Shown: positions 1 through 64,000 of the stretch, in pieces
Layout of the letters: each line of letters opens with the position of its first letter
How positions within the stretch are numbered: position 1 is the stretch's first letter
Source: Gammaproteobacteria bacterium
GTDB taxonomy: Bacteria > Pseudomonadota > Gammaproteobacteria > Steroidobacterales > Foliamicaceae
Assembly (NCBI GenBank): GCA_009845905.1
Contig: VXYS01000009.1
Coordinates: 580,325-644,324, forward strand
DNA: 64,000 nucleotides
Direction: 5' to 3'
Translations under genes and position numbers: made by a program
The notes under the pieces: model-generated
What the model was told of the DNA's origin: nothing
Database searches by the model: none
The model's input: the letters and a program-made list of their open reading frames with translations, nothing else

Positions 1-223
1 CCGGGCCGTAGTGAACCGGCCGGAGCTCCTTGTGGCCGACGAGCCGACCGGCAACCTGGATCCTGAACTTTCGCGCGAGGTGATGAAGCTGTTTCGGCGC
101 CTGGTGGGTTACGGTGTGACCGCGCTGGTGGCCACCCACGATGTGGGGCTGATCGAATCATTGCCCGCCCGCCGAATCAGCCTGCTGAAGGGCAGGGTGG
201 ACTCCGACACTACGCCGTCATGA
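1..223 (+). CDS. ftsE: Cell-division ABC ATPase FtsE, C-terminal fragment (5' end outside window)
   Basis: Frame is open from nt 2. Translation RAVVNRPELLVADEPTGNLD... carries a Walker B/D-loop typical of FtsE. The stop overlaps the next start (ATGA at 220-223) and ftsX follows. Confidence 0.85.
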   Translation, partial: RAVVNRPELLVADEPTGNLDPELSREVMKLFRRLVGYGVTALVATHDVGLIESLPARRISLLKGRVDSDTTPS

Positions 224-1131
224 ATCTGATGCGCTATCTCGAGCGGCACCTCGCCTGCTGCCGGTCGGAAGCCGTTCGGCTGGTTCGCCAGCCCATGGGC
301 AGCCTGCTGACGGTGGCCGCGATCGGGCTGCCGCTGGCCCTGCCCGCGGGCCTGAGCGCGGTGTTGCAGAACATGGAGGGCCTGGCTGCGGCCTGGGGCG
401 AAGCGCGCTCGTTTTCGATTTACCTCAAGCCGAACGTAAGCGTTGCGGTGGCCGAACAACTGGCCGCCGACCTTCAGCGCAATCCCGCCGTCGGGGAGGT
501 TCGGCGGATCAGCCCCGGGGAAGCCCTTGCGATCATGGAGGGCCGCAGCGAGTTTGCCGCGGCGATCGAGACCCTGGAGGAAAACCCCCTGCCGTGGACG
601 CTCGTCATAGCGCCCGCGCCGGGCGCCTCGGAGAACGAATTCCTGGCGCTGCAGGACACCGCGGCCACGCTGGAGGAAGTGGACCAGGTACGGGCCGACA
701 CGCAGTGGCTGCAGAGAATGAGCGCCATACTGGCATTGGCCGGGCAGGCAATGCTGCTGATCCTGGTCATGGTACTGGTGGCGCTTGTCGTCATCATCGG
801 GAATACGGTAAGGCTTGAAATACAGAGGCAGCGGGACGCAGTCGAAGTGATGTCGCTGCTGGGCGCCAGCCGCGGCTACCTGCGCCGGCCGTTCCTTTAC
901 CAGGGGTTCTGGTACGGCCTGGGAGGAGGCCTGCTGGCGGTTCTGCTGGTGCGGCTGGGCCTGTGGACGCTGGGCGGTACTTTCGCCGACCTGATGGCCC
1001 TGTACGAGAGCGATCGCGCGTTGAGCGGCGCCTCGTGGCGACAGGAACTGGCGATCCTGGGGATAGGCGTACTTACCGGCTGGCTCGGCGCCTGGCGGGC
1101 GGTCGCCGGACAGCTCCGAACGATGGAGTAG
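220..1131 (+). CDS. ftsX: Cell-division permease-like protein FtsX
   Basis: 303 aa, translationally coupled to ftsE. N-terminal TM, a large periplasmic loop and three C-terminal TM helices (ILVMVLVALVVIIGN...), which is FtsX architecture. Confidence 0.85.
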   Translation: MNLMRYLERHLACCRSEAVRLVRQPMGSLLTVAAIGLPLALPAGLSAVLQNMEGLAAAWGEARSFSIYLKPNVSVAVAEQLAADLQRNPAVGEVRRISPGEALAIMEGRSEFAAAIETLEENPLPWTLVIAPAPGASENEFLALQDTAATLEEVDQVRADTQWLQRMSAILALAGQAMLLILVMVLVALVVIIGNTVRLEIQRQRDAVEVMSLLGASRGYLRRPFLYQGFWYGLGGGLLAVLLVRLGLWTLGGTFADLMALYESDRALSGASWRQELAILGIGVLTGWLGAWRAVAGQLRTME

Positions 1132-1145
1132 GCGGTTTCGCTCCC

Positions 1146-2120
<975 letters not shown>

Positions 2121-2179
2121 GGCGGTCCATTGTGCAGCGCGCGCACGGCAAAGGAAAGTGTCTTTGTCGCTTCGATCCC

Positions 2180-2279
2180 GCCCTTCCTTTGCTCACCTCC
2201 TCGTTGGAGACGCCATCCTGGCTCGATTCTCGCTGTCCCTGCTCCAACGCTCCCACGAGGAGGGGAGCAAAGGAAGGGC
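2180..2279. repeat. 100-nt palindromic intergenic element (30-nt arms, 28/30 complementary, 40-nt loop)
   Basis: Left arm gcccttcctttgctcacctcctcgttggag (2180-2209) pairs with right arm ctcccacgaggaggggagcaaaggaagggc (2250-2279). The loop begins acgc and holds ccatcctgg (2213-2221) and gtccctgc (2235-2242) 22 nt apart, resembling the tat-flanking elements. Confidence 0.7.
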
Positions 2280-2353
2280 TCAAGCCGGCACCGCTTGCAA
2301 GAGGAACCGAGGGGCTTGCATTACGTTGCGGCCGGGGTTGTGCTGGCCGGGAT

Positions 2354-2395
2354 TGTGTGCATAATATGCGCCTTCTTTTATTATTATGAGCATCT
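2354..2395 (+). promoter_or_regulatory. AT-rich promoter/operator candidate upstream of argR (possible ARG box)
   Basis: An approximately 40-nt AT-rich patch in a GC-rich genome: tgtgcataatatgcgccttcttttattattatgagcatctt. It contains the palindrome GCATAaTATGC (2359-2369) and -10-like cataat/tattat. Confidence 0.3.
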
Positions 2396-2417
2396 TATGC
2401 CAACGGGGACGGACAGT

Positions 2418-2855
2418 ATGGCCCGCCGCCACGAGGTCATCGCGGACATCATCGCGGGTCAGACCGTGGGCAGCCAGGCGCAACTCGGCCGGCTGCTGGC
2501 GGAGCGCGGCATTCGCGTTACGCAGTCGTGCATCAGCCGTGACTTGTCTGTTATAGGCGCGGTCAAGCGGGGGCGCGCGTACTCCGTTGCGTCCTCCGAT
2601 ATTTCCGAGGGGGACCGGCAAACGCTTGCCACTTATGTGCGTGGCCTGGCCAACGCCGGACCCAACCTCGCGATCGTGCGCACAGCGACCGGGGCGGCCC
2701 AGCGGATAGCGCTGTTCCTCGATCGCTGCGGCTGGCCCGAGATCGTGGCAACCGTGGCCGGGGACGACACGATCTTCGTCGCCACCCGCAACCGGGACGA
2801 ACAGCAGGTATTGCTGGCGCGCCTGCGCCGCGAAATGGCCCCGGTTTCTTCCTGA
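2418..2855 (+). CDS. argR: Arginine repressor ArgR
   Basis: MARRHEVIADII...SQAQLGRLLAERGIRVTQSCISRDL is a winged-helix N-domain; the C-terminal GDDTIFVATR motif is typical of the ArgR oligomerisation/arginine-binding domain. An alternative in-frame ATG lies at 2397. Confidence 0.8.
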   Translation: MARRHEVIADIIAGQTVGSQAQLGRLLAERGIRVTQSCISRDLSVIGAVKRGRAYSVASSDISEGDRQTLATYVRGLANAGPNLAIVRTATGAAQRIALFLDRCGWPEIVATVAGDDTIFVATRNRDEQQVLLARLRREMAPVSS

Positions 2856-2880
2856 ACTCAAGGCAAACCGGCAACAACCC

Positions 2881-4107
2881 ATGAGCACATCTCCCATAGT
2901 GCTGGCCTATTCCGGCGGACTGGATACCTCGTTCTGCGTGCCCTGGCTGAGCGAGAAGTATCGGTGCCCGGTGGTCACGCTGACGGTCAATACCGGCGGC
3001 ATCGATTCCGGCCAGGCCGAATCGCTGGAGCGCCGAGCCCTGGCGTTGGGCGCCCGGCGGCATCTGCTGGTGGAGGCGCGCCCGCAGTTCTTCGATGAAG
3101 TGATCCGCCATCTCATTGCCGGCAACGTGCGGCGCGGGCACACGTATCCGCTGTGCGTGGGCGCCGAGCGGGGCGTGCAGGCGAAAATCCTGGCCCGCAC
3201 CGCGCAGGAGCTGGGCAGCGACACCGTGGCGCACGGCTGCACAGCCGCCGGCAACGACCAGTTCCGTTTTGAAATGGCCATGCGCGCGCTGGCGCCCGAA
3301 ATTACCGTGCTGGCGCCGGTGCGCGACGAGTCCTTCCAGCGCCGTGAGCAGGTCGCGTACCTGGCCGAGTGCGGCGCGCCGCAACTTCCGCAGGGCGGCG
3401 ATTACTCGATCAATCGGGGCCTGTGGGGCGTGACGATAGGCGGCCGCGAGACCCTGACTTCCGCGGGCTCCATCCCGGAAGAGGCCTGGGTGCTGTCAGC
3501 GGGTGCGCTGGAGGATCCGCGTCTCCCGGAGTCGCATGAACTGGAATTCGAGGTGGGGCTGCCGGTTGCCTGGGACGGCGAAGCCATGCAGCCCGTGGAG
3601 CTGATCGAGACGCTCGAAGCCGCCGGGAGCCGGTTCGGAATCGGCCGGGGCATCCACCTGGGCGACACGATTCTCGGCTCCAAGGGCCGGGTGGCCTACG
3701 AAGCTCCGGCCGCGGAGATACTCCTGTGCGCGCATCGCGAACTGGAAAAACTCACGCTGGGCGCGGGACAGATGCGGGTCAAGGACACGCTGGCGGCCGT
3801 CTACGGCGACCTGGTTCACGAGGGCAAGCAACTCGATCCGGTCTGCCGGGATATCGAGGCCTATTTCGACAGTTCGCAGGCGCGGGTATCGGGCCGCGTG
3901 CACCTGGCGCTGCAGCCGGGAGCCGTCTGGGTCCGCGGCGTCGAATCGCCCCATTCGCTGCTGGCCGCAAGCCGGGGCGTGTACGGGGAGAAGGCCGGGG
4001 AATGGTCTCCACGCGATGCGCTGGGCGCGGCCCGGGTCATGGCGCTGCCCGGCATGCTGCACAGTCGCGTGGGCGAATCGGCCGAAGGAGGTGGCAGCGA
4101 TGCGTAG
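2881..4107 (+). CDS. argG: Argininosuccinate synthase
   Basis: N-terminal AYSGGLDTS ATP-pyrophosphatase motif, 408 aa, arginine-operon context. Confidence 0.95.
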   Translation: MSTSPIVLAYSGGLDTSFCVPWLSEKYRCPVVTLTVNTGGIDSGQAESLERRALALGARRHLLVEARPQFFDEVIRHLIAGNVRRGHTYPLCVGAERGVQAKILARTAQELGSDTVAHGCTAAGNDQFRFEMAMRALAPEITVLAPVRDESFQRREQVAYLAECGAPQLPQGGDYSINRGLWGVTIGGRETLTSAGSIPEEAWVLSAGALEDPRLPESHELEFEVGLPVAWDGEAMQPVELIETLEAAGSRFGIGRGIHLGDTILGSKGRVAYEAPAAEILLCAHRELEKLTLGAGQMRVKDTLAAVYGDLVHEGKQLDPVCRDIEAYFDSSQARVSGRVHLALQPGAVWVRGVESPHSLLAASRGVYGEKAGEWSPRDALGAARVMALPGMLHSRVGESAEGGGSDA

Positions 4108-5161
4108 CGTAGTGATCGACAAGATGGCCTCGGTCGCCTCGGGCCTCGAACTGGGGCGCGAATTGCGCGTGGGCGAGAGCATTCCCAGCGAGGAAGGCGT
4201 GATCGTGGCCGTGGAAGTCCTGAACGACAAATCCTCGTATAACCGGCTGGAACTGGCCAGCGGCCGAATGGCGCGCGTGCGCAGCGGCGATATCGTGGTG
4301 GGCGCCCTGGGCCACCGCAAGGCCCTGTTCGGGTATTCCGGCCACCTGCCGGAGACCGTAAAGCGCGGCGACGTCCTGCAGTTGCTCAACATAGGCGGCG
4401 TCATAGGCGTGTGCGACTCCGTCAACGCCACGATGGGTTCGCCCTTCGACGTGCGCGTTCTGGGAGTGGTGCTGGAGTTCCCGTACCTGGGCCAACGGGT
4501 CGGCGTGCCCGCGCGGGTCGGTGGGCAGGCGCTGGATGGCGAGGGGCCGGGCGAACTCAACCTCGGGGGCGTTCCGGTCGTGGCCCTGGCCGGAACCTGC
4601 ATGAACTCGGGCAAGACCGCGGCAGCCTGTGCGATTATCGGCCGGCTGCGGCACGAGGGCTACGTGGTGGACGCCTTCAAGGCCACCGGCGTATCGCTGC
4701 GCCGCGACATCCTCGCGATGGAGGACGCCGGCGCGCGAAATACCGCGATCTTCACCGATTTCGGGATCGTCAGCACGGCTCCGGAGAACGCACCGACCCT
4801 GGTGCGTTCGATGCTGCGGCAGATGGCGGCGGCAGCGCCCGACGTGATCCTGTTCGAGTTGGGCGACGGCATACTGGGCGCCTATGGCGTGGAGGCCATC
4901 CTCGCCGACGACGGGATACGCTCGTCCATTTCCTGCCTGCTGCTGTGCGCCAGCGATCCCGTCGCCGCCTGGGGCGGGGCGCGGCTGCTCAAGGAGCTTT
5001 ACGGGATCGAGGTGGCCGCCGTTACAGGTCCGGCCACGGACAACCAGGTGGGACTGGACATCCTGGGGCAGCGGGTCGGCGTGCCGGGCTATAACGCGCT
5101 GACGCAAAGCGCGGAGCTCGGCGAGTTCGTGGCCCGCAACGTCTCGCTGGGGCGGTTATGA
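4100..5161 (+). CDS. Uncharacterised P-loop (SIMIBI/BioD/DUF1611-like) protein embedded in the arg operon
   Basis: ATG at 4100 preceded by ggaggtgg and overlapping the argG stop by 8 nt. Its stop overlaps the argC start (ATGA 5158-5161). Motif GTCMNSGKT (4592-4618) fits the G-T-x4-G-K-T loop. No arginine-enzyme family recognised. Confidence 0.75.
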   Translation: MRSVVIDKMASVASGLELGRELRVGESIPSEEGVIVAVEVLNDKSSYNRLELASGRMARVRSGDIVVGALGHRKALFGYSGHLPETVKRGDVLQLLNIGGVIGVCDSVNATMGSPFDVRVLGVVLEFPYLGQRVGVPARVGGQALDGEGPGELNLGGVPVVALAGTCMNSGKTAAACAIIGRLRHEGYVVDAFKATGVSLRRDILAMEDAGARNTAIFTDFGIVSTAPENAPTLVRSMLRQMAAAAPDVILFELGDGILGAYGVEAILADDGIRSSISCLLLCASDPVAAWGGARLLKELYGIEVAAVTGPATDNQVGLDILGQRVGVPGYNALTQSAELGEFVARNVSLGRL

Positions 5162-6207
5162 GCATTCCGGCCGTAATTCTGGGCGCTTCCGGGTACGTGG
5201 CGGGCGAACTGCTGCGCATCCTCGCCGGTCATCCGGATTTCCGTATCGCCGGGGCGATTTCCGAAAGCAACGCGGGCAAGGCGGTGGAATCCGTGTTTCC
5301 CAACCTCACGGGCATCTGGCCGGAGTTTCGGTTCCGGCCCTTCTCCGAGCTGGACGAGGTGCTTGGGGAGCGTTGCGCTGTTTTTTCCTGTGCTCCGCAT
5401 GGCGCAAGCGCGGGTCTGATCGCGGCAGCGCTGAAGGTGGCCGACGACCGGGGAGCCCGGGTCCGCATCGTCGATGCTTCGGCGGACTTTCGCTTCGCCG
5501 ACGCGGATGCGTACGAGCAGGTTTACGGCGCAGCACATGGCGCACCGGAACTGCTGCCTTCGTTCTCTTGCGCGTTACCGGAACACCGCCCGGAGGCCGC
5601 CACGCGGCATATCGGCCATCCCGGCTGTTTCGCCAGCGCATTGCTGCTGGCGTCGGTGCCCCTGATGCGCCACGGGCTCACCGCTACGCCCCTGTTCGCC
5701 AGCGGCGTTACCGGCAGCACGGGCGCCGGCAAACAACCTCTTCCGACCACTCATCATCCGGTCCGGCATTCCAATATGTTCGCCTACCGTCCGCTCAATC
5801 ACCGGCACGCGCCGGAGGTTGAGGCCGTGTGCGAGGCGGTGAGCGGCGTGCGGCCGGATCTGCGCTTCGTGCCGCACTCGGGGCCGTTCGCGCGCGGGAT
5901 CTACGTGACGATGCAGGCGGGGCTCAAGCAGTCCGTCAGCGCGGAGCGCATCAGGGAGGCGTTTGCGGATACCTATGCCGAGGCTCCTTTCGTGCACGTG
6001 ATCGACGGGCCGCCGAAGCTCAAGGACGTGGTTGGAGGCAACCATGCCCATATCGGGCTCACTGCGGACCAGGGTTCGGTGGCCGTCTTCGTGGTGCTGG
6101 ACAATCTCGTCAAGGGTGCGGCCGGCGGCGCCGTGCAATGGATGAATCGCCTGTACGGTCTTGAGGAGACCGCGGGCCTTGCGGCCGCGGGTCCGGCGTG
6201 GACGTGA
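5158..6207 (+). CDS. argC: N-acyl-gamma-glutamyl-phosphate reductase
   Basis: N-terminal ILGASGYVAGELLRIL Rossmann motif and catalytic-Cys motif GHPGCFASA; 349 aa. Confidence 0.95.
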   Translation: MSIPAVILGASGYVAGELLRILAGHPDFRIAGAISESNAGKAVESVFPNLTGIWPEFRFRPFSELDEVLGERCAVFSCAPHGASAGLIAAALKVADDRGARVRIVDASADFRFADADAYEQVYGAAHGAPELLPSFSCALPEHRPEAATRHIGHPGCFASALLLASVPLMRHGLTATPLFASGVTGSTGAGKQPLPTTHHPVRHSNMFAYRPLNHRHAPEVEAVCEAVSGVRPDLRFVPHSGPFARGIYVTMQAGLKQSVSAERIREAFADTYAEAPFVHVIDGPPKLKDVVGGNHAHIGLTADQGSVAVFVVLDNLVKGAAGGAVQWMNRLYGLEETAGLAAAGPAWT

Positions 6208-7409
6208 GCGTCGCGTCAGGGACGGCGGCCGCCGCCGATGTGCGCGGGGCCGAGGCTGCGCACCTGGCCCAGGTGTACGCGCAATTTCCGTTCGAGGTCG
6301 TGTCGGGCGACGGCGCTTACCTCAACTGCGCCGATGGCCGCCGCTTGCTGGACCTCTACGGCGGGCACGCGGTATGCGCCCTCGGCTACGGGCATCCGCG
6401 GCTGACGCAGGCCATCCGGCGGCAGGCCGGCGAACTGCTGTTCGCCAGCAACGCGGTGGCGTTGCGCGTGCGTGCGCGCGCGGCCGACAAGCTTGCGGAG
6501 TTCGCGCCGCCGGGGCTCGCTCGGGTTTTCTTCGTCAATTCGGGGGCGGAAGCCAACGAGAACGCTCTGCGCCTGGCCTGCAAGCTCACGGGACGCTCGC
6601 GCGTGGTCGCCCTGGAGCATGGTTTTCACGGCCGCACCGCGGCCGCCGGCGCGGTAACCTGGGGCGCGCGCGAGCGCTGGTACGGGTTTCCGGGAATGCC
6701 TTTCGACGTGGCCTTCGCACCCCGCGATAACGCCGCCGCCGCGACATCTCTCATCGATGAAGAAACCGCCGCCGTCATTCTCGAGCCCATACAGGGCCTC
6801 GCGGGCGCATTCGCCCTGAGCGACGAATTCCTGCGCGACGTGCGCGCCGCCTGCGACAGGCAAGGCGCGTTCCTGATCGCCGACGAGGTGCAGTGCGGTA
6901 TGGGTCGAAGCGGCCTGCCGTTCGCTATCTCGCACTCGGGCGTGGCGCCGGACATGATCACGGCCGCCAAGTCCCTGGGCGCGGGCTTTCCCTGCGCGGC
7001 GCTGCTGATGCGCGAGGATATCGCCGTCCAGCTCGGCGGCGGCGACCTGGGCACGACCTTCGGCGGCGGTCCGCTCGCCTGCGCGGCCATCGAGGCGGTG
7101 CTGGACGCGATGGAAGAGGAACAGCTTCCGGCGCAGGCCGCGGAGCGGGAGCGACAGATCCGCTCGACCTGCATTGCGGGCCCGGTCACGGCGATCGACG
7201 GGCGCGGGCTGCTGCTGGGCCTGAAATGCTCCGGCGGCGCGCGGCAGGTTCGTGACGACCTGCTTGCGGTGGACATTCTTACCGGGACCAGTGCGCTGCC
7301 CGAATGGCTGCGCCTGATGCCCCCGCTTAACCTGCGCGAACAAGAGGCGGCGCAACTGGCCGCCGCCGTGCATCAACTCGGCCCTCATCAGGAGCAGGCA
7401 AATGAGTGA
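6198..7409 (+). CDS. argD: Class-III aminotransferase (acetyl/succinyl-ornithine aminotransferase)
   Basis: LLDLYGGHAVCALGYGHP, FVNSGAEANE, DEVQCGMGRSG, and the PLP-lysine region ITAAKSLGAG. GTG start at 6198 overlaps the argC end. Confidence 0.9.
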   Translation: MDVSVASGTAAAADVRGAEAAHLAQVYAQFPFEVVSGDGAYLNCADGRRLLDLYGGHAVCALGYGHPRLTQAIRRQAGELLFASNAVALRVRARAADKLAEFAPPGLARVFFVNSGAEANENALRLACKLTGRSRVVALEHGFHGRTAAAGAVTWGARERWYGFPGMPFDVAFAPRDNAAAATSLIDEETAAVILEPIQGLAGAFALSDEFLRDVRAACDRQGAFLIADEVQCGMGRSGLPFAISHSGVAPDMITAAKSLGAGFPCAALLMREDIAVQLGGGDLGTTFGGGPLACAAIEAVLDAMEEEQLPAQAAERERQIRSTCIAGPVTAIDGRGLLLGLKCSGGARQVRDDLLAVDILTGTSALPEWLRLMPPLNLREQEAAQLAAAVHQLGPHQEQANE

Positions 7410-8418
7410 CATCCAACGATTCGACGACCTTGCGGACTTTTCGCCCGAGCAGATAGCGGCGCTTCTGGCCCTGGCCGGCCGGTTGGAAGAGCATCCGGAA
7501 CCGGAGGCCCTGAAAGGCAAGGTGCTGTCGCTGCTGTTTCTGAATCCATCGCTTCGAACGCTGGCTTCGTTTCAGGCTTCCATGACCCGCCTGGGCGGAG
7601 GCGCGTTCGTGATCTCGCCGGAAATGTCCATCCACGGGCTGGAGACGCGGCCCGGAATCGTGATGGACGGCGCCGCGGCCGAACACGTCAAGGAAGCGGT
7701 GCCGGTGATCGCCTCGTACGGCGACGCGCTGGGCCTGAGGGCGTTCGCCGAGCGCCGCGACCTGGTGGAGGACCTGGAAGACCGCGAGTACCGGAGCATG
7801 GCGGAGTTGGTTTCAACGCCCCTGATCAACATGGAATCGGCGATCAACCATCCCTGCCAGAGCCTGGCCGACTGGAAGACCATGGACGACCTGGGCGCCC
7901 CGGTTTCGGGGGGCAAGTTCGTCCTTAGCTGGGCCTACCATCCGCTGGCGCTTCCGCTTGCCGTGCCGGCGGCGACGATCCAGATGGCGGCCATGCGCGG
8001 AATGGACGTGACCGTGCTCCGCCCGGACGGGTTCGAGCTGCCGCCCCAGGTCATGGACAAGGCCCGTACGCTGGCCGGGCGTTCCGGGGGGTCGATCCGT
8101 GAAACGGACGACCGCTCCGAGGCGCTTGACGGCGCGCACGTCCTGTACGCCAAATCCTGGAGTTCGACGGTTCATTACGGCGACAAGCACGAGGACTACC
8201 AGTTGCGCAACCGGCACGAGGACTGGTGCGTCGACGAAGACTGGTTCGCGCCAGCCGATGAGGATTGCCGGTTCATGCACTGCCTGCCGGTGCGCCGCAA
8301 CGTGGTGGTGAGCGAGGCAGTGCTCGACGGGCCGCGCAGCGTAGTTGTGCCGGAAGCGCGCAATCGGATGTGGGTGCAGATGGCCGTGCTCTACGCGATG
8401 CTGGGGCCGGGACTGTGA
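7402..8418 (+). CDS. argF': N-acyl-L-ornithine carbamoyltransferase (AOTCase/SOTCase family)
   Basis: LFLNPSLRT carbamoyl-phosphate motif, HPCQSLAD and FMHCLPVRRN. Overall colinearity with the Xanthomonas/Bacteroides ArgF' type rather than classical OTC (recalled, not aligned). Confidence 0.85.
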   Translation: MSDIQRFDDLADFSPEQIAALLALAGRLEEHPEPEALKGKVLSLLFLNPSLRTLASFQASMTRLGGGAFVISPEMSIHGLETRPGIVMDGAAAEHVKEAVPVIASYGDALGLRAFAERRDLVEDLEDREYRSMAELVSTPLINMESAINHPCQSLADWKTMDDLGAPVSGGKFVLSWAYHPLALPLAVPAATIQMAAMRGMDVTVLRPDGFELPPQVMDKARTLAGRSGGSIRETDDRSEALDGAHVLYAKSWSSTVHYGDKHEDYQLRNRHEDWCVDEDWFAPADEDCRFMHCLPVRRNVVVSEAVLDGPRSVVVPEARNRMWVQMAVLYAMLGPGL

Positions 8419-9350
8419 ACCGCTCGCGTCCGAGCGGCACCGGCTTCGGGGCGCTGCGGGCCGCGGCGCCGTATCTGCGCTTGTACCGTGGCCGCGTTTT
8501 CGTCGTGAAGCTGGGTGGCGAGGTCTTGAGCCGCAGCAGCCGCATAGAAGCTCTGGTCGAGCAGGCCGGGGTCCTGCAGGCGCTGGGCGTGCGGGTGGTG
8601 ATCGTGCACGGCGGAGGACCGCAGTCGACCGAACTGACCGAGCGCCTGAAACACAAGGCGCGGATGGTGGCCGGCCGCCGCGTAACCGGGCCGGAAGACC
8701 TGAAGGTGGCCTCGTACGTGCTGAACGGCGAGGTCAACACGCAATTGCTCGCCGCCTGCCGGGCCTGCGGTATCCCCGCGGTCGGCCTGTCCGGGGTCGA
8801 CGCCGGCCTGGTGACGGCCCATCGCCGCCCGCCGGTGAAGATGGAAGACGCGGGCGACGAACCGGTGGATTTCGGCTTTGTGGGGGACATCGACGAAGTC
8901 GAGCCGGCGGTTCTGGATCTTGCCCTCGGGGAAGGCCTGATTCCGGTCGTAAGCCCGCTGTCGGCCGACGGCGAGGGCAATCTGCTGAATATCAATGCCG
9001 ACACCGTGGCCGCTTCGCTGGCGGTCGCCATCAAGGCGGAGAAACTGGTTCTCACGATGGCCGCGCCAGGCATACTCGAGGATCGCTCCGATCCGTCCAC
9101 GCTGTTGTCGTATATCGATCTCGCCGGATTGCGCAAGCTACGCGAACAGGGATCGCTGGGCGACGGCATGCTGCCCAAGGCCACGGCCATCGAATCCGCC
9201 ATCACGGGCGGTGTTCCGCGGGTTCACCTGGTGTCCGGGAGCACGCAGGACGCGTTGCTGCGCGAAGTATTCACCAACGAAGGATGCGGAACGCTGGTCG
9301 TGCGCAGCATCGATGCGCTCTCCGCGGCGGAGCAGGAGGCGGCGAAATAA
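8415..9350 (+). CDS. argB: N-acylglutamate kinase (kinase domain only, no fused GNAT)
   Basis: GTG at 8415 overlaps the argF' stop (GTGA). VFVVKLGGEVL amino-acid-kinase motif and VIVHGGGPQ. The ORF-track upstream extension to 8265 lies inside argF'. Confidence 0.9.
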   Translation: MNRSRPSGTGFGALRAAAPYLRLYRGRVFVVKLGGEVLSRSSRIEALVEQAGVLQALGVRVVIVHGGGPQSTELTERLKHKARMVAGRRVTGPEDLKVASYVLNGEVNTQLLAACRACGIPAVGLSGVDAGLVTAHRRPPVKMEDAGDEPVDFGFVGDIDEVEPAVLDLALGEGLIPVVSPLSADGEGNLLNINADTVAASLAVAIKAEKLVLTMAAPGILEDRSDPSTLLSYIDLAGLRKLREQGSLGDGMLPKATAIESAITGGVPRVHLVSGSTQDALLREVFTNEGCGTLVVRSIDALSAAEQEAAK

Positions 9351-10543
9351 TGACGCGCCTGTGGGACAAGGGCGGCAAGCTGGACGAAACGGTCCTGCGC
9401 TACACGGCCGGCGAGGACCACATCCTGGACGCGCGCCTGGTCGAGTACGACGTGAAGGCCTCGATCGCGCACGCCGGCATGTTGCACGCGGCAGGCTACC
9501 TGACGGAGGGGGATCACGCCGCGATCGTCGAAGGTCTGGGCGAACTTGCCGCCGGTCACGCGGCCGGGGCCTGGGCCATTTCGCTCGAAGAAGAAGACGT
9601 GCATACGGCCCTTGAGCGGCGCCTTGTAGCGCGGATCGGCGACGCCGGCGCCCGCGTGCACCTAGGACGTTCGCGCAACGACCAGGTGCTGGCGGCGTTG
9701 CGCCTGTATCTCAAGGACGCCGCTTCATCCCTGCGGAATGCCGCCGAAGAGGTTGCCACAGCGCTGGACGATCTCGGTGAGAGTCAGGGCGGTTTGCCGT
9801 TGCCCGGTTACACGCACATGCAGCAGGCCATGCCGAGCAGCGTGGCTCTGTGGGCGGGCGCCTATGCCTCGGAACTGCGCGACGACGCGGCCGGCCTTCG
9901 GTCCGCCGTGCGCCGACTGGACCGCAACCCGCTGGGCAGCGCCGCGGGCTTCGGCGCGCCCGGGCTGAAGCTCGATCGTGAACGCACCCGCAAGGCCCTT
10001 GGTTTTGCCGAAGTGCATGAGCCGGTCACGGCCGTGCAGCTGTCGCGCGGCAAGGCCGAAGCCGGGCTGGCGTTCGAATGCGCGCTTCTGGTCCAGGACC
10101 TGGGCCGGCTGTCGGGCGACCTCCTGTTGTTTTACACGCAGGAGTTTGCGCTCGTTGACCTGGCGCCGGAAGTGACCACCGGTTCGTCCATCATGCCCCA
10201 GAAGCGCAACGCCGACGCCCTGGAGCTGGTGCGCGCCGCCGGCGCCACCGCGCGCGCTTCACTGCTGGAAATCCTTGGCATACCTGCATCACTGCCCTCC
10301 GGTTATCAGCGCGACCTGCAGCGCATCAAGGCGCCACTTTTCCGCGTGGTCGATCTTGCCGGCGAAAGCTGCGAAGTCGTTTGCCGTATAGTGCGCGCTT
10401 TGCGCTTCAACCCGGAGCGTTGCGGGGAGCTGACGTCCGCCCGGGGTCTGCACGCCGCCGAGCGCGCCAACCGGCTGGCGGTCGAGCGGGGATTGAGTTT
10501 TCGCGAAGCGTACCGGCAGGTGGCGGAGCAGGAGAAAGAGTGA
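9350..10543 (+). CDS. argH: Argininosuccinate lyase (short, about 397 aa)
   Basis: ATG at 9350 overlaps the argB TAA. GYTHMQQAMP and the fumarate-lyase signature GSSIMPQKRNAD. The 732-aa ORF-track entry is an artefactual upstream extension. Confidence 0.9.
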   Translation: MTRLWDKGGKLDETVLRYTAGEDHILDARLVEYDVKASIAHAGMLHAAGYLTEGDHAAIVEGLGELAAGHAAGAWAISLEEEDVHTALERRLVARIGDAGARVHLGRSRNDQVLAALRLYLKDAASSLRNAAEEVATALDDLGESQGGLPLPGYTHMQQAMPSSVALWAGAYASELRDDAAGLRSAVRRLDRNPLGSAAGFGAPGLKLDRERTRKALGFAEVHEPVTAVQLSRGKAEAGLAFECALLVQDLGRLSGDLLLFYTQEFALVDLAPEVTTGSSIMPQKRNADALELVRAAGATARASLLEILGIPASLPSGYQRDLQRIKAPLFRVVDLAGESCEVVCRIVRALRFNPERCGELTSARGLHAAERANRLAVERGLSFREAYRQVAEQEKE

Positions 10544-10989
10544 GCGGCAGAATATGGCATCCCAGGGCGTTCGATCGTCCCGAGCAGCTCAACGCCCTGG
10601 AGAAGGACCGGATGCTGGGACATCTGGGCGTGGAGATTGTCGAGATCGGCGACGACTACCTGCGCGCCCGCATGCCCGTGGACTACCGCACCCAGCAGCC
10701 GTTCGGGTTGCTGCACGGCGGCGCCTCGGCGGTCCTGGCGGAATCGGTCGGAAGCTGGTCGTCCTACCTCACCATGCCTCCCGGCGAATACCAGGTCCTC
10801 GGCCTGGAAATAAACGTCAGCCACCTGCGCCCGGCGAGATCGGGTTACGTGTACGGCACCGCCCGCCCGGTGCGGCTCGGCAGCGTGGTCCACGTCTGGG
10901 ACATACGGATCACCGACGAAGCGGAAGTTTTGCTGAGCATTTCCAGACTGGCGACCTCCGTTCGCCGGCTGAAGCGGCCGAACGCGTGA
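10540..10989 (+). CDS. PaaI/YbdB-type hotdog thioesterase, last gene of the arg operon
   Basis: GTG at 10540 overlaps the argH stop (GTGA). LGVEIVEIGDDYLRARMPV...LLHGGASAVLAES is typical of PaaI-family thioesterases. An alternative ATG lies at 10612. Confidence 0.7.
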   Translation: MSGRIWHPRAFDRPEQLNALEKDRMLGHLGVEIVEIGDDYLRARMPVDYRTQQPFGLLHGGASAVLAESVGSWSSYLTMPPGEYQVLGLEINVSHLRPARSGYVYGTARPVRLGSVVHVWDIRITDEAEVLLSISRLATSVRRLKRPNA

Positions 10990-11021
10990 TAATCTTGCGC
11001 GCGCCGAAGAGGGAGAAACTC

Positions 11022-11363
11022 GTGAAGAAATTACTCGTTGTCGCCTGCGCGCTGGCGCTTGGAGCCTGTGCGGCCCAGCAGTCCGCGGTGCAATCCGCGG
11101 ATGCCGCTCCGGAAGCGCAACAGGCGCAGGCATCCGAAGACTCGGCCGCCGCACGCCGGGAGCAGCGGCGCAAGAGCGATCAGACGTACGTTACCTCGCT
11201 GGAACGCAGGGACAAGACGGGCTCCCGCATCAATCGCGTCCGCCGCAGGGGCGAGCCGGAAGAGGACAACACCGCCGGCAAGCGCGTGGAAACCATTACC
11301 GGGGAACAGCTCGAGGAGATCGAGGAAAGGGGCGGGACCGTAGTTATCGGCGGCGAGGGATAG
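11022..11363 (+). CDS. Small lipoprotein, unknown function
   Basis: GTG at 11022 is 6 nt after gggaga. VKKLLVVACALALGAC is a lipobox signal, followed by a charged low-complexity mature part. Confidence 0.55.
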   Translation: MKKLLVVACALALGACAAQQSAVQSADAAPEAQQAQASEDSAAARREQRRKSDQTYVTSLERRDKTGSRINRVRRRGEPEEDNTAGKRVETITGEQLEEIEERGGTVVIGGEG

Positions 11364-11385
11364 CCGGCACATTTCACCGGTTTCT

Positions 11386-11492
11386 GCCCTATCATCGCCC
11401 CCTTCTTCCGGGAGTATTGGAGGCAGGGATGCCGGAGCAAGCTACAGGGATGTATTCATGCGTCTCCCGGAAGAAGGGGGCGATGATAGGGC
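11386..11492. repeat. Palindromic element copy A (perfect 29-nt arms, 49-nt loop), 3' of tatC
   Basis: gccctatcatcgcccccttcttccgggag (11386-11414) is the exact reverse complement of 11464-11492. The loop holds cagggatg twice (11424-11431, 11445-11452). Confidence 0.85.
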
Positions 11493-11508
11493 TACGGTCG
11501 GCGCGCAA

Positions 11509-12282
11509 TCAATCGGCTTCAGGTTCGCTTTTCTTGAGCATCAGCCGCGCCATCAGAATGCCGATCTCGTAGAGCAGGTACATCGGTATGGCCAGCAGCG
11601 TCTGCGAGATCATGTCGGGCGGAGTCACCAGCATTCCCAGCGTGAACGCCCCCAGCAGAATGTAGGGCCGTTTGCTGCCGAGTGATTGCGGGCTGACGAT
11701 GCCCGCGCCCACCAGCATGAGGATAGCGATCGGCACCTCGAAGGCTAGCCCGAAAACAAAGAACAGCACGACCACGAAGTCCAGGTATTCGCCGATATCG
11801 GTCATCATGGCCACGCCTTCGGGCGTTGCGGCGGCAAAGAAACTGAACATGAGCGGGAAAACGACGAAGTAGGCGAAAGCCGCTCCGGCGTAGAACAGGA
11901 ATATGCTGGAGAGCACCAGCGGCAGCGCCACCTTCTTTTCGCGCTTGTACAGACCCGGCGCCACGAAGGCCCAGGCCTGGTATATGACCACCGGCATGGC
12001 GGTGAACAGCGCCACGAAAAAGGCCGTCTTGAAGGGAGTCAGAAACGGCGAGGCCGGCCGGATGGCGACCATCGTGAATCCTTCGGGAAGCTGGCTCATC
12101 AGCGGCGACGCTACCAGCGTGAAAACTTCCTGGGCAAAGGGCACCAGGCCAACGAAAACGACCAGTATCGCGCCGGCCGCCTTCATCAGGCGGGAGCGCA
12201 GTTCGATCAGGTGCGAAAGAAGGCTGGACTCCTCCAGTTCCTCCTTTTCTTCCTTGTCTTTCCGCTCGGACTCGCTATTCAC
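11509..12282 (-). CDS. tatC: Twin-arginine translocase subunit TatC
   Basis: LSHLIELRSRL... followed by six TM helices typical of TatC. Start placed at GTG 12282, overlapping the tatB stop by 8 nt. The ORF-track N-terminal K/R-rich extension to 12450 lies in another frame of tatB. Confidence 0.88.
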   Translation of the reverse strand: MNSESERKDKEEKEELEESSLLSHLIELRSRLMKAAGAILVVFVGLVPFAQEVFTLVASPLMSQLPEGFTMVAIRPASPFLTPFKTAFFVALFTAMPVVIYQAWAFVAPGLYKREKKVALPLVLSSIFLFYAGAAFAYFVVFPLMFSFFAAATPEGVAMMTDIGEYLDFVVVLFFVFGLAFEVPIAILMLVGAGIVSPQSLGSKRPYILLGAFTLGMLVTPPDMISQTLLAIPMYLLYEIGILMARLMLKKSEPEAD

Positions 12283-12643
12283 CGGACTGACTTTGTTCGG
12301 TGTCTTCCTTGCCGGACTCTTGCGCGGTTTCGGCTTCCTTTTCCTTGCCGGATTCCTGCGCGGTTTCGGCTTCCTTTTCCTTCTGCTCGCCGCCCTTTTC
12401 CTTTTGCGCTGTTTTCGGCTTCGCGCCGGCCGACGCCCCGGCGGTCCCACGAGCCGAGAACGGCCTCGGATCGTCCAGATCCACTTCCTGGCGCAACTGG
12501 TACATCAGCGTCCGCGACATGCGCCTCGCCTGCCCCACCCAGCGCCCGAGCTGTGCGGCGACTTTCGGCAGGCGCTGCGGCCCCAGGACGATCAGGCCCA
12601 GGCCCGCCAGCAGCACGAGTTCCGTAAAGCCGATATCAAACAT
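12275..12643 (-). CDS. tatB: Twin-arginine translocase subunit TatB
   Basis: MFDIGFTELVLLAGLGLIVLGPQRLP N-terminus followed by an amphipathic helix; the acidic/lysine-rich tail contains a 12-aa tandem repeat. Confidence 0.85.
   Translation of the reverse strand: MFDIGFTELVLLAGLGLIVLGPQRLPKVAAQLGRWVGQARRMSRTLMYQLRQEVDLDDPRPFSARGTAGASAGAKPKTAQKEKGGEQKEKEAETAQESGKEKEAETAQESGKEDTEQSQSGE
12307..12378. repeat. 36-bp x2 in-frame tandem repeat inside tatB
   Basis: ccttgccggactcttgcgcggtttcggcttcctttt (12307-12342) is repeated at 12343-12378 with 2 mismatches. It encodes KEKEAETAQESG twice. Confidence 0.85.
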
Positions 12644-12708
12644 GGTTCACGTCGTTCGACCGGCGCGGCCGGTCGAGGCGGAGCAACGGGTGCGATAACC
12701 GGGCTGAA

Positions 12709-12951
12709 TCAGGCCTTGGGCGCGTCCTTCTCCTTGCTCTTCGCGCCGGTGTCGGTCTCGCTGAACTCCGCGTCGTTGCGGGCCAGCTTGTCCGGATCGG
12801 CCTTGTCCGGGTCGGCAACGGCCTTGCGGAATCCCTTGATGGCGGAGCCCAGGTCACTGCCGAGGTTCCGGATCCGCGAGGTGCCAAATATCACCAAGGC
12901 GAGCAGCAGCACTACCAGTAGCTGCCAGCCGCTGATTCCGCCAAATCCCAT
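12709..12951 (-). CDS. tatA: Twin-arginine translocase subunit TatA
   Basis: MGFGGISGWQLLVVLLLALVIFGTSRIRNLGSDLGSAIKGFRKA is a canonical TatA/E N-terminus. Confidence 0.9.
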   Translation of the reverse strand: MGFGGISGWQLLVVLLLALVIFGTSRIRNLGSDLGSAIKGFRKAVADPDKADPDKLARNDAEFSETDTGAKSKEKDAPKA

Positions 12952-13093
12952 TATTTCGTCCTCTTAGCGCTCTTGGAGTCTCCGCCGGGTCTATTTTGCC
13001 CATGCGCTACTCGCCTGAGCAGCGCTACGGTAGCTCGTAATCATAACCTCAAGCTCATACTGTCTCACCAGCAACAGCCTTCGCTTTAATTCC

Positions 13094-13201
13094 GCCTTCT
13101 CATTGCCCCCTTCTTCCGGGAGACGCATAAATCCATCCATGTAGCTTGGTTCCGCCATCCATGGCTCACACACTCCCGGAAGAAGGGGGCAATGAGAAGG
13201 C
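13094..13201. repeat. Palindromic element copy B (perfect 29-nt arms, 50-nt loop), between dtd stop and tatA
   Basis: gccttctcattgcccccttcttccgggag (13094-13122) is the exact reverse complement of 13173-13201. The loop is about 75% identical by eye to the reverse complement of the copy A loop and holds ccatccatg twice (13133-13141, 13155-13163). Confidence 0.85.
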
Positions 13202-13659
13202 TACGGTGGGTGAGCGCCCGGATGGGCTTGCAGGAGAATGGTTACCGGCCCCGAGTTGACCAGTTCGACGTCCATGTCGGCGCCATAGACGCCCGTTGCC
13301 ACGCGCACGCCCAGCGCTTTCGATTCGGCCACCAGCCGGTCGAACAGCCGCCGTCCCACGTCGGGCGGCGCCGCCTTCGAAAACCCCGGCCGGGTGCCCT
13401 TGCGCGTGTCGGCCGCGAGCGTGAACTGCGATACCAGCAACAGTTCGCCGCCCACGTCCTTCAGGCTCAGGTTCATCCGGCCGCCGGCGTCCGGAAATAC
13501 GCGATAGCCCACGATGCGCTCCGCCAACCGCCTGGCCTGCGCATCGCCGTCGCCCCGTTCCACGGCGGCCAGCACCAGCAGGCCGCGGCCGATTTCACCG
13601 GATGTCTCGCCATTCACGCTAACTCGCGCGCGGCTGACGCGTTGCAGCAGCCCGATCAT
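13201..13659 (-). CDS. dtd: D-aminoacyl-tRNA deacylase
   Basis: [13 protein letters not shown]... and [17 protein letters not shown], the Dtd signature. The stop codon abuts the last nt of element B. Confidence 0.9.
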
Positions 13660-13712
13660 CTGTTCCCTTTTCCCGCCGGTATAGTATTCGCGCCATTCAT
13701 ACGGGGAATCTC

Positions 13713-15599
13713 ATGCCGCAATTGACGGTCAAGGCGATAGTAACCGGTGTGCTGCTGTCGATCATTCTTTCCTGGGCCAACGCTTATATCGGACTTTTCG
13801 CGGGACTTACGGTCTCGGCATCGATTCCCGCCGCGGTGCTGTCCATGGCCGTTCTGAGCCTGTTCAAGCGCAGCAACATACTTGAGCACAACATCGTGCA
13901 GACCGCCGCCTCCGCGGGCGAGTCGCTGGCGGCCGGAGTGATCTTCACGCTGCCGGCGTTGCTGATACTCAACTACTGGGACGTGTTCGACTATTGGTGG
14001 GTAAGCGTGATCGCCGGTGTCGGGGGCCTCCTGGGGGTGATGTACACCATTCCGCTGCGTCATTCGCTGATCGTTTCCGAGAACCTGGCCTTCCCGGAAG
14101 GCCAGGCAACGGCGCAGGTGCTCAAGGCGGGGCAGGAGCGCGGCGGAGAGGTGCGCTTCCTGGCACTGGGCGCCGGCCTGGGCGCGCTGCTCAAGCTGTC
14201 CGAGACCGGATTGAAGCTCTGGGACGGAATCGCTCAGGCGGCTGCGCGCGTCGGCGATAGCATCGCCTACGCGGGATCGAACCTGTCGCCGGCCCTGGTC
14301 GGCGTCGGCTACATCGTGGGAATCAATATCGCCAGCCTGGTCCTGCTAGGTGGCCTGTTCTCGTGGAACGTCGCCCTGCCCGTGTTCGGCGCCTTCTATC
14401 TGGAAAACAACCCCGAATTCGCTGCAGCCGTTGCCGGCATGTCCGCCGCGGATGCGGCCTTCGCGATCTGGAGCACGCAGATTCGCTACCTTGGCGTGGG
14501 CGCAATGATCACGGGCGGCCTCTGGGCGATTGTCTCGCTGCGCGGTTCGCTGGTGGAAGCCTTCCGGCGGGGCTTCGGGAAGTCCGCCGCGACGACCGCC
14601 ATGGCGGAGACCGATCGCGACACGCCGATGCGCATCGTGCTGAGCGGCGTGGCGGTCATGGCTGTGTTCATGTGGTTCATCTACTACAACGTGGTGGACA
14701 GCGCCGGCATTTCGCTGGCCATGACCCTGCTGATGGTCACGACCGGCTTCCTGTTCTCGGCGGTAGCCGCGTACATGGCCGGACTGGTCGGGTCCTCGAA
14801 CAACCCCGTATCGGGAGTCACCATCGCCACCATCCTGTTTTCCTCGCTGCTGATGCTGTGGCTGGTCGGAAGGGAAGACGCCAACGCGCCCGCGGCCGTG
14901 ATCATGATCGGGGCCGTGGTGTGCTGCGCGGCGGCCATCGGCGGAGACAACATGCAGGACCTGAAGGCGGGCCGGATCGTCGGCTCCACGCCGTACAAGC
15001 AGCAGGTCATGCAGGTCGTGGGCGTCGTATCGGCCACCTTCCTGCTGGCGCCGATACTGAACGTGCTGCTCACCGCCTACGGCATCGGCCCGGCAACCAG
15101 CGAGCAGCCCGACTCTCTGCAGGCGCCCCAGGCCACGCTGATGGCATCCGTGGCTGCCGGGGTGCTCGGCGACGCCGAACTTCCCTGGAACATGATCGCC
15201 ACTGGCGCCGCCGTGGGCGTGCTGATCATCGTCTGCGACGAAGTGCTGAAGGCGCGCAAGGCGGGCTTCCGCATGCCGGTGCTTGCGGTCGCGGTGGGAA
15301 TCTATCTGCCGGTCGAACTGGCGGTTCCCATCTTCCTGGGCGGTTTGCTGTCCTACCTTGCCAAACGCGCGCGAGGCGGGGAAGCCGCCCGTTCCGGTTC
15401 GCTGCTCGCCGCGGGCCTGATCACCGGCGAGGCGCTGCTTGGCATTTTCATCGCCGTCGTGATCGTCGCGACCGGCGACAAGGCGCCGCTGGCGCTGCCG
15501 TTCTCGGCCGGATCCTGGCTCGGCATGCTGGCGCTTGCGGCCGTGGCGGTGCTGCTGTATCGTGCCGGCGCCCGCGGGAACGCGGCCGGCTCAAGCTGA
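13713..15599 (+). CDS. OPT-family oligopeptide transporter
   Basis: 628 aa, polytopic. The N-terminal SWANAYIGLFAGLTVSASIPAAVLSMA and QTAASAGESLAAGVIFTLPAL blocks are typical of bacterial OPT proteins. Confidence 0.8.
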   Translation: MPQLTVKAIVTGVLLSIILSWANAYIGLFAGLTVSASIPAAVLSMAVLSLFKRSNILEHNIVQTAASAGESLAAGVIFTLPALLILNYWDVFDYWWVSVIAGVGGLLGVMYTIPLRHSLIVSENLAFPEGQATAQVLKAGQERGGEVRFLALGAGLGALLKLSETGLKLWDGIAQAAARVGDSIAYAGSNLSPALVGVGYIVGINIASLVLLGGLFSWNVALPVFGAFYLENNPEFAAAVAGMSAADAAFAIWSTQIRYLGVGAMITGGLWAIVSLRGSLVEAFRRGFGKSAATTAMAETDRDTPMRIVLSGVAVMAVFMWFIYYNVVDSAGISLAMTLLMVTTGFLFSAVAAYMAGLVGSSNNPVSGVTIATILFSSLLMLWLVGREDANAPAAVIMIGAVVCCAAAIGGDNMQDLKAGRIVGSTPYKQQVMQVVGVVSATFLLAPILNVLLTAYGIGPATSEQPDSLQAPQATLMASVAAGVLGDAELPWNMIATGAAVGVLIIVCDEVLKARKAGFRMPVLAVAVGIYLPVELAVPIFLGGLLSYLAKRARGGEAARSGSLLAAGLITGEALLGIFIAVVIVATGDKAPLALPFSAGSWLGMLALAAVAVLLYRAGARGNAAGSS

Positions 15600-15631
15600 A
15601 GATTTACCTATTTCCGATCTGGAGGAAACCC

Positions 15632-15931
15632 ATGTCCCACTACCTCGTTGCCGTGTGCCACATCACCAACTTCAACGACAACATGAAGAAATACGCCCAG
15701 CTCTCCGCCGAGCTCGTGGCGAAGAACGGCGGTGAATACGTTATCCGTGGCCCGTCGGAAGAAGACGTCGAGGGCGACAAGCTGGCCGGCTGCTACCTGA
15801 TCGTCAGCCGCTTCCCCACCCGAGAACAGCTCGATGCCTTCTGGAAGGGCGACGAGTACCGCAACAACGTGCGCCCGCTTCGCGCCGGCACCGGAAAGTA
15901 CGACATCGCGATCTACCCCGCCGCCGCCTGA
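15632..15931 (+). CDS. DUF1330-family protein
   Basis: ATG at 15632 lies 7 nt after ggagga. 99 aa, MSHYLVAVCHITNFNDNMKKYAQL...YDIAIYPAA resembles the DUF1330 dimeric alpha-beta barrel family. Confidence 0.7.
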   Translation: MSHYLVAVCHITNFNDNMKKYAQLSAELVAKNGGEYVIRGPSEEDVEGDKLAGCYLIVSRFPTREQLDAFWKGDEYRNNVRPLRAGTGKYDIAIYPAAA

Positions 15932-15990
15932 AGCGACAGGCGCAGAGGGCGCTCCCGCCGGCTTGAGCGCCGCGCGAGCGCCTGGCTCGC

Positions 15991-16620
15991 CTAGTCGATC
16001 GTCATGTAGCGTTCCAGTCGGGCGACTTCGGCGTCGTCGACGTACTTGCCTATTTCCCGGCGAAACTGCTCCATGTTGCGGTACGGGCGATACTCCAGGA
16101 ACTCATGCACCATGCGGCTGCCCACGCCGGGAATGGCGGCAAACTCGGCCTCGCTCGCGGAGTTCAGATCCAGCGGCACGAAGACGTATTGCTCCAGGCG
16201 GGCAACCTCCGCGTCGTCCACGTATTTGCCGATTTCGCGCCGGAACTGCTCAAGGGAACGATACGGCCGGTACTCATCGAATTCGTGCGCCATGCGCCTG
16301 CCCACGCCGGGTATCAGCAGAATCTCCTCTTCCGACGCGGAGTTCAGATTGATCGGCACAAACAGTTGTCCGTAAACCTCCGCTCGCTGATTCCCGTTCA
16401 GCGATCCGCTCAAAAGATTGTCCAGTTCCGTCGCACCGGAAAAGGGCCGGCCTGCGAAGATGTTTCCGACCAGCTCCGCGTCAAGATGGGCGACGCCCGC
16501 AAGCTGATCTTCGTCGGCGATATTCGGATTCAGGACGCCGTCGTTATTGCCCACTTGTGCCAGCGTCAGGCTTGAGAAAATGCCGGTCAACAGAAAAATC
16601 GCTGCTTTTGATCGCATCAT
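15991..16620 (-). CDS. Secreted helix-hairpin-helix repeat protein (ComEA-like)
   Basis: Signal peptide MMRSKAAIFLLTGIFSSLTLAQ. Three LN-SAS-E-E-L-IPGVG HhH-like modules, the last two being an approximately 61-aa tandem duplication. Confidence 0.65.
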   Translation of the reverse strand: MMRSKAAIFLLTGIFSSLTLAQVGNNDGVLNPNIADEDQLAGVAHLDAELVGNIFAGRPFSGATELDNLLSGSLNGNQRAEVYGQLFVPINLNSASEEEILLIPGVGRRMAHEFDEYRPYRSLEQFRREIGKYVDDAEVARLEQYVFVPLDLNSASEAEFAAIPGVGSRMVHEFLEYRPYRNMEQFRREIGKYVDDAEVARLERYMTID

Positions 16621-16720
16621 TCATGTTCTCCGCGAGAGTCCGGCAATGCTAGGTTCGCCGCCTGGCAGGGTCAAGATGCCATTGGGCCCTCGAATCGACT
16701 TTCCGGGCTAAGCTTCGCCG

Positions 16721-17311
16721 ATGCTGCGCCGCCTGATCGATTCGCCGCACTTCCTGTGGCTCCTGCTTTCGCTGCCCGGAGCGGTCATCGTGTCGCGCTA
16801 CGCAACGGGCGCCACTTTCTACGGCGAGGTCGTGCTGTCGACCGGACAGATCTCGGCGCAATTGCTTATTGCGACGATGGCCGTTACGCCGCTGAGACTG
16901 ATGTTTCCCTCCCAATCCTGGGTCATCTGGCTATTGCGGCGGCGGCGCTATTTCGGGGTGGCTGCGTTCGGGTACGCCGCATTGCACACGGCCGTTTACC
17001 TGGTTCGAAAAGGGGTGTTCGGAGACATCGTTTCCGAGGCTGCCGAGCCCGGTCTTCTTACCGGCTGGATCGCCCTGGCCATCTTCGTTCCGCTGGCGCT
17101 GACCAGCAACGACACGGCCGTTCGGCGCTTGCGGCGGCTCTGGAAACGCCTGCACCGCTGGGTCTATGCGGCGGCCCTGCTGGTCTTTGCGCACTGGGTC
17201 ATCACGGCTTTCGATCCCACCTTCGGTCTCGTCCATCTGGCCGTGCTGACCGCTCTGGAAGGATTCAGGCTGTGGAAGACGAGTCGTGGCGGGGGGCGCC
17301 GGCCGACATGA
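16721..17311 (+). CDS. MsrQ/YedZ-like ferric-reductase-type heme-binding membrane protein
   Basis: 196 aa with about 5-6 TM helices and conserved His in TM helices (AALHTAVYL, VFAHWVITA). No msrP partner is adjacent. Confidence 0.55.
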   Translation: MLRRLIDSPHFLWLLLSLPGAVIVSRYATGATFYGEVVLSTGQISAQLLIATMAVTPLRLMFPSQSWVIWLLRRRRYFGVAAFGYAALHTAVYLVRKGVFGDIVSEAAEPGLLTGWIALAIFVPLALTSNDTAVRRLRRLWKRLHRWVYAAALLVFAHWVITAFDPTFGLVHLAVLTALEGFRLWKTSRGGGRRPT

Positions 17312-17708
17312 AGCGCGCCCGGGCGGTCGCCGCGAGTGCGCCGTTGTCGTCGCGGAAGGCCTTGCCCTCCATTTCCATCATGCGGCCGCGGCGGCGCAGC
17401 AGCCGGCCTTCGAGCTTCAGGCCGACTCCCATCGGCACCGCGTCGCGGTAACGGATCTCGCAGCGCGCCGTGTGGGCGCGCAGGCCCTGCAGGAAACTCC
17501 AGTTGGCCATGACGTCGTCCAGCAGCGAATAGAGGATGCCTCCATGGAGCATTTCGCTGTAGCCCACATGCGTCGGCCCCGGCTTGAATTCCGCGCGACA
17601 GATCTGCTCGCCGCCTTCCTCCTCCAGGCGGAAACGCACCCTTAAACCCCCGGGGTTGGAAGGCCCGCAGACAAAGCAATGGTTGGCCGGGTCCCAGAGT
17701 TCGCTGAT
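17265..17708 (-). CDS. PaaI-like hotdog thioesterase (start uncertain, possible ATC start)
   Basis: HGGILYSLLDDVM core. The ORF-track GTG start at 17639 cuts off the in-frame upstream WDPANHCFVCGPSNPGGL, typical of this family's N-terminus. AGGAGA lies 6 nt before ATC 17708-17706. Confidence 0.65.
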   Translation of the reverse strand: MSELWDPANHCFVCGPSNPGGLRVRFRLEEEGGEQICRAEFKPGPTHVGYSEMLHGGILYSLLDDVMANWSFLQGLRAHTARCEIRYRDAVPMGVGLKLEGRLLRRRGRMMEMEGKAFRDDNGALAATARARFMSAGAPRHDSSSTA

Positions 17709-17755
17709 GTTTTTTCTCCTGCGCTAGGGCATGATTAGGCGGAGATCCGAATGAT

Positions 17756-18205
17756 ATGCGGGCTCAGGCAATGACTTACGATTCCGGCAACATCTTCGCG
17801 CGCATTCTGGCCGGTGAGGCCAAATCCCACCGCGTTTACGACGACGAGCATGTCCTGGCGATCATGGACGTCATGCCGCGCGCCGACGGCCATACGCTGG
17901 TGCTGCCCAAGGCGCCGTGCGCGGATTTTCACACGCTTCCCGCGGATGCCGTGCCCGGCGTGTTTGCGGCCACTCAGAAGCTCGCGGACGCCGTCAAGCA
18001 GGCGTTCGGGGCGGACGGCGTTCTGGTCATCGTGCGCAACGGCTCCGCTGCCGGCCAGGTCGTCTTCCACATGCACGTGCACGTCATTCCCTGCCGTCAG
18101 GGTCAGCCCGTGAAGCGGCCGGGACACGCGCTGGCCGATGACGAAGTTCTCGCGGATCACGCCCGGCTGATTCGCGAGGCGCTGTCCCGGCAGGCGGCGG
18201 AATAG
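17756..18205 (+). CDS. HIT-family nucleotide hydrolase/transferase
   Basis: Histidine-triad motif HMHVHVIP and [11 protein letters not shown]-terminus. An alternative ATG lies at 17771. Confidence 0.85.
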
Positions 18206-18216
18206 CCGCAGCACTC

Positions 18217-19368
18217 ATGCCTGCAAGTCACCTCAATTGGCCGTTTTTCGAGCAGCGGCATGGCCACCGGCAGAGCAGGCTGGACGCCTGGTGCGGCGAG
18301 CAATCCTGGGAGCAGGAGCCCTCCGATGCCGACCTGGACGCGAGCTGTCGGGACATCGCCACGCGTCTGGGCGAAGCCGGGTTCCTCAAGATCGCGGTAC
18401 CGCAGCCGTTCGGCGATGACCCCAGCCTCGACGCCCGCAGTCTGTGCCTGATGCGCGAGACGCTGGCGCGGCACGAGCCCCTGGCCGATTTTGTCTACGC
18501 GATGCAGGTTCTCGGCAGCGCGCCGATCAGCCTGTACGGGAACTCCGGGCAGAAGGAGGCATGGCTGGGCGATGTGGCCGCCGGGCGGAAGATCGCGGCC
18601 TTCGCGCTCTCGGAGAAGAAAGCGGGTTCGGATGTCGCCGCCATGGCCATGCGCGCGGAGCGGCGCAAGGGCGACTACGTGCTGAACGGGGCCAAGGCCT
18701 GGATTTCTAATGCCGGAATCGCCGATTTCTACGTGGTGTTCGCCCGCACCGCCGAAGGCAAGCGCGGAATCAGCGCGTTCGTGGTGCCTGCCGATACGCC
18801 CGGCCTTCAGGTCGGGGAGCGCACCCGGGCCATTGCGGCGCACCCGCTGGGCAACCTTGAATTCAACGACTGCCGCCTGCCGGCGGAATCCATGCTGGGG
18901 GCGCCCGGAGACGGGATGCGCGTTGCGCTCGGCACTCTGGACCTGTGCCGTTCGACCGTGGGCGCGGCCGCGCTGGGCATGGCGCGCCGAGCCTACGGTG
19001 AAGCATTGCAGAGAGCACGCCGACGGGAGCTGTTCGGCGGGACCCTCGGTGACCTGCAGCTCACGCAGGCGGCCCTGGCCGATATGGCGACGTCCATCGA
19101 TGCGGCGGCCCTTCTGATTTACCGGGCCGCCTGGACGCGTGATTCGGGGCAGGAGCGCATAACCCGCGAGGCCTCGATGGCCAAGCTGTTCGCGACCGAG
19201 CACGCGCAAACGGTGATCGACCGCGCGGTGCAGTTGTTCGGCGGCGAGGGAGTCCGGGCGGGCTCCGTGGTCGAGCGGCTGTACCGCGAGATACGCGCAC
19301 TCAGGATTTACGAGGGCGCAAGCGAGATTCAGCAACTGCTGATCGCGCGCCACGAGCTGAAGGGCTAG
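18217..19368 (+). CDS. Acyl-CoA dehydrogenase
   Basis: 383 aa; [29 protein letters not shown], and C-terminal [20 protein letters not shown] with the catalytic-Glu motif. Confidence 0.9.
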
Positions 19369-19372
19369 TGCG

Positions 19373-21475
19373 GTGACACGCCAGTATCGGCAGTACGCTC
19401 TGCCATGGCTGCTTGCGCTTGCCCAATGCCTGCTGCTGCCGGCCGTCCATGCCCAGGCAAGCGAAGGCGCAAGCGCCGATCTTGAAGAAATCGTGGTGAC
19501 CGCGCGGCGGCGCCCCAGCGATGCGCAACGCGTGGGCCGCAGCCTCAGCGTTCTGGACCTTGAGAGCCTCGGAGGACTGCCCGGACAGACGCACGTGCAG
19601 GAGGCGCTGGTGCGGGTGCCGGGCGTGAACCTGCAGCGGGGCAACGGACAGGAGTACCTGCCGGCGCTGCGGTCGCCGGTGCTCACGGGGGCCGGCGCCT
19701 GCGGCGCGCTGCTCACGGCAGAGGACGGCATTCCGCTGACCTCGCCGGGCTTTTGCAACATCAACGAACTTTTCTTCGCCCACCACGAGGCGGCTTCGCG
19801 CATAGAGGTGCTGCGCGGGCCGGGAACGGCCGTGCACGGAGGCAATGCGCTGCACGGTGTCGTGAACGTCATCACCGCGCGCAGCGCAGGGTCTTCGCTT
19901 GCCGGCCTGGAGTTGGGGTCGTACGGTCTGGCGCGATTCCGGCTGAACCGGTTCGGCGAGTCGGACAGCGGCCTCAGGTTGACCGCGGTGCGCGACGGCG
20001 GTTTTCGCGACGATGCCGGTTACCGGCAGTTCAAGCTCAACGCCTTTCGCTCAGGGAACCGGCGAGCCTGGGACTGGACCGGCGGCCTGGCCGTGAGCGG
20101 GCTGGACCAGGACACCGCGGGGTACATCACCGGACTCGACAGCTATCGCGACCGGCAAACCGCCCGCTCGAATCCGGACCCCGAAGCGTTCCGCAAGGCG
20201 CTCAATCTGCGCGCCTGGGCACGCCTTCAATATCGGAGAAGTGAAGCCTGGTCGCTGGTGCTGACGCCGTACCTGCGCTACTCGCGCATGCGCTTTCGGA
20301 TGCATTTCCTGCCCGGCGACCCGTTCGAGCGCAACGGCCATTCGGGCGCCGGCCTGCAGACGGCCGCCTATATCGACCGACCAGCCTGGCGCCTCATTGC
20401 CGGTCTGGATTTCGAGTACGCGCGGGGCGATCTGCGCCAGTGGCAGGAGGGCGACGCCGCCGGCAGCGCATTCGTGCGGGCGGTCTTCCCCTCCGGGGAC
20501 CACTACGACTACGAGGTGGACGCCGGCTGGCTGGCCCCGTTTGCGCAGCTTGATCTGCGTCTCGGAAGCGATTGGACCGCGAGTTTCGGAGCGCGTTACG
20601 AACGTGCGCGTTACGACTACCGCACCATGCTGCCCGCGGGACGCACGCGGGACGATCTGACTCCCTGCGGATTCGGAGGTTGCCGCTACAGTCGCCCGGC
20701 CGACCGCTCCGACAGCTTCGGGACGTTCTCGCCCAAGGCGAGCATCATCTGGAGCCCTTCAGGCAGCGCACGCGTCTGGCTCAGTTTCTCGCACGGCTTT
20801 CGCATGCCCCAGGCCACCGAGCTGTACCGCCTGCAGGGTGCGCAGGCCACGGCCGATTTGCGCCCGGAACAGCTTCGGGCGGCGGAACTGGGCGCGTCCT
20901 TCCGGCTCGAAGCCTTTGCCGCGCAGGTGGCGCTGTACCACATGCGCAAGCGGGACGTCCTTTTCCGGGACGCCGAGCTGTTCAATCGCGCGGGCGGCGG
21001 CACTCGACACGAGGGGTTCGAGATCGACGTGTCCTGGCGGGTGATATCCCGACTGACGGTGGAATTAACCGGCAGCGTTGCCCGGCACCGTTACGACAGG
21101 GATTACCTGCTCGGGGGCGTCAATCTGGACGGCCTCGAAGTGGACACCGCGCCCCGTCGGGTCGGCGGGACGCGCCTTCGCTGGAGGGGCGAGGCCGACT
21201 GGCAGATGGAACTGGAGTGGCTTTGGACTTCAGGCTACTTCATGGAGCCCCAAAACCGGCATCGCTATCCGGGTCATGAAATCCTGAACCTGCGCGCGCG
21301 CGCGGCGCTCGGGCCGCGGGTCATCGTTTATCTGCGACTGCTCAACCTGACCGGCCGGGCATACGCGGACCGCGCCGACTATACGGTCTTCAGCGGCGAG
21401 CGCTATTTCCCGGGACGGCCCCGGTCCCTGTTTGCCGGGCTGGAATGGCGCTGGGGCGCGTCCTCCTCCAACTAG
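19373..21475 (+). CDS. TonB-dependent receptor
   Basis: Signal peptide ...LLLPAVHAQA, plug-domain start LEEIVVTARR, beta-barrel-type alternating sequence. Starts 4 nt after the ACAD stop. Confidence 0.85.
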   Translation: MTRQYRQYALPWLLALAQCLLLPAVHAQASEGASADLEEIVVTARRRPSDAQRVGRSLSVLDLESLGGLPGQTHVQEALVRVPGVNLQRGNGQEYLPALRSPVLTGAGACGALLTAEDGIPLTSPGFCNINELFFAHHEAASRIEVLRGPGTAVHGGNALHGVVNVITARSAGSSLAGLELGSYGLARFRLNRFGESDSGLRLTAVRDGGFRDDAGYRQFKLNAFRSGNRRAWDWTGGLAVSGLDQDTAGYITGLDSYRDRQTARSNPDPEAFRKALNLRAWARLQYRRSEAWSLVLTPYLRYSRMRFRMHFLPGDPFERNGHSGAGLQTAAYIDRPAWRLIAGLDFEYARGDLRQWQEGDAAGSAFVRAVFPSGDHYDYEVDAGWLAPFAQLDLRLGSDWTASFGARYERARYDYRTMLPAGRTRDDLTPCGFGGCRYSRPADRSDSFGTFSPKASIIWSPSGSARVWLSFSHGFRMPQATELYRLQGAQATADLRPEQLRAAELGASFRLEAFAAQVALYHMRKRDVLFRDAELFNRAGGGTRHEGFEIDVSWRVISRLTVELTGSVARHRYDRDYLLGGVNLDGLEVDTAPRRVGGTRLRWRGEADWQMELEWLWTSGYFMEPQNRHRYPGHEILNLRARAALGPRVIVYLRLLNLTGRAYADRADYTVFSGERYFPGRPRSLFAGLEWRWGASSSN

Positions 21476-21500
21476 CTGGCGCTTACAAGGACGGGACGCC

Positions 21501-21519
21501 GCGAGGGACATGCCCTCGC
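21501..21519. terminator. Possible bidirectional hairpin between convergent genes
   Basis: gcgaggg-acatg-ccctcgc (7-bp stem, 5-nt loop) between the TBDR stop (21475) and a minus-strand stop (21528). No U-tract. Confidence 0.3.
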
Positions 21520-21527
21520 TCCCGGGG

Positions 21528-21872
21528 TTATTCGGCGGCGATCCATTCGCCGCCCTGGAAACCGCAGCCGATTTCCAGCGCGAATGCGTCACCGGTGTAG
21601 TAATGCTGCCTGGAGTCTCCCAGGTCGCAGACCCCCACCGTCTCGCGCTCGGCGTCGCACTCGGCGCCTTCCGCGAAGCTTGCGTCATGGTTGTCGTCTG
21701 TCTGACCCAGCTCCGTGCAGGCGGCTTCCGTCACCGGCGCCTGGCAAACGTCGAACGGGCCCGCGAACATGTTCTCCTGAACATAGGTGCAGGCGCCTAC
21801 AGGCTCATCGTCGCCGATCGCGGCGCTCATCAATACCAGAAAAAGGCCGGGCAGCCAGCGTTTTGTCGTCAT
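21528..21872 (-). CDS. Small secreted Cys-rich acidic protein, unknown function
   Basis: 114 aa, signal-like N-terminus MTTKRWLPGLFLVLMSAAIG, six Cys in the mature part. No family recognised. Confidence 0.5.
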   Translation of the reverse strand: MTTKRWLPGLFLVLMSAAIGDDEPVGACTYVQENMFAGPFDVCQAPVTEAACTELGQTDDNHDASFAEGAECDAERETVGVCDLGDSRQHYYTGDAFALEIGCGFQGGEWIAAE

Positions 21873-21968
21873 GTGTGTGTTCTCCCCTCTTCAGAACAGC
21901 GGCGAATGATAAACCAGCGCTCTGCTATGCTGCGGAGCACGACACTCGTTGGGAGGAATGCTCGGCCA

Positions 21969-23390
21969 ATGTGGATAAAGAAGAACAGCATCGACCGGCC
22001 GCAGGATGGCCGCCTGCCCATTCCGACGCAAATCATCTCCAACGAGGAATATCTGCCGACGCCGCAGACACCCGAACAGCGCAAGGTGGAATTCCTGCTC
22101 AAGGAATGGTCCGCTCAGCGCAGCAAGACCCTGGGACTGTCGCGCCGCGAGTTTCTGGCCGGGAGCTGCGGAATGGCGATGGCCTTCATGGCGATGAACG
22201 AAGTGTTCGGTCCCTGGTTCCGCGTGCACGCGTCGGAAACCTACGATCCGGAGGCCTACCCCGAGTTATGGCCCAAGACTTCGTTCGTTTTCGACGTGCA
22301 GACGCATCACGTGCGCACCGATGGGGTGGAACCCCTGTTCTTCCGAAAGCTCTCGGCGCCGTTCAACAAGGAGCTGGCCGGGGTGGAACCGCAGAAGGGC
22401 GACCTGCAGTTCCGCAATTTCATAAAGGAAGTCTTTTTCGACAGCGATACGCAGGTGGCGGTCATCAGCGGCGTGGCCTCGAACCTGTTCAACGTGCTCA
22501 ACTCGGACGAGATGGTGGAGGGCCGCGAGCGGATCAACGCGATGGCCGGATCGCAGCGGCTGCTGGCGCACGGGCTGACGGCGCCGTTCTTCCCGAATTT
22601 CCTGGAGGAGACCGAGCGCATGGCGCTGGACCTGAAGGTGGATTCGTGGAAGTTCTATCCGGGAGTGGTAGAGCGCAAGGGTGAGTTCCCGTTCTGGATG
22701 GACGACGAGGAGCTGATGTATCCCTTCTACGAGAAGATTCTCGGCTACGGGATGGATCTGGTGTGTGTGCACAAGGGCCTGCCGCTCCCCGGCAGCAGCC
22801 TGGAGCACAACCATCCGCGCGACATCGAAAAGGCCGCCCGCGACCACCCCGGGATCAACTTCATCATCTATCACTCCGGCTTCAAGGCGGCGAACTACGA
22901 GCTTCCGCCCGGCGACGGCTACATACAGGAGGGCGGCTACCTGCCCTGGACCACCGACCTGGTGCGGATGCGCGAGGCCAATCCCGACATGACCAACGTC
23001 TACATGGAACTCGGCACCACGTTCGGTCACACGGTCATCACCCATCCCAACGTTTGCGCGCATTTCCTGGGGCAGATCCTCAAGGCCTACGGGGCCGATC
23101 ACGTGATCTGGGGCACGGACGCCATCTGGTGGGGGTCCCCGCAATGGCAGATCGAGGCCTTCCGCCGCTTCAGGATGCCCGAGGAGCTGCAGGAGGAGTT
23201 CGGCTATCCCGACCTCACGGACGCGGACAAGGACAAGATCCTGGGGCTGAACGCCGCGCGCCTGTACGGGATCGACCCGGACGAGGCCCGCAAGGCGCTA
23301 CCGGCCGACGGGCTTTCGCAACTGAAGAACTGGTACGGCCACGAAGGCGGTCAACCGAGCAACACCCAATACGGCTGGATCAAGGCCTGA
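21969..23390 (+). CDS. Amidohydrolase_2-type metal-dependent hydrolase/decarboxylase with twin-arginine motif
   Basis: SRREFLAGSCGMAMAF is a Tat-like motif. FDVQTHH, VCVHKG and IIYHSG blocks are typical of TIM-barrel amidohydrolase_2. ATG 21969 follows gggagga; an internal GTG start is possible. Confidence 0.75.
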   Translation: MWIKKNSIDRPQDGRLPIPTQIISNEEYLPTPQTPEQRKVEFLLKEWSAQRSKTLGLSRREFLAGSCGMAMAFMAMNEVFGPWFRVHASETYDPEAYPELWPKTSFVFDVQTHHVRTDGVEPLFFRKLSAPFNKELAGVEPQKGDLQFRNFIKEVFFDSDTQVAVISGVASNLFNVLNSDEMVEGRERINAMAGSQRLLAHGLTAPFFPNFLEETERMALDLKVDSWKFYPGVVERKGEFPFWMDDEELMYPFYEKILGYGMDLVCVHKGLPLPGSSLEHNHPRDIEKAARDHPGINFIIYHSGFKAANYELPPGDGYIQEGGYLPWTTDLVRMREANPDMTNVYMELGTTFGHTVITHPNVCAHFLGQILKAYGADHVIWGTDAIWWGSPQWQIEAFRRFRMPEELQEEFGYPDLTDADKDKILGLNAARLYGIDPDEARKALPADGLSQLKNWYGHEGGQPSNTQYGWIKA

Positions 23391-24957
23391 CCGCAACCGA
23401 TACGAGCTTGATGATTTGTCCGCCGCTGTCGTGTTCCAGCAGGAGATAGATTTCACCGGCCGGTCCCACCTCGATATCGCGAAACCGGACCACGTCCTCC
23501 AGCAGAGTTTCCTGACGGACCAGTTGATGGTCTTTCACTCTCATGCGCAACAGGTCGGAAGCCCGCAACGTTCCCACAATGAGGTCGCCGTTCCATTCAG
23601 GGAACATGTTGCCCTTGTAGAACACGAAGCTTGACAGGGCAGGCGCGGGCGTGAAGTCAACCAGAGGCTGCCGGATGTCCGCCAGGTCGAATTCGATGCC
23701 GAGCACTCTGCCCCAGGCTACAGGCGTACCGGTGTAATTGACGCCGAGCGAGTACAAAGGCCACCCGTAGTTGAGCCCGGGCTCGATGAGGTTGATTTCA
23801 TCGCCCCCGCGCGGACCCATCTCGGTGCTCCAGACTTCGTTGCTGCGGTGATTGAACTCCAGACCCTGGGGATTGCGGTGGCCATAGGTCCAGATCGCCG
23901 GCTCCGCGCCGGGCGTTCCGACAAAGGGATTGTCGGCGGGCACACGGCCATCGTCATGCAGGCGCATGATCTTGCCGTAGGGGGTGCTGAGATCCTGTAT
24001 GCCGATGTGTTCCATCGGGCCCTTGATCCCAACGCCGAAGAACACATAGCCGCTGTTATCGAAGGCTATGCGGCCGCCCGCGGCGATTTCCGGCATCAGG
24101 GTGTAGTGCTCGTGATCCGCCTGCCAGAGGACCTCTTCGTCCACCCAGGCGCCGTCCCTGATGCGCCCGCGCACGAGTTTGTTCATGGACACGTCCTGAT
24201 CCGATTGCCGGCTGATCTCGTTGCAGCCGGAGCACCGGTCGCCGTAGTGGAGATAAATCCAGCCGTTGTTCCGGTAGTCGGGGTGAAGAGCCGCTTCCAT
24301 CATCCAGCCCAGGCCCATCGGCTGACCGACGAAGTTGAAGGAGTCGGCATAGGCTTTGGGAGCGCCCCGGATCAGGTCCGATTGCTCCCCTTCGGCGCTG
24401 ATGATGCTCAGGCCCCGGCGCTTTTCCGTCAGCAGCAGGCCGCCGTCGGGCAATGGTTCAATGGAGAACGGCAACGGATCAAGCGCGTCGATCACCGTTT
24501 CGACAACGAAGTCGTGGTGTTCGCTTTCAATGGCGCCGGACGGTATTTCCAGCGGAGCGTTGTAGCGGAAATCCTCCAGGTTGGTGCCCTGGCGCTGTTC
24601 CGAAATGTACAGGGCCAATGCCCAGATCTGCTGATCGCGGAGCGACTCAGAAAAGCCGGGCATCCCCCGATCCGGAAATCCTTCCGCCGTGCTCCTTGCT
24701 ATGTCATCGATGGAATCGCCATGGAGCAATTCGGCTCCCGCGAGCGCCGTTCCCTGGGGCGCTCCCTGCAAGGCTTCTCCGTGGCAGACGGCGCATTCCC
24801 GCTGGTACAGCCTGGCGACTAGATCGGGCGGCGCGTCACCCATATTCAGCTCGCGCAGGTTGACGACCCGGGGCGCCCCTTCAGGCTGCGCCACTGCGGC
24901 GTTGAAGACGCCGTAAGCCGCGGCAATCAGCACGGTACATATTGCGGTCCTAAGCAC
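23380..24957 (-). CDS. Cytochrome c-fused PQQ-dependent sugar (sorbosone/aldose) dehydrogenase
   Basis: Signal peptide, heme motif CAVCHGE, then beta-propeller blocks (HYGDRCSGCNE, YGHRNPQGLEF, GGDEINLIEPGLNYGWP) typical of soluble GDH/YliI-like enzymes. Confidence 0.8.
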   Translation of the reverse strand: MLRTAICTVLIAAAYGVFNAAVAQPEGAPRVVNLRELNMGDAPPDLVARLYQRECAVCHGEALQGAPQGTALAGAELLHGDSIDDIARSTAEGFPDRGMPGFSESLRDQQIWALALYISEQRQGTNLEDFRYNAPLEIPSGAIESEHHDFVVETVIDALDPLPFSIEPLPDGGLLLTEKRRGLSIISAEGEQSDLIRGAPKAYADSFNFVGQPMGLGWMMEAALHPDYRNNGWIYLHYGDRCSGCNEISRQSDQDVSMNKLVRGRIRDGAWVDEEVLWQADHEHYTLMPEIAAGGRIAFDNSGYVFFGVGIKGPMEHIGIQDLSTPYGKIMRLHDDGRVPADNPFVGTPGAEPAIWTYGHRNPQGLEFNHRSNEVWSTEMGPRGGDEINLIEPGLNYGWPLYSLGVNYTGTPVAWGRVLGIEFDLADIRQPLVDFTPAPALSSFVFYKGNMFPEWNGDLIVGTLRASDLLRMRVKDHQLVRQETLLEDVVRFRDIEVGPAGEIYLLLEHDSGGQIIKLVSVAVRP

Positions 24958-25009
24958 TCCCGGAACCCTGTTCTTCTACAATGGCGTGGCATCCACAGGA
25001 CGTAAGCTT

Positions 25010-26518
25010 ATGACAGTTGTCCCCGATCAGGAGAAGAATTCCCTGCGCACCGGTCCCTACGACTCCCTGCGCGATTTTGTAAACGCCATCGAGGCTCGCG
25101 GCAAGCTCATGCGCCTCAAGGAAATCGATCAGGACAAGTATGAGGCCACCGGCGTCATGTATCGCCTGATCGACAAGTTCGGATATGAGGATGCGCCCGC
25201 CCTGCTGATCGAGCGCATGAAAATCGACGGAGAGTGGCGTGACGGCCCGATTGTCGCCAATCTGTACGGCAACTGGGACATCGAGGCCTTGCCGTTCGGT
25301 GTTGAAGAGATCAGCGACAACGACGAGCAAATGTACCGGGCGACACGCGACAAGTTGATGACGCGCATCGATGCGGCCGGCAACTGGATGAAGATAAAAC
25401 CCGTTCACGTCGAATCGTCCGATGCTCCGTGCAAGGAGATTCGGTTAGCGGGAGCCGATATCGATCTTCTCAGGTTTCCCTGGCTCAAGAACAACCCGGC
25501 CGACGCCGCCCGATACATCAATACGGGCGCCGTTTTCATGCATGACAGCCGGTTGGGGGCGAACGTCGGCACCTATCGCTGCCAGATCAAGGGTAAGAAC
25601 AGGATCGGACTGAACCCCGAACCCGGTCAGGACGGCTGGCGGCTGCTCATGGGCATGAAGCGGCGCGGCGATCCATCGTGCAGGGTGTCCATTGCGGTTG
25701 CCGTCGATCCCGCCGTGTGGTCCGTGAGCAGCACCAAGATGGCCGGTTTCGGCGAAAGCGAGATTGAAATCGCAGGTGGGTTGATAGGCAGGCCCATCGA
25801 ACTCGTCAGGAGCGAGACCAACGACATCATGGTGCCGGCGCATGCCGAGATGATCATCGAAGGCGAGGTGCCACTGGACCAGGCCGAAGATGAAGGCCCT
25901 TACGGGGAAATGTACGGCTATCTGGGCCCGATGAAGCGGAACAATTTCTTCGTCAATGTTACGGCCATTACGCACCGCCGTAATCCGATGTTCTTCAATT
26001 CGTTCACCGGCGTTGCGGCGGACATGCCCAAGGGCCCTTCATGTGCGGCCGAGTACCACCGCTACAGGAAACTGATCCCGAACCTGAAAGCGATCTACAC
26101 TCCGCGCGGCGCGAACGGCGTCAGCCTGGTCAGTATCGACAAGAGGTTTGCCGGCGAGGGTATGTCGGCCGGGCAGACGGTGGCCGCAAATCCCGGTCTC
26201 AACAAGGTGGTCATTGTCGTCGATGGCGACGTGAACATCCTCAAGCCCCTCAACGTCCTCCACGTGCTTGGCGCGCGCTGGCAGCCCAGGGCCAGCGTCG
26301 TGATCCCGCAAACGCAGATGCGCATGCCCGATCCCAGCATGCAAACCATGGGGATCACCAGCAAGATGATCATTGACGCGACCCGACAGCTGCCCGGCGA
26401 GGGCGGTCCGGACATCTGGCCACCCGTGTCGCGCGTGCTCCTGGAAGAGAAGTGCCCGGACCTGCTGGATGAAATCGACCGGAAGTGGCCTGACTATCTC
26501 AAGGGCTGGGTGAAATAA
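25010..26518 (+). CDS. UbiD-family (prFMN-dependent) decarboxylase
   Basis: SLRDFVNAIEARGKLMRLKEID N-terminus, about 500 aa with UbiD-like colinearity. An alternative GTG lies at 24986. No ubiX is adjacent. Confidence 0.8.
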   Translation: MTVVPDQEKNSLRTGPYDSLRDFVNAIEARGKLMRLKEIDQDKYEATGVMYRLIDKFGYEDAPALLIERMKIDGEWRDGPIVANLYGNWDIEALPFGVEEISDNDEQMYRATRDKLMTRIDAAGNWMKIKPVHVESSDAPCKEIRLAGADIDLLRFPWLKNNPADAARYINTGAVFMHDSRLGANVGTYRCQIKGKNRIGLNPEPGQDGWRLLMGMKRRGDPSCRVSIAVAVDPAVWSVSSTKMAGFGESEIEIAGGLIGRPIELVRSETNDIMVPAHAEMIIEGEVPLDQAEDEGPYGEMYGYLGPMKRNNFFVNVTAITHRRNPMFFNSFTGVAADMPKGPSCAAEYHRYRKLIPNLKAIYTPRGANGVSLVSIDKRFAGEGMSAGQTVAANPGLNKVVIVVDGDVNILKPLNVLHVLGARWQPRASVVIPQTQMRMPDPSMQTMGITSKMIIDATRQLPGEGGPDIWPPVSRVLLEEKCPDLLDEIDRKWPDYLKGWVK

Positions 26519-26537
26519 AGGGCCGTAGTCCGGAAAC

Positions 26538-27926
26538 TCAAGCCGCTTCGGTCGATTGAGGCGGCAGGGGCTTGTTGCCCCATATGCGCACGCCTACGGC
26601 CGCCAGCAGGATAATCAGGTTGCAGACACCCATCATCGTGAAGGGCGCATTCGGGACCTGCAAACGGTCGACCAGTAGTCCGCCGACAATTGTGGCCAGC
26701 ATGATGCCGATGGCGCCCGACTTGTTATAGACGCCGACCACGGCGCCGCGATATTGCGGCGGCGCTTCCTGGCCGAGCAGGGCGGCCGAAGACACCACCG
26801 TCGAGGTTTCGCCTATGCCGGTGGCGATGCAGGCAAATAGAATCAGGCTTCCAGGCGAGAACGGATCATCGATGGCACCCAGCCAGAGATAGCCGACGGC
26901 GGCGAGGCCGAAACCTATGGCGACCGCGGAGGTGCGGTTTATCCGGTCGCAGATCATTCCCATGAAATACGCCCAGCAGATGGCCGAAAGCTGGATCACG
27001 GCGCCGAACAGAAATGCGGCACGGCCCATGGCCTGCCCCGCGGTCATACCCTGGTCCACGCCGACCTGGACGAACCACAGGGAAAAGAACGTGCCGACCA
27101 CCACCAGGTCGCCGCGCGAGATGAAGCCGCTGGCATACGCCAGGGCAATGCGCGGGTTGCGCCTGGCTTCGGTGATTCCCCGGGCGAAATTCTTCAGCAC
27201 GCTGGGCTTGTCCTTCACCTCGGGCGGCGGTCCGCCCTTGAATCCCAGGCGCAACAGGATGGCGGAGAGAATCCCCACCGCGGCGGCAATCCAGAAGGTG
27301 TACCTCCCCGCCAGTGCGCCGCTGAAACCCATCCACTCAAACCGCTCCGGCAGCTGCCCGAACACGATGCTCATCAGTATCACGCCCAGTCCGTTGAATA
27401 TGGATGTGGTGCCCAGCCACTTGCCCCTGGAGCATTCCTGAATGAAGTCGATCAGGGAGGCGCCGAGCATCACCGGAAGGATGGCCGCGCCAACGGCAAC
27501 CACGACGCGGAAGAGAATCAGTTGTTCCTGGGAATTGGCCAAGGGGTAAAGGAAATAACCCAGGGACAGGATCACAAAACCGATCGAAAACAGGATCCGT
27601 CGCCCGGTACGGTCCGACAGCGCTCCAACCAGGCCCATGAGCGAAATGACGACGACCTCCTGCAAGGCGGCCAGGAAGCCGGTCAGCGCGCCCTGCTCGC
27701 CGCGGGGAATCTGCAGGACTTCTTCCAGCAGATAGGGCTGGACGAAATTCACCATCGTCAGCAAAGTCAGATTGAAGACGGAGGCGTAGAGCAGGGTCAG
27801 GATATTCAGATAGGAATATCCCGGCATGAACCAGTAAACGAGAACGTGCTTCCCCCGCGGATCGGGCGGGTAACGCTCCATCAACGACGGGCCCCGACTA
27901 CTGGCCATGTTGTCCCTCCCCGGCAA
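26538..27926 (-). CDS. MFS transporter
   Basis: 462 aa, about 12 TM helices, with the MFS loop motif GALSDRTGRR. Confidence 0.85.
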   Translation of the reverse strand: MPGRDNMASSRGPSLMERYPPDPRGKHVLVYWFMPGYSYLNILTLLYASVFNLTLLTMVNFVQPYLLEEVLQIPRGEQGALTGFLAALQEVVVISLMGLVGALSDRTGRRILFSIGFVILSLGYFLYPLANSQEQLILFRVVVAVGAAILPVMLGASLIDFIQECSRGKWLGTTSIFNGLGVILMSIVFGQLPERFEWMGFSGALAGRYTFWIAAAVGILSAILLRLGFKGGPPPEVKDKPSVLKNFARGITEARRNPRIALAYASGFISRGDLVVVGTFFSLWFVQVGVDQGMTAGQAMGRAAFLFGAVIQLSAICWAYFMGMICDRINRTSAVAIGFGLAAVGYLWLGAIDDPFSPGSLILFACIATGIGETSTVVSSAALLGQEAPPQYRGAVVGVYNKSGAIGIMLATIVGGLLVDRLQVPNAPFTMMGVCNLIILLAAVGVRIWGNKPLPPQSTEAA

Positions 27927-28097
27927 TTGCCGTGATTACACAGGCGGGTCCGAAATTCCCGCGTGCCGCATCAATTTACCTGACCCGGCTGCAGTCGTGT
28001 TGTGTACAAGTGATCGACTTCGGGTAATCTTGGTGCGGCAGATTCAACTTGCCCGGGGTCGGGGGAGCCCCGTACAACCTTGTAAGGGGGGGTTGTC

Positions 28098-30902
28098 ATG
28101 AAAGCAACGCGTAGCCGAATTCTTGCACTGTCCGTCGCAATTGGAGTGGGGGTGCTGACTGCGCTACCCGCGACGCCACAGGACGATACAGCCTTTGAGG
28201 AAATCGTCGTCACCACGCGGAAGAAGGAGGAAAACCTTCAGGACATTCCGATCGCGGTGAGCGCCTTGAGCCGCGCGGACATGGAGCGGGCCGGCGTGAA
28301 GGAGCTGAACGAGATCGCCCATCACGTTTCCAGCCTGCAGTTCGACAGGGGCTATTCGCCGGCCGACACGCGCCTGGTGATCCGGGGTCTGGCGCCCACG
28401 CGAGGGCGTCCCAACGCTGCGACACTCGTCGATGGCATCGATATTTCGAGCGAGGCCATCGGTGTTGCCGGCGGCACGATGCTGGTTAACCCACGCATGC
28501 TTGATATCGAGCGCGTCGAAGTCGTGAAGGGCCCGCAAAGCGCCCTTTTCGGACGAAGCGCTTTCGCCGGCGCGGTGCAGTACGTCACGCGCGATCCGTC
28601 GGATGAAACCGAAGGCGAGTTTGCTCTCGACGGGGCCGAGGAAGGCTATTACACGTTCAAGGGCAGCCTTTCCGGACCGCTGGGAGAAAGGGCCGGCTAC
28701 CGTCTGAACGCCATGTACTGGGAAGAGGGCGGCTTCTACCAGAACTCCATTACCGGCAACGACATCGGCGGCGGCGAAGGATTGGGTCTTGCCGTCACGT
28801 TGAAGTTCGAACCCAACGACTCGTCCAGCTACAAGATGCGGGTGGAGTACTCCGACGACGAGTTCGAGCCGATGCCGCAGGCCAATATTCCTTTTAACGG
28901 CATCAATCGCGTGCCGGCCGCCGCTTCTCTGTGCAACGGCGGCTACGTCAATGATGACGATTGCGACGGCCCCGCCAAGATCATTCAGGATCACCTGTTG
29001 CGCACCCGCGCGGGAGACCCCAACGATCCCGCGGTGTTCGACGACATGGACCATCCCGGCGTGATCGGCGAAATTCCGGATGGCGATGAACTCGTGGTCA
29101 CATTGACGCCGGACTACCGCCAGGGCATCGGCAACGACGATTTCCCCGGAGCGACGCGCGAAGTGCTTCGGTTCTCGCTGATTGCGGATTGGACAGTAGG
29201 ACAGGGCACCCTGAGTTCGCTCACCGGCGTGGCGGATGCCGACTCCGGCGCCCAAATGGACCTGGACAAGATAGCCGAGGCCGGACCGAACGGAATGGAC
29301 ACCAGCATCGCCAGTCAGATCGGCCATCGTTGGTCCAATACTTCGCTCCTGAGCCAGGAGTTGCGCTACGTATCGGAGTTTGAAGGGCGCTTCAATTTCA
29401 CGCTTGGCGCCCAGTTGTGGCAGGAGGACGTGGAACAGAACGACCGTAACAACACCATCATTACCGGCGGCACCTACTGCAGCCTGCTGCGCATCAAGCC
29501 CGGCCCGTTTGCTCCCGCATTCACGATCGATACGTTCGGCGGGAATCCGCGATTCGGAATCCCCCCCAATCCCGCCCGTAATACCTGCAAATACAGCAGT
29601 TTTCCCAGTGCGCTGATCACCCAACAGGTCTATAACCAAACGCTGGTGAACACTGTGCACCGCGATACGGACCATCGTTCCGTTTATCTGGCAATTGATT
29701 TTGACCTGACGGAGAGGCTTTCCGCACACGCCGAAGCGCGCTGGACCGATGAAACGACGGACGTGACCGCGCCCAATACCTTCAATCCCGCGGCGCGGCG
29801 CGCAGAGGGTCCGGGGTCGCTGCAGGCCTGTGGGAGTTCCGGCAACTGCATTCCGGGCGTGTCCTGGGGCCCTTATCCGCCCAATGGTTTCGGCACTCCC
29901 GGCAATTTCGCCACTCCCATATCCTTCACACGCAGCGATAGCTATGTCACGCCCAAGTTGAGTCTGCAATGGGACCAGTCGGACGACACGATGTGGTACT
30001 TCTCCTGGGCCGTGGCCAAGAAGCCGGGTGGTTTCAGCACGCTGGGGTTCGGCGGATTCGGTGGAGACGCCAACGGTAACGGCGAACCCGACGAGATCGA
30101 GTTCGAACCCGAGGAAATGCAGGTCTGGGAAGTGGGCATGAAGCGCACGATGCTGGACGGGCGTTTACGCTTTAACGGCGCCTACTTCTTCCAGGACTTT
30201 ACCGACAAGCAGATCAGCATCCAGAGAGTGATTCGCGGTCAGTTGGGCACGGTGATCAGCAATGCCAGCGGCGCCGAAGTGCACGGCGTGGAACTGGATG
30301 CGACCTGGCTGATCACCGACAACTGGAGGCTTTCCGGCGGCTATACCTGGCTGAACGGGGAGTTCACCGATTACAAGGTAATTACCACGAGTTCGGCGGA
30401 CCCCGCCCGCATCGGCAACTGCAACCCGGTTATGGCCGGCGGTCGCGCTGTGTGCGAGGTCGACCGATCCGGCTTCGACCTGGAGCGCACGCCGGATCAC
30501 GCCTGGCAGTTCACGCTGTCGTATCAGGCGCCTTCCAGGATCCGGCAGGGATGGGACACCTTCGCGTCATTCAGCGCGCTCTACCAGAGCGAGCGGTACA
30601 TCGAGGATTACAACAGGAAGATCCTCAAGTCGTACTGGCGCGCCAACCTGAATTTCGGTCTGGCTACCGACGAGTGGGAATTTGCCGTTTACGTGAAGAA
30701 CGTTTTCGACGACGACACGATCACGTGGGCCGGCGGTGGCCCGGGCATGCCGGTCAGCGACTGGCGGTTTGCGCTTCTGGTGGACACGACAGGACTCGGA
30801 GCTCCGTTCACGATTCTGCCTGCGCCGCGGATTGCTTCAACCGTGTATGGCCACCTGCCGGATCCGCGCCAGATCGGCATACGCCTGAACTGGCGCTTCT
30901 AG
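28098..30902 (+). CDS. TonB-dependent receptor, 934 aa (tandem paralog 1)
   Basis: Signal peptide, plug start FEEIVVTTRKKEENLQDIPIAV, C-terminal IGIRLNWRF with terminal Phe. Confidence 0.9.
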   Translation: MKATRSRILALSVAIGVGVLTALPATPQDDTAFEEIVVTTRKKEENLQDIPIAVSALSRADMERAGVKELNEIAHHVSSLQFDRGYSPADTRLVIRGLAPTRGRPNAATLVDGIDISSEAIGVAGGTMLVNPRMLDIERVEVVKGPQSALFGRSAFAGAVQYVTRDPSDETEGEFALDGAEEGYYTFKGSLSGPLGERAGYRLNAMYWEEGGFYQNSITGNDIGGGEGLGLAVTLKFEPNDSSSYKMRVEYSDDEFEPMPQANIPFNGINRVPAAASLCNGGYVNDDDCDGPAKIIQDHLLRTRAGDPNDPAVFDDMDHPGVIGEIPDGDELVVTLTPDYRQGIGNDDFPGATREVLRFSLIADWTVGQGTLSSLTGVADADSGAQMDLDKIAEAGPNGMDTSIASQIGHRWSNTSLLSQELRYVSEFEGRFNFTLGAQLWQEDVEQNDRNNTIITGGTYCSLLRIKPGPFAPAFTIDTFGGNPRFGIPPNPARNTCKYSSFPSALITQQVYNQTLVNTVHRDTDHRSVYLAIDFDLTERLSAHAEARWTDETTDVTAPNTFNPAARRAEGPGSLQACGSSGNCIPGVSWGPYPPNGFGTPGNFATPISFTRSDSYVTPKLSLQWDQSDDTMWYFSWAVAKKPGGFSTLGFGGFGGDANGNGEPDEIEFEPEEMQVWEVGMKRTMLDGRLRFNGAYFFQDFTDKQISIQRVIRGQLGTVISNASGAEVHGVELDATWLITDNWRLSGGYTWLNGEFTDYKVITTSSADPARIGNCNPVMAGGRAVCEVDRSGFDLERTPDHAWQFTLSYQAPSRIRQGWDTFASFSALYQSERYIEDYNRKILKSYWRANLNFGLATDEWEFAVYVKNVFDDDTITWAGGGPGMPVSDWRFALLVDTTGLGAPFTILPAPRIASTVYGHLPDPRQIGIRLNWRF

Positions 30903-31064
30903 GGTACGCCGGCAAAATTTCTCAGGGGAGGGACGACTGCCCGCTGCTACTTGAGAGCTGGCTCTCTCTGGTGACGGCGCGCTCCAGTTCGGGTAGTCTT
31001 GGCGCGCGGATTCAATTTCCCTGCACCAGGGGAACAACATACGACCTTTGAAGGGGGGTTGGTT

Positions 31065-33869
31065 ATGAGAGCAATATGCCGTCGATTTGTAGCGCTGCCG
31101 ATCGCGACAGCCGTTGGAATACTCATGGCGCTGCCCGCGGCGGCACAGGTCGATACGGCCTTCGAGGAAATCGTCGTCACAACGCGGAAGAAGGAGGAGA
31201 ACCTCCAGGACATTCCGATCGCGGTGAACGCCCTGAGCCGCGAAGACATGGAGCGGGCCGGCGTCAGGGAGTTGAACGAGATCGCGCATCACGATTCCAG
31301 CCTGCAGTTCGACAGGGGTTTTTCCGCCGCCGATACGCGGCTGGTCATTCGCGGCCTGGCGCCTACGCGGGGACGGCCGAACGCCGCCACGCTGATCGAC
31401 GGCATCGATATTTCCAGTGAAACGATCGGCGTGGCCGGGGGCACCAACCTGATCAATCCGCGCTTGCTGGACATCGAGCGCGTCGAAGTCGTAAAGGGCC
31501 CGCAGAGCGCCCTCTACGGCCGAAGCGCTTTCGCCGGCGCGGTGCAGTACGTCACGCGCGACCCGTCGGATGAAACCGAAGGCGAGTTCGGCCTTGACGG
31601 GGCGGAGGATGGCTACTACACGTTCAAGGGCAGCCTTTCCGGGCCGCTGGGCGAAAGGGCCGGGTACCGTCTGAACGCGCTCTACTGGGAAGAGGGCGGC
31701 TTCCACAAGAACTCGATTACCGGCAACGACATCGGTGGCGGCGAAGGACTGGGCATCGCCGCCACCCTGAAGTTCGAACCCAACGACTCGTCCAGCTACA
31801 AGATGCGCGTGGAATACGCCGACGACGAGTTCGAGGTGGGGCCCCAGGCCAATATTCCTTTCAATGGCATCAACCGCGTGCCGGCCGCGGCATCACGGTG
31901 CAACGGCGGCTACGTGAACGACGACGATTGCGACGGCCCTGCGAAGATCATCCAGGACCACCTGTTGCGCACCCGGGCGGCGGATCCCAGCGATCCCGCG
32001 GTGTTCGATGACATGGACCATCCCGGCGTCATAGGCGAGATCCCCGACGGCGATGATCTGGAGGTCAGATTGACTCCGGACTATCGCAGGGGCATCGGCA
32101 ATGACGATTTTCCCGGATCTACGCGCGAAGTGCTTCGGTTCTCGCTGGTTGCCGACTGGTCCGTGGGGCCGGGCACGCTGAGTTCGCTCACCGGAGTGGC
32201 GGATGCGGATTCGTCCGACCAGATGGATCTTGACAAGATAGCCGAAGCCGGACCGAGCGGGATGGACATCAGCATCGCCAGCCAACACTCGAATATCAAT
32301 ACAAACACGTCGCTCCTGAGCCAGGAGTTGCGCTACGTATCGGAGTTTGAAGGGCGATTCAATTTTGCCCTTGGCGCACAGTTGTGGCAGGAGGACGTGG
32401 AGCAGAACGAACGCAATAACACGCTTATCACCGGTGGCACCTACTGCAGCCTGCTTCGCATCAAGCCCGGCCCGTTTGCTCCCGCATTCACGATCGACAC
32501 GTTCGGCGGGAATCCGCGATTCGGAATCCCCCCCAATCCTGCCCGGAATACCTGCAAATACTCGAGTTATCCCGCTGCGCTGATCACCCAACAGGTGTAT
32601 GACCAAACGGGGGTGACCTCTGTACTGCGCGATACGGACCATCGATCCGCATATCTGGCCCTCGATTTTGACTTGACGGAGAGGCTTTCCGTACACGCCG
32701 AAGCGCGCTGGACCGACGAAACGACGGACGTGACCGCACCCAATACCTACAACCCGGCGGCCCGCCGCGCAGAAGGCACGGGGTCGCTGCAGGCCTGCGG
32801 AAGTTCCGGCAACTGCATTCCGGGCGTGTCCTGGGGCCCCTATCCGCCCAATGGTTTCGGCACTCCCGGCAATTTTTCCACGCCCCTGTCGTTCAGCCGC
32901 AGCGACAGCTATGTCACGCCCAAGGTGGGTGTGCAATGGGACCAGTCGGACGACACGATGTGGTACTTTTCCTGGGCCGTGGCCAAGAAGCCGGGCGGGT
33001 TCAGCACGCTGGGATTCGGCGGTTTCGGCGCGGACGCCAACGGTAACGGCGAGCCCGACGAGATCGAGTTCGAGCCCGAGGAAATGCAGGTCTGGGAAGT
33101 GGGGATGAAGCGCACGATGCTGGACGGACGTTTACGCTTCAACGGCGCCTATTTCTTCCAGGACTTTACCGACAAGCAGATCAGCATCCAGAGAGTCGTT
33201 CGCGGCCAATTGGGCACGGTGATCAGCAATGCCAGCGGCGCCGAAATTCACGGCGTGGAGCTGGATGTGAACTGGCTGATTACCGACAATTGGAGGTTCT
33301 CGGGCGGTTATACCTGGCTTAACGGGGAGTTCACCGACTACAAGGTTCTTACGACGAGTTCGGCGGACCCTGCCCGCATCGGCAACTGCAACCTGGTCAT
33401 GGCCGGCGGTCGCGCTGTCTGCGAGGTGGACCGCTCCGGCTTCGACCTGGAGCGCACGCCGGATCACGCCTGGCAGTTCACACTGGCCTACCAGGGGCCG
33501 TCCAGGATCCGTCAGGGATGGGACACCTTCGCGTCCTTCAGCGCCCTCTATCAGAGCGAACGGTTCATGGAGGATTTCAACAAGAAGATCCTCAAGGCCT
33601 ACTGGCGCGCCAACCTGAATTTCGGCCTGGCGACGGATGAATGGGAATTCGCGGTTTACGTGAAGAACGTATTCGACGACGACACGATCACGTGGGCCGG
33701 CGGCGGCCCGGGCATGCCGGTCAGCGACTGGCGGTTCGCCATTCTGGTGGACACCACGGGACTGGGAGCTCCGTTCACGATTCTGCCCGCGCCGCGAATC
33801 GCTTCCACCGTCTATGGTTACCTGCCGGATCCGCGCCAGATCGGCATACGCCTGAACTGGCGCTTCTAA
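31065..33869 (+). CDS. TonB-dependent receptor, 934 aa (tandem paralog 2)
   Basis: Colinear with 28098-30902, with no indel seen and roughly 90% aa identity by eye. ATG 31065 corresponds to the paralog-1 start; the ORF-track extension to 30999 is not conserved. Confidence 0.9.
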   Translation: MRAICRRFVALPIATAVGILMALPAAAQVDTAFEEIVVTTRKKEENLQDIPIAVNALSREDMERAGVRELNEIAHHDSSLQFDRGFSAADTRLVIRGLAPTRGRPNAATLIDGIDISSETIGVAGGTNLINPRLLDIERVEVVKGPQSALYGRSAFAGAVQYVTRDPSDETEGEFGLDGAEDGYYTFKGSLSGPLGERAGYRLNALYWEEGGFHKNSITGNDIGGGEGLGIAATLKFEPNDSSSYKMRVEYADDEFEVGPQANIPFNGINRVPAAASRCNGGYVNDDDCDGPAKIIQDHLLRTRAADPSDPAVFDDMDHPGVIGEIPDGDDLEVRLTPDYRRGIGNDDFPGSTREVLRFSLVADWSVGPGTLSSLTGVADADSSDQMDLDKIAEAGPSGMDISIASQHSNINTNTSLLSQELRYVSEFEGRFNFALGAQLWQEDVEQNERNNTLITGGTYCSLLRIKPGPFAPAFTIDTFGGNPRFGIPPNPARNTCKYSSYPAALITQQVYDQTGVTSVLRDTDHRSAYLALDFDLTERLSVHAEARWTDETTDVTAPNTYNPAARRAEGTGSLQACGSSGNCIPGVSWGPYPPNGFGTPGNFSTPLSFSRSDSYVTPKVGVQWDQSDDTMWYFSWAVAKKPGGFSTLGFGGFGADANGNGEPDEIEFEPEEMQVWEVGMKRTMLDGRLRFNGAYFFQDFTDKQISIQRVVRGQLGTVISNASGAEIHGVELDVNWLITDNWRFSGGYTWLNGEFTDYKVLTTSSADPARIGNCNLVMAGGRAVCEVDRSGFDLERTPDHAWQFTLAYQGPSRIRQGWDTFASFSALYQSERFMEDFNKKILKAYWRANLNFGLATDEWEFAVYVKNVFDDDTITWAGGGPGMPVSDWRFAILVDTTGLGAPFTILPAPRIASTVYGYLPDPRQIGIRLNWRF

Positions 33870-33883
33870 CGCTAGAGGAAACT

Positions 33884-33911
33884 GGAGCGGGGGCGTTGCC
33901 GCCCTCGCTCC
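33884..33911 (+). terminator. Hairpin after TBDR paralog 2
   Basis: ggagcgggggcg-ttgc-cgccctcgctcc (11/12 paired) lies 15 nt after the stop. No clear U-tract. Confidence 0.35.
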
Positions 33912-33949
33912 CTGCGGGCTTGAAAAATCAGGGGTCCGCCCCCAGAAAA

Positions 33950-33958
33950 TGGTAAAAT
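33950..33958 (+). promoter_or_regulatory. Extended -10-like element TGgTAAAAT just upstream of rpoH
   Basis: tggtaaaat at 33950-33958. It is only 10 nt from ATG 33969, so either the leader is very short or the true start is the in-frame ATG at 33984. Confidence 0.2.
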
Positions 33959-33968
33959 CCATTGCGCA

Positions 33969-34850
33969 ATGGCCAAGGATTCGATGAACACCGCAATTGC
34001 CGCGACCAACCGCGACCTGATCCTGGCGGGCCCGCTGGGCAGCCTGGATGCGTACATTCAGGCGGTTGGATCGGTCCCCTCGCTCAGCGAGGAGGAAGAG
34101 CGGGAGCTGGCGACCCGGCTGCGCGAGGACGGCGATCTGGACGCCGCCCGGCAGTTGATCCTGGCGCACCTGAGGTTCGTCGTGCACATCGCCAGTCGTT
34201 ACCAGGGTTACGGCCTGCCGATGGCCGACCTGATCCAGGAAGGCAACGTGGGCCTGATGAAGGCGGTCAAGCGTTTCGATCCCGAAGTGGGCGTTCGCCT
34301 GGTGACTTTCGCCGTTCACTGGATTCGGGCCGAAATTCACGAGTTCATCCTGCGCAACTGGCGCCTGGTCAAGGTGGCCACCACCAAGGCCCAGCGCAAA
34401 TTGTTCTTCAACCTGCGCAAGCTCAAGAAGAGGCTGGGCTGGATGTCGCCCGACGAGCAGGAGGCCGTGGCCGAGTATCTCGGGGTCAAGCCCGAGGAAG
34501 TGGCGGAGATGGAAATGCGCCTGGCCGGTCAGGACATCACTTTCGATCCGCCTACGTCCGACAGCGACGAGCAGACGTATTCGCCCTCGCAGTACCTGCC
34601 GAGTTCCGACCCGGACCCGGCGGTCGAGCTGGAAGAGGCCGACGCGATGGAGCGCGCAAGCGAACAACTGACGCAGGCGCTCGCGGGTCTTGACGAGCGC
34701 TCGAGGGACATCATCACTTCCCGCCGGCTGGTCGAGAAGAAGGCCACGCTGCACGAACTGGCCGGCCGCTACGGCGTGTCCGCCGAACGTATCCGGCAGA
34801 TCGAAAACCAGGCACTGAAGCAGCTGAGCTCGGCGATTACCGCGCCCTAA
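33969..34850 (+). CDS. rpoH: RNA polymerase sigma-32 (heat-shock sigma factor)
   Basis: RpoH box [12 protein letters not shown], region 2 [37 protein letters not shown], region 4 [19 protein letters not shown]. Confidence 0.95.
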
Positions 34851-34993
34851 GGGCCCCGTTAATCATGTTTCCCCCGTGGGTATCTCCTGGACAGGAGATG
34901 GCCCGCGTGCCCGCTCCCATTGGCCGCCGGAGCGGATATTCGAATTTTTCTTTACACTAGGCGCTCGGCGCTACAACCCGGGGAGGCGCAGCC

Positions 34994-36172
34994 ATGCATC
35001 GCCAACAAATCCGTTCCAACTCCCGATCCGCTTTCGGGACCCTTCCGATTGCGGTAATTCTTGCCTTTGCCGCGTATGGGCTTTCACCGGCCCTCATCGC
35101 CCAACCGGCCGGCGGTCCGCCCGCCCAGGCAGCCACTCCGGATACCATCGAGTGGCAGACCGACGAGATGCTGCCGTATTACGAGATACCGAACATCCCG
35201 GTATCGGCCGAGGCCTACTTCGCGCCGGACAGTTACCACCTGATCGCCCAGACCCGCGATCCCGATGCGGTACAGGGCGCCAGCGGCAGACACGGCAACC
35301 TGACCTACACCTACACGATCGAGGGCACGGAGCTTACCCGCATCAACGACAAGGGTCAGGACGCCTGCTCCTACTTCTTTCCCGATCAGCAGCGGGTGAT
35401 TTTCACCTCCACCCGGGACAACCTCCATCTGCCGGTCGGAAACTGGTCGGATGAGGACGAGTACCCCACCGGCGGCGAACTCTACATTGCCAATGTCGAC
35501 GGCAGCGACCGCCGCCGGCTGACCCACAACGAGTGGTACGAGGCGGAAGTCGTCGTTTCGCCCACCGGCGAGTGGATTGCTTTCGGGCGCAATATCGACG
35601 GCCGGCAGGATCTCTGGCGCATACGCCCCGACGGCACCGACGAACAGCGCATCACGGACACCGACGACTGGCAGGAAGGATCTCCGTATTTCATGCCCGA
35701 CGGCGAGCACCTGATGTTCCGCTCCTGGCGCGACTCGGATTACAAGAGGATCAGGCCCACGCCAATGATCGTCATGACGATCAACATCGACGGTTCCGAC
35801 TGGCGCGGCTACACCTTTGACGGTGACATGAACTGGGCGCCCAACCCGGCGCCGGACGGACGCCATTACGTGTTTGTGCGCGTTACGGATATGGACGCCG
35901 GCCCGCTGGGCAACTGGGACATATTCCTCGGCGATCTGGCCGGCGGCGAACCCGTGCGCCTGACCACCTTTCCGGGATTCGACGGTTTGCCCGGCATGGC
36001 CCCGAACGGAAAATTGCTGGCGTGGGCGCGGGCCAGGGGAGGAGGCTTCATGGCGGGGATCAAGACCCACATCATGGACGTGTCTTCGCTGAATATCGGT
36101 CCCGAGAACTACGAACCGCTGAACCCCGAATGGGGCCGGCCGATGTCCGACGATCCGCCTGCGGCGGAGTAG
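34994..36172 (+). CDS. Periplasmic TolB-like beta-propeller (PD40 repeat) protein
   Basis: GGGAGG lies 7 nt before the ATG. Signal peptide, then repeated DGS..-..-SP.G..IAF/..PDG motifs typical of WD40-like PD40 repeats. Confidence 0.7.
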   Translation: MHRQQIRSNSRSAFGTLPIAVILAFAAYGLSPALIAQPAGGPPAQAATPDTIEWQTDEMLPYYEIPNIPVSAEAYFAPDSYHLIAQTRDPDAVQGASGRHGNLTYTYTIEGTELTRINDKGQDACSYFFPDQQRVIFTSTRDNLHLPVGNWSDEDEYPTGGELYIANVDGSDRRRLTHNEWYEAEVVVSPTGEWIAFGRNIDGRQDLWRIRPDGTDEQRITDTDDWQEGSPYFMPDGEHLMFRSWRDSDYKRIRPTPMIVMTINIDGSDWRGYTFDGDMNWAPNPAPDGRHYVFVRVTDMDAGPLGNWDIFLGDLAGGEPVRLTTFPGFDGLPGMAPNGKLLAWARARGGGFMAGIKTHIMDVSSLNIGPENYEPLNPEWGRPMSDDPPAAE

Positions 36173-36251
36173 TCCTCATTCCCCTCCTTAAGGGACGGGC
36201 AGAAAAGGAGCTTAAGCGCAGCGAAGGACGCCCCGTCCGAGAGCGATCTAT

Positions 36252-37967
36252 ATGGAACTGATGAATTTCTTCAACGCCCTGAACGCCGTGATCTGGCACA
36301 ACTGGATGCTGTACGCGGTACTGGGAACGGGTGTCCTGTTTACTATCTGGAGCGGCTTTTGCCAGTACCGCGCGCTGACCCATGGAGTCGCAATAACGCG
36401 CGGGAAATACGACGACAAGGACGATCCGGGCGCCATTTCCCATTTCCAGGCGCTTTCCGCCGCGCTGTCGGCCACGGTCGGTCTCGGCAACATCGGCGGA
36501 GTGGCCCTTGCCATCAGCCTGGGCGGACCGGGCGCGGTGTTCTGGATGTGGGTGGTGGGGCTGTTCGGAATGGCGGTCAAGCTGACCGAAGTGACGCTCA
36601 CCATGCTCTACCGCAATACGGACGATCCCGCGAACCCGCACGGCGGGCCGATGATGGTTGTGGACCAGGGGTTGCCGGCCCGGTGGCCGAAGCTGCGGCC
36701 GGCCGGCAAGGTCTTCGCGGTGATCTTCAGTATTTCCGTGGTGATATCGGCAATTACCGGGGGCAACCTGTTCCAGGCCTGGAACGTGGGCGACGTGACC
36801 GAAAGCTATTTCGGGATCCCCGCCTGGATGTGCGGTCTTGCGCTGGCGGTCGCGGCGGGTCTGGTGATCATCGGGGGAATTCAGCGCATCGGGCAGGTCG
36901 CCTCGCGCCTTGTTCCGTTCATGGTGGTGCTCTACTTCTTCGGCTGCATCGCCGTGCTGGGACTGAGTTACGAGCAGATCCCCGAATCGTTCGCTCTGAT
37001 TTTCCGCGGCGCCTTCTCGTCGCTGGAAGGCACCGGCGCCTTCATAGGCGGCACGGCCGGCGCCGCGTTCATCTTCGGGATGAAGCGCGCGCTGTTCTCG
37101 AGCGAGGCCGGCCAGGGCTCCTCGCCGATCGCGCACTCCGCGGCGCGCACCGACGAGCCGGTGCGCGAAGGCATCGTTGCCGCTCTCGAGCCGTTCATCG
37201 ACACGCTGGTGGTATGCACGCTGACCGCGCTGGTGATCCTTAGCACCGGGCAATGGCGGCGCGGTCCGGAAGCCGAGTTCCCCGCAGGCCCCGATGTCGT
37301 GGCCGCGGAAACCGCCGGCTCGTGGACCATTGCGGAAAGCGTTGCCCCAGATCGCGCGGGCGGCGACTGGGCGGGCGGCGAGTCCGTGTTCACGGTGGCC
37401 TTGGCGGACTACAACCCGGATACGGACAACAACCTGCACAAGATTTCCGGCGAGATCGAACTGGGCGCGGACGGGCTGGCCACGATTCGCTGGCATTCCA
37501 TCGAAAGCTCCGTTGCCCCGGTCCTGCGCGACAGCGGTCTGTACGTGTCCTACGAGGGCGCGACCATGACGGCCCAGGCGCTGGATTCGGCCATTCCCGG
37601 CCTCGGCAAGTGGCTGGTCAGCCTGGCCGTGTGGCTGTTCGCCTTCTCCACCATCATTTCCTGGAGCTATTACGCCGAGCAGGCGGTGTGGTTCCTGGGC
37701 GCGCGCAAGGTCGGGCTGATGGTCTACAAGATCTGCTACTGCCTGCTGGCGCTGGTCGCCACGCTCGGATGGCTGCGCACGGACGCCGAACTGGACACCG
37801 TCACCACGCTGGGGACCGGGCTGATGCTGGTCGTGAACATGCCGATCATGTGGTTGTTCGGCTGGCAGGCGATGCGCGCCTACAAGGAGTACATCCGCAG
37901 GTTCACCAGCGGGAGGATGGACCGCGGCCAGGGCGCCCCGACGCTGGAAGACCTGATCAAGGGCTAG
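36252..37967 (+). CDS. Alanine/glycine:cation symporter (AGCS family) with a large loop insertion
   Basis: ISHFQALSAALSATVGLGNIGGVALAISLGGPGAVFWMW is the AGCS signature region. 571 aa versus about 450-490 as recalled for typical members. Confidence 0.88.
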   Translation: MELMNFFNALNAVIWHNWMLYAVLGTGVLFTIWSGFCQYRALTHGVAITRGKYDDKDDPGAISHFQALSAALSATVGLGNIGGVALAISLGGPGAVFWMWVVGLFGMAVKLTEVTLTMLYRNTDDPANPHGGPMMVVDQGLPARWPKLRPAGKVFAVIFSISVVISAITGGNLFQAWNVGDVTESYFGIPAWMCGLALAVAAGLVIIGGIQRIGQVASRLVPFMVVLYFFGCIAVLGLSYEQIPESFALIFRGAFSSLEGTGAFIGGTAGAAFIFGMKRALFSSEAGQGSSPIAHSAARTDEPVREGIVAALEPFIDTLVVCTLTALVILSTGQWRRGPEAEFPAGPDVVAAETAGSWTIAESVAPDRAGGDWAGGESVFTVALADYNPDTDNNLHKISGEIELGADGLATIRWHSIESSVAPVLRDSGLYVSYEGATMTAQALDSAIPGLGKWLVSLAVWLFAFSTIISWSYYAEQAVWFLGARKVGLMVYKICYCLLALVATLGWLRTDAELDTVTTLGTGLMLVVNMPIMWLFGWQAMRAYKEYIRRFTSGRMDRGQGAPTLEDLIKG

Positions 37968-37971
37968 CAGG

Positions 37972-39162
37972 CTAGGCGCCGGCCCGGCGCGCGGCGCGCC
38001 TGAGGCTGCCGGCGCGTATGGCCACGCAGCCCAACGTCAGCACGGAGAAGGCCAGCACGCAATAGACCATGGGATAGGCCGAGTCGGTAAGGACCGATCC
38101 CACGAGCTGCATCCCCAGGGCGCCGAATGCGTGCTGCAGGGCCGCGGTGATCGCGGATGCGGTGCCGGCGTGCCGGCCGGCGCTGGTCAGCGAGCCGGCC
38201 TGCGAGTTGGGCATGAAGACGCCGGAGCCGAACGCCCAGGGCGCCATGCCGATGAACAGGACCGTCAGGCTGGCGCCGAAGACATAGAGCAGTGCGAGCA
38301 GCAGGAAGGTCGTGACGGTGGTGATCGTCATGCCCAGCATCATGGAGCCGTTCACGCCCAGCCGCGGGCCGAGCCAGATGGAACTCATACTGCCCAGGAA
38401 GTAGAAGGAGCTTAGCGCCATGGTCCACACGCCGTAGGTGGAGGCGCTGTGCCCGAGCATCGTTTCTATGACGTGCGGCGCCCCGGCGCCGAAGCAGTAG
38501 TACGCGCCCACGATCAGCCCGGTGGCGAACGAGTAGCGCAGAAAGCGCGGGTTCGCAAGCAGGGAGCGAAAGGCGCGCTTACCGCCGCCGGGGCGTGCGG
38601 CGTGAGTTTCTTCTATTCGCCAGAACAGGCCGATCAGCAGGATGAAGAAGACGGCCAGGAAAACGAAAATGCTGCGCCAGCCGAAGGAATCGGTCATGTA
38701 GCCGCTCAGTGCCGGCGCCACCATGGGCCCGATCATCATCGCCATGGTAAGAATGGCCAGCATTCGGGGCAGCCGCTTCTGGCCGAAGGCGTCTTTCAGC
38801 ATGACCCGCGCCAGCGTGATACAGCCGGCCGCGCCCAGACCCTGCATGCAGCGGCCCGCGATCAGGGTTTCGATGTTCTGGGCGAAGACGCAGACCAGGC
38901 TCCCTGCCCCCATCATCAGCAGGGCGGCGAGCAACGGCCGACGTCGGCCGAAGCGGTCCGCTAGCGGTCCGTAGATCAGGACCCCCGGGGCGATGATTAG
39001 AGTGGCCAGTGAAGTGGTGACCTGGACCATGGCGCGAGAAACCCCGAACTCGACTTCGAGCACGGGAAGGGCTGGGAAAAGAATGGTCAGCGACATCGGC
39101 CCGCTCATCGTGATGAGCGCCAGCACGAAGACCAGCATGCGTTCGGATCGCGTCAGCAGCAT
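37972..39162 (-). CDS. MFS transporter (Bcr/CflA-like)
   Basis: 396 aa, 12 TM helices, motif GPLADRFGRRRPLL. Confidence 0.85.
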   Translation of the reverse strand: MLLTRSERMLVFVLALITMSGPMSLTILFPALPVLEVEFGVSRAMVQVTTSLATLIIAPGVLIYGPLADRFGRRRPLLAALLMMGAGSLVCVFAQNIETLIAGRCMQGLGAAGCITLARVMLKDAFGQKRLPRMLAILTMAMMIGPMVAPALSGYMTDSFGWRSIFVFLAVFFILLIGLFWRIEETHAARPGGGKRAFRSLLANPRFLRYSFATGLIVGAYYCFGAGAPHVIETMLGHSASTYGVWTMALSSFYFLGSMSSIWLGPRLGVNGSMMLGMTITTVTTFLLLALLYVFGASLTVLFIGMAPWAFGSGVFMPNSQAGSLTSAGRHAGTASAITAALQHAFGALGMQLVGSVLTDSAYPMVYCVLAFSVLTLGCVAIRAGSLRRAARRAGA

Positions 39163-39210
39163 GCGGGTCAGCCGGCTTTCGACCAGCGGCCGTGCACCGG
39201 CCGTGTGGTC

Positions 39211-40182
39211 CTAGTCCAGGTACAGGGAACTGACCGATTCATCCAGGCTGATTCTGCGCATGGTTTCGGCCAGTAATTCCGCGACGCTGAGCTGGCGAAT
39301 CTTTCCGCACGCGGCGGCTTCCCCGGAAAGCGGGATGGTGTCGGTGACCACCAGTTCGGTCAGGTCCGATCCGGTGATCCGCTCCAGCGCCTTTCCGCTG
39401 AGGACAGGGTGGGTGATATAGGCGACCACTTCCTTTGCCCCTTCATCCAGCAGGCTGCTTGCCGCCTGGCAGAGGGTGCCGGCGGTATCGATCATGTCGT
39501 CGATCAGCACGCACACCTTGTCCCGCACCTCGCCGATGATGTTCATGGCTTCGGCCACATTGGGCTTGGGCCTGCGCTTGTCGATGATGGCCAGGTCGGT
39601 GTTGTCCAGCCGGCGCGCCAGCGCCCGCGCACGCACGACGCCGCCCACGTCCGGAGACACCACGACTACATCCTCGTCCAGCCGCTTCCAGGCGTCGGCC
39701 AGCAGCACCGGGGAGGCATAGACGTTGTCCACCGCAATGGAAAAGAAGCCCTGGATCTGGTCCGCGTGCAGGTCCACCGTCACCAGGTGGTCGATGCCGG
39801 ACGCGCAAACCATTTCGGCGACCGCCTTAGCCGATATCGGCGCCCGCGTGGCCCTGGAGCGGCGGTCCTGCCTGGAGTAGCCGAAGTACGGCACGACGGC
39901 CGTGATCCTGTACGCGGACGCGCGCCGGCAGGCGTCCGCGAGCAGGATAAGTTCCATCAGGTTGTCGTTGACCGGCGGACAGGTGGACTGCACGATAAAC
40001 ACGTCCCGCCCACGGATATTGTCCAGCACCTCCACGCTGATCTCGCCGTCGCTGAAACGCTGCACCTGCGCCCGGCCAAGGCGCACGCCCAGCGCCTTGG
40101 CTATCGCTTCGGCAAGTGATGGCGTGGCGTTGCCGGAAAGAATCGTGATTCGTGGAAGCTCTACGCTACGTTGTTCCGCCAT
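39211..40182 (-). CDS. prs: Ribose-phosphate pyrophosphokinase
   Basis: [11 protein letters not shown] and the PRPP-binding loop [15 protein letters not shown]; 323 aa. Confidence 0.95.
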
Positions 40183-40211
40183 GAAGAATCTCGCGGTGAC
40201 TGTTCCCGGGT

Positions 40212-40286
40212 TGGCTGGGGCGGCAGGATTCGAACCTGCGAATCACGGGATCAAAACCCGTTGCCTTACCACTTGGCTACGCCCCA
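40212..40286 (-). tRNA. tRNA-Gln (UUG)
   Basis: Reverse complement TGGGGCGTAGCCAAGTGGTAAGGCAACGGGTTTTGATCCCGTGATTCGCAGGTTCGAATCCTGCCGCCCCAGCCA folds into a cloverleaf. Acceptor 7 bp, anticodon stem ACGGG/CCCGT, loop TTTTGAT, encoded CCA. Confidence 0.92.
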
Positions 40287-40326
40287 ATGCGCCAAGACAG
40301 TTATTGTCTTGCCGCCCGCCCGCGGC

Positions 40327-40386
40327 TGTCAATGTCATGCATTGACTGTCATGCATTGACTGTCATGCAGTCGATGCATGCATCGA
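40327..40386. repeat. 14-bp tandem repeats plus 16-bp perfect palindrome upstream of tRNA-Gln
   Basis: tgtcatgcattgac at 40333-40346 and 40347-40360, a degenerate copy at 40361-40374 and a partial copy at 40327-40332. Palindrome tcgatgcatgcatcga at 40371-40386. Confidence 0.8.
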
Positions 40387-40447
40387 CGTCGCGCATCGAT
40401 TGCGCCGCCTGTGATACATTCTCGGCGCGACGGAGGCAAGCAGTCTG

Positions 40448-41020
40448 GTGATTGGAAAGAGCGCTGGAAACAAGTGGCGCACCTGCGCCGGGCTGGCCCT
40501 GCTTGCAAGCCTGATCCTGGCCGTTCCCGCGCGGTCCCAGGTCACGGTGGATGCATACCGCGACTATTTCCTCTACGGCCGGTTCGGCGAAGTGTGCACG
40601 ATGTGCGAAGTCGCCGTCCTGTGTCAGGCGGGCGAGAGTCCGCCGCGGGACGACCTCGTGCCGCCCGGGGGAGATTTCACGCTGTATCACATACAGAAGC
40701 GCACTTTCTGGTCGCAGATGTCAACCATCTGGGAGTGGTTTATTTCCAATGTCTCGCAGGATGCCCTCGCGGCCCGCGGGCATACCCGGCCGGTGCATGT
40801 GTATCGCGTAACGGGAGGATCGTGGTCCCCCAGGGAGATTGTCGAAGCCCGGCTGGTGCTCAATCCCGGCGTGCTTGAGTTCGGCGATCGCAACATCGAC
40901 CGCGTTACCCGCGCCTGGATCGGCGCGGATACGGATGCCGGTCCCGGCTTTTGCTCGCGCCTCCCCCTGTGGGATGCGCTGGAGAGTATCGAGGCCAGCG
41001 CGCCGGAGGCCGGGCGGTGA
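40448..41020 (+). CDS. Secreted hypothetical protein
   Basis: GTG start; signal-like WRTCAGLALLASLILAVPARSQ. 190 aa, no recognised family. The stop overlaps the next start (GTGA 41017-41020). Confidence 0.5.
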   Translation: MIGKSAGNKWRTCAGLALLASLILAVPARSQVTVDAYRDYFLYGRFGEVCTMCEVAVLCQAGESPPRDDLVPPGGDFTLYHIQKRTFWSQMSTIWEWFISNVSQDALAARGHTRPVHVYRVTGGSWSPREIVEARLVLNPGVLEFGDRNIDRVTRAWIGADTDAGPGFCSRLPLWDALESIEASAPEAGR

Positions 41021-41535
41021 AACTGGCCGCCCGCGAGTTCCGCCGGGTCTGGGAGTGGACGTGGATCAAGGCCCACCCGGTGCGCTTCGGCGGCATCCTG
41101 GTCCATTTGCTGTTTCGAACCCTGTTTGCCCTCTTCTGGCTGTTTGCGGGCTTCAACAAGGTCGAGAACGACTGGATGACCAGCGATTACCTGAGAGAGG
41201 TCTTTCTGGAGCGTCTGACGGAGATGCCGCCCGATGCGTTCGCGTCCCTTTTCCTGCAGAATTTCGCGATCCCGCTGTACGTCCTGGTGGCGTGGGTGAT
41301 CACCCTCGGCGAACTCTATTCGGCCATCGGGCTGCTGCTGGGAGTGACAACGCGCATCGCCGCGGGCGTGAGCCTCTTCATCCTTTGCGGCTTTGCGGTG
41401 GGCGGATACTACGACGCGTCGCTGATTCCGTTCTTCATTCTGGTCGCCGTCTTCCTCTGGTGGCCGTCCGGCCTGTGGCTCGGAATCGACCGCCCGCTGG
41501 CGAAGCGGTATCCCGGCAGCCGCTGGTTCCGCTAG
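41017..41535 (+). CDS. DoxX-like small integral membrane protein
   Basis: 172 aa with four predicted TM helices (LFALFWLFAGFNKV, IPLYVLVAWVITLGELYSAIGLLLG, ...). Resembles DoxX/DoxD-type proteins; weak call. Confidence 0.45.
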   Translation: MKLAAREFRRVWEWTWIKAHPVRFGGILVHLLFRTLFALFWLFAGFNKVENDWMTSDYLREVFLERLTEMPPDAFASLFLQNFAIPLYVLVAWVITLGELYSAIGLLLGVTTRIAAGVSLFILCGFAVGGYYDASLIPFFILVAVFLWWPSGLWLGIDRPLAKRYPGSRWFR

Positions 41536-41655
41536 GGAGGCGGGCCTCTGGTGGCCTCTCAAGTGGAGACAATGACCGTTTCCTTCATAGGCGCCTCCAT
41601 CGTGGAAGTAACCGCTGATCCGACTTTGGCTTTGAGACAAGAATGTCGTTGCGCG

Positions 41656-43104
41656 CTACCATTTCCATATCCTGTCTCCCAGCAAACGCCCAAAAGTGAT
41701 TGCCGACATTAGTCCCATACCACCACAAAACGACTTTCCTGACGTGGCGCCCAGACCGAGGCACTCCCCGGCTGCATAGACCCCTGGAATAACAGAGCCA
41801 TCTTCTCGGATCAACTCGAGGTTTTCATTGACAGCCAAGCCGGCGAAACTGGTCAGTGACATACCATGGTGCTTGATGCCATAGAACGGTGGACAGGCAA
41901 TAGGCGCCGGCAAGTACTTGCGTCCAAAATCTTCATCCACACCTTTCCCCACGGAACGGTTATAGCGTTCGACAGTCTCCACAAGCCCAGCGGGATCCAC
42001 GCCCATTGCTTCAGCCAGTTCTTCCGGCGAATCAGCTTTCCGAAACGACTCATGATCGTTGTAAAGTGCATCCGCCTCTTCATGGGTCATGTTGGCATAG
42101 ATGCACTTGGACTCTTCGCGGGCGCGCTGATCGAAAACCACCCAGAACGTCAGATCCGGAATCTCGAGAAGGGCGTGTTCCTTCACATCGGCGCTGTCAG
42201 AATCCTCAGCCACAAAGCGCTCACCGTCCCGGTTGACGAAGATTTCCCACAAGGGCCGCGTACCCAATAGTGATGCCGCATGAATCAGTGTCACATTCGA
42301 CACGTACGACGTATCCTTCGGGTCCTTGACACGGCCGAAAGTCGGCATGAAGAAATCCTTGTATCGAACATACCCACCAATTTTTTCGCCAACCGCATGG
42401 CCCTTGCCATTTGCGTTCGGGTGGGAACCTAGAACCGGACCGCCTTTGAACAACGGGTACCCGTTGGAGTACTTGGGAAAGACATCTGCGTTGGAGTTGT
42501 ATCCACCCATGGACAATAGAACATTGGGTGCGGAGACTGTTTTCTCCTGTTCGTCTTTCGACTTGAGTTCGACCCCGGTAACCCGGCCTTCGTCCTGCCG
42601 CACCAGATCCATGACATCTGTTTCGAGCAAGAGGGTGATGCCACCGGCATGCACTTCTTTCATGAATTCAGTTCCAAGGACCTTCTGCAGCGGTCTGCCA
42701 CCACGATCAGGTCCCCAGTATGTTCGCGCAATCCTGTAGGGCTCATGCCCCTTGAAGATCACCGGCATCTCCGGCAACAACTCCAGACCGTTGTCAAGCA
42801 ACCAGTGCAATGTATCGGCGGCATTGTCCACCGCCATACGAGTCAGAGTCGGGTCGGCCGTGTTGTGAGATATGCGCATAATGTCTTCATAGTGAAGATC
42901 CGGTGTATCGTGTATGCCGCGCACGGCCTGAAGGCGCGTGCCGGCGGCACTCATCTGTCCTGTTGAACGCTGAGTGTTGCCACCGATTTCGGCGGCCGAA
43001 TCAACCGCGAGCACACGGGCGCCGCGCTTCGAGGCGAAGGTCGCCGCGGTTTGCCCGGCTGTACCGACACCACAGATGATCACATCGTAGTCAAATGGTC
43101 CCAT
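41656..43104 (-). CDS. FAD-dependent oxidoreductase (fumarate reductase/KstD flavoprotein family)
   Basis: N-terminal DVIICGVGTAGQTAA dinucleotide fold and C-terminal GVYAAGECLG motif typical of FAD_binding_2 enzymes. Confidence 0.85.
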   Translation of the reverse strand: MGPFDYDVIICGVGTAGQTAATFASKRGARVLAVDSAAEIGGNTQRSTGQMSAAGTRLQAVRGIHDTPDLHYEDIMRISHNTADPTLTRMAVDNAADTLHWLLDNGLELLPEMPVIFKGHEPYRIARTYWGPDRGGRPLQKVLGTEFMKEVHAGGITLLLETDVMDLVRQDEGRVTGVELKSKDEQEKTVSAPNVLLSMGGYNSNADVFPKYSNGYPLFKGGPVLGSHPNANGKGHAVGEKIGGYVRYKDFFMPTFGRVKDPKDTSYVSNVTLIHAASLLGTRPLWEIFVNRDGERFVAEDSDSADVKEHALLEIPDLTFWVVFDQRAREESKCIYANMTHEEADALYNDHESFRKADSPEELAEAMGVDPAGLVETVERYNRSVGKGVDEDFGRKYLPAPIACPPFYGIKHHGMSLTSFAGLAVNENLELIREDGSVIPGVYAAGECLGLGATSGKSFCGGMGLMSAITFGRLLGDRIWKW

Positions 43105-43184
43105 TAGCTCTCAATCGATCTGGCGCTGGACTATGGCAGCGATGACCAGGCCGCCCGCTATCCGCGGATTCCTGGTTCTCTCTT

Positions 43185-45074
43185 CTAGTTGTCGGGAAAC
43201 GTGCGCTGTGTCCACTCTATGATGTCCGCCAACACCTGTGGCTTCGACTCCCTCAATCCGTGGCTGCCCTGCATATACCACCGGGACTCGGCATTGCCTT
43301 TGTGTGCTGACGTGAATTCTTCGATAAACGACTTACTCATTAGTCCATCGCGCTGGCCGGCGATAGTCAAGCTGGGCCGGTCAAATTCGGCCACGCGGTC
43401 AGTATGGACAGCTCGGGAATCGGGAGCCCAGTACTCAAGATACATCCCTGCCAGTTGGTCCATCACACTTCTTAATGGTCCGAATCGCTCTTCCGAAGCC
43501 GCATAGAACTTGTGATTGATCAGATAACTGTCGCCTTCGCCCCGTGCTACTGCCGCACGGGCTTCCTCGAGAACCTGTAGATATCGCTCTTCCCCCATCC
43601 CGTCTCGGCCCCATGTGGGCATGTCCCGTGTCGGCGCCAGATAGACCATTCCGATGACACGCGAATCCTGGCTGACGCTCATGTAATTGCTGATCCAGAT
43701 ACCGCCCGCCGAGTGACCTTCCATGATGACTCGGTCATGGCCACGAGACTCCAGAAAATCCACCCACAATCCGAGATCTTCAGCTACCTCCGCCAGCCCG
43801 GTCTTTTGAATGCCTTGTGCGCCGGAAATGCGGCTCTCCGGTGCCAAGACCACATAACCCGACACCGCAAGCCGCCACCCAAGCCAGTGATTCGAGCTGT
43901 GCACAATGTCACCCGTCCAACCGTGCTGCAGCAGGAAAACGGGTTTGTCAGGATCGGCACCTGCAGCGGGCGTGTACAGAATTCCCGGGTGATATCGGCC
44001 ATTACCCATGGCCACATCCACGACTTCGGTGACTATTCGCGACTTTGGCGCAAGCTCAAGGTCACTCAGCCACAATGTCACGTCATCAGAAACCTGATCC
44101 CACACTCCTTCAAAGAAGCGATTGGTGTCTTTGTACCAGCGATAGTCGACCCTGGAACTGGCTGTGGCCGATTGGGCTAACGCCTCCAGTCGCCCGGCCG
44201 GCACCGTAGGATCATTGATCCCGGACAACAGTAGTATCGGCATCTTGATTTTCGGAAGCCAATCCGACGTTCTGGTCTTGGCCTCGGGACCCCAAAAACT
44301 CAGAAAAGCCTCGGCCGTCTGAATCACTCCGTCAGCAACGTAGATCCACTCGTCAGGTGCCAGGCCCTTTTGCATGTCCGGATCTGCACTTCTGTCTGCA
44401 CCGCCGCGGCCCGCGGCAACCGCCCTTTGCGCACGCACCAACTTTTGATCGTAGTCCTGGACCAACCCCGTCGCTTCAACAACAGAGCCTTCGCCGTGCA
44501 AGTCGGACGGCGAGAAGTTCACTACCGCTTTGACGCGAGGATCTTGAGTTGAAGCTTGATACCAGGTCACCCTGGACGCCCCCAGACCGTGGCCCGCCAG
44601 AATCAGCTCTTGAATTCCTCGAGAATTGAGGAAATCGAGGCCGGTCTGAATATCCAATGCTGTTTCTTCAAACTTCACCGTTCGATAGTGCCTGGCGTGG
44701 CGCGAGTAGATGCTGAGAACCGTGTAGCCCTCCGCGGCCAGACGTTCTGCGGCAAAGCGGGCCGGACCGGTCGATCGGGCGGGATGCCCACCCAGTCCAT
44801 CGTGGTGAATCAAGATGCCCGGACTGTACTGATTGATACCGTCGTCGGGATAGAACAGCATGGCCATCAGCGGCTCCGCCGATTGACCCAAGTCTCGCAG
44901 GAGCTTCGCATATTGACCGGACACAACCGTCGGTATGGATAGGATTTCCACTTTCACGCCCGAGGTACGAGGTACCAAACCGGTCGCCTCCGGCGTCCCG
45001 ACTTCTTGTGCATGCCCCATTGGGCCCAAAACAAACCACGCAATCCCAACAACTATCAACGAAGCCCTTCTCAT
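43185..45074 (-). CDS. Secreted tandem-domain alpha/beta hydrolase (domain 1 lacks nucleophile, domain 2 GHSAG)
   Basis: ATG 45074 preceded by ggaggtg. Signal peptide MRRASLIVVGIAWFVLGPMGHAQ. Elbow 1 is AGHGLGAS (44580-44594) and elbow 2 is EGHSAGG (43695-43724). Confidence 0.8.
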   Translation of the reverse strand: MRRASLIVVGIAWFVLGPMGHAQEVGTPEATGLVPRTSGVKVEILSIPTVVSGQYAKLLRDLGQSAEPLMAMLFYPDDGINQYSPGILIHHDGLGGHPARSTGPARFAAERLAAEGYTVLSIYSRHARHYRTVKFEETALDIQTGLDFLNSRGIQELILAGHGLGASRVTWYQASTQDPRVKAVVNFSPSDLHGEGSVVEATGLVQDYDQKLVRAQRAVAAGRGGADRSADPDMQKGLAPDEWIYVADGVIQTAEAFLSFWGPEAKTRTSDWLPKIKMPILLLSGINDPTVPAGRLEALAQSATASSRVDYRWYKDTNRFFEGVWDQVSDDVTLWLSDLELAPKSRIVTEVVDVAMGNGRYHPGILYTPAAGADPDKPVFLLQHGWTGDIVHSSNHWLGWRLAVSGYVVLAPESRISGAQGIQKTGLAEVAEDLGLWVDFLESRGHDRVIMEGHSAGGIWISNYMSVSQDSRVIGMVYLAPTRDMPTWGRDGMGEERYLQVLEEARAAVARGEGDSYLINHKFYAASEERFGPLRSVMDQLAGMYLEYWAPDSRAVHTDRVAEFDRPSLTIAGQRDGLMSKSFIEEFTSAHKGNAESRWYMQGSHGLRESKPQVLADIIEWTQRTFPDN

Positions 45075-45400
45075 GGCACCTCCGATTGATTCAATAACTC
45101 GAACCACTCCAATCTCTTCAATGCGGCGTCAACTACGCCACCACGTTAATTTCGTGAAATCCTTTGTGCGCGGCGAAACAACCACCTCCCGCTCGATGCG
45201 ACTCGCCATTGGCATCGGCCAAATCATAGACCAAAACGTTTGCGCCAGCCTGAAACTCGACACGTAGAGCGATAACCCGTACGCTCGACGGCTTGTGCGA
45301 GAGACACGTACCGAGTTACGCGACCTGTTCGCAGATTTTGGTGCTGTCGCCAGTCAATAGGGACGCTACTACCCCTTCCGCGATACATTGAGAGCCAGGC

Positions 45401-46117
45401 ATGAGACTTTTCTATTCGCCGTTCCACAGTTTCGTGCACAAGACTCTGGTCGTTGCGCACGAGGCGGGCCTTTGGGAGACACTCACCCGAGTGCCCACTT
45501 TTCCATTCCGCGACCTCAATGGACGATTCGTCACCGGTCAGTACGACATGAGCGAACTCGCTCCGCTGGGGAAGGTGCCTTGTTTGGCGCTGGAGGACGG
45601 TAGCGTCCTGTACGGCAGTCAAACCATTGTCGAATTTCTCGACGCGCAACGCGTCACGAACAGGCTTTATCCCCCGGACGGAGCGAAGCGTTGGGATGCG
45701 CTGCGTCGCCTTGCGCTCGGCGACACGCTGTTCGAATGCGCCGTGCAACTGAGCATGGAAGCGTGGTTACCGGAAGAAGCACGTCGCCGAACACTGTACG
45801 AATGGGTGTGGCCCAAGATCGTAGCGACATTGGACGATGCCGATCGTTGGGCGGCAACAAACCCGGACTTCGATATCGGTTCGGCCGGCTTGCTGCAAGG
45901 TGTCAGTTACCTTGGCGAAGAAGGAAGCGCCGAAGACCTCTTGCACCCGAGGTACCGGTGGCGCGACGGACGACCTGCGCTGAGCGATTGGTACGACGTG
46001 GTCATCCAACGCCCATCGGTGCAAACACACTTGAATGTCGATTATGACGGCGACATGTCACCGGAGAACCACCAACGCCATGTCCAGGCCGTACTCGACA
46101 TAAGGAAAAAACGGTAG
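45401..46117 (+). CDS. Glutathione S-transferase family protein
   Basis: Thioredoxin-like N-domain MRLFYSPFHSFVHK...LGKVPCLALEDGSVLYGSQTIVEFLD and a helical C-domain. Confidence 0.8.
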   Translation: MRLFYSPFHSFVHKTLVVAHEAGLWETLTRVPTFPFRDLNGRFVTGQYDMSELAPLGKVPCLALEDGSVLYGSQTIVEFLDAQRVTNRLYPPDGAKRWDALRRLALGDTLFECAVQLSMEAWLPEEARRRTLYEWVWPKIVATLDDADRWAATNPDFDIGSAGLLQGVSYLGEEGSAEDLLHPRYRWRDGRPALSDWYDVVIQRPSVQTHLNVDYDGDMSPENHQRHVQAVLDIRKKR

Positions 46118-46816
46118 ATGATTGACTTCTATTTCTGGCCAACGCCAAATGGGCAAAAGGTGGCGATCATGCTTGAGGAAGTTGGACTCGAGTACACCAC
46201 AATCCCCGTCAATATCCTTGAGGGTGAGCAGTTCGCGAAGGATTTTCTCACGATTAGCCCCAACAACAAGATTCCAGCGATCGTCGACCATGCCGACGGA
46301 ACCGGTGGCCCCCATTTCCCGCTTTTCGAATCCGGGGCGATACTGATCTACCTTGCCGACAAGACCGGGCAGCTCTTGCCGTCATCCCCTCGATTGCGCT
46401 TCGAAGTCCTGCAGTGGTTAATGTTTCAGATGGCGAGCGTTGGGCCCATGTTTGGTCAGTGTGGGCACTTTCTTGGCTATGCGCCTGAGAAGATTCCCTA
46501 TGCGATAGAACGCTATCAAAACGAAACACTTCGATTGTACAAAGTCATGGATAAACGGCTTGCGGATGTTCCATATATTGCTGGCGACTACTCTATCGCC
46601 GATGTCGCGATCTATCCGTGGGTCCAAGTGCGCTGGCTGCACGAAATTGACATCACTCAGTTTCCGAATGTAGAGCGCTGGTACAACACCTTGTCTGATC
46701 GACCAGCAGTTCAACGCGGATGTGCCCTGCTAAAAGAACATGAAGTGATCGGCGACCCGTCCGATGAGACTCGCGAAGCGTTCTTCGGCAAGACACAACT
46801 GGAACAGGGACAGTAG
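46118..46816 (+). CDS. Glutathione S-transferase, Nu-class (YfcG/YghU-like)
   Basis: MIDFYFWPTPNGQKVAIMLEE...NNKIPAIVD...LFESGAILIYLADKTG closely resembles the YfcG-type N-terminus. Starts immediately after the previous stop. Confidence 0.88.
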   Translation: MIDFYFWPTPNGQKVAIMLEEVGLEYTTIPVNILEGEQFAKDFLTISPNNKIPAIVDHADGTGGPHFPLFESGAILIYLADKTGQLLPSSPRLRFEVLQWLMFQMASVGPMFGQCGHFLGYAPEKIPYAIERYQNETLRLYKVMDKRLADVPYIAGDYSIADVAIYPWVQVRWLHEIDITQFPNVERWYNTLSDRPAVQRGCALLKEHEVIGDPSDETREAFFGKTQLEQGQ

Positions 46817-46818
46817 AA

Positions 46819-47814
46819 ATGGCCGATATCACACAGGTGATTCTGGAACGCCGCCCCAACGGCGTACCGCAAGCAAGCGACTTCCGTCTGGAGTCCACAC
46901 CTTTGCCAACGCCTGGAGAGGGTCAGATTCTCATCAAGGTTCACTATCTGTCCCTGGACCCGTATTTGCGAGGAAAGATCTCCGGGCGGCATATGTCGGG
47001 AGGCGTTGAACCAGGGTCGGTCATGGCCGGTGAAACGGTTGGCGAGGTGGTCGAGTCCCATTCACCAGAATTCGCCGTAGGTGATACCGTCCACTCGTTT
47101 TCCGGCTGGTGCAGTCACGCTGCCGTCGACGCATCAACAGCGCGAAAGGTTCAGTCGCACGGGTTGCCGCTGTCGTTGGCGCTAGGTGCGCTGGGCATGC
47201 CAGGACTTACGGCCTATGCCGGCATCAAACGCCTGGCCGATATTCGTGCAAACGACACGTTCCTCGTATCGGCGGCATCCGGTCCGGTCGGCTCAGTCGC
47301 CGCCCAAATCGCACGACTGGCTGGCGCACGCACGGTGGGCATTGTCGGCTCTCCTCAGAAGTCGGATTGGATTCTCGATGAGGCCAGGTTCGACGACGCC
47401 ATCAATTACCGCGAAGAAGATCTGCGAGACGGGATCAGGCGTACCTGTCCTGATGGCGTTGATGTTTATTTCGACGCAATTGGTGGCGACGTGCTGGAAG
47501 CCGTTTGTGAGCAGTTGGCGCTTCAGGCGCGAGTTATATTGTGCGGTTTGTTGGCTCAATACAATTCGAAAGAACGACTGATGGGACCGCCACCTGGCCT
47601 GATTATTCGCGCTCGGGCGCACATGCACGGATTGGTTGTGTACGACCATGAAGACTTACGCGCGGAGATGGAGGCAAAGAACAGCGCCTGGATTCACAGT
47701 GGCGATATGGCCTACAACGAAGATGTCGCCGATGGTTTGGAAAACGCCGGGGAGGCGTTTGCACGGCAGATGTCCGGCAAGAACTTCGGCAAGTCGATTG
47801 TTCGCATCAGCTAG
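46819..47814 (+). CDS. NADP-dependent alkenal/enone oxidoreductase (MDR, CurA/YncB/PTGR1-like)
   Basis: LSLDPYLRGK and the nucleotide motif AASGPVGSVAAQIARLAG; 331 aa. Confidence 0.88.
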   Translation: MADITQVILERRPNGVPQASDFRLESTPLPTPGEGQILIKVHYLSLDPYLRGKISGRHMSGGVEPGSVMAGETVGEVVESHSPEFAVGDTVHSFSGWCSHAAVDASTARKVQSHGLPLSLALGALGMPGLTAYAGIKRLADIRANDTFLVSAASGPVGSVAAQIARLAGARTVGIVGSPQKSDWILDEARFDDAINYREEDLRDGIRRTCPDGVDVYFDAIGGDVLEAVCEQLALQARVILCGLLAQYNSKERLMGPPPGLIIRARAHMHGLVVYDHEDLRAEMEAKNSAWIHSGDMAYNEDVADGLENAGEAFARQMSGKNFGKSIVRIS

Positions 47815-47870
47815 CCCTCTGTAACTTCTGCAACCGGCGCTGATTGCCAAAGACCTTAGGGGTAAAAACC

Positions 47871-49682
47871 ATGCCAGGCTCCCGCACCGCACGAACGTTT
47901 CTCACCACGCTCGCCCTCCTGATCGGCACATTCAATGCCAATGCCCAGGATGCATCGATCGACATCGAACTGCTGACACTGACGGCGGAGGACAATCGAG
48001 AGATCGCCGCATTCATCATGCATCCCAAGACCGGTATCAACCCGGCCTCCCCAGGACTGATCTTCCATCATGGCGGTCCCGGCGGTCATGGCGCTCGCTT
48101 GATCGGCGCACCTCGCTACGCGGCCGATGCGATGGCGAGACTCGGATACACCACGATTACCATCGTCTCACGGCACTCCAACACCTACGTGGACGAGCCG
48201 CTTGAAAACGCGGCGCTGGATGTCGACGCAGCGTTGAAGGTGCTCCTTAGCAAGGGAATCGAAGACATCGTTTTGGTGGGCAACAGTTTCGGTAGCGTGC
48301 GGGTGTCCATGTTCATGCGCGATCGCCCGAGCCCGAACGTTCGTGCCATGGTCCATGTCGCCCCGACCTATGACTTGAACAAGCACATGAGGGAGCTGTC
48401 CGATATGGCTCCCGACTACGCCATGCACCTGGAAAAATTGCGCCGCGCCGTCAAGGATCGGCAAGGCCGGTTGCCATCGCCGGACGCTGACAATCCTGAT
48501 CGACTTGCGACGCCTCCATTATTCCAAACGGGGTTTGGACGCCCGCAGACCGCAGCCACACTGCTTAACTGGTGGGGCCCCGATGCGGACAATCAATTGT
48601 CGGACATAATTGCGCACTTTGAAATTCCCCAGTTGCTCCTGGGCGGTACGAACGATCGTGTGACACAGCCGGAACGGCTGGAATTCCTAAGAACCAGCGC
48701 AAGATCGAGTTCCCGCGTTGATGTAATTGCCTACCAGGACGGTGATCATTACTTTACGGGGTATCAAGAGAAAGTTGCCAGCGATATCGCCGACTGGCTC
48801 ACCGAACTCGGCCTGGCCCCGGCACCGTATGCCACCGTCCGCTTTTTCGACAACAACCAGGTCGTCGAATTCAACGGTGTTGATTTCGCTATCCGAAGCC
48901 CCGGGCTCATCTACGAACCACAACAGGCAGGAGACGTTCGTGAGCGCCCCGCAATTTTGTTGCTGCCCGATTGGAAAGGCTATCTGCTAAGCGATTCCAT
49001 GGACAATATGGCAAGAGCCATAGCGTCCACCGGGCACACTGTGGTAGTGCCGCAACTGCAATCGGACGGTTTCCGAGGCAGCCAGAACACCACGTTCGAC
49101 CGGACGCGGCAAGATATTGCGGCCTGGCTTGACGCAGTGAAGCAAGCCGGCTATGAACGGGTCATCGGCATTGGCCTGGGTACCAGCGGATTGTGGCTCG
49201 CGGACAATGATCGGCACGCGCCGGATAGTGCGTTCACGGGCTTTGTGCTGGTCGATCCTCCGATCTCGTTGCGCGACGACGCCAGTGTTGGCATCGGCAA
49301 GGATCGATTAGACCAACTCGTTGAGCAAGCGAACGAATGGATCGCGGCCGGAACCGATCGCAATCATGTGATTCACGCCGCTTACCAATCCCCGCATATG
49401 CCCGGCGAACCCGGACTCAATCGTATTATTCAATACGCGCCAACGTTTCTCGAGTACTACGGCCCGGATTCCAAAATGGAGCTCGGCCGGTACGTCAATC
49501 GGTTGTCGAGACCGACCTTGGTCCTGGCCGCACCGAACCGGTTTTATGACAGCGATGATGGTTTGGCCCGGGCGCTTCGGCGCGCACCGAAGACTACTAC
49601 GCTGGCTTGGCAAGCTGAGTTAACCACACCGAAAAGCGCTGCGAATGCTATTGGTGAGTGGTTGGCTTCACTTCCCAACTAG
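47871..49682 (+). CDS. Secreted tandem-domain alpha/beta hydrolase (domain 1 GNSFG, domain 2 lacks nucleophile)
   Basis: ATG 47871 follows agggg. Signal peptide ...LALLIGTFNANAQ. Elbow 1 is VGNSFGS (48273-48299) and elbow 2 is IGLGTSG (49164-49196). Paralog of 43185-45074. Confidence 0.8.
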   Translation: MPGSRTARTFLTTLALLIGTFNANAQDASIDIELLTLTAEDNREIAAFIMHPKTGINPASPGLIFHHGGPGGHGARLIGAPRYAADAMARLGYTTITIVSRHSNTYVDEPLENAALDVDAALKVLLSKGIEDIVLVGNSFGSVRVSMFMRDRPSPNVRAMVHVAPTYDLNKHMRELSDMAPDYAMHLEKLRRAVKDRQGRLPSPDADNPDRLATPPLFQTGFGRPQTAATLLNWWGPDADNQLSDIIAHFEIPQLLLGGTNDRVTQPERLEFLRTSARSSSRVDVIAYQDGDHYFTGYQEKVASDIADWLTELGLAPAPYATVRFFDNNQVVEFNGVDFAIRSPGLIYEPQQAGDVRERPAILLLPDWKGYLLSDSMDNMARAIASTGHTVVVPQLQSDGFRGSQNTTFDRTRQDIAAWLDAVKQAGYERVIGIGLGTSGLWLADNDRHAPDSAFTGFVLVDPPISLRDDASVGIGKDRLDQLVEQANEWIAAGTDRNHVIHAAYQSPHMPGEPGLNRIIQYAPTFLEYYGPDSKMELGRYVNRLSRPTLVLAAPNRFYDSDDGLARALRRAPKTTTLAWQAELTTPKSAANAIGEWLASLPN

Positions 49683-49704
49683 ATTCGCAACGGACGCGAC
49701 TGCG

Positions 49705-51378
49705 CTAGTTCGCCAGTGCAGCGCTAATCGATTGTCCCCATTTCGCACTGTCATCGGGCAACGGGCAAATTTCCTTCCGCAACCACTCCGGCAGCTGATC
49801 GCTGACAGGCCCATTTCCGGATTGCCAATTTGGCACAAGACAAAGGCTGGTCTCGGCTTCCCCGTTTATTGAATACGTCGCTCGATGAAACTCCGAATAG
49901 GCGTTGCCCGATTTGAGCAAATCAATCGCCCGCCCGTGAATGCGAACGGGATCCAGCGGTTCTGCACGGGCCAATGTTGTGGCTTTGGTGCGCCTCCACC
50001 AAGTCCAGAAAAGATCTTGCTGCCTGGCGACAGAAAACGCTCGAATCAGGTGTGCACCACTGATGTCCGGATCAAAGGACAAGGCGGCTTCACTGAGTGC
50101 TTCAAACTCCGATAGCTCGGTAATCACCGGTGCGGTTGCCAGGCAAACAACTCGATTGACAAGCGCGGGGAAGGACTCCTTCAGACGGTTGCCGAGCAAC
50201 AAACCAGCGCCAATACCAATGACGTCAACGCCTTCGAATCCGAGTTGTGAGATTGCCTCGCCAACCGCAGTTACCGTTCGCGGAACCAGCTCATCGACAG
50301 AACCGGCTTGCATGGGTGAATCGCCGTGGCCGGGCAAGTCCATGGCCAATACCGGATGACGTGTTGCAAGGGCCGTCGCAATCGATTGAAAGACTTGAGC
50401 GGAACCACCCCAGTCGTGAAGAAACACGATAGGCCGGCATCCCATCCCGTTTGCCGCTTTGGCAAACAGTGTGCCCTGGGAGGTTTCGATGTACAACGGC
50501 TCGTAGTCTTCGCCGGCCGAAACTGCTGTCGTGTGTGCCGGCACAGGTGGTGCGTTACAAAAGCTCTGCTCAACCAGATATTTCAGCTGATTGGCGTAAC
50601 GTCCGCCCGCCGCATCAGAATAGATCGGCACATAGTTTTCGGGCAGCCCCCGGTCGATCAGCATCTGCACGCGGGCCAGGCCACTTGCCGATTCCCAGAC
50701 ATTGAGCGTTGCGGGCGCAGACAAACGATCGACGTTTGCGGCGTCCTCCCACGCAATGGCTCCCGCGTACAGCTGCTTGTAGTCAGTGCCCGCGCACAAA
50801 AGCTGCAACACCATATCGTGGAGCATCGCGGGCTCCGGAAAATCTCGCACTTGCCGACGCGACGGCTCTGCCTTTTGCCAGGGTGAAAACAAATACAGCC
50901 CACTGATTTTTTCCCATGATGCGAGCAAGTGCCCCCCGTCACGGCGTGGGATAACGTCCGGGAAATAACCCTCGAGGGTATCGTCGGTATCGTAGTGACT
51001 AAAGGTATCGAGCATGCACAACGCCGACGCGGTTGGGTACTTGCATCCAAATGCATGGGCGATTGCGGCCCCGGTGGATGCGCCGTAGACAACAGGATGC
51101 TCAAGCTCAAGCGCATCGATTGTGTCTTTGAGTGCGTCAGCGTGGGCAGCCATGTCACCTTGACCAATCGGGAGCGGTTCCGACAATCCAAACCCGGGAT
51201 TATCCAAAGCGAAGCACGTAAAGTGCTGCCCGAAGACCTGCATCGCCCCACGCATCGACTTTGAGGACAACGGCGACGCGTGCATCATGATCATGGGCGG
51301 GCCTGCACCGTATCGGCGATAGTGAACGCGCCTGCCAGCGGCGACCACAAAGTCACATTTCTCACTCACGATGTGCAC
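49705..51378 (-). CDS. Tandem-domain alpha/beta hydrolase (cytoplasmic; domain 1 GASTG, domain 2 GIGAG)
   Basis: VYGASTGAAIAH (51065-51090) and VIGIGAGLLLGN (50188-50223). Start uncertain: GTG at 51378 or 51369, both overlapping the SBP stop at 51362. The ORF-track start 51465 lies inside the SBP gene. Confidence 0.72.
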   Translation of the reverse strand: MHIVSEKCDFVVAAGRRVHYRRYGAGPPMIMMHASPLSSKSMRGAMQVFGQHFTCFALDNPGFGLSEPLPIGQGDMAAHADALKDTIDALELEHPVVYGASTGAAIAHAFGCKYPTASALCMLDTFSHYDTDDTLEGYFPDVIPRRDGGHLLASWEKISGLYLFSPWQKAEPSRRQVRDFPEPAMLHDMVLQLLCAGTDYKQLYAGAIAWEDAANVDRLSAPATLNVWESASGLARVQMLIDRGLPENYVPIYSDAAGGRYANQLKYLVEQSFCNAPPVPAHTTAVSAGEDYEPLYIETSQGTLFAKAANGMGCRPIVFLHDWGGSAQVFQSIATALATRHPVLAMDLPGHGDSPMQAGSVDELVPRTVTAVGEAISQLGFEGVDVIGIGAGLLLGNRLKESFPALVNRVVCLATAPVITELSEFEALSEAALSFDPDISGAHLIRAFSVARQQDLFWTWWRRTKATTLARAEPLDPVRIHGRAIDLLKSGNAYSEFHRATYSINGEAETSLCLVPNWQSGNGPVSDQLPEWLRKEICPLPDDSAKWGQSISAALAN

Positions 51379-52903
51379 GCTCGATGCCCTCGTATTCGAT
51401 AATCCCGAAACCTGCGCGATACTCCGTGATTTCACTGGCGTGCGCGTCGAATCTGGCTGCTTCATAAAGAATGAGCGCAGGAGGACTGGCCACCAGCTCA
51501 GCCATCATGGTTTGGGTCAGTTGCTCGCGCTTTGCCAGATCCGGCTCCGCGTAAGCTCGCTCTGCCAAAGGCATGACATCTTCATCGCAATGCCAAGGTA
51601 TCCTGCGCAAGCAGCTGTGTATGGTCATGACACTCAGCGCATCGAGTGCCGGCAGCAGGTTGTAATCGAGCATGAACATGCGGCCACGCCAATGGCCCGA
51701 GCCGATGCCGCTCACGAGTTGCGCCGAACTGATGATCTGCGGATTGACGGTAACGCCGACCCTCTTGAGATCAGCAAAAACCTGTTGAAACACGGCCGCA
51801 TCGTTTGTAGTAACACCCGTTATGACTTCCGCCACAATCTCAAAACCATCCGGGTAACCAGCCTCCGCCAACAACTTTTTTGCTCTATCCGGGTCATAGT
51901 CCAACGGAACAAGCTCCGGGTTGTACCCGAACGCCGATCGTATTGCCGGCTGCGAAGGGACAGGTACGGCGCCATCAAGAAACACATCGATGATCGGGGT
52001 TCGGTTGATCGCGATGTTCAGTGCCTGTCGGACCCTTGGGTCCTGAAGCGGCCCCTCCTCCACGGTGACGAACGTCAACACCAATATATTGGGCGCACGA
52101 TTCGCCTTGAAGACATACCCCGATGACTCCAATAGATCGCGATCTTCGGGCGACAACGCCATTGCAATGTCCACGTCACCCGATGTCAGTGTTTGTAAGC
52201 GAACGGACGAATCACTGACCTGCAAAATATCAAGTTGCTCCAGCTTCGCGGGCCGCCATGAGGCGTTATTGCGCACCAGGCGAATGCTGGCTTCGTTCCA
52301 GGACTCAACCGCGAAAGGCCCCGTTCCTACTGGCGCGGTCGCGAATTTTTCCGGACCTGCTTCGTCCCAATAGTCGGGGGCTACGATTCGGAATGCCGAC
52401 AGTACACGTGGCAAAAGTGGCACCGGCCGCCGTGTCGTAATCTGAACGCGGTGCGTGTCCAGGGCTATTACATGCTCCAGTACGGCGAGTTCACGCTGAA
52501 TGGCAAAGAGCTGCGCCGCTTCCGACTGCAGATACTCGGCGGCCCTGACAACCGCATGTGCGTTGAAGGGCTCGCCATTGGAAAACTCAACACCCTCTCG
52601 GAGATCGAAGACCCATGTCAGCTCGTCAAGTTGCTCCCAACTTATTGCAAGTGCGGGCTTGAAACTGCCATCGGACTGCAAGTTCGTGAAGCCATCGAAA
52701 ATTGCCGAAAAGAACGTAATCGATGGCGTCGCGTAGCCTGAGTAGGGATTCCCTTTGCCGGCAGGAAAGTTCGGCATGGCCAACACTGCACTGTTGACAG
52801 GTGCGTCATCCTGTGAAGATGAGCAAGCGCATAAGCCAAGGAATGTCGCGAGGCTGATGAAGGCGATCGCTGCGACTCGCCATTCCCGAATCCGGACTCT
52901 CAC
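51362..52903 (-). CDS. ABC transporter substrate-binding protein, family 5 (peptide/nickel type), probable lipoprotein
   Basis: GTG 52903 overlaps the VOC stop (GTGA). AAIAFISLATFLGLCACSSS signal; SBP_bac_5-like blocks (ITFFSAIFDGFTNL, WEQLDELTWVFDLREGVEFSNGEPF). Confidence 0.85.
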   Translation of the reverse strand: MRVRIREWRVAAIAFISLATFLGLCACSSSQDDAPVNSAVLAMPNFPAGKGNPYSGYATPSITFFSAIFDGFTNLQSDGSFKPALAISWEQLDELTWVFDLREGVEFSNGEPFNAHAVVRAAEYLQSEAAQLFAIQRELAVLEHVIALDTHRVQITTRRPVPLLPRVLSAFRIVAPDYWDEAGPEKFATAPVGTGPFAVESWNEASIRLVRNNASWRPAKLEQLDILQVSDSSVRLQTLTSGDVDIAMALSPEDRDLLESSGYVFKANRAPNILVLTFVTVEEGPLQDPRVRQALNIAINRTPIIDVFLDGAVPVPSQPAIRSAFGYNPELVPLDYDPDRAKKLLAEAGYPDGFEIVAEVITGVTTNDAAVFQQVFADLKRVGVTVNPQIISSAQLVSGIGSGHWRGRMFMLDYNLLPALDALSVMTIHSCLRRIPWHCDEDVMPLAERAYAEPDLAKREQLTQTMMAELVASPPALILYEAARFDAHASEITEYRAGFGIIEYEGIERAHRE

Positions 52904-53814
52904 CGGGATCTCTCGCGCCAGCGTCGATTCGCCTCCATGTCTTCGGCAAAGGCCACCGCGTTGTCCCTGCAACCACTCTGCTCGTAGCGTTCTTCATAGC
53001 CGATGAGATGTCCTTCAGGATCACAGATATAGCCGAGCACGCCGCGGCCAAACTGAATTCGGTCGTTCACGATTCGAACTTTGTTCGCCAGAAGCGTCTC
53101 TCGAAAACCGTCAAAATCATCGACGCGCAGGATAAACGCATCAGGTACTTCGAAACGATCTTGCGGCGGAGACTCTGCTTGTCCGCCCGCCCTGAGCTCA
53201 AGTGCGGTCGAATCGCCACAATCGAGTACAACGTGCGTTGGTGCTGCCTCGACAATGGGCAGTCCGACAGTGTCGGAATAGAACGCCGCCATAGCGCCGA
53301 GATCGGCGACGTGACGGATGATCGAGTCTATGCCCTGAATATCCCGCGGCAAGGGCGCAACACCCGGATTGTAGGCGCGATGGTTTTCCCGCATCGTCAA
53401 TCGCTCGCGAGCGACAATATCAATCGGCCTCGTCGAATCCATCGGGGCCTGTCGGAGCATGACGAAGTGCTCATCGATGTCTTGAAAAACCGCATAGTCG
53501 CCAAACTCGTCGTTTCCGGACGCCACTACATCCACGTTGAAACGCCTCAAACGGGACAGGACACTGCCTAGCTCCACGCATCGAATTACCGGTAACGTCG
53601 GACTGCTTTTCCAATCGGGATAACGCCATTCGGGTCCCGCGTCGGACTTGGGCTCAAACACGACTGTCTCTCCAGCCCAAAACAACCAGGCATCTGCGTA
53701 GCCCCGCAACAATGGCAGTTGCAGGACTTCACCATAAAAGGCCGCCACGCGTTCCGCATTCTGCGACCGCGGCAACACCCAACCCAGACTGATAACTCGA
53801 GCCGATCGCGACAT
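52900..53814 (-). CDS. Two-module VOC (glyoxalase/bleomycin-resistance/dioxygenase) family protein
   Basis: ATG 53814 lies 17 nt downstream of the phyH stop. Two VOC-type module starts: AAFYGEVLQLPLL and AAFYSDTVGLPIV. Confidence 0.7.
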   Translation of the reverse strand: MSRSARVISLGWVLPRSQNAERVAAFYGEVLQLPLLRGYADAWLFWAGETVVFEPKSDAGPEWRYPDWKSSPTLPVIRCVELGSVLSRLRRFNVDVVASGNDEFGDYAVFQDIDEHFVMLRQAPMDSTRPIDIVARERLTMRENHRAYNPGVAPLPRDIQGIDSIIRHVADLGAMAAFYSDTVGLPIVEAAPTHVVLDCGDSTALELRAGGQAESPPQDRFEVPDAFILRVDDFDGFRETLLANKVRIVNDRIQFGRGVLGYICDPEGHLIGYEERYEQSGCRDNAVAFAEDMEANRRWRERSR

Positions 53815-53831
53815 TACGGCCTCCAGTTCCG

Positions 53832-54680
53832 TTACGCCGCAGCTTCCGAGCCCGGCCGCGCCCACACCAATGGAAACAGGTCACCGCCCGGTCGTTTCCC
53901 TTCGGGCAGCGAATCCATACCTGGCACACCCACTGCCCCTTCACGTGACTTCCAGCGGATATCATCGCCAATCCATCGCGACGACAATCCTACGCGCGGG
54001 TACTCGGCATTGGTTGCGTCGCCTGAACCATGCGGCGTACGCGGATGGAACAACACCGAATCGCCGGGCTCGAGATCGTAGCCAACAATTTCGTAATCGA
54101 AATCGGGATCCTCCCGAAGTTCATTGAAATCCGGACATACCGGTGCTGTCTCCGGCCCGAAATCACCCTTCAGATAGCTGCCTCGGAATATCATGTCCTC
54201 ATCGACGAGCTTCTTGTGATAGCCGGCGACAAACTCCAGACGACCGTTGGATTTCGACACAGGTTCAAGTGCCAGCCAAAGCGTCGGTACCTGGTGTCCA
54301 CTCATTGGCCACGTCGTCATGTCATGGTGCCACCGCATTACATGTGGCGATCCGATCGGCTTTATAAACAGGTGGTCTTGAAATGCTCTTATTTCCCGGC
54401 AACCCAATACACGACCCACAATCTCTGCGGCAGGCGAACTCAGAATATAGTCACGAAACAACCCACCGTGGCGCCACAGGTAGATTATCGAGACAAAGTT
54501 CTCGCTATGGGATGGTCCTGTATGCTCATATCGGTCGACATTTCTTGTGGCTTCGTCGACAGCTTCGCGCAATCGGTTGCACCATTCCTGATCGAACATG
54601 CCACGCACACAGACCACACCATCGCGCTCGTAGGTGGTGCGATGCTCGTCGCTGATTGGCTTTAACGGTTCTCTGTTCAT
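53832..54680 (-). CDS. PhyH-family Fe(II)/2-oxoglutarate dioxygenase
   Basis: ATG 54680 overlaps the ABC ATPase stop (ATGA). YERDGVVCVRGMF N-terminus, an HxD motif in RWHHD, and a distal His in LFHPRTPHGS. Confidence 0.8.
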   Translation of the reverse strand: MNREPLKPISDEHRTTYERDGVVCVRGMFDQEWCNRLREAVDEATRNVDRYEHTGPSHSENFVSIIYLWRHGGLFRDYILSSPAAEIVGRVLGCREIRAFQDHLFIKPIGSPHVMRWHHDMTTWPMSGHQVPTLWLALEPVSKSNGRLEFVAGYHKKLVDEDMIFRGSYLKGDFGPETAPVCPDFNELREDPDFDYEIVGYDLEPGDSVLFHPRTPHGSGDATNAEYPRVGLSSRWIGDDIRWKSREGAVGVPGMDSLPEGKRPGGDLFPLVWARPGSEAAA

Positions 54681-56491
54681 TTCATTTCTCCTGTCTCGGC
54701 TGAGCGCAGCTCGCCCGGAAAATGGCAGGCGACATGACGCCCGTGGCTTTCCTTCAGGGCGGGTTTTTCGACACTGCATAAAGGCCTGGCGATCGGACAA
54801 CGGGAATGGAAGGCACACCCGGAAGGGAGATTCAACGGTGACGGCTGCTCGCCCCGTAGCGAGATTCTCTCCGACCGCCGTTCCGGTTGTGGATCCGGCG
54901 CTGCTGACAGCAACGCTGCCGTATACGGATGCAGGGGGTCGCGGGTGAGTGTCCGCCCCTCGGCTTCCTCGACGATTTCGCCAAGGTACATAACAACGAG
55001 TCGATCCGCGATGTGATGCATCAATGCCAGATCGTGGGCGACGATGAGATACCCAATGCCAAATTCGGATTGCAGCGATTTGAGCAACGCCACGATTTGC
55101 GCCTGCATGGAAACGTCCAACCCGGCCACTGGTTCATCGGCGATCAGGATCTCCGGTTGTAATGCCAGCGCCCGAGCAATGGCGATGCGTTGGCGTTGTC
55201 CGCCGGAAAACTGATTCGGACGCCGATTGAGTGAATCGTCCGGCAGGCCTACCAATGACAATACCTCGCGAACTCTTCCCTCGCGCTCTTTTGGGGTTCC
55301 CAATCGTTGCGCGCGCAGCGGTTCCGCGACGATTTTGCGCACCGTCCATCGCGGATTGAGGCTGGCGTACGGATCCTGAAAGACCAACTGCAGGCGTCGC
55401 CGAAGCGGCTTTAGCTCCTGCTCACGTGCGTCGGTGATGTCTTGTCCATCAAAAAATACCGAACCCTGCGTTGGCCGGTGTATACCCATCAATGCCGAAA
55501 TCAGTGTTGACTTGCCTGATCCGGATTCGCCCACCAGCCCCACGGTTTCGCCACGACTCAAGGATATATCGACGCCGTTTACCGCGTGCAGATCCTGGCC
55601 TTTCGTCCTGAACGTCACGCGGAGCGTTTTGCCCTCAAGCAGCGGTCGATCCTCCACCGCGGTAAAGGAACTGCGTGGAACCACGTACGGGCGCCGAAAG
55701 CTCGGCACGGCACGAACAAGCGATTTCGTGTACTCATGCTGCGGGCGAGCAAGCAATTCCGCACACTCGCCTGATTCGATGAACTCACCACGTTTCATGA
55801 CCACGATTCGATCGCAAATCTCTGCGGCAACGCCCAAGTCATGCGTCACCAGAATCATGCCACGCTCGCCAATTCGACTCTTAAGCAAATCCAGGATCTG
55901 CGCTTGAATGGTTGAATCCAATGCTGTGGTTGGTTCGTCGGCGATCAGTAACGATGGATTGTTCAGTGTCGACAACGCAATCATTACACGTTGTCGGAGT
56001 CCGCCGGAAAGTTCGTGGGGATAAGCGCCGAATCGCTGTTCAGGCACCGGTATGCCGACGTCCGACATGGCCTCGACACAACGCGTACGTGCTTCCTTTA
56101 TGGAAATCTCCTGGTATCGAAGTACGGTCTCCAGCATCATTGCACCGACCGTACGCACAGGATTGAAACTACTCATTGGATCCTGAAACACCATGGCGAT
56201 TTCTCGCCCACGCAGTGCTCGCGTTTGCTCCGGACGATAGTCGGTAATTTCATGACCATTGAGCCGGACTGAGTCGACAGTACGAATTCCTGTTTGCGGT
56301 ACCAGATCAAGGAGGCTCAGTCCGACCATGGTTTTGCCGGAACCCGATTCGCCGACAAGACCAACGATCTCTCCTCGATTGATATTTAAATCGACAGCGC
56401 GAACGACCTTGTCCCAGGTACCATCAATCTTGGGAAATTTGACGGTCAGCCCGCGAAGCTCAAGGACACTGTTTTCTTGTCGAGGGTTCAT
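54677..56491 (-). CDS. Fused double ATPase of an oligopeptide-type ABC importer (DppD-DppF-like)
   Basis: ATG 56491 overlaps the permease stop (ATGA). Two Walker A sites (GESGSGKT, GESGSGKS), two signatures (LSGGLRQR, FSGGQRQR), and an oligopeptide C-terminal motif HPYT. Confidence 0.9.
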   Translation of the reverse strand: MNPRQENSVLELRGLTVKFPKIDGTWDKVVRAVDLNINRGEIVGLVGESGSGKTMVGLSLLDLVPQTGIRTVDSVRLNGHEITDYRPEQTRALRGREIAMVFQDPMSSFNPVRTVGAMMLETVLRYQEISIKEARTRCVEAMSDVGIPVPEQRFGAYPHELSGGLRQRVMIALSTLNNPSLLIADEPTTALDSTIQAQILDLLKSRIGERGMILVTHDLGVAAEICDRIVVMKRGEFIESGECAELLARPQHEYTKSLVRAVPSFRRPYVVPRSSFTAVEDRPLLEGKTLRVTFRTKGQDLHAVNGVDISLSRGETVGLVGESGSGKSTLISALMGIHRPTQGSVFFDGQDITDAREQELKPLRRRLQLVFQDPYASLNPRWTVRKIVAEPLRAQRLGTPKEREGRVREVLSLVGLPDDSLNRRPNQFSGGQRQRIAIARALALQPEILIADEPVAGLDVSMQAQIVALLKSLQSEFGIGYLIVAHDLALMHHIADRLVVMYLGEIVEEAEGRTLTRDPLHPYTAALLSAAPDPQPERRSERISLRGEQPSPLNLPSGCAFHSRCPIARPLCSVEKPALKESHGRHVACHFPGELRSAETGEMK

Positions 56492-57357
56492 AAAAGCGGC
56501 GCAGGGCCCTTTTGCCGGAACCGCTGCGTCAATCCGTCTCCCAATAGATTGGCGGCGACAACCACAATCACAATCGCAATTCCCGGGGCAAACACCAACC
56601 AGGGTTCGCGCAGCAGGTATTGGCGCGCCTCCGCCAGCATGTTGCCCCAGGTTGGCGCACCGAGAGGTGCACCGATTCCAAGAAACGAAAGTGCGCTTTC
56701 GGCGATCAACATGTCCGCACAATTGAACGCGGTCATCGCCAATAGCGTGGGCAGGATACCTGGCAGAAGATGCCCACCAAGAATCGACCAGCGACCGACC
56801 CCCTGCAACCGCGCGTTAGTCACGTAGCTGCGCTGCATGAGGCTTAGTGCCTCCGCATAGGTCACCCGAGCAAAGACCGGCCAGCCCAGGAAACCGAGCG
56901 TCAGCACCATTGGCAGCCAGCCTTGACCAATTATCGCAATGACACAAACCGCAACGATGAGTCCCGGAAACGCAATAACCGTATCTGTAAACCACCGAAT
57001 CGTTGTGCGCGGCCACCCGTCGATTCCCGCGGCCGATAAACCAAGAATTGCCCCAATCGTGAGCGAAATAAGTGTTGCGCTGACCGCCGCACTGCTCGAC
57101 CAGACGAGGCCGGCGAGCAACCGCGACCAGATATCACGCCCGATGTGATCGGTTCCAAGCCAATGTCCGGCAGTACCAAGGGGCTGCAGGCGATTCTCAA
57201 GCACATTGACGTCCGGTTCGTGCGCGGACAACAAAGGCGCGAACACAACCATCAACGCCAACGCGAGACACATGCCAATGCCGAATATGAGTTCCACGTT
57301 GCGGCTACCCAGGGCCCGCCGCCGTGTTGGTTCAAGCCGACGACGCGCGAAAATCAC
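56488..57357 (-). CDS. ABC importer permease (DppC-like)
   Basis: GTG 57357 overlaps the upstream stop (GTGA). 289 aa, about 6 TM helices, EAA-loop-like region YAEALSLMQRSYVTNARLQGV. Confidence 0.88.
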   Translation of the reverse strand: MIFARRRLEPTRRRALGSRNVELIFGIGMCLALALMVVFAPLLSAHEPDVNVLENRLQPLGTAGHWLGTDHIGRDIWSRLLAGLVWSSSAAVSATLISLTIGAILGLSAAGIDGWPRTTIRWFTDTVIAFPGLIVAVCVIAIIGQGWLPMVLTLGFLGWPVFARVTYAEALSLMQRSYVTNARLQGVGRWSILGGHLLPGILPTLLAMTAFNCADMLIAESALSFLGIGAPLGAPTWGNMLAEARQYLLREPWLVFAPGIAIVIVVVAANLLGDGLTQRFRQKGPAPLL

Positions 57358-58316
57358 GTGCTGGTCCCCGTGTCACGTAACCTCGGATCGAAGAACCGAA
57401 AGCTCATGTCCGTAAGCGTATTGACGGCGAAGACCAGTACGGCAATGAAGATTGCGAGAGTCTGGACCAATGGAAAATCCAGCGTTCTTGTTGACTGCAT
57501 GAGCTGCCAGCCCAGACCAGGCCATGCGAACATCGTCTCAACGATCACCGAGCCCGAAACCAGGTACGCGAACTGCGCACCGATGAGCGCAACCGCACCC
57601 AGCAGCGCATTGGGCAACGCGTGCCTCCAAAGCACTGCGCGCGGCGATGAGCCATATGCGAGTGCTGTGCGAATGTAGTCTTTGCTTAGCGTCTCGGATA
57701 CCTTGGTGCTGATGACACGCGTGAGCTTGGGCACCAGAAAGGAAGCCAGTGTCAGTGTCGGCAACACCCAGGTTTCGAGTCCGCCTCGACCGATCGACGG
57801 CAACCAACCCAGTTTTACCGACAACAACTGGATGAGAAAGAGACCGGCAACGAATCCCGGCACACCCTGTGCGAGAAAGATAATCAGATTCGCAACGCGA
57901 CGAGACCCGTGCATCTGGTAAATACCAAGCCAGGCTCCTAATGGGAGACAAATGGCAATGGTGAGAAGCATTGCCATCACGGTTAACTGAAGTGTTACCG
58001 GGAGCGCTTCCACCACCACTGTCAATGCGGGTCGACCGCTTTCCAGCGAGATGCCGAAATCAAGGCGCGCCAAGGACCATAGATAGTTGATGTACTGCAC
58101 AACGAGCGGTTGATCGAGGCCGTAGTGCGCTTTGATCGCTGCCAGCTGGGCTTCAGTAGCATCCGGACCCGCCAGAACAAGCGCTGGGTCACCGGCGACG
58201 CGGAGCAGAAAAAACAACAGCGTCACCAGCGAAAACAACAGAAAGAAGAGCTCCTTCAGTTTCCGCAGGCTGGATTGTGCTAGCGGAGACCGAGTAAAAA
58301 CACGAATTGGCGCCAT
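57354..58316 (-). CDS. ABC importer permease (DppB-like)
   Basis: 320 aa; RVAGDPALVLAGPDATEAQL N-terminal region and the EAA motif KDYIRTALAYGSSP typical of DppB/OppB. Confidence 0.88.
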   Translation of the reverse strand: MAPIRVFTRSPLAQSSLRKLKELFFLLFSLVTLLFFLLRVAGDPALVLAGPDATEAQLAAIKAHYGLDQPLVVQYINYLWSLARLDFGISLESGRPALTVVVEALPVTLQLTVMAMLLTIAICLPLGAWLGIYQMHGSRRVANLIIFLAQGVPGFVAGLFLIQLLSVKLGWLPSIGRGGLETWVLPTLTLASFLVPKLTRVISTKVSETLSKDYIRTALAYGSSPRAVLWRHALPNALLGAVALIGAQFAYLVSGSVIVETMFAWPGLGWQLMQSTRTLDFPLVQTLAIFIAVLVFAVNTLTDMSFRFFDPRLRDTGTST

Positions 58317-58441
58317 AATCGCGGCTCTCCACTTGGCCGAGCATTTGGGCGCACCGTCACGGCATGCCCCCGTTGTAATTTACTCCCAATAAACATCCAA
58401 GTCGGGTGTTGTTGGATAGACTTGACTGATCAGGTCAGGAA

Positions 58442-59965
58442 ATGTCTAAACCAGAAATACCAGCCATTCAAAACGTAACTGCAGGCCGAGCGGTCCGCTG
58501 CGCTGCCGAACGAGCGCCTGAAAAGGTGGCAATCTCGTTCGAAGACCGCTCCCTGACCTACCGCGAATTGGCGGATCGCATAAGCCGGGTCGCGGCCCTG
58601 TCAAGTGAAAAGTGGGCGCTTGGTGCCGGCGATCGAGTGGTCCTCCTTGCACCCAATTGCATTGAATACGCTGAACTCTTATTCGGTTTGACGGAAATGG
58701 GCGTGGTAGTCGCCACTTTGAATCCGTCTCTCACCTCAAGCGAACTTAAGAAGATAGTGGCTGATTGTGATCCCACTCTGGTCATCGCTCACAATGAATT
58801 ACGAGACGTCGTGGACTCGGCGCTTCCTACGGAGACCTTTGGTGGAAACCAAACCGACCTCATTAAAGACATCCAACCAATAGACAATTATCCGGCGATC
58901 ACCGAGGAACACCCGTTCGTGATCGGCTATACGTCCGGGACAACCGGCGACCCCAAAGGAGTCGTACTGTCCCACAGGAGTCGGACATGGACTTTGATGG
59001 CAATGGGGGTTGAGTGGGGTTGCTTTGGACCCAATGATGACTTTTTGCTGATGACACCACTTTTCCATGCCGCTGGTTTTGTCTTTTTGGCGGCACCTTT
59101 GATGTTTGGTGGAACAGTCACAATCACGAGATCCTTCGACGTCGACAGGGCCATCACACTATTGTCAACCGACCGGCATACAGGGGTGTTCCTGGTGCCG
59201 ACGATGATTCATCGAATGCTGGATTCGTTAGCGGAATCCAATATCCCGTTCCCTGGAGAGACGCTGAAGACTGTGATCAGCAATGCCGCAGCACTCCCGC
59301 AAGCCACCAAGGAAAAAGTGGTAAATCAATGGGGCGAAGGCCTGTTGCACGAGACGTACGGAGCAACGGAGTATGGAATAGTCACCAACATTCGGCCCGA
59401 AGATCAACTGCTGAAGGAAGACAGCGTTGGCACGCCCTTTGCCAACATGGAAGCACAGATCCGGGACCAGGACGGCCATGTCATCAACGGCGAAGGTACG
59501 GGACTGCTCTATGCGCGCGGCCCATCAACCTTTAGCGGGTATTGGCGTAATCCTGCCGAAACCCGGAAAGCCGTCCAGGACGGTTGGGTCACGGTGGGCG
59601 ATGTGGCCAGGCGCGACAAAGATGGATGCTACTATATCGTCGACCGCGCGAAAGACATGGTCGTTAGCGGCGGCGTAAACATCTACCCGCGGGAAATCGA
59701 GAAAGTCTTGATGGCCTTACCCGATGTGGTGGAGTGTGCTGTTATCGGCGTACCTGACAGTGAGTGGGGTGAGAGATTGCGGGCCTTTGTTGTTGCCGCT
59801 GACTCAGCCAGGCTGACTTCGTCCCAAATAATCGAACACTGTCGCAATCAACTCGCCAGCGCAAAGATTCCTCGTGACATATTGTTCACCGACGATCTTC
59901 CCAAGAACGCTTCCGGCAAGGTCCTGAAGAACAGGCTCAGAGAGAGGAAAAAACGTGAGCAATGA
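58442..59965 (+). CDS. AMP-dependent acyl-CoA synthetase/ligase
   Basis: AMP-binding motif IGYTSGTTGDPKGV, YGATE, GWVTVGDVARRDKDGCYYIVDRAKD, and a C-terminal GKVLK. Confidence 0.9.
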   Translation: MSKPEIPAIQNVTAGRAVRCAAERAPEKVAISFEDRSLTYRELADRISRVAALSSEKWALGAGDRVVLLAPNCIEYAELLFGLTEMGVVVATLNPSLTSSELKKIVADCDPTLVIAHNELRDVVDSALPTETFGGNQTDLIKDIQPIDNYPAITEEHPFVIGYTSGTTGDPKGVVLSHRSRTWTLMAMGVEWGCFGPNDDFLLMTPLFHAAGFVFLAAPLMFGGTVTITRSFDVDRAITLLSTDRHTGVFLVPTMIHRMLDSLAESNIPFPGETLKTVISNAAALPQATKEKVVNQWGEGLLHETYGATEYGIVTNIRPEDQLLKEDSVGTPFANMEAQIRDQDGHVINGEGTGLLYARGPSTFSGYWRNPAETRKAVQDGWVTVGDVARRDKDGCYYIVDRAKDMVVSGGVNIYPREIEKVLMALPDVVECAVIGVPDSEWGERLRAFVVAADSARLTSSQIIEHCRNQLASAKIPRDILFTDDLPKNASGKVLKNRLRERKKREQ

Positions 59966-60380
59966 GACGTTCCGCACAACCAGACAAAAAGCAGTGGCAC
60001 TGGATTTTCTGGAAGCGTTCTGGCGGGCTGATCTGGATGAAGCCTACGCACATCTGACTTCGGACGCCAAGTTTTACGTCGCGCCCTCTGGCGCTGACGT
60101 TCGCGAGCAAGATGCGCGATCCATGCTGGAATTCCTTGTAGACAAACTCTTCAGTCGGTTTCATGAGAATCACCCGCTGAAGTGCGAAATCACTTCGATG
60201 ATACAGGAGCATGATGTGGTTGCAACGGAGTATGTTGCGCGAGCAAAAACGTTCCGCTTAGAACCCTACGAGAATTATTACTCGGCTCATTTGGTAATTG
60301 AGGACCATCTGGTCAGGTCGATCAGCACCTACGGGGACACGTTGTATATGAAGGGTTTGTTGTCCATGCAACGCGGCTAA
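59955..60380 (+). CDS. SnoaL/NTF2-like small protein
   Basis: GTG 59955 overlaps the ligase end by 11 nt. 141 aa; ALDFLEAFWRADLDEAYAHLTSDAKF resembles ketosteroid-isomerase/SnoaL-like folds. Weak call. Confidence 0.5.
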   Translation: MSNETFRTTRQKAVALDFLEAFWRADLDEAYAHLTSDAKFYVAPSGADVREQDARSMLEFLVDKLFSRFHENHPLKCEITSMIQEHDVVATEYVARAKTFRLEPYENYYSAHLVIEDHLVRSISTYGDTLYMKGLLSMQRG

Positions 60381-60405
60381 CGGGTTTCGTAAGCTATTGA
60401 TTTAA

Positions 60406-60481
<76 letters not shown>

Positions 60482-60550
60482 TTGGGGAAAGTGCGCGGAT
60501 TATAGCGTCGCGCCGGCATTTTCGAATGTCGCGCGCGAGGCGCCGCAGGG

Positions 60551-60823
60551 TTAGTCCGATGGTGGCCGATACCCTTCCGGTTTGCTGGAACCGCCGCCGA
60601 AGAAGAAGGCTTCCATCTGCTCCTCAAGGAACTTGCGCGCGGCGGGCTCGATCGGGGTGAGGCGATACTCGTTGATCAGCATAGTCTGGTGCGAGAGCCA
60701 CTGCCGCCAGGCCTGTTGCGAGACGTTTTCGAAGATGCGCTGGCCCAGCGCTCCCGGGTAGGGCGGACGCGGCAATCCTTCGGCCTCCGTGCCAAGCAGC
60801 ACGCACTGTACGGTTCGGGTCAT
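60551..60823 (-). CDS. yggX: Fe(2+)-trafficking / oxidative-damage protection protein YggX
   Basis: [17 protein letters not shown]...[34 protein letters not shown] is colinear with E. coli YggX (recalled). Sits downstream of mutY, as in many Gammaproteobacteria. Confidence 0.85.
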
Positions 60824-60856
60824 CGCAGGGAATTGTGCAAAAGGCGCACCGGCGCG

Positions 60857-61915
60857 TCAACGCGAACGGGCCGCGCCAACTCCCAGCGACTCCACCAGGC
60901 GGCGAATGGGCGCCGGCATGCCAAGCTCCTGCACGCCGTCGTGCCACCGCCATTGAACGCCGTCCTGAATTTCGCTGGAGGACGTGTTCACGGGCAGATG
61001 GATCGGCCGGATCTCCAGCTCGAAGTGGCTGAAGCCGTGCCGGATCGGCGCAAGTTCGGCATGGCTTTTCGGGGAACAGCCGAGGACTCTGCCGCACCAG
61101 TCCCCGGCGCTTTCCCCGTCGTCAAGAGTGGGCAGGCTCCACAAACCTGCCCAGATGCCTGTGGGAGGGCGCCGGCGCAGCAGCACGGCGCCGTCCGGGC
61201 GTTGCGCCACGAGCATGGACCTGCGTTTGAGCGGGCGGTTCGCCCTGGGTTTCGAGGCCGGGATTTCGCCGGTCAGTCCGTGCCGCCTTGCGCGGCAGGA
61301 TTCGGCAAGAGGACACGCGTCGCAGCGGGGGCTGTGCCGCAGGCATACCGTGGCGCCCAGGTCCATGATCGCCTGCGTGTAGTCGCGCACCCTTTCCGAC
61401 GGCGTATTGGCCTCGGCCAGGCCCCATAACTTCCTGCTTATCGAGGCTTTGCCTGGCCAGCCCTCGACGGCATGCACACGCGCCAGAACGCGCCGCGCGT
61501 TGCCGTCCAGGATGGCCCTGCGCTGCCCGTGCGCCAGCGCAAGAATGGCGCCGGCCGTGGAGCGACCTATGCCGGGCAGCGCCACGAGCGAGTCGAAATC
61601 ATGGGGCAGTTCGCCACCGTGTTGCCCAACCACGATCCTGGCAGCCTTCAGCATGTTGTGCGCGCGTGTGTAGTAGCCCAATCCCGCCCAGATCGCCAAT
61701 ACATCGTCATCCTGTGCCGCGGCCAGAGATTGCACGTCCGGGAAGGAAGCCATGAACCGCTCGAAGTACGGCATCACGGTTTCGACGCGGGTCTGCTGAA
61801 GCATGATTTCCGACACCCAGATGCGGTAAGGCGTACGGTTCTTCTGCCAGGGAAGGTGTTTTCTTCCGTGCTTATCCCACCATGCGAGCAGTTGCGGCGC
61901 GATCATCGGGCGCAT
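60857..61915 (-). CDS. mutY: A/G-specific adenine DNA glycosylase
   Basis: WVSEIMLQQT, HhH-GPD LPGIGRSTAGAIL, a 4Fe-4S cluster C-x6-C-x2-C-x5-C (CLRHSPRCDACPLAESC), and a C-terminal NUDIX-like domain. An alternative ATG lies at 61906. Confidence 0.92.
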   Translation of the reverse strand: MRPMIAPQLLAWWDKHGRKHLPWQKNRTPYRIWVSEIMLQQTRVETVMPYFERFMASFPDVQSLAAAQDDDVLAIWAGLGYYTRAHNMLKAARIVVGQHGGELPHDFDSLVALPGIGRSTAGAILALAHGQRRAILDGNARRVLARVHAVEGWPGKASISRKLWGLAEANTPSERVRDYTQAIMDLGATVCLRHSPRCDACPLAESCRARRHGLTGEIPASKPRANRPLKRRSMLVAQRPDGAVLLRRRPPTGIWAGLWSLPTLDDGESAGDWCGRVLGCSPKSHAELAPIRHGFSHFELEIRPIHLPVNTSSSEIQDGVQWRWHDGVQELGMPAPIRRLVESLGVGAARSR

Positions 61916-63998
61916 TGTAGGGCCGGCCCTCGGGAGCGGTTGCGGACAGGTCGATCACCTGGTCGGCGTATTGCAGGATGGCCGGGCGGTGGGCGGCGCA
62001 TATCACCGTGATTCCGAGATCCCGGAGCGTACGTACGACCCGCTCCTCGGTCGCGGGATCGAGATGGCTGGTCGCTTCGTCCAGGATCATCGCGCGCGGG
62101 CGCCGGTAGAGGGCCCGGGCCAGCAGGATCCTCTGCACCTGACCGCCCGACAGGTTCGAACCCATGTCGCCGATCCGGCTGGCCATGCCCATCGGGAACT
62201 GCCGAATTTCCTCGTCCACGGCCGCCAGACGGGCCACTTCGTCGATCAGTTCCGTGTTTGGCGCCGGGTCGAAGAAACTGATGTTCTCGGCGATGCTGCC
62301 GCGAAACAGAACGTCGCCCTGCAGCACCAGGCCCAGTTGCCGGCGATAGTCGCGTCGGTGCAGGCGTTTGACGTCCGTTCCGTCCGCCAGAAACCTTCCT
62401 TCCGTGGCCGTTTCCAGGCCCGCGAACAGCTTGAGCAGGGTGCTCTTGCCGCTGCCCGATGGTCCCGTCAGCACGACCAGTTGACCCGGTTCAATACGGC
62501 AGGAAAATCCCCGCAGGACGAACTGCTCGTTGCTGCTGTAAGCGAATCCCAGGCCCCGCGCTTCGAACGCGCCGCCAAGCCGGCGAACCGGCAGTCCGTC
62601 CTCCGGTTCGGCCTCATGCTCCACGATGTCCCCCAACCGCTCGGCGTGCAGTCGAAGCATGTAAGCCTGCTGGAACAGTGAGATGAGCGAGCCGAGCGCC
62701 CCGCTGAACCGGCCACGCAAGGTCATGAAGGCAAACAGCGCGCCAAGCGTGATCTGACCGTTGAACAGCGCCAGCACTCCTACGCCCAGAAACGCGATCT
62801 GTTCGGCTTCGCCAAGCGCGCTCAGTCCGGCTCCGGAGTACATGCCTATGCGCGCGCTGCGCACATCCAGGTTCAGCTTGTCCACCAGGTGCGTTTGCCA
62901 GACGGTAAGACGTTCGCTCTCACCGGCCAGCGCCTTTACCGTTTCGCTTCCGCGGAGCGATTCCAGCATCGCCGAACTCTGCCTGGCTCCCGCCACCAGC
63001 CCGTCCCGCGACAAACGCCTTTGAGTGGGAAGCACGCTCCACACCAGCCCTGTGCGAAGCGCCAGACCGATAAGACTGATCATCATCAGGACGGGACTGT
63101 AGATCAGCATCACCACGCCGGTAAGACCGACCTTGAGCAGATCGATAATGCCCGTGACCACCGAGCCCGTCGCGAACTGGATGATCGGCGACAGCGATTG
63201 CATGCGTGAAACCACATCGCCGACATGCCGTTCCCGGAAGAAGCGCACCGGCAGGCTGAACAGCCGGCGCGTGAGATTGCGGGAAGTCTGCAGAGAGATC
63301 GACGTGGACAGCCAGATTCCGATCCAGCCCTGAAGCAACTGCAGCGGAATTCCTATTGCCGCCAGCAGGGCCATTGCGATAAGCATGGAGCGCAGCAACT
63401 CGGAGTCCTGGGACGTGGTTACCTCGTCGATCAGGATTTGCGAAAGTATGGGAGGCGCCAGACTGAGTATCTGCATCGCCAGCGCGATCATCGTCAGGCC
63501 CGCCAATGTGCGCGCGAGACGGTCGAACGACCGGGCTATGGACTTGAGCGGCAGTGCGCCCCGCAGGTCCGCGGCCCTGAAATCGGCATGCGGCGTCAGT
63601 TCGAGCGCCACGCCCGTGAAGTGCGTGTCCAATTGTGCAAGACGCCACCAGCGGCGATCGGCCGCCGGATCCAGGATCAGGGCGCGCTGCTTGCGAACTC
63701 TCTCCAGGACGACATAGTGATCCAGGTCCCAGTGCAGGACGCAGGGAACCTTGAGTTGCCGAAGCTCTTCCAGCTCCAGCCTGAGAGGTCGTCCGCTCAA
63801 GCCCAATATCTCGGCCGTTTCCATCAGCGCCTGCAGCGTGTGCCCGCGTCCTGCGCCTCCGGTTCGGGCACGGGCCGCGGCCAGGTCGATACGCAGTCCA
63901 TGAAAATCGGCAATCATCGCCAGACAGGCCAGCCCGCACTCGGATTGCTGGTGCTGAGGAATGTGCCGCAGCCGCCTGAGCTGGCCGATGGCGACGTC
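61872..63998 (-). CDS. C39-peptidase-domain ABC exporter (bacteriocin/double-glycine peptide type), 5' end at or beyond window edge
   Basis: The frame is open to the window end. QQSECGLACLAMIADFHG carries the catalytic-Cys motif (Cys codon 63938-63936) and HYVVL carries the His. Six-TM domain, Walker A GPSGSGKST, signature LSGGQVQR, Walker B MILDEATSHLD. Confidence 0.88.
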   Translation of the reverse strand, partial: DVAIGQLRRLRHIPQHQQSECGLACLAMIADFHGLRIDLAAARARTGGAGRGHTLQALMETAEILGLSGRPLRLELEELRQLKVPCVLHWDLDHYVVLERVRKQRALILDPAADRRWWRLAQLDTHFTGVALELTPHADFRAADLRGALPLKSIARSFDRLARTLAGLTMIALAMQILSLAPPILSQILIDEVTTSQDSELLRSMLIAMALLAAIGIPLQLLQGWIGIWLSTSISLQTSRNLTRRLFSLPVRFFRERHVGDVVSRMQSLSPIIQFATGSVVTGIIDLLKVGLTGVVMLIYSPVLMMISLIGLALRTGLVWSVLPTQRRLSRDGLVAGARQSSAMLESLRGSETVKALAGESERLTVWQTHLVDKLNLDVRSARIGMYSGAGLSALGEAEQIAFLGVGVLALFNGQITLGALFAFMTLRGRFSGALGSLISLFQQAYMLRLHAERLGDIVEHEAEPEDGLPVRRLGGAFEARGLGFAYSSNEQFVLRGFSCRIEPGQLVVLTGPSGSGKSTLLKLFAGLETATEGRFLADGTDVKRLHRRDYRRQLGLVLQGDVLFRGSIAENISFFDPAPNTELIDEVARLAAVDEEIRQFPMGMASRIGDMGSNLSGGQVQRILLARALYRRPRAMILDEATSHLDPATEERVVRTLRDLGITVICAAHRPAILQYADQVIDLSATAPEGRPYNAPDDRAATARMVG

Positions 63999-64000
63999 AA

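Follow-up and report, generated by a model that had tools for sequence, protein, structure and literature searches.

A conserved P-loop protein in an arginine operon of Gammaproteobacteria, a predicted N-acylglutamate synthase

Arginine biosynthesis is among the best-studied pathways. Its first enzyme is nevertheless apparently missing in a large group of Gammaproteobacteria that takes in the Steroidobacteraceae, sponge-associated lineages and many soil and sediment metagenome assemblies; some contigs labelled Gemmatimonadota apparently go without it too. The locus described here raises the question of which protein opens the pathway in such an organism. It lies in the window, which is the whole stretch of 64 kb of DNA that was analysed, and consists of an arginine operon with one unnamed gene (gene X, encoding protein X) inserted between argG and argC. 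Protein X is predicted, with about an even chance of being right, to be the missing first enzyme, a functional replacement of ArgA that makes N-succinyl-L-glutamate by acylating L-glutamate at its alpha-amino group. The idea is already known and no priority is claimed: in the accessible part of a preprint (GapMind 2026) the Steroidobacter protein ACG33_RS14135 is put forward as an alternative ArgA, as a prediction only.

An arginine operon with an unnamed gene

The genes of the operon and the translation signal of gene X are as follows.

2418..2855, + strand: argR, arginine repressor, first gene of the cluster, starting at ATG 2418 (TIGR01529, E 7.5e-29, under the curated cut-off)
2881..4107, + strand: argG, argininosuccinate synthase (TIGR00032, 282 bits against a cut-off of 268)
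4087..4094, + strand: Shine-Dalgarno sequence GGAGGTGG of gene X, 5 nt before ATG 4100 and within the end of argG (read from the sequence)
4100..5161, + strand: gene X, unnamed, 353 aa, predicted N-acylglutamate synthase
5158..6207, + strand: argC, with its start in the shared ATGA (TIGR01850, 296 bits against a cut-off of 234)
6198..7409, + strand: argD-type acyl-ornithine aminotransferase (closest in NCBIfam are models of acetylornithine/succinylornithine transaminase, E 1e-94, under their cut-offs)
7402..8418, + strand: argF', N-acylornithine carbamoyltransferase (NF003384, 340 bits against a cut-off of 288)
8415..9350, + strand: argB, N-acylglutamate kinase, kinase domain only, GTG start (TIGR00761, 202 bits against a cut-off of 151)
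9350..10543, + strand: argH, argininosuccinate lyase, short form of about 397 aa (TIGR00838, 306 bits against a cut-off of 280)
10540..10989, + strand: hotdog-fold (4HBT) thioesterase, probable GTG start (Pfam 4HBT, E 5e-13)

The whole arginine operon is translationally coupled. As read from the sequence, the ATG of gene X (4100-4102) lies ahead of the argG stop codon TAG (4105-4107), which gives an overlap of 8 nt, and its TGA (5159-5161) has the letters ATGA in common with the argC start codon (ATG, 5158-5160). Further downstream, argC and argD overlap by 10 nt and argD and argF' by 8 nt, and start and stop codons are shared by argF' and argB (GTGA), argB and argH (TAATG), and argH and the thioesterase gene (GTGA). 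In most related loci argR stands upstream of the cluster; the thioesterase gene follows argH only in the loci of the nine closest relatives. The match of argH to TIGR00838 spans positions 11-387 of the 455 in the profile, and the same short end is found in related loci.

A preliminary description of this DNA had listed the 353-aa reading frame, its Shine-Dalgarno sequence, the 8-nt overlap with argG, the ATGA shared with argC and the motif GTCMNSGKT, and all of these were read again from the sequence; the later motifs that it had pointed to, 'KATGVS...FTDFG' and ELGDG (residues 253-257), are present in protein X as well. A longer reading frame of gene X from ATG 4016 was rejected. All homologues begin with M-R/K-S/T-V/I at the position matching 4100, which is therefore the real start of the gene.

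The family of protein X comprises more than 7,000 proteins at 90% clustering, all of them unnamed or called 'hypothetical'. Complete chromosomes with a member include OZ220729.1, OY762933.1 and OZ220471.1. Mean column identity among 33 homologues, down to 65% identity, is 76%. Judged by these more than 7,000 homologous clusters and by this degree of conservation, gene X is not a chance reading frame. Searches of Pfam and NCBIfam with protein X gave no family at threshold, and a single-sequence search of the PDB sequences gave nothing significant.

Gene X adjoins argC within an arginine operon in all 80 genome loci examined. The context is kept in distant relatives of 32-47% identity (P0124, P0186 and P0204). 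Some clusters are reduced, to argR-X-argC-argD-argB in nine loci and to X-argC-argB in six, X standing for this gene, and the arrangement X-argC-argD-argB also occurs; they keep gene X together with argB and argC while argF', argG and argH sit elsewhere. One protein (P0223), encoded on four contigs from three samples, is a clean full-length fusion of protein X with ArgB, and is a genuine fusion of one lineage. P0178 and P0274, which look like fusions to ArgC, were set aside because their assemblies are frameshifted and error-prone.

Absent activities and the predicted acyl group

The survey for argA, argJ and argE took in the 64-kb window and, for each related locus, about 17 kb, and the earlier statement that the operon is devoid of all three held up. 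Queries with E. coli ArgE, AstE, AstA and the GNAT domain of ArgA (tblastn) gave no match in the window and the 80 loci, 1.27 Mb in total, and none of the 30 other reading frames of the window was ArgA-, ArgJ- or ArgE-like in a Pfam scan. Where E. coli ArgA did find matches in the searched loci, it did so through its kinase domain only; ArgB is free of a GNAT extension, with at most 21 residues after the kinase domain in all loci. Protein X itself has no Pfam Acetyltransf match and differs from GNAT in fold. Nor did it yield an M20 or AstE/AspA-type fold in Foldseek, a corresponding match in Pfam or NCBIfam, or any similarity to ArgE or AstE.

In clusters of the Xanthomonas type, argE is found at about the position of gene X. 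This placement, together with the lack of an ArgE in the operon and its neighbourhood, favours a deacylase that would act as ArgE and convert N-succinylcitrulline to citrulline, an option that had been raised before. It is now disfavoured and considered extremely unlikely, since gene X stays with argB, argC and argD where argF', argG and argH are located elsewhere, protein X occurs fused to ArgB and has no metallohydrolase or amidohydrolase fold, and the family anti-correlates with ArgA according to the accessible part of the preprint (GapMind 2026). Clustering of flanking reading frames for a candidate deacylase brought up an alpha/beta-hydrolase-like frame divergent from argR in 23 loci and the thioesterase in nine. 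These are the only recurrent extra genes, and neither is convincing as the deacylase.

Another way to account for both gaps would be a recycling transferase resembling ArgJ, which would take the succinyl group off N-succinylcitrulline or N-succinylornithine, hand it to glutamate and so fill the places of ArgA and ArgE. It would fit with an operon that has only one conserved unexplained gene, with the lack of any ArgE or AstE homologue in the 80 loci and the window, and with Steroidobacter denitrificans, which, in the part of the preprint at hand, grows on minimal medium without ArgA and in which ArgE is also unrecognisable (GapMind 2026). Such a transferase is very unlikely, however: a P-loop nucleotide-binding domain would have no obvious role in a simple transacylation, gene X persists in clusters without argF', and the same part of the preprint names plausible argE candidates beside some homologues.

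Action of protein X at the first step is the best-supported placement. It draws on the retention of gene X with argB and argC in reduced clusters, the fusion to ArgB, the lack of a nearby ArgA GNAT domain, ArgE or AstE, and an alanine in ArgF'. Because the lineage is also without a recognisable ArgE, the assignment to ArgA and not to ArgE rests on the genomic context, the ArgB fusion and the anti-correlation with ArgA given in the preprint, where, as far as its accessible part goes, homologues of ACG33_RS14135 and ArgA never occur in one genome (GapMind 2026). Protein X is tied to ACG33_RS14135 through Steroidobacteraceae homologues that are 65-66% identical to protein X and have the same context. 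Going by what could be seen of the preprint, both are unnamed proteins within an argR-argG-argC-argD-argF'-argB-argH cluster, both have an ArgF' with a small residue at position 92, and both are remotely related to DgcN through the P-loop.

The alanine in question, Ala93 of ArgF' (nt 7678-7680), takes the position of Glu92 in the Xanthomonas N-acetylornithine carbamoyltransferase (AOTCase). The best PDB sequence match of ArgF' is 3l02, which has Ala at this residue, as against Glu in the wild-type 3kzc, and Ala is present at the E92 position in each of the 57 neighbouring ArgF' proteins of related loci. The exchanges E92A/P/S/V switch AOTCase to succinylornithine (Shi et al. 2007, as cited in the accessible part of the preprint). 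Because ArgF' has Ala at the E92 position, its predicted specificity is for N-succinylornithine, and the acyl group is probably succinyl and not acetyl. Of the earlier suggestion of a non-orthologous glutamate N-acyltransferase, the transferase is retained as the best-supported prediction, one that the preprint reaches independently for the Steroidobacter relative; the acetyl group gives way to a probable succinyl group.

Fold and conserved residues of protein X

The AlphaFold2 model of protein X (pLDDT 95.8) consists of two domains. These and the principal motifs are listed below.

4100..4564, + strand: N-terminal domain, residues 1-155, all-beta with eleven strands in each of the two models (pLDDT 94-96)
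4574..5158, + strand: C-terminal BioD-like (SIMIBI class) P-loop domain, residues 159-353 (Foldseek, profile search, hhalign)
4592..4618, + strand: Walker A or P-loop motif GTCMNSGKT, residues 165-173, aligned to GTDTEVGKT of BioD
4679..4681, + strand: Lys194 (FKATGVS), invariant in 56 of 56 relatives, aligned to Lys37 of BioD ('YKPV' / 'CKPV' motif)
4856..4870, + strand: Walker B-like motif ELGDG, residues 253-257, with E253 and G255 invariant, aligned to E115-G-A-G-G of BioD

The N-terminal domain alone had no fold match in the PDB by Foldseek (best E 1.4), the solved DUF1611 proteins included. S11, Y47, E51, D64, R73 and D91 are conserved in it throughout the family, and close relatives also share the motif GALGHRKALFGYSGH. 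In the P-loop, G171 and K172 never vary, and 55 of 56 diverse relatives have T173. K172, K194, E253, D286, R73 and E51 show no variation, or almost none, among the 56 relatives, which reach down to 28% identity. This pattern suggests an enzyme-like conservation of protein X.

For the C-terminal domain, BioD came first in Foldseek (E 1e-6), followed by SRP GTPases and HypB, with the MeaB/ArgK-like 3nxs also among the matches. A profile search against the PDB sequences had M. tuberculosis BioD at the top (E 2.4e-4), and no family other than BioD came near significance; the hhalign comparison with E. coli BioD gave E 6.6e-5 with a probability of 64% over about 100 residues. With the BioD/CobQ/CobB branch of SIMIBI proteins the domain has in common the GTxxxxGKT P-loop, the Lys after strand 2 (K194, equivalent to K37) and the Walker B Glu (E253, equivalent to E115). 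In contrast to protein X, BioD is a single-domain protein; identity between the two is 14-18%, and the context of protein X is arginine synthesis, not that of biotin or cobalamin. Protein X reaches none of the curated models for BioD, CobQ, CbiA and AAA_26; E values were 0.003-0.014 for MobB, 0.18 for CobQ and 0.19 for CobB.

A likeness to DUF1611, proposed earlier from motifs, did not amount to membership: the Pfam threshold of DUF1611 is missed and BioD is closer in Foldseek. The motifs GT-x4-GKT and E-x-G-x-G are real; they are not specific to DUF1611, being common to the BioD-like SIMIBI branch and aligning equally well to BioD. The window protein has no match to Pfam DUF1611 (PF07755) even at E<=1, and none to DUF1611_N (PF17396). 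Among 56 diverse relatives, sub-threshold matches to DUF1611 were seen in 30 (best E 1.3e-5), compared with 34 for MobB and 30 for CbiA; the one of P0220 covers the P-loop segment only. The DUF1611 structure 2obn ranks 39th in Foldseek (E 2.2e-4, TM 0.38, 14% identity), after BioD, SRP GTPases and HypB; 7XRJ is not among the best 50 Foldseek matches of protein X, and the profile search against PDB sequences gave no DUF1611 structure at E<=10. No DUF1611 gene was found in the window and the related loci. For the Steroidobacter protein, the accessible part of the preprint gives a Foldseek E of 1.4e-7 against DgcN (7XRJ, D-glutamate N-acetyltransferase) (GapMind 2026). DUF1611 is only a fold-level relative of protein X, no closer than BioD, MobB and CbiA; the structural similarity is one of the superfamily and lacks specificity.

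DgcN and protein X are both two-domain proteins and have a BioD-like P-loop C-terminal domain with GT-x4-GKT; N-acylation of glutamate is an activity of DgcN and for protein X a predicted one. The architecture is not common to both, however, as the N-terminal domain of protein X is all-beta and has no PDB match. The predicted substrate of protein X is moreover L-glutamate, not D-glutamate, the predicted acyl group succinyl, not acetyl, and the predicted role biosynthetic, not catabolic.

The Foldseek matches to HypB, to the MeaB/ArgK-like 3nxs and to SRP GTPases, and weak Pfam matches to MobB, are also in line with a non-catalytic or accessory NTPase comparable with the SIMIBI G-proteins HypB, MeaB and UreG, which would serve ArgB and ArgC as regulator, scaffold or chaperone. 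This is highly improbable. The early arginine enzymes need no assembly of a metal centre, the NKxD motif of guanine specificity was not seen in alignments of the relatives, the N-terminal domain is conserved as strongly as an enzyme active site, and the gap at the first step would stay unfilled.

Predicted reaction and wider family

For protein X as N-acylglutamate synthase, we infer the following reaction, with its acyl donor and the parts played by single residues. By analogy with DgcN, the C-terminal P-loop domain would bind succinyl-CoA by its nucleotide-diphosphate part, and the N-terminal beta domain and the cleft between the domains (with the conserved R73, E51, S11 and Y47) would hold glutamate in place to attack the thioester. 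Acylation of its alpha-amino group would turn L-glutamate into N-succinyl-L-glutamate, which ArgB would then phosphorylate, ArgC reduce and ArgD transaminate, before ArgF' carbamoylates N-succinylornithine. In E. coli, ArgB, ArgC and ArgD take acetylated intermediates.

The step predicted for protein X is that of classical ArgA and ArgA/B, and the fusion in P0223 parallels the pairing of kinase and transferase in them. Unlike them, protein X has no GNAT domain and no similarity in sequence or fold, and its acyl group is probably succinyl. No characterised enzyme is known to carry out this step with such a fold. If the prediction is true, it would be a third unrelated solution for the synthesis of N-acylglutamate, beside GNAT-type ArgA and ArgJ, and arginine auxotrophy would be wrongly predicted from the genomes of these organisms. 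Since this large and highly conserved family has no entry in Pfam, an established function would annotate thousands of genes. With respect to the preprint, the window adds a confirmation of the idea and three observations beyond what its accessible part mentions for ACG33_RS14135: protein X has a relative fused to ArgB, its N-terminal domain is an orphan fold, and BioD is its closer match.

The kinship with BioD bears on a different chemistry for the same step. Protein X might be an ATP-dependent succinate:L-glutamate ligase (N-succinylglutamate synthetase), whose P-loop domain, in the manner of BioD, CobQ and CobB, would phosphorylate a carboxylate and so make succinyl phosphate; the alpha-amine of glutamate would attack it, with release of ADP and phosphate, and succinate freed later by a desuccinylase would be reused. 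BioD is the best match both in structure (E 1e-6) and by profile (E 2.4e-4; hhalign E 6.6e-5). The Walker A Lys and Thr, K194 and E253, the last two equivalent to K37 and E115 of BioD, are invariant or nearly so, and these counterparts of BioD catalytic residues would suit ATP chemistry at least as well as the binding of CoA. In two distant relatives the neighbouring gene encodes a RimK-type ATP-grasp glutamate ligase, with translational coupling in one case, which places the wider family among ATP-driven glutamate-ligating systems. Against this, every characterised N-acylglutamate synthase uses acyl-CoA, DgcN, the one BioD-like enzyme known to N-acylate glutamate, reportedly uses acetyl-CoA, and conservation of the P-loop by itself fits ATP and the ADP part of CoA equally. 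The ligase is a tentative alternative and on the whole unlikely. Doubtful too is the broader claim that protein X founds a new class of enzyme, an ATP-dependent succinate:glutamate ligase that would combine a BioD-like phosphoryl-transfer domain with a beta domain without known structural relative. If that were true, succinate from desuccinylation might be recaptured, and the RimK-coupled relatives and a homologue on a fungal-looking contig would carry out related, uncharted N-acylations of glutamate.

Beside the RimK-linked distant homologue no LysW-like carrier peptide was found, a 42-aa reading frame there having no such features. The RimK-coupled remote relatives are located on archaea-like contigs, and the homologue on the fungal-looking contig stands alone.

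The X gene and the arginine operon

Gene X, encoding a 353-aa protein, lies in an operon of the order argR, argG, X, argC, an argD-type aminotransferase gene, argF' (N-acylornithine carbamoyltransferase), argB and argH. From argG onward, start and stop overlap at every junction.

2418-2855: argR, first gene of the cluster
4087-4094, plus strand: Shine-Dalgarno sequence GGAGGTGG, 5 nt before the ATG of X
4100-5161, plus strand: X, ATG at 4100, TGA at 5159-5161, 353 aa
9350-10543: argH, short ArgH

Re-reading of the sequence bore out the preliminary description of this ORF, including its coordinates, Shine-Dalgarno sequence, 8-nt overlap with the argG stop (TAG 4105-4107), ATGA shared by its stop and the argC start, and motif GTCMNSGKT (residues 165-173; ELGDG occupies residues 253-257). 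A longer frame opens at 4016; the true start is 4100, because all homologues begin at the matching position. The argB gene encodes a kinase domain only, and the operon lacks argA, argJ and argE, as had been noted.

In 80 related loci from species-representative genomes, X is always directly upstream of argC. Most have the form argR-argG-X-argC-argD-argF'-argB-argH; nine are reduced to argR-X-argC-argD-argB and six to X-argC-argB (four labelled Steroidobacteraceae). More remote relatives are arranged as argR-X-argC-argD-argF'-argB (47% identity), X-argC-argD-argB (35%) and argG-X-carbamoyltransferase (32%). Thus X travels with the N-acylated-glutamate steps, not with argF', argG or argH. In one lineage (four contigs, three samples) a complete X is cleanly fused to the ArgB kinase domain.

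8001-9881 of locus L094 (also L095, L096): X-ArgB fusion, stand-alone gene, divergent from an arginase-family gene

The start called in L094 is too far downstream; the ORF runs about 45 codons further upstream to a Met. Two apparent X-ArgC fusions were dropped, as the assemblies are frameshifted. ArgB carries no acetyltransferase extension in the related loci, and E. coli ArgE, AstE, AstA and the ArgA acetyltransferase domain found no match in the window and the 80 loci.

Loci of the form argR-X-argC-argD-argB (L010, L011, L014-L017 versus L012, L013, L018) are nearly identical, and their X shares about 75% identity with the window protein. Their labels differ by assembly, Longimicrobiales or Gemmatimonadetes versus Gammaproteobacteria, a sign either of conflicting binning or taxonomy or of a recent horizontal transfer.

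Fold and family of X

No Pfam or NCBIfam model matched X over threshold (top MobB, E 0.003-0.014), nor did the single sequence match any PDB sequence. At 90% identity the homologues fall into over 7,000 clusters, each either without a name or labelled 'hypothetical'; at 50% identity (E<=0.001) there are 1,382. Mean column identity was 76% over 33 homologues (down to 65% identity). An AlphaFold2 model from an alignment of 56 diverse relatives is very confident (pLDDT 95.8, pTM 0.92) and has two domains.

Residues 1-155: N-terminal domain, eleven beta strands
Residues 159-353: C-terminal SIMIBI-class P-loop domain

Modelled by itself, the N-terminal domain reached pLDDT 93.7, and Foldseek found no PDB fold for it (best E 1.4). 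For the C-terminal domain, the top Foldseek match was dethiobiotin synthetase (BioD; E 1e-6), followed by SRP GTPases and HypB. The family profile matched BioD among PDB sequences (E 2.4e-4), and hhalign against E. coli BioD (E 6.6e-5, probability 64%) paired the two P-loops, K194 with BioD K37 and E253 with BioD E115. X had been likened to DUF1611. The motif resemblance is real, and the family assignment is wrong: weak Pfam matches among the 56 relatives are spread evenly over MobB (34), CbiA (30) and DUF1611 (30), and the motif therefore marks the BioD-like branch generally. DUF1611 (2obn) ranked 39th in Foldseek (E 2e-4) and was absent at E<=10 from the profile search of PDB sequences; X falls short of DUF1611 membership in score and in domain architecture.

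Distant homologues occur beside RimK-type ATP-grasp ligases (L086-L088, 7132-9092; L082, 267-2378), outside any arginine cluster and with no LysW-like peptide nearby. One (29% identity), on low-GC contigs with archaeal-looking neighbouring genes, has a 4-nt overlap with its ligase gene; identity of the other is 36%. This placement suggests a second, uncharacterised function of the wider family. A stand-alone homologue of 32% identity (L100, 8001-9056; GCA_009193465.1, contig ML742132.1) lies near genes for Zn-cluster/Fungal_trans transcription factors, an EF3-like protein, pectinesterase and citrate synthase. As this contig looks fungal, the range of the family appears to include eukaryotes.

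Acyl group and predicted function

The window ArgF' most resembles Xanthomonas N-acetylornithine carbamoyltransferase, with Ala in place of Glu92. Its top PDB match, 3l02, also has Ala at residue 92 (Glu in wild-type 3kzc), as do all ArgF' of the related loci (57/57). Replacement of Glu92 by A, P, S or V confers N-succinylornithine specificity (Shi et al. 2007, cited in 10.1101/2024.10.14.618325); this residue therefore makes succinylated intermediates probable in the pathway.

Synthesis of N-succinyl-L-glutamate, which would feed ArgB, is the best-supported function of X. The glutamate N-acyltransferase proposed in the preliminary description remains the main line, supported by operon context, the ArgB fusion, the missing ArgA domain and a published prediction. 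According to section 11 and Appendix 2 of the GapMind 2026 preprint (10.1101/2024.10.14.618325), Steroidobacter denitrificans grows on minimal medium without ArgA or ArgE, and its arginine cluster includes a hypothetical protein, ACG33_RS14135, predicted as an alternative ArgA. Homologues are reported there to lie virtually always in arginine operons and never to co-occur with ArgA homologues; A, P, S or V stands at position 92 in 90% of neighbouring ArgF', and ACG33_RS14135 itself is remotely similar in Foldseek to DgcN (7XRJ, E 1.4e-7), a D-glutamate N-acetyltransferase. X is tied to ACG33_RS14135 through Steroidobacteraceae family members, to which it is 65-66% identical in like context. 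The idea is already public as a prediction; what novelty is left lies in the chemistry question, the orphan N-terminal fold, the ArgB fusion and the non-arginine branches of the family.

Succinyl-CoA is given an even chance of being the donor, because of the DgcN precedent and because every ArgA known to us is acyl-CoA-dependent. That X is instead an ATP-driven ligase of succinate, acting through an acyl phosphate, is rather improbable on these same grounds; in its favour are the closer match to BioD, the invariance in the family of the residues that correspond to the catalytic Lys and Glu of BioD, and the two RimK-adjoining relatives, one translationally coupled. Smaller weight is given to an ArgJ-like succinyl-recycling transferase, to the deacylase also proposed earlier, and to an accessory NTPase.

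No conserved desuccinylase candidate was found near the X cluster. In 23/80 loci a conserved ORF resembling phospholipase/carboxylesterase-type alpha/beta hydrolases (motif ...WLHGLGADGHDF...) lies about 2.3-2.6 kb upstream of X, oriented divergently to argR (e.g. L021 1519-2313, minus strand); as a possible desuccinylase it is speculative, and the window lacks it.

Other features of the window

10540-10989: hotdog-fold (4HBT) thioesterase gene after argH, probable GTGA start/stop overlap
About 42000-60400: lower-GC region, 18 kb, GC 55-57% versus 62-68%
60406-60481, minus strand: tRNA-Phe, end of the lower-GC region

ArgH of this lineage (window and L001-L080) is about 390-397 aa long. The match to TIGR00838 spans positions 11-387 of 455 and that to E. 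coli ArgH residues 15-394 of 457, which leaves about 65 residues missing at the C-terminus; the ORF end is identical in nearly all related loci. In contrast, a 456-aa lyase gene lies near the 47%-identity relative of X. The thioesterase gene appears to close the operon, an arrangement confined to the nine closest relatives (L001-L009).

The lower-GC region resembles a metabolic island of acquired origin and carries genes for an FAD oxidoreductase, three alpha/beta-hydrolase proteins of 586-640 aa (two hydrolase domains in at least one), a quinone-oxidoreductase-like protein, an Opp/Dpp-type ABC transporter, a PhyH dioxygenase and an acyl-CoA synthetase; a scan of the ten largest ORFs showed no integrase. 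Three TonB-dependent receptor genes (28098-33869 and 19373-21475) are located further downstream than the arginine operon, accompanied by an OPT oligopeptide transporter, MFS transporters and a sodium:alanine symporter. Relatives closest to the window come from metagenome bins named SB, COS, CAR and RHO, which we take to be sponge metagenome bins; these names point to a sponge-associated gammaproteobacterium.

Follow-up and report, generated by a model that had tools for sequence, protein, structure and literature searches.

The tat operon in the window, the whole 64,000-nt stretch of DNA that was analysed, occupies positions 11509-12951 of the minus strand (tatC 11509-12282, tatB 12275-12643, tatA 12709-12951) and lies between two hairpin elements, copies A and B, outside both of them. 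Pfam TatC and TatA_B_E domains were found in the orthologous loci of tatABC. Copy A spans 11386-11492, with its loop motif on the plus strand, and consists of a left arm (11386-11414), a loop (11415-11463) and a right arm (11464-11492); the inverted-repeat search returned arms of 29 nt, 100% complementary, around a 49-nt spacer. Copy B spans 13094-13201, with its loop motif on the minus strand, and its arms (13094-13122 and 13173-13201) are again 29 nt and 100% complementary, around a 50-nt loop (13123-13172). The perfect 29-bp stems described in the first-pass annotation were recovered in both copies, as were the three positions at which their arms differ (GCCCTATCATCGCC versus GCCTTCTCATTGCC), each mirrored in the opposite arm. 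The loops are indeed alike only when one of them is reverse-complemented (39 of 50 matches, or 78%, versus 23 of 50 in the same orientation), and each carries twice, 21-22 nt apart, the motif CATCC(C/A)TG, or CA(G/T)GGATG on the other strand, also as first reported.

The plus strand of the copy A loop contains a mini-hairpin, GGCA-GGGA-TGCC (11422-11433), defined by covariation and the predicted fold, a second one, TACA-GGGA-TGTA (11443-11454), defined by covariation, and directly after it the single-stranded segment TTCATGCGT (11455-11463). As single-stranded DNA, copy A is predicted to form a T-shaped hairpin on both strands; its covariance-model score is 93 bits on the plus strand and 21 bits on the minus strand. 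Copy B scores 92.4 bits on the minus strand, where its mini-hairpins lie at 13154-13165 and 13132-13143, the latter with one A.G mismatch, and it is identical to the copy in MAG VYBN01 (L049).

Both copies are followed by TACGGT on the plus strand, and each had been placed immediately 3' of a minus-strand stop codon. This holds strictly for copy B, whose right end overlaps the dtd stop (13201-13203), a TAG formed by the TA of its CCGTA 5' flank (13202-13206, minus strand) and the first stem base, 13201; the tatC stop (11509-11511) is 17 nt away from the end of copy A. Dtd has 152 aa in the window and 149 aa in relatives. Downstream of B lies a conserved TATGAT box, from which tatA may be driven. 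The flank of copy A reads ACCGTA (11493-11498, minus strand), by which it faces the same way as B, and its loop is inverted relative to this CCGTA. The shared TACGGT is the complement of the CCGTA 5' flank common in one sub-family and not a target-site duplication. On its other side copy B carries a 3' tail, GGAATTAAAGCG (13082-13093, minus strand), which matches the tail consensus GGRATCGAAGCG. Beyond it lies what remains of an older small hairpin that B entered, AAGGCTGTTGCTGGTGAGACAGTATGAGCTT (13051-13081, minus strand). In alignment it corresponds to the middle of the perfect 48-nt hairpin that L188 and L189 have at this site, and the empty sites of relatives lack it.

A third, diverged member of type 2, copy C (2180-2279, minus strand), lies between two divergent genes, one for an ABC ATPase and the other argR. 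Its stem of 24 bp includes a single mismatch, its tail occupies 2168-2179, and the covariance-model match (2198-2261) scores 32.5 bits. Close to it, TGCAAGAGGAACC (2296-2308, plus strand) represents the outer 13 nt of the right arm of a fourth element, which L025 has in full at its orthologous position (7124-7232). Scanned end to end with the covariance model, all filters switched off, the window yielded exactly three family members, A, B and the diverged C. The 17-mer core occurs exactly four times in the window, and shuffled sequences held a mean of 0.32 matches even with up to three mismatches. When copies A and B were folded as RNA or as DNA, z ranged from -8 to -11 against dinucleotide shuffles, none of which folded equally well. 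At the Rfam gathering threshold the window contained two tRNAs only and the elements had no match; at a relaxed threshold they matched only generic miRNA-precursor hairpin models, with at most 37 bits versus thresholds of 55-230.

A family of dispersed hairpins

The ~110-nt hairpin repeats are a previously undescribed dispersed family in sponge-associated Gammaproteobacteria. Scans with the 17-mer and with the loop pattern collected, among the matches listed, at least ~45 copies in sponge-type gammaproteobacterial MAGs and metagenomes, counts for each of the several genomes being lower bounds. The expectation that the two copies at tat belong to a REP- or MITE-like dispersed family with further members is borne out, copy C being one of these. 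Copies were recovered from independent assemblies, complete long-read chromosomes among them. An origin in phages or plasmids was considered and rejected: two scans of viral contigs gave two chance matches without a hairpin, and BLAST against plasmid and phage collections gave nothing.

All 41 copies whose genomic context was examined are intergenic, 12 between convergent, 23 between tandem and four between divergent genes, with two at locus ends. The loop strand is sense in 10 and antisense in 13 tandem contexts, and loop orientation relative to flanking genes is random. The neighbours are housekeeping genes, and the elements are not tied to any particular gene class; clustering of neighbour proteins revealed no recurrent family beside them. 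Of eight neighbours scanned against Pfam, seven carry housekeeping or unrelated domains (ArgR, ABC ATPase, DUF1330, a helix-hairpin-helix protein, two cytochromes c and CorC), the eighth, a 125-aa ORF, had no family match, and none is a transposase. The cognate RAYT or other transposase that had been suggested was looked for and not found: ~1.4 Mb of family loci, a small fraction of any genome, contained no Y1/IS200-like or RAYT-like ORF, and a phmmer search of six-frame ORFs from all loci with an approximate IS200 TnpA query gave nothing relevant. In L044, a 1.6-kb segment enclosed by two inverted copies is nadE. That 1.4 Mb of family loci yielded no transposase or cognate protein counts against the reading we prefer below.

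The repeat unit is a hairpin of ~108 nt. Its stem of ~29 bp (median 29 bp) is usually perfect (29 of 42 copies) and varies widely in sequence between copies, while its loop of 48-51 nt is far better conserved. In the loop-keyed sample, identity was 42-50% in stems versus 73% in loops. L157 and L163, on one contig, have near-identical loops on different stems, and hardly any copies agree in the outer 12 bp of their arms; the block of pairs closing the stem is CGGGAG/CTCCCG. Orthologous pairs not chosen on their stems differ at 10 of 50 stem positions versus 6 of 107 loop positions (Fisher p = 0.009), and loops are conserved in place relative to both stems and intergenic flanks. Stem mismatches are of G.T type in 10 cases and of A.C type in five, with no clear wobble bias for either strand.

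Two covarying 4-bp mini-hairpins are embedded in the loop, and the CATCC(C/A)TG repeats are their tips. The first-pass annotation had proposed that the loop may be a binding site for a dimeric protein, a duplex reading that does not survive the finding that its repeats are the 4-nt tips of hairpins with covarying stems. The conserved top with the two mini-hairpins is predicted to take the shape of a T in single-stranded nucleic acid. Covariation extends over the three helices, with 91% of cells paired versus 75% in shuffles and a covariation score of 0.44 versus 0.13, which none of 500 shuffles reached. Across copies, the middle pair of mini-hairpin 1 is GC (9), CG (8) or AU (5), and pairs of mini-hairpin 2 are UA (13) or CG (9) and CG (18) or AU (4); no G-U intermediates were seen in the mini-hairpins. 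Complementarity around GGGA/TGGA is kept in the variants of mini-hairpin 1 (GGCA/TGCC, GCCA/TGGC, GACA/TGTC) and of mini-hairpin 2 (TACA/TGTA, TCCA/TGGA, CCCA/TGGG). Furthermore, longer, unrelated hairpins take the place of mini-hairpin 1 in L015, L038 and a sub-family with 70-71-nt loops. The near-invariant segment TT[C/T]ATGCGT after mini-hairpin 2 is the best-conserved single-stranded part.

The direct repeats of the loop are 20-22 nt apart in all sub-families, type 2 included, and in the major sub-family the 17-mer CCCCCTTCTTCCGGGAG occurs as two inverted copies 66 nt apart. One sub-family is asymmetric, with a 5' flank of CCGTA, CCGGA or similar, variable in metagenome copies, and a 12-nt 3' tail, GGRATCGAAGCG, which adjoins the right arm in ~14 copies. 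No direct repeat indicative of a target-site duplication was present at the flanks of 42 copies, nor in filled/empty comparisons for B, A and L168. An uninterrupted target, in which the left flank would be joined to the tail, did not occur among the family loci.

Turnover at the tat locus and elsewhere

Six relatives whose TatC is 79-94% identical have the same dtd-tatABC arrangement without A and without B, which indicates that the tat locus was ancestrally devoid of both copies. Because these relatives lack them, A and B appear to be recent, independent insertions, and their bracketing of tatABC is coincidental. Consequently, the suggestion that the two copies shape tat mRNA finds no support: relatives keep dtd-tatABC without either copy, no T-run is present and loop orientation is 10 sense versus 13 antisense. 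The empty B site in the six relatives reads CATCCGGGGCCGTA joined to GAGGGTATGATT; since these sites end in CCGTA exactly where the hairpin starts, CCGTA was present at the target before insertion. The ancestral A site is ...GGCCGCA/AGGGG... in L183 or a small palindrome in L181.

In a near-identical strain, L188, copy A and its flank are identical, and another hairpin, of 48 nt, sits at the B site; no other copy that would make it a further multi-copy family was found in the loci examined. Between the window and L049, copy B is 100% identical although the flanks are ~95.5% identical. Purifying selection was rejected as the reason, given that L188 shares A and its flank exactly and diverges sharply around B, a pattern indicative of mosaic recombination among strains.

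Closely related genomes differ by copies gained, partly deleted or nested, and it is from such presence and absence that we infer the mobility of the elements. At the L049 site orthologous to copy A, a type 2 element stands beside a solo arm, and in L187 four elements, two full and two partial, lie between tatA and tatB. Insertion is not a clean event: 31 nt of an older occupant accompany B, and ~35 extra nt came with the L168 insertion, which counts against the reading preferred below. Elsewhere, sites that look empty are the products of partial deletion: they retain an arm fragment, in some cases with part of the loop. The 13 nt of an arm that the window retains at one such 'empty' site had prompted the idea that the outer stem is an inverted duplication of target DNA; this was ruled out by the true empty A and B sites, which are free of arm sequence, and by the partial deletions at the others.

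Proposed arm copying and rival explanations

The first-pass annotation had left open whether the hairpin is under selection or is copied by a fold-back mechanism. Hairpin geometry is preserved, and copying between arms fits the data better than selected compensatory point mutations, because all five substitutions are mirrored in each of two orthologous pairs and a 5-bp stem extension was copied from the flank. One of these pairs is copy C and its L025 orthologue, with five mirrored stem substitutions; in L025 a remnant of the old arm lies beside a new, perfectly complementary one. The extension occurs in L059, whose left flank now reads as the reverse complement of GAAGG, the shared right flank. 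Template switching is known to homogenise the arms of inverted repeats, extend stems and invert spacers (PMC8794818, PMC8604942), and mirrored substitutions together with a stem extension copied from the flank are its signature. The loop is inverted relative to its flanks in 3-4 of ~18 sub-family copies (L109, L128 and L069 by the tail, copy A by its CCGTA flank), and identical loops occur in both orientations among copies. Swaps of the mini-hairpin 1 module at orthologous loci (L126/L130, L104/L108) fit gene conversion between copies. The perfect stems and flipped loops of A and B look like the outcome of DNA copying between arms rather than evidence of tat control.

The explanation that we favour, with a probability of roughly 0.65, is that a non-autonomous intergenic repeat of selfish type, one of the broad REPIN/MITE-like kind, inserted recently and independently as A and as B, and that its arms are copied by template switching. 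One arm would serve as template for the other during replication, keeping stems perfect, and the same switching, or recombination between identical arms, would occasionally invert the loop; this would explain why the loop of A is flipped relative to that of B within the same outer flank. The conserved T-shaped top would be what a mobilising protein recognises, probably in single-stranded DNA, and any effect on tat mRNA would be a by-product. Loops that are better conserved than stems, even in orthologues, are unexpected for a purely selfish element decaying in place, and would require either gene conversion between copies or a function at host level. A more specific version, which we consider rather unlikely, makes the top a recognition module for a protein such as an HUH nuclease, which would measure a ~29-bp stem of any sequence, nick it and re-copy the hairpin, creating a chromosomal replicator that propagates and flips like parvoviral terminal repeats. 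In its alternative form, the tops would serve as a structured platform, DNA or RNA, that selection at host level maintains, and loops conserved at orthologous sites while stems drift would be explained.

Hairpin transfer, or fold-back replication, in which the foot of the hairpin would be nicked (e.g., by an HUH nuclease at GTA/G), unfolded and copied as in parvovirus termini, would with each round use one arm to rebuild a perfectly paired stem, and the T-shaped top would change orientation (flip/flop). The predicted T-shaped architecture, a long stem enclosing two small hairpins, would suit it, as would a stem constant at ~29 bp and free in sequence, copies with identical loops in both orientations relative to asymmetric flanks, the absence of a target-site duplication and a 5' flank, CCGTA/G, that recalls by analogy the GTAG adjoining the REP hairpins of E. 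coli, which are cut by RAYT. Flips are however a minority (~4 of 18; two-sided binomial p = 0.03 versus 1:1, for copies that are not independent), no HUH protein turned up in ~1.4 Mb of family loci, and the L059 stem extension and L025 old-arm remnant are in-place events for which template switching suffices without a dedicated enzyme; we judge this mechanism unlikely.

A role as host RNA is a quite improbable account, according to which the elements would be 3'-end stabilisers, RNase III sites or factor-dependent terminators bounding transcripts such as tatABC, with selection on the RNA fold keeping the stems. Many copies do lie 0-50 nt from a stop codon, convergent and tandem contexts dominate with divergent ones depleted (12:23:4), stem length is constant at ~29 bp, loops are conserved in place versus stems and intergenic flanks, and a perfect 29-bp duplex would be an RNase III substrate. 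Yet the loop strand is sense in 10 and antisense in 13 tandem contexts, four copies, including C, occupy divergent promoter regions, the stems of A and B lack a following T-run, stem mismatches have no clear wobble bias (10 G.T-type, 5 A.C-type), mini-hairpins have no G-U intermediates, close relatives and strains without A and B have an otherwise identical operon, and Rfam offers only sub-threshold matches to generic hairpins. A strand-specific RNA motif was rejected on the random orientation versus flanking genes and the lack of clear wobble bias in stem mismatches. It is very improbable that the loop serves as a binding site in duplex DNA, occupied by a protein that is dimeric or binds in tandem (such as a regulator or nucleoid protein), with its CAGGGATG direct repeats two helical turns apart and the inverted repeat incidental. 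The constant 20-22-nt spacing in all sub-families, including type 2, and the strong conservation of the loop would agree with such a site, but the bases around GGGA/TGGA change in complementary pairs, as expected for hairpins and not for a sequence recognised as duplex, longer unrelated hairpins can replace mini-hairpin 1 (L015, L038 and the sub-family with 70-71-nt loops), and no particular gene class accompanies the elements.

Likeness to known repeats and significance

Among known systems, REPINs are doublets of REP sequences that form hairpins and are mobilised by RAYT transposases (Bertels & Rainey 2011, PMC3116915). Like REPINs, the elements are extragenic, multi-copy and non-autonomous, with a single long hairpin of ~70-110 nt, compensatory changes that keep the hairpin, a possible alternative 'clover' fold, solo arms as remnants, copies in clusters, some copies persisting at orthologous sites across species, and no target-site duplication. 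The two inverted conserved 16-17-mers of REPINs, ~66-71 nt apart, would have a counterpart in the inverted 17-mers of the major sub-family, at 66 nt, but in the loop-keyed sample stems are only 42-50% identical. Unlike REPINs, the centre is conserved and the stem variable, whereas REPINs have conserved, enzyme-recognised REP ends and a variable centre; the two small conserved hairpins are direct instead of inverted repeats; and no RAYT, usually single-copy and flanked by repeats, was found in the loci searched, a small fraction of any genome. Correia elements and further TIR-type bacterial MITEs (ERIC, RUP, BOX and similar) share a size of ~100-150 bp, terminal inverted repeats, intergenic position, frequent co-transcription with neighbours and presence or absence between strains. 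The terminal repeats of MITEs are however conserved, transposase-recognised and usually imperfect, in contrast to the perfect, sequence-variable arms and internal conserved part seen here, and MITEs make a target-site duplication (TA for Correia), which is not seen here.

PATEs of the IS200/IS605 (Y1/HUH) type, considered here after the IS608 paradigm, would be comparable in that a single strand bears two small hairpins, alike and directly oriented, sites already able to form hairpins are preferred and no target-site duplication arises. Such elements insert 3' of a specific short target, which stays at their left end. CCGTA directly 5' of the element, with which the empty B site ends at the hairpin start, would recall such a target; the A site, however, has CCGCA in one relative, and the flank is conserved in one sub-family only and variable in metagenome copies. 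PATEs differ in having no long perfect stem around the two hairpins, and no TnpA was found in the loci searched. Template-switch (quasipalindrome) mutagenesis, as in the Ripley model, accounts for homogenised arms, multi-base compensation, stem extension and spacer inversion, but it is a mutational process and not an element family, and leaves family spread and loop conservation unexplained. Published spacer inversions by template switching mostly involve a few nucleotides (PMC8794818, PMC8604942), compared with a spacer of ~50 nt here. The inverted terminal repeats of parvoviruses and AAV would be analogous in their T-shaped hairpin, long stem, two internal palindromes and flip/flop top; theirs, however, are ends of linear viral genomes processed by HUH Rep, whereas the elements here are scattered through chromosomes, their single-stranded linkers measure 8-10 nt and flips are in the minority. 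Integron attC sites, imperfect hairpins with R''/R' core sites (GTTRRRY) and extrahelical bases in cassette arrays next to intI, were rejected, the stems here being perfect and the copies single, dispersed between housekeeping genes and without core sites or a nearby integrase. Intrinsic terminators, G+C-rich hairpins with a short loop and a following T-run, were also rejected: the loops are 49-50 nt, the sequence after the stem is TACGGTCGG or GGAATTAAAGCG, with no T-run, and the terminator scan was silent at both elements.

Nothing in the evidence indicates that the elements take part in regulating the tat operon. They mark insertion hot spots at existing hairpins, and vary between strains of uncultured sponge symbionts, for the typing of which they could serve. 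They also provide a natural caution: a mechanism of copying at the DNA level can leave behind perfectly compensated substitutions and inverted loops, and such features need not prove selection on RNA structure. Overall, conservation is reversed when compared to REPINs and MITEs, the stem being free in sequence yet perfect at ~29 bp and the two-hairpin top conserved. This reversal suggests that the recognition determinant of the mobilising machinery resides in the loop; if that machinery is found, it would represent a new mode of recognition.

Hairpins around tatABC and their repeat family

An inverted-repeat search recovered both palindromes that the first-pass annotation had described: copy A with arms at 11386-11414 and 11464-11492 around a 49-nt spacer, and copy B with arms at 13094-13122 and 13173-13201 around a 50-nt spacer, the arms in each case being 29 nt long and 100% complementary. 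As also described, three positions distinguish the arms of A from those of B, every one mirrored in the partner arm, and their loops are alike when one is reverse-complemented (39/50 identical, vs 23/50 in the same orientation). Folding of A and B was much more favourable than that of shuffled sequence (z-scores of -8 to -11), whether treated as RNA or DNA. Gene calls placed an unannotated 125-aa ORF on the plus strand (10986-11363) and tatC (11509-12282), tatB (12275-12643), tatA (12709-12951) and dtd (13201-13659) on the minus strand, so that copy A sits between convergent genes. Copy B occupies the dtd-tatA spacer and contributes its last base to the dtd stop codon.

Several features of these genes deserve mention. 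At the 3' end of dtd (13201-13230), the stop codon is made of the CCGTA flank and the first stem base. Dtd is 152 aa long in the window vs 149 aa in every relative without copy B, and its three extra codons (AHPG-AHPP) resemble a diverged 12-nt tandem duplication directly before the element. The C-terminal tail of TatB carries a 36-nt tandem duplication (12305-12376, minus strand, 94% identical) that yields a repeated KEKEAETAQESG segment; TatB measures 115, 117, 119, 122 or 150 aa across relatives. The sole above-threshold Rfam matches in the window are tRNA genes at 40215-40286 and 60409-60481 (minus strand).

The proposed search for further copies revealed a dispersed family, and the initial view of a mobile, structure-defined repeat was correct in outline. 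We scanned 185,579 species genomes with the core, a 17-mer of the stem arms in the major sub-family. Among the matches listed, correctly spaced core pairs came only from sponge-origin Gammaproteobacteria MAGs (VYBN01 SB0673_bin_2, JAPOWV01 COS2_bin_9, OZ243929, CBDATM01, OY762933 and OX639965), and further copies with an exact core in one arm only came from the same MAG group. VYBN01 contigs share 95-96% identity with the window, and the TatC relative for which a source gives a genus name is Candidatus Foliamicus (77% identity). Metagenomes scanned with the loop as key (GGATGNNTTYATGCGTCTCC) contributed about 20 more copies, whose stems are unrelated, and searches with HMM and covariance models brought the total to at least about 45 copies in the loci collected (given L numbers here). 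The covariance model found exactly three copies in the window: A, B and C (2180-2279), the last of which is diverged and belongs to a variant we call type 2; a 13-nt remnant of a fourth element occupies 2296-2308. Where the family occurs its density is about one copy per 20 kb. Six relatives' tat loci that were not chosen for the element (46 kb in total) held zero copies, and in a seventh (L187) two complete copies and two partial ones lie between tatA and tatB. All 41 copies examined for genomic context were intergenic.

Helices of the stem and the loop

Stems have a median length of 29 bp, most spanning 26-32 bp, and are perfect in 29 of 42 copies; they close with CGGGAG/CTCCCG and have a pyrimidine-rich 5' arm. 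The mismatches comprise 10 of G.T type and five of A.C type, two of the G.T cases being common to one orthologous pair. In the loop-keyed sample, stem identity was 42-50% vs 73% for the part of the loop outside the search key, and two copies on one contig (L157 and L163) have near-identical loops and unrelated stems.

From the junction, the loop runs through mini-hairpin 1 (GGCA/GCCA/GACA, a GGGA tip, TGCC/TGGC/TGTC), the linker GGAACCAAGC, mini-hairpin 2 (TACA/TCCA/CCCA, a GGGA or TGGA tip, TGTA/TGGA/TGGG) and the segment TTCATGCGT. The direct repeats of CATCC(C/A)TG noted at first inspection are indeed present, and prove to be the tips of these two mini-hairpins. An alignment of 23 sequences imposes, by construction, perfect pairing on the innermost 12 bp of the long stem, so it is the mini-hairpin pairs that are informative. 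All three helices show strong covariation, with 91% of cells paired vs 75% in shuffles and 32-52% when partner columns were slid, and with a covariation score of 0.44 vs 0.13 in shuffles, a value reached by 0 of 500 shuffles. RNAalifold recovered the same helices. Mini-hairpin pairs in this alignment alternate between GC (9), CG (8) and AU (5), between UA (13) and CG (9), and between CG (18) and AU (4), with no G-U intermediates. As modelled, the element is T-shaped. In one sub-family an extra hairpin of about 25 nt replaces the tip of hairpin 1 and lengthens the loop by 21 nt (to 70-71 nt), and other variant copies carry longer hairpins instead of one or both mini-hairpins. One sub-family is asymmetric: its 5' flank ends in CCGTA or CCGGA, and a 12-nt tail, GGRATCGAAGCG, lies on the 3' side.

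Mirrored arms and inverted loops

The evolution of the arms was followed in two orthologous pairs, neither of them chosen by its stem. L028 and L059 are 91% identical overall and show five stem differences, all mirrored in the opposite arm; the L059 stem is also the longer by 5 bp, its left flank having become the reverse complement of GAAGG, the right flank common to both genomes. Copy C of the window and its VYBN01 orthologue (L025) are about 95% identical and show five mirrored differences, and in L025 a remnant of the former left arm survives next to a new arm that is perfectly complementary. Differences in these pairs fall at 10 of 50 stem positions vs 6 of 107 loop positions (Fisher p = 0.009), and 11 of 71 positions differ in the intergenic flanks of copy C. 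Judged from these rates, stems drift at about the neutral rate yet stay paired, and loops are constrained.

The tail also reveals the orientation of the loop. It lies 3' of the TTCATGCGT side in about 14 copies, and three others (L109, L128 and L069) have the loop the other way round. Copies A and B have the CCGTA flank on the same side and loops in opposite orientation. Since copies sharing one 49-nt loop sequence are found in either state (L044 5689 and L077 vs A and L109), and given the flank and loop of copy A, the flip is internal to the element and more than mere insertion in opposite orientation. The flipped state is the minority, about 4 of 18.

Template switching between the arms of inverted repeats generates mirrored multi-base changes and extends stems into flanks, and it also inverts spacers (PMC8794818, PMC8604942). 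Such switching would keep the arms complementary here, and the same process would invert the loop. The first-pass annotation had offered either selection on the hairpin or fold-back copying. Perfect stems and flipped loops are best explained by templated copying between arms, which fits the mirrored changes and the stem extension; as this account is mutational, it does not require selection for compensatory changes. Conservation of the loop in place may reflect gene conversion between copies, as suggested by modular replacement of hairpin 1 between orthologues (L126/L130 and L104/L108).

Insertion at the tat locus and affinities of the family

In relatives with TatC 79-94% identical, gene order is unchanged and locus alignments showed that A and B are both absent, the dtd-tatA spacer being 97 nt and the post-tatC spacer 41 nt vs 249 and 145 nt in the window. 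The empty B site reads CATCCGGGGCCGTA followed by GAGGGTATGATT; in the window, CCGTA is followed directly by the hairpin, the 12-nt tail and 31 nt more. Strain L188, whose TatA and copy A are identical to the window's, carries exactly at the B site (L188 2352-2401) a different 48-nt element (TAGCGCCGTGTCCGGCTGAT...) whose 20-bp stem is perfect; this element provides the dtd stop codon and had no second copy across the loci collected. Because the extra 31 nt align to the centre of this hairpin, copy B was inserted into an older one. At the A site, copy A replaced a small palindrome (CCGCTGCGGGCCCGCAGCGG, L181), and the VYBN01 orthologue of A is a type 2 element adjoining a solo A-type right arm. 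In L185 (4582-6270; TatC 87% identical), a DDE_Tnp_1 IS lies in the spacer downstream of tatC that holds copy A. Empty sites, older hairpin, type 2 element and IS together indicate that these spacers are insertion hot spots and that the bracketing of tatABC by A and B is, on this comparative evidence, coincidental. A role of the elements at the tat operon, as first proposed, is unsupported. A conserved TATGAT box upstream of tatA is still intact downstream of B.

Note that the window is a strain mosaic, identical to L188 around A and to L049 (VYBN01) around B, where about 10 of 45 intergenic positions distinguish it from L188 (12991-13260). Other palindromes occur in these genomes. L025 (5853-5950) carries, after a stop codon, a G+C-rich, hairpin-prone insertion of about 80 nt (GGGAGGGAGGGCGTCCCGCCCTCC...) that is missing from the window (1130-1147) and is similar to a hairpin at L077 1480-1569; the two may represent a second repeat family. 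A hairpin at L110 2496-2583, whose 28-bp stem is perfect and whose 32-nt loop is unrelated, is another palindromic insertion, the orthologous site in L126 being without it.

The elements matched no Rfam family and do not qualify as intrinsic terminators, and in tandem-gene contexts the loop strand is sense in 10 cases and antisense in 13; together with intergenic placement and the types of stem mismatch, these observations argue against a strand-specific RNA role. The family was not found in viral, phage or plasmid collections. By analogy, the CCGTA left flank, the pair of direct hairpins and the lack of a target-site duplication are reminiscent of single-strand transposition of the IS200/IS605 type, and a T-shape with flip and flop states would resemble parvoviral terminal repeats.

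The closest known kind is the REPIN, described as a long extragenic hairpin with compensated changes, solo remnants, clusters and persistence at orthologous sites (PMC3116915), all of which are shared by the family. However, its conservation pattern is inverted relative to that of REPINs and its small hairpins are direct repeats; and unlike TIR-type MITEs it has neither conserved termini nor a target-site duplication, both of which define that class. The family is a new one of the broad REPIN/MITE kind with an unusual pattern of conservation.

Follow-up and report, generated by a model that had tools for sequence, protein, structure and literature searches.

Among genomic islands at tRNA-Phe genes, the pheV and pheU islands of Escherichia coli are the textbook examples, and tRNA genes also host flexible genomic islands, hot spots that are kept by homologous recombination of conserved flanks. 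The standard mark of a tyrosine-integrase island is its position, with a regenerated tRNA gene at one end and the 3′ piece displaced from it at the other, and tRNA-gene islands of this class have been catalogued by Islander (PMC4383910). Cis-mobilizable elements (CIMEs), by definition, are without the integration and transfer genes that they once had, and keep attL and attR (PMC5704250).

The window analyzed here, a 64-kb stretch of DNA, belongs to an uncultured sponge-associated gammaproteobacterium that is kin to Candidatus Foliamicales. Its positions 41557–60405 very likely constitute a recently acquired, cargo-only genomic island directly 3′ of tRNA-Phe(GAA). As in other tRNA-integrated islands, the block immediately follows the 3′ end of an intact tRNA gene and has a displaced 3′ fragment in the same orientation at its far end; foreign composition, presence or absence among strains, and alternative cargo at the same locus in relatives are likewise shared, and the tRNA-Phe gene is mutY-linked, as in many Gammaproteobacteria. 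Unlike the Islander class, however, it contains no integrase gene and would thus fail Islander’s integrase filter, it has no phage, conjugation, or mobilization genes, and its displaced fragment is 8 nt long, whereas the tRNA repeat of an integrase-bearing island at an equivalent tRNA (L076) measures 46 nt. With CIMEs and decayed integrative mobilizable elements it shares the lack of integration and transfer genes and the direct repeats at a tRNA 3′ end (PMC5704250); CIMEs, however, are decay products with functional attL and attR, whereas in this block no remnant of a former element is left, the repeats are only putative att sites, and the insertion is very young. A single intergenic point between conserved core genes, varied cargo, and polymorphism also within the species are features in common with flexible genomic islands, from which it differs in that 8 bp of the tRNA end are cleanly duplicated, which points to a specific founding recombination event and not to allele exchange alone. 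The island is of an ordinary type with no mobility gene of its own, and the observation is real: a preliminary description of this DNA had proposed an acquired block adjoining the 3′ terminus of tRNA-Phe, with a repeat of that terminus as its boundary, and both the empty sites and the composition described below support it.

Island boundaries and empty sites

The features that define the locus are as follows.

41017..41535, + strand: DoxX-family membrane protein of the host flank (Pfam DoxX), stop codon 13 nt from the distal repeat
41549..41556, no strand: distal repeat copy TGGTGGCC, the displaced tRNA-Phe end, adjoining host DNA
41557..60405, no strand: inserted island, absent from nine collinear related contigs; composition change-point at 41557
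41557..41573, no strand: left-terminal 17 nt, not common to the L086 cluster in alignments
60392..60405, no strand: 14 junction nt beside the tRNA, AGCTATTGATTTAA on the + strand, missing from the 97%-identical L093 copy
60406..60481, − strand: intact tRNA-Phe(GAA) (ARAGORN), CCA end facing the block
60406–60413: proximal repeat copy TGGTGGCC, the last 8 nt of tRNA-Phe
60551–60823, − strand: yggX (Iron_traffic) of the host flank, upstream of tRNA-Phe (gene call and Pfam)
60857–61915, − strand: mutY of the host flank, upstream of tRNA-Phe (gene call and Pfam)

The insert spans 18,849 bp at a coding density of 95%, and the extent first given for the block, 41549–60405, corresponds exactly to one repeat copy plus the insert. 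Nine contigs with otherwise collinear flanks have an empty site, in which DoxX directly adjoins tRNA-Phe, yggX, and mutY, with 13 nt between the DoxX stop codon and the tRNA-Phe CCA; one is from the same species (99.4% nucleotide identity), two represent sister lineages (about 91–96%), and six are more distant, with flank identities ranging from 99.4% down to 80%. L001 aligned at 91% nucleotide identity to window positions 64000–60406 and 41556–39211, two flank alignments that overlap by 8 nt. The same 8-nt overlap was obtained at the empty site of L101, where the flanks are 99.4% and 100% identical, and in L101, L001, and L102 the left and right alignments overlap by exactly TGGTGGCC. L102 (GCA_009836205.1) and L103–L108 are also empty at the tRNA-Phe site; no further empty site was found in the scanned collections beyond the nine contigs. 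The ancestral order is tRNA-Phe, 13 nt, DoxX stop codon. Comparison with relatives had been set as the refuting test for acquisition, and these nine contigs show close relatives without the genes at this location. Every longer contig encoding the identical DoxX protein has the island, and alleles with the island coexist with empty ones whose flanks are 99.4% identical; because the two differ by 0.6% there, the insertion is very young.

The 8-bp repeat, GGCCACCA in the orientation of the tRNA, consists of 4 nt of the acceptor stem, the discriminator A, and CCA. Both copies reported earlier are present and form a true junction duplication, but the 8-mer, said to recur once, is not unique: nine copies occur in the window versus 3.0 expected, including those at 41458 and 60560. 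The count alone is therefore uninformative, and the significance of the 8-mer derives from its junction position, as seen in the empty-site alignments. Identity does not continue past the distal repeat (7/37 matches inward and 13/45 outward), and a search for a longer att repeat, as had been suggested, found no longer direct repeat at the island ends. The 17 nt that follow the window tRNA (the 14 junction nt and the next 3) match those in L031 and L057 at 15 of 17 positions, compared with a maximum of 14 in 2000 shuffles, and on this sequence evidence resemble the tRNA-Phe trailers of other Gammaproteobacteria. At the opposite end, homology with L086 extends via the 3′ UTR of the FAD-oxidoreductase gene to about 41574, and the left-terminal 17 nt beyond it may be a remnant of a recombination site or of the donor flank.

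Base and codon composition

The base and codon composition of the island is foreign to the host. GC content is 0.562 in 41557–60405 versus 0.643 in the rest of the window, and the 60-nt counts on which the compositional shift was first noticed (31/60 at 46141, 30/60 at 52081, and 38/60 at 9001) are exact. A blind two-change-point likelihood fit returned 41557–60529 with a log-likelihood gain of 181; its left edge is the first base past the 8-mer, and its right edge lies 124 nt beyond the tRNA 3′ end. GC3 was 0.620 ± 0.025 in the 15 block genes (range 0.580–0.665) and 0.802 ± 0.042 in 28 flank genes (range 0.693–0.866), ranges that are disjoint (Mann-Whitney p = 9e-8); GC3 of the block is 4.3 flank standard deviations low. 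Codon usage placed all 15 block genes nearer the pool of the block and 26 of the 28 flank genes nearer that of the flanks, and tetranucleotide correlation with the host was 0.73–0.76 for block chunks versus 0.89–0.93 for host chunks. The GC, GC3, codon, and tetranucleotide tests recommended at the outset thus put the shift far outside flank variance, the host reference being the 45 kb of flanks only.

Gene content and related clusters

Public gene calls give 15 genes in the island, not the 17 open reading frames counted initially. Pfam assignments agree with the initial view that the cargo is metabolic and transport-related.

41656..43104, − strand: FAD-dependent oxidoreductase, 482 aa (Pfam FAD_binding_2, E = 2e-47)
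43185..45074, − strand: tandem double alpha/beta-hydrolase, 629 aa (Pfam Hydrolase_4, Abhydrolase_1, DLH)
45401..46117, + strand: glutathione S-transferase-like protein, 238 aa (Pfam GST_N_2)
46118..46816, + strand: YfcG-like (Nu-class) glutathione transferase/GSH-dependent oxidoreductase, 232 aa (Pfam GST_N, GST_C)
46819..47814, + strand: CurA-like NADPH-dependent enone (C=C) reductase, 331 aa (Pfam ADH_N_2, ADH_zinc_N)
47871..49682, + strand: tandem double alpha/beta-hydrolase, 603 aa (Pfam; gene call)
49705..51294, − strand: tandem double alpha/beta-hydrolase, 529 aa (Pfam Abhydrolase_1 twice)
51362..52777, − strand: family-5 (Dpp/Opp/Nik type) periplasmic substrate-binding protein of an ABC importer (Pfam SBP_bac_5, E = 1e-63)
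52900..53814, − strand: two-domain VOC/glyoxalase-fold protein, 304 aa (Pfam Glyoxalase)
53832..54680, − strand: Fe(II)/2-oxoglutarate oxygenase of the PhyH family, 282 aa (Pfam PhyH, E = 1e-26)
54677..56491, − strand: fused double ATPase of an ABC importer (DppD/DppF-like), 604 aa (Pfam ABC_tran twice, oligo_HPY twice)
56488..57357, − strand: ABC importer permease, 289 aa (Pfam BPD_transp_1)
57354..58316, − strand: ABC importer permease, 320 aa (Pfam BPD_transp_1, BPD_transp_1_N)
58442..59965, + strand: acyl-CoA ligase (AMP-binding), 507 aa (Pfam)
59955..60380, + strand: SnoaL/NTF2-fold protein, 141 aa (Pfam SnoaL_2)

The cargo is a rare gene cluster of sponge metagenomes that is found in other contexts too. 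In the orthologous catabolic cluster (L086, L094, L093, L090, and L091), 13 of the 15 window genes have collinear orthologues, at 84–94% amino acid identity in L086 and 97% nucleotide identity in L093. L086 and L094 match at about 85% nucleotide identity, and there the neighboring genes encode an IclR regulator, a TonB receptor, or an amine oxidase. The orthologous copies adjoin DUF1838 and amine-oxidase genes, whereas the window copy adjoins a tRNA; they also have extra FAD enzymes, FAD_binding_4, Amidohydro_2, and an IclR regulator, which adjoins the permeases, whereas the window copy has no IclR regulator, and its expression would therefore be constitutive or controlled from elsewhere. L093 matches window positions 60391–41632 at 97.3% nucleotide identity, without the tRNA, and this copy splits a DUF1838 gene, whose N- and C-terminal parts flank it. 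The ends of the copy do not coincide with those of the island, being offset by 14 nt at one end and by about 75 nt at the opposite one, and the block is therefore not proven as a fixed-end element.

Origin of the insertion

In agreement with the preliminary description, Pfam searches of all 15 island genes revealed no integrase, transposase, or DNA-binding regulator, and neither an integrase nor an IS or transposase was found in the whole 64-kb window. The additional claim that mobility genes had been lost is without direct support, as the island contains no integrase remnant: the longest stretch in it without coding sequence measures 326 nt, and four tRNA-Phe-linked integrases used as tblastn queries gave no match. 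The island ends are tight, with the nearest stop codons 25 nt (tRNA side) and 99 nt away, and it may therefore be that no integrase was ever encoded in cis. No circular junction of the island was found in the scanned collections. The tRNA-Phe site is a hot spot: L002, L003, and L009 hold other cargo at the same point, and the unrelated cargo at the insertion point in five related genomes amounts to 0, 2, 4, at least 9.5, or 18.8 kb, with no mobility gene seen in any of the five. Among Gammaproteobacteria, mutY and tRNA-Phe were linked in 43 of 80 loci, and an integrase-like gene lay 10–450 nt downstream in 7 of 42 mutY-linked tRNA-Phe loci.

The account tentatively preferred here, at somewhat below even confidence, comprises an integrase supplied in trans or tracelessly lost, a circular copy of the block, a single Campbell-type crossover, and a polymorphism maintained thereafter. 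The 8-bp tRNA end is the most likely place of the crossover, which an integrase working in trans would probably have catalyzed. The circular copy would carry GGCCACCA followed by a tRNA-Phe-like trailer, the single crossover would join it to the chromosome at the 3′ terminus of tRNA-Phe, and the catalyst would be a tRNA-Phe-specific tyrosine integrase; presence/absence polymorphism would then be kept by homologous recombination via the conserved flanks, or by excision. Because neither the island nor the rest of the window contains an integrase, this catalyst is hypothetical, and known crossover sites in tRNA genes would normally leave a fragment longer than 8 nt (PMC4383910).

Homology-facilitated illegitimate recombination without an integrase is the strongest competitor, though rather unlikely. 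Linear donor DNA, with the block beside the donor’s own tRNA-Phe, would be anchored by homology in tRNA-Phe, perhaps together with yggX and mutY, and joined at its other end through the 8-bp microhomology GGCCACCA; the donor order would be tRNA-Phe, TTAAATCAATAGCT, SnoaL through to the FAD gene, GGCCACCA, and then unrelated DNA. The repeat is short enough for microhomology, the usual range of which includes 8 nt, and the 14–17 nt beside the tRNA are trailer-like and missing in L093, as expected of a block from a tRNA-Phe-adjacent donor. No recombinase, terminal inverted repeats, or arm-like repeats were found, and a double crossover would fit the observed structure topologically. The joint, however, would need to coincide precisely with the terminal 8 nt of the tRNA, the recipient neither losing nor gaining a base, a perfect att-like outcome that is predicted by site-specific recombination and not by illegitimate joining; the other cargo at the same point in L002, L003, and L009 fits a recognized site better than a series of accidents, and a donor with the required arrangement was not found.

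In the version first proposed, a classical integrase-bearing island or integrative mobilizable element inserted beside the tRNA by means of its own integrase and then decayed in situ, losing its integrase and transfer genes by deletion, together with most of the displaced tRNA fragment, until a cis-mobilizable remnant was left. The 7 of 42 loci with integrases directly adjoining the equivalent tRNA-Phe are in keeping with this, as is L031, which has the post-tRNA motif in common with the window and an integrase stop codon 6 nt from its tRNA, and the definition of CIMEs given above would accommodate the gene content. Such decay is nonetheless doubtful, somewhat below illegitimate recombination in probability: a coding density of 95%, with 25 nt from the tRNA to the SnoaL stop codon, a negative tblastn search, and no mobility gene fragment, speaks against it, a 0.6% flank difference leaves little time for a clean multi-step decay, and the 97%-identical L093 copy also has no integrase.

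An ancestral block lost differentially from relatives, its composition reflecting gene content or local mutation bias, is very improbable, for although deletion between the 8-bp repeats would give exactly the observed empty site, nine empty contigs at 99.4% to 80% identity need many independent, identical, precise deletions, the cargo of the outgroups L002, L003, and L009 is unrelated, GC3 is 4.3 standard deviations low with foreign codon and tetranucleotide usage, and the block occurs at 97% identity in another chromosomal context. Transposition by a DDE transposase in trans is equally hard to credit: the flanking duplication is exactly 8 bp, and several IS families produce duplications of that length, but terminal inverted repeats are lacking (observed score 8, below a shuffle mean of 9.4), no IS or transposase lies in the island or window, the ends of the L093 copy differ, and the insertion lies at a tRNA 3′ end, the canonical target of integrases.

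Predicted functions of the cargo

We infer from the gene families that the cargo encodes a predicted nutrient importer with breakdown enzymes. The Dpp/Opp-family ABC importer, whose substrate-binding protein has YliB, NikA, and AccA among its solved relatives, would take up a small compound, probably host- or symbiont-derived, on which the three tandem double alpha/beta-hydrolases would act. The 629-aa and 603-aa hydrolases are paralogues (32% identity), and both look secreted, their N-termini resembling signal peptides by eye; the 529-aa hydrolase, for which alternative starts would give 557 or 586 aa, belongs to a rare family: a search of 5.8 billion protein clusters gave only 18 homologues at E ≤ 1e-10.

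Further proposed enzymes include a MysH-like Fe/2OG oxygenase (best solved relative MysH, E = 3e-27), the VOC protein, whose sole solved relatives are weak FosA matches, the CurA-like enone reductase (NCBIfam curcumin reductase, 343 bits, under the cut-off of 440), and two GSTs, of which the 232-aa protein scored 236 bits against NCBIfam PRK13972 (under the cut-off of 332). The 482-aa FAD protein would be a soluble ene-reductase or dehydrogenase; it belongs to the soluble fumarate/urocanate-reductase and 3-ketosteroid dehydrogenase family, matches an NCBIfam flavocytochrome c subfamily under its curated cut-off, and has flavocytochrome c3 and urocanate reductase as best solved relatives (E about 1e-37 to 1e-42). 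The last two predicted members of the set are a CoA ligase and its SnoaL-fold partner. The SnoaL protein has only two clusters among the 5.8 billion, and the two genes form a module outside the region common to L086 and L094; no counterpart of the ligase was found in L086, and the ligase–SnoaL pair recurs in L109.

Empty sites and the boundaries of the insertion

With MutY as the query and one genome taken per species, 80 loci of relatives were recovered, the closest being L001 (MAG COS2_bin_9). This contig aligned at 91% nucleotide identity to window 64000-60406 and 41556-39211, the two alignments overlapping by exactly 8 nt, GGCCACCA, the last 8 nt of tRNA-Phe; in L001 the CCA end of the tRNA is followed by 13 nt and then by the DoxX stop codon. 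Among contigs encoding an identical DoxX protein, five carried the lower-GC block and one (L101, 737 nt) did not. The latter matched window 40920-41556 at 99.4% identity and then 60406-60446 at 100%, with the same 8-nt overlap, and is, by its sequence, an empty allele of the same species. Also empty were L102 (GCA_009836205.1; DoxX 98.8% identical in amino acids, flanks 92-96% in nucleotides) and six contigs, L103-L108, whose flanks are 80-88% identical. The block is therefore 18,849 bp of precisely inserted DNA, accompanied by a duplication of 8 bp at the tRNA end. The limits given in the preliminary description, 41549-60405, proved exact, and the alignment to relatives that it had proposed found DoxX beside tRNA-Phe, with the island absent, in every one of these empty contigs. 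A search of JGI metagenomes for the empty-junction pattern gave no match. The tRNA genes called by ARAGORN were as follows:

60406-60481, minus strand: tRNA-Phe(GAA)
40212-40286: tRNA-Gln

Because tRNA-Phe lies on the minus strand, its CCA end faces the block; the gene is intact, and its 3′ end at 60406 directly abuts the island end at 60405. The displaced same-orientation tRNA fragment spans 8 nt (41549-41556), its exact position at the junction coming from four empty-site alignments, and is far shorter than usual (compare 46 nt in L076, another tRNA-Phe locus). As read in the window, the 8-mer is TGGTGGCC, present at 41549 and 60406 and in seven further copies, including 41458 and 60560 (nine observed versus 3.0 expected). 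The boundary repeat noted in the preliminary description thus stands as an exact junction duplication, but it is not unique, and with nine copies in the window its count was rejected as evidence: only the junction position counts, the chance of the 8-mer at one given position being ∼7e-5 from its own window frequency. The longer or degenerate att repeat that it had proposed to look for did not appear: local alignment to 40.2-43.2 kb with the tRNA plus the sequence upstream of it, fuzzy matching of the last 25 nt of the tRNA across the window, and a repeat search each gave nothing beyond the 8-mer. Promoter and terminator scans at both junctions and in the divergent intergenic region were uninformative.

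Composition of the block

From ∼41 to 60.5 kb of the window, sliding-window GC content lay at 0.55-0.58, down from 0.61-0.69; it was 0.562 in 41557-60405 versus 0.643 in the rest. A blind two-change-point likelihood fit returned the interval 41557-60529 (log-likelihood gain 181), the left change-point being the first base past the 8-mer and the right one lying just past the tRNA. GC3 averaged 0.620 ± 0.025 (range 0.580-0.665) in the 15 block genes and 0.802 ± 0.042 (range 0.693-0.866) in 28 flank genes, without overlap (Mann-Whitney p = 9e-8). By codon usage, all 15 block genes were nearer the block pool and 26 of the 28 flank genes nearer the flank pool, and the tetranucleotide correlation with the host was 0.73-0.76 for block chunks versus 0.89-0.93 for host chunks. 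Measured against a host reference consisting of the 45 kb of flanks alone, the block lies outside the host range in base, codon, and oligonucleotide usage, the compositional mark of horizontally acquired DNA. The abrupt GC change first seen by eye is borne out by all of these tests, and the three direct counts of G+C per 60-nt line on which it had been based (31 at 46141, 30 at 52081, and 38 at 9001) were confirmed on recount.

Gene content of the island

Public gene calls and Pfam gave 15 genes, all metabolic or transport, in place of the 17 ORFs first counted. Coding sequence makes up 95% of the island, and its gaps reach 326 nt at most.

Genes of the island
53832-54680, minus strand: PhyH-family Fe/2OG oxygenase; closest solved relative MysH, E = 3e-27
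58442-60380: acyl-CoA ligase and SnoaL-fold protein, a two-gene module
One gene: FAD_binding_2 oxidoreductase; best solved relatives soluble fumarate or urocanate reductases
One gene: CurA-like enone reductase
One gene: two-domain VOC protein
Two genes: GSTs
Three genes: tandem double alpha/beta-hydrolases, two with signal-peptide-like N-termini by eye
Dpp/Opp-type ABC importer: family-5 substrate-binding protein (best solved relatives YliB, NikA or AccA), two permeases, and a fused double ATPase

None of the island proteins reached an NCBIfam curated cut-off, and specific enzyme names are therefore not claimed. Pfam found no integrase, transposase or DNA-binding regulator among the 15 genes, and tblastn of four tRNA-Phe-linked integrases against the window gave no match, in agreement with the preliminary description of an integrase-less, regulator-less block.

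Related clusters at other sites

The gene cluster is conserved and rare, and every contig in which it was seen derives from a metagenome. Among 5.8 billion protein clusters, the central hydrolase had only 18 homologues and the SnoaL protein was found in only two clusters, and JGI metagenome contigs yielded no confirmed match to the 529-aa hydrolase. The closest copy, in the 3.19-Mb contig L093 from another metagenome, is 97.3% identical in nucleotides over window 60391-41632. It includes the CoA ligase and SnoaL genes (the latter called at only 85 aa), lacks one hydrolase gene, and has a GC content of 0.56 versus 0.61-0.66 in its flanks. Rather than at a tRNA, it lies between the N- and C-terminal pieces of a same-strand DUF1838-family gene (480-1000 and 17650-17890), upstream of an amine oxidase; the same block therefore entered at least two different chromosomal sites. 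Its ends differ from those in the window by 14 nt and ∼75 nt and the copy looks eroded, so it is not usable to define the ends of the element.

Two further contigs, L086 and L094, matched window 41574-58372 at ∼85% nucleotide identity, with an IclR regulator and a TonB receptor (L086) and DUF1838 and amine-oxidase genes as neighbors. The clusters of L090, L091, and L092 are more distant and have extra FAD_binding_4, Amidohydro_2, flavoprotein, IclR, and malate synthase G genes. The IclR gene of L086 and L092 is missing from the island, where the ligase-SnoaL pair occupies its position beside the permease genes; this pair also recurs in an unrelated 114-kb contig (L109, 8481-10426), its SnoaL protein being 55% identical in amino acids. 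Separately, window 2206-2266, in the argR region, matched an intergenic spot (1162-1219) in the unrelated-looking flank of L094 over 61 nt at 88.5% identity. The match could reflect a short repeat element common to both or kinship of the two hosts.

The lineage is an uncultured gammaproteobacterium, represented by MAG proteins such as MYA30750.1 and by the relatives COS2_bin and Candidatus Foliamicus. Judging from sample and MAG names, the samples (ENGE20-1, SRR9841443, and SRR9841435) would be sponge metagenomes; the label KELL22 apparently refers to an Ircinia study (PMC9531527).

The tRNA-Phe site as an insertion hot spot

In three more relatives, homology ended at the tRNA-Phe CCA, with different DNA beyond it in each; it resumed at the DoxX stop in L003 and L009, and for L002, where 9.5 kb past the tRNA was retrieved, no resumption was seen in that stretch.

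Cargo at the same site in other relatives
L002 (complete chromosome OZ220729.1), 11511-21056: at least 9.5 kb, GC 0.46-0.57
L003: 4.0 kb; Rieske/VanA_C oxygenase, CysD, CysC
L009: 2.0 kb; PIN-like and antitoxin pair, AAA_14/DUF4143 ATPase

In L002 the cargo resembles a defence island, as it includes a DprA-like gene, a phosphoribosyltransferase-like ORF, and two large MmeI/Eco57I-type methylase-restriction genes. None of the three cargoes showed an integrase (in L002, over the 9.5 kb retrieved). tRNA-Phe lies just downstream of mutY in 43 of the 80 gammaproteobacterial loci; an integrase-like gene was detected by Pfam and tblastn 10-450 nt after the tRNA in 7 of 42 mutY-linked loci, and in L076 a 46-nt repeat of the tRNA marks the limits of the island. 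Integrases thus genuinely target this site in the class.

Two further observations were made in these relatives. In L009 (Candidatus Foliamicus, 11472-11720), an opposite-strand PIN-like ORF runs through the 3′ part of tRNA-Phe and is followed by the antitoxin-like ORF and then the ATPase, an arrangement suggestive of small toxin-antitoxin cargo cut short at the tRNA. In L002, a second low-GC stretch (7500-9800, GC 0.50-0.56) starts at tRNA-Gly(CCC) (7599-7672), upstream of mutY, and could represent a further insertion linked to a tRNA.

The 17 nt after the tRNA-Phe CCA (window 60389-60405), in tRNA orientation TTAAATCAATAGCTTAC, matched the post-tRNA-Phe sequence at 15 of 17 positions in L031 (Spongiibacter pelagi, 11495-11515, beside an integrase) and in L057 (a Lysobacterales MAG, 5228-5250), where the null maximum over 2000 shuffles was 14; three additional loci matched at 12 of 17. 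The first 14 of these nucleotides are absent from the L093 copy. Recombination at a tRNA-Phe, not at a random site, is supported because the 17-mer resembles other gammaproteobacterial tRNA-Phe trailers and L093 lacks its first 14 nt; the 17-mer could be either a trailer conserved after tRNA-Phe or a motif of an att arm. The motif TTAAATCAAT was considered as a remnant of the L031 integrase element, a reading weakened by its presence in the integrase-less loci L057 and L060; it may be a common tRNA-Phe trailer.

Class of the element and proposed route of insertion

The block is a tRNA-linked genomic island at a hot spot, of a known kind, and in this the preliminary description was essentially right; it is slightly unusual in being purely cargo and in its scar of only 8 bp. 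Like Islander-type islands, it lies directly 3′ of an intact tRNA, has a displaced same-orientation tRNA 3′ fragment at its distal end, and has an empty attB site in close relatives; unlike them, it has no tyrosine integrase gene (by Pfam and tblastn, with gaps of at most 326 nt). A cis-mobilizable element (CIME) keeps functional attL and attR sites usable by a related integrase (PMC5704250); here the 8-bp repeats are present as candidate att sites, and Pfam and tblastn found neither mobility genes nor a trace of former ones in the island. No structural, replication, or packaging genes of a prophage or phage satellite occurred among the 15 (Pfam, NCBIfam). A plasmid origin was rejected, as PLSDB gave only generic ABC-ATPase matches (66-68% in nucleotides) and alpha/beta-hydrolase matches of ≤30% in amino acids.

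The insertion is young, since filled alleles differ from empty ones by 0.6% in the flanking sequence. In the proposed route, a circular form of the block would have recombined once with the chromosomal tRNA-Phe terminus on the 8-nt core. That an integrase supplied in trans carried out this crossover is given a little under an even chance. Presence or absence within the species could afterwards be maintained by homologous recombination of the conserved flanks, much as for cis-mobilizable remnants and hot-spot islands. Islands of tyrosine integrases have a regenerated tRNA gene and a displaced 3′ fragment at their ends (PMC4383910), and the geometry of the proposed single crossover is theirs. 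Against a classical integrase event stand the absence of an integrase, the unusually short displaced fragment (8 nt versus 46 nt in L076), and the lack of any trace of a decayed element. Viral contigs gave no match to the tRNA-junction pattern, nor to a circular joint of the hypothetical form ...CCACTTGAGA-GGCCACCA-TTAAATCAATAGC....

Homology-facilitated illegitimate recombination anchored in the tRNA gene, for which the donor would join tRNA-Phe to TTAAATCAATAGCT-SnoaL, has perhaps one chance in a few. In-situ decay of an integrase-bearing element, the version favored in the preliminary description, is unlikely. Differential loss of the block from the relatives, which would make the empty sites secondary, is very improbable, and transposition equally so: terminal inverted repeats were not found at the island ends, where the score fell below the shuffle mean, and no transposase was found.

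On a much less likely reading, the block would be a non-autonomous mobile unit with no recombinase of its own, carried between sponge-symbiont chromosomes by a trans-acting system and landing at no fewer than two unrelated sites (the 3′ end of tRNA-Phe here and the DUF1838 gene of L093). With filled and empty alleles at 99.4% identity, base-exact junctions, and a 97%-identical copy elsewhere, the island is a clean case of a gene cluster exchanged very recently between uncultured sponge symbionts. Island finders that depend on an integrase, or on a tRNA fragment of BLAST length, would miss it; an 18.8-kb metabolic module can therefore occupy a classical tRNA hot spot and leave no more than an 8-bp scar. 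No new principle is involved, and the current understanding of genomic islands is neither overturned nor challenged.

Predicted function of the cargo

From domain content, an importer of the peptide/opine/nickel family, dependent on a periplasmic binding protein, would take up a small compound, on which two apparently secreted hydrolases and one cytoplasmic hydrolase would act, with further processing by the oxygenase, the VOC protein, two C=C-reducing or dehydrogenating enzymes, the GSTs, and the CoA ligase with its SnoaL partner. MysH is an Fe/2OG enzyme that converts mycosporine-like amino acids to palythines. That the oxygenase resembles this enzyme is no more than a lead; combined with the presence of the enone reductase and the FAD ene-reductase, it hints at a cyclohexenone- or cyclohexenimine-type substrate. 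On the basis of these three enzymes, the hydrolases, and the peptide-type ABC importer, the cargo may be a catabolic pathway for mycosporine-like amino acids or a similar cyclohexenone/cyclohexenimine metabolite of the sponge holobiont. Taken jointly, the propositions that the block is a recombinase-less unit moved in trans and, separately, that its cargo is the first catabolic pathway for mycosporine-like amino acids or the like form a long shot. The cluster is a candidate for metabolizing a compound that comes from the host or a symbiont.

Other features of the window

The rest of the window is housekeeping (arginine biosynthesis, dtd, an OPT transporter, TonB-dependent receptors, prs, and others). 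At 28098-33869, neighboring genes for TonB-dependent receptors of 934 and 956 aa have the look of tandem paralogues; a single stretch of L102 matches both 30486-30902 and 33453-33872. At 60857-63917, the start of mutY overlaps by ∼44 nt with the 3′ end of a bacteriocin-type C39-peptidase ABC exporter gene; as the contig L084 shows, the membrane-fusion partner of that gene falls just beyond the window.
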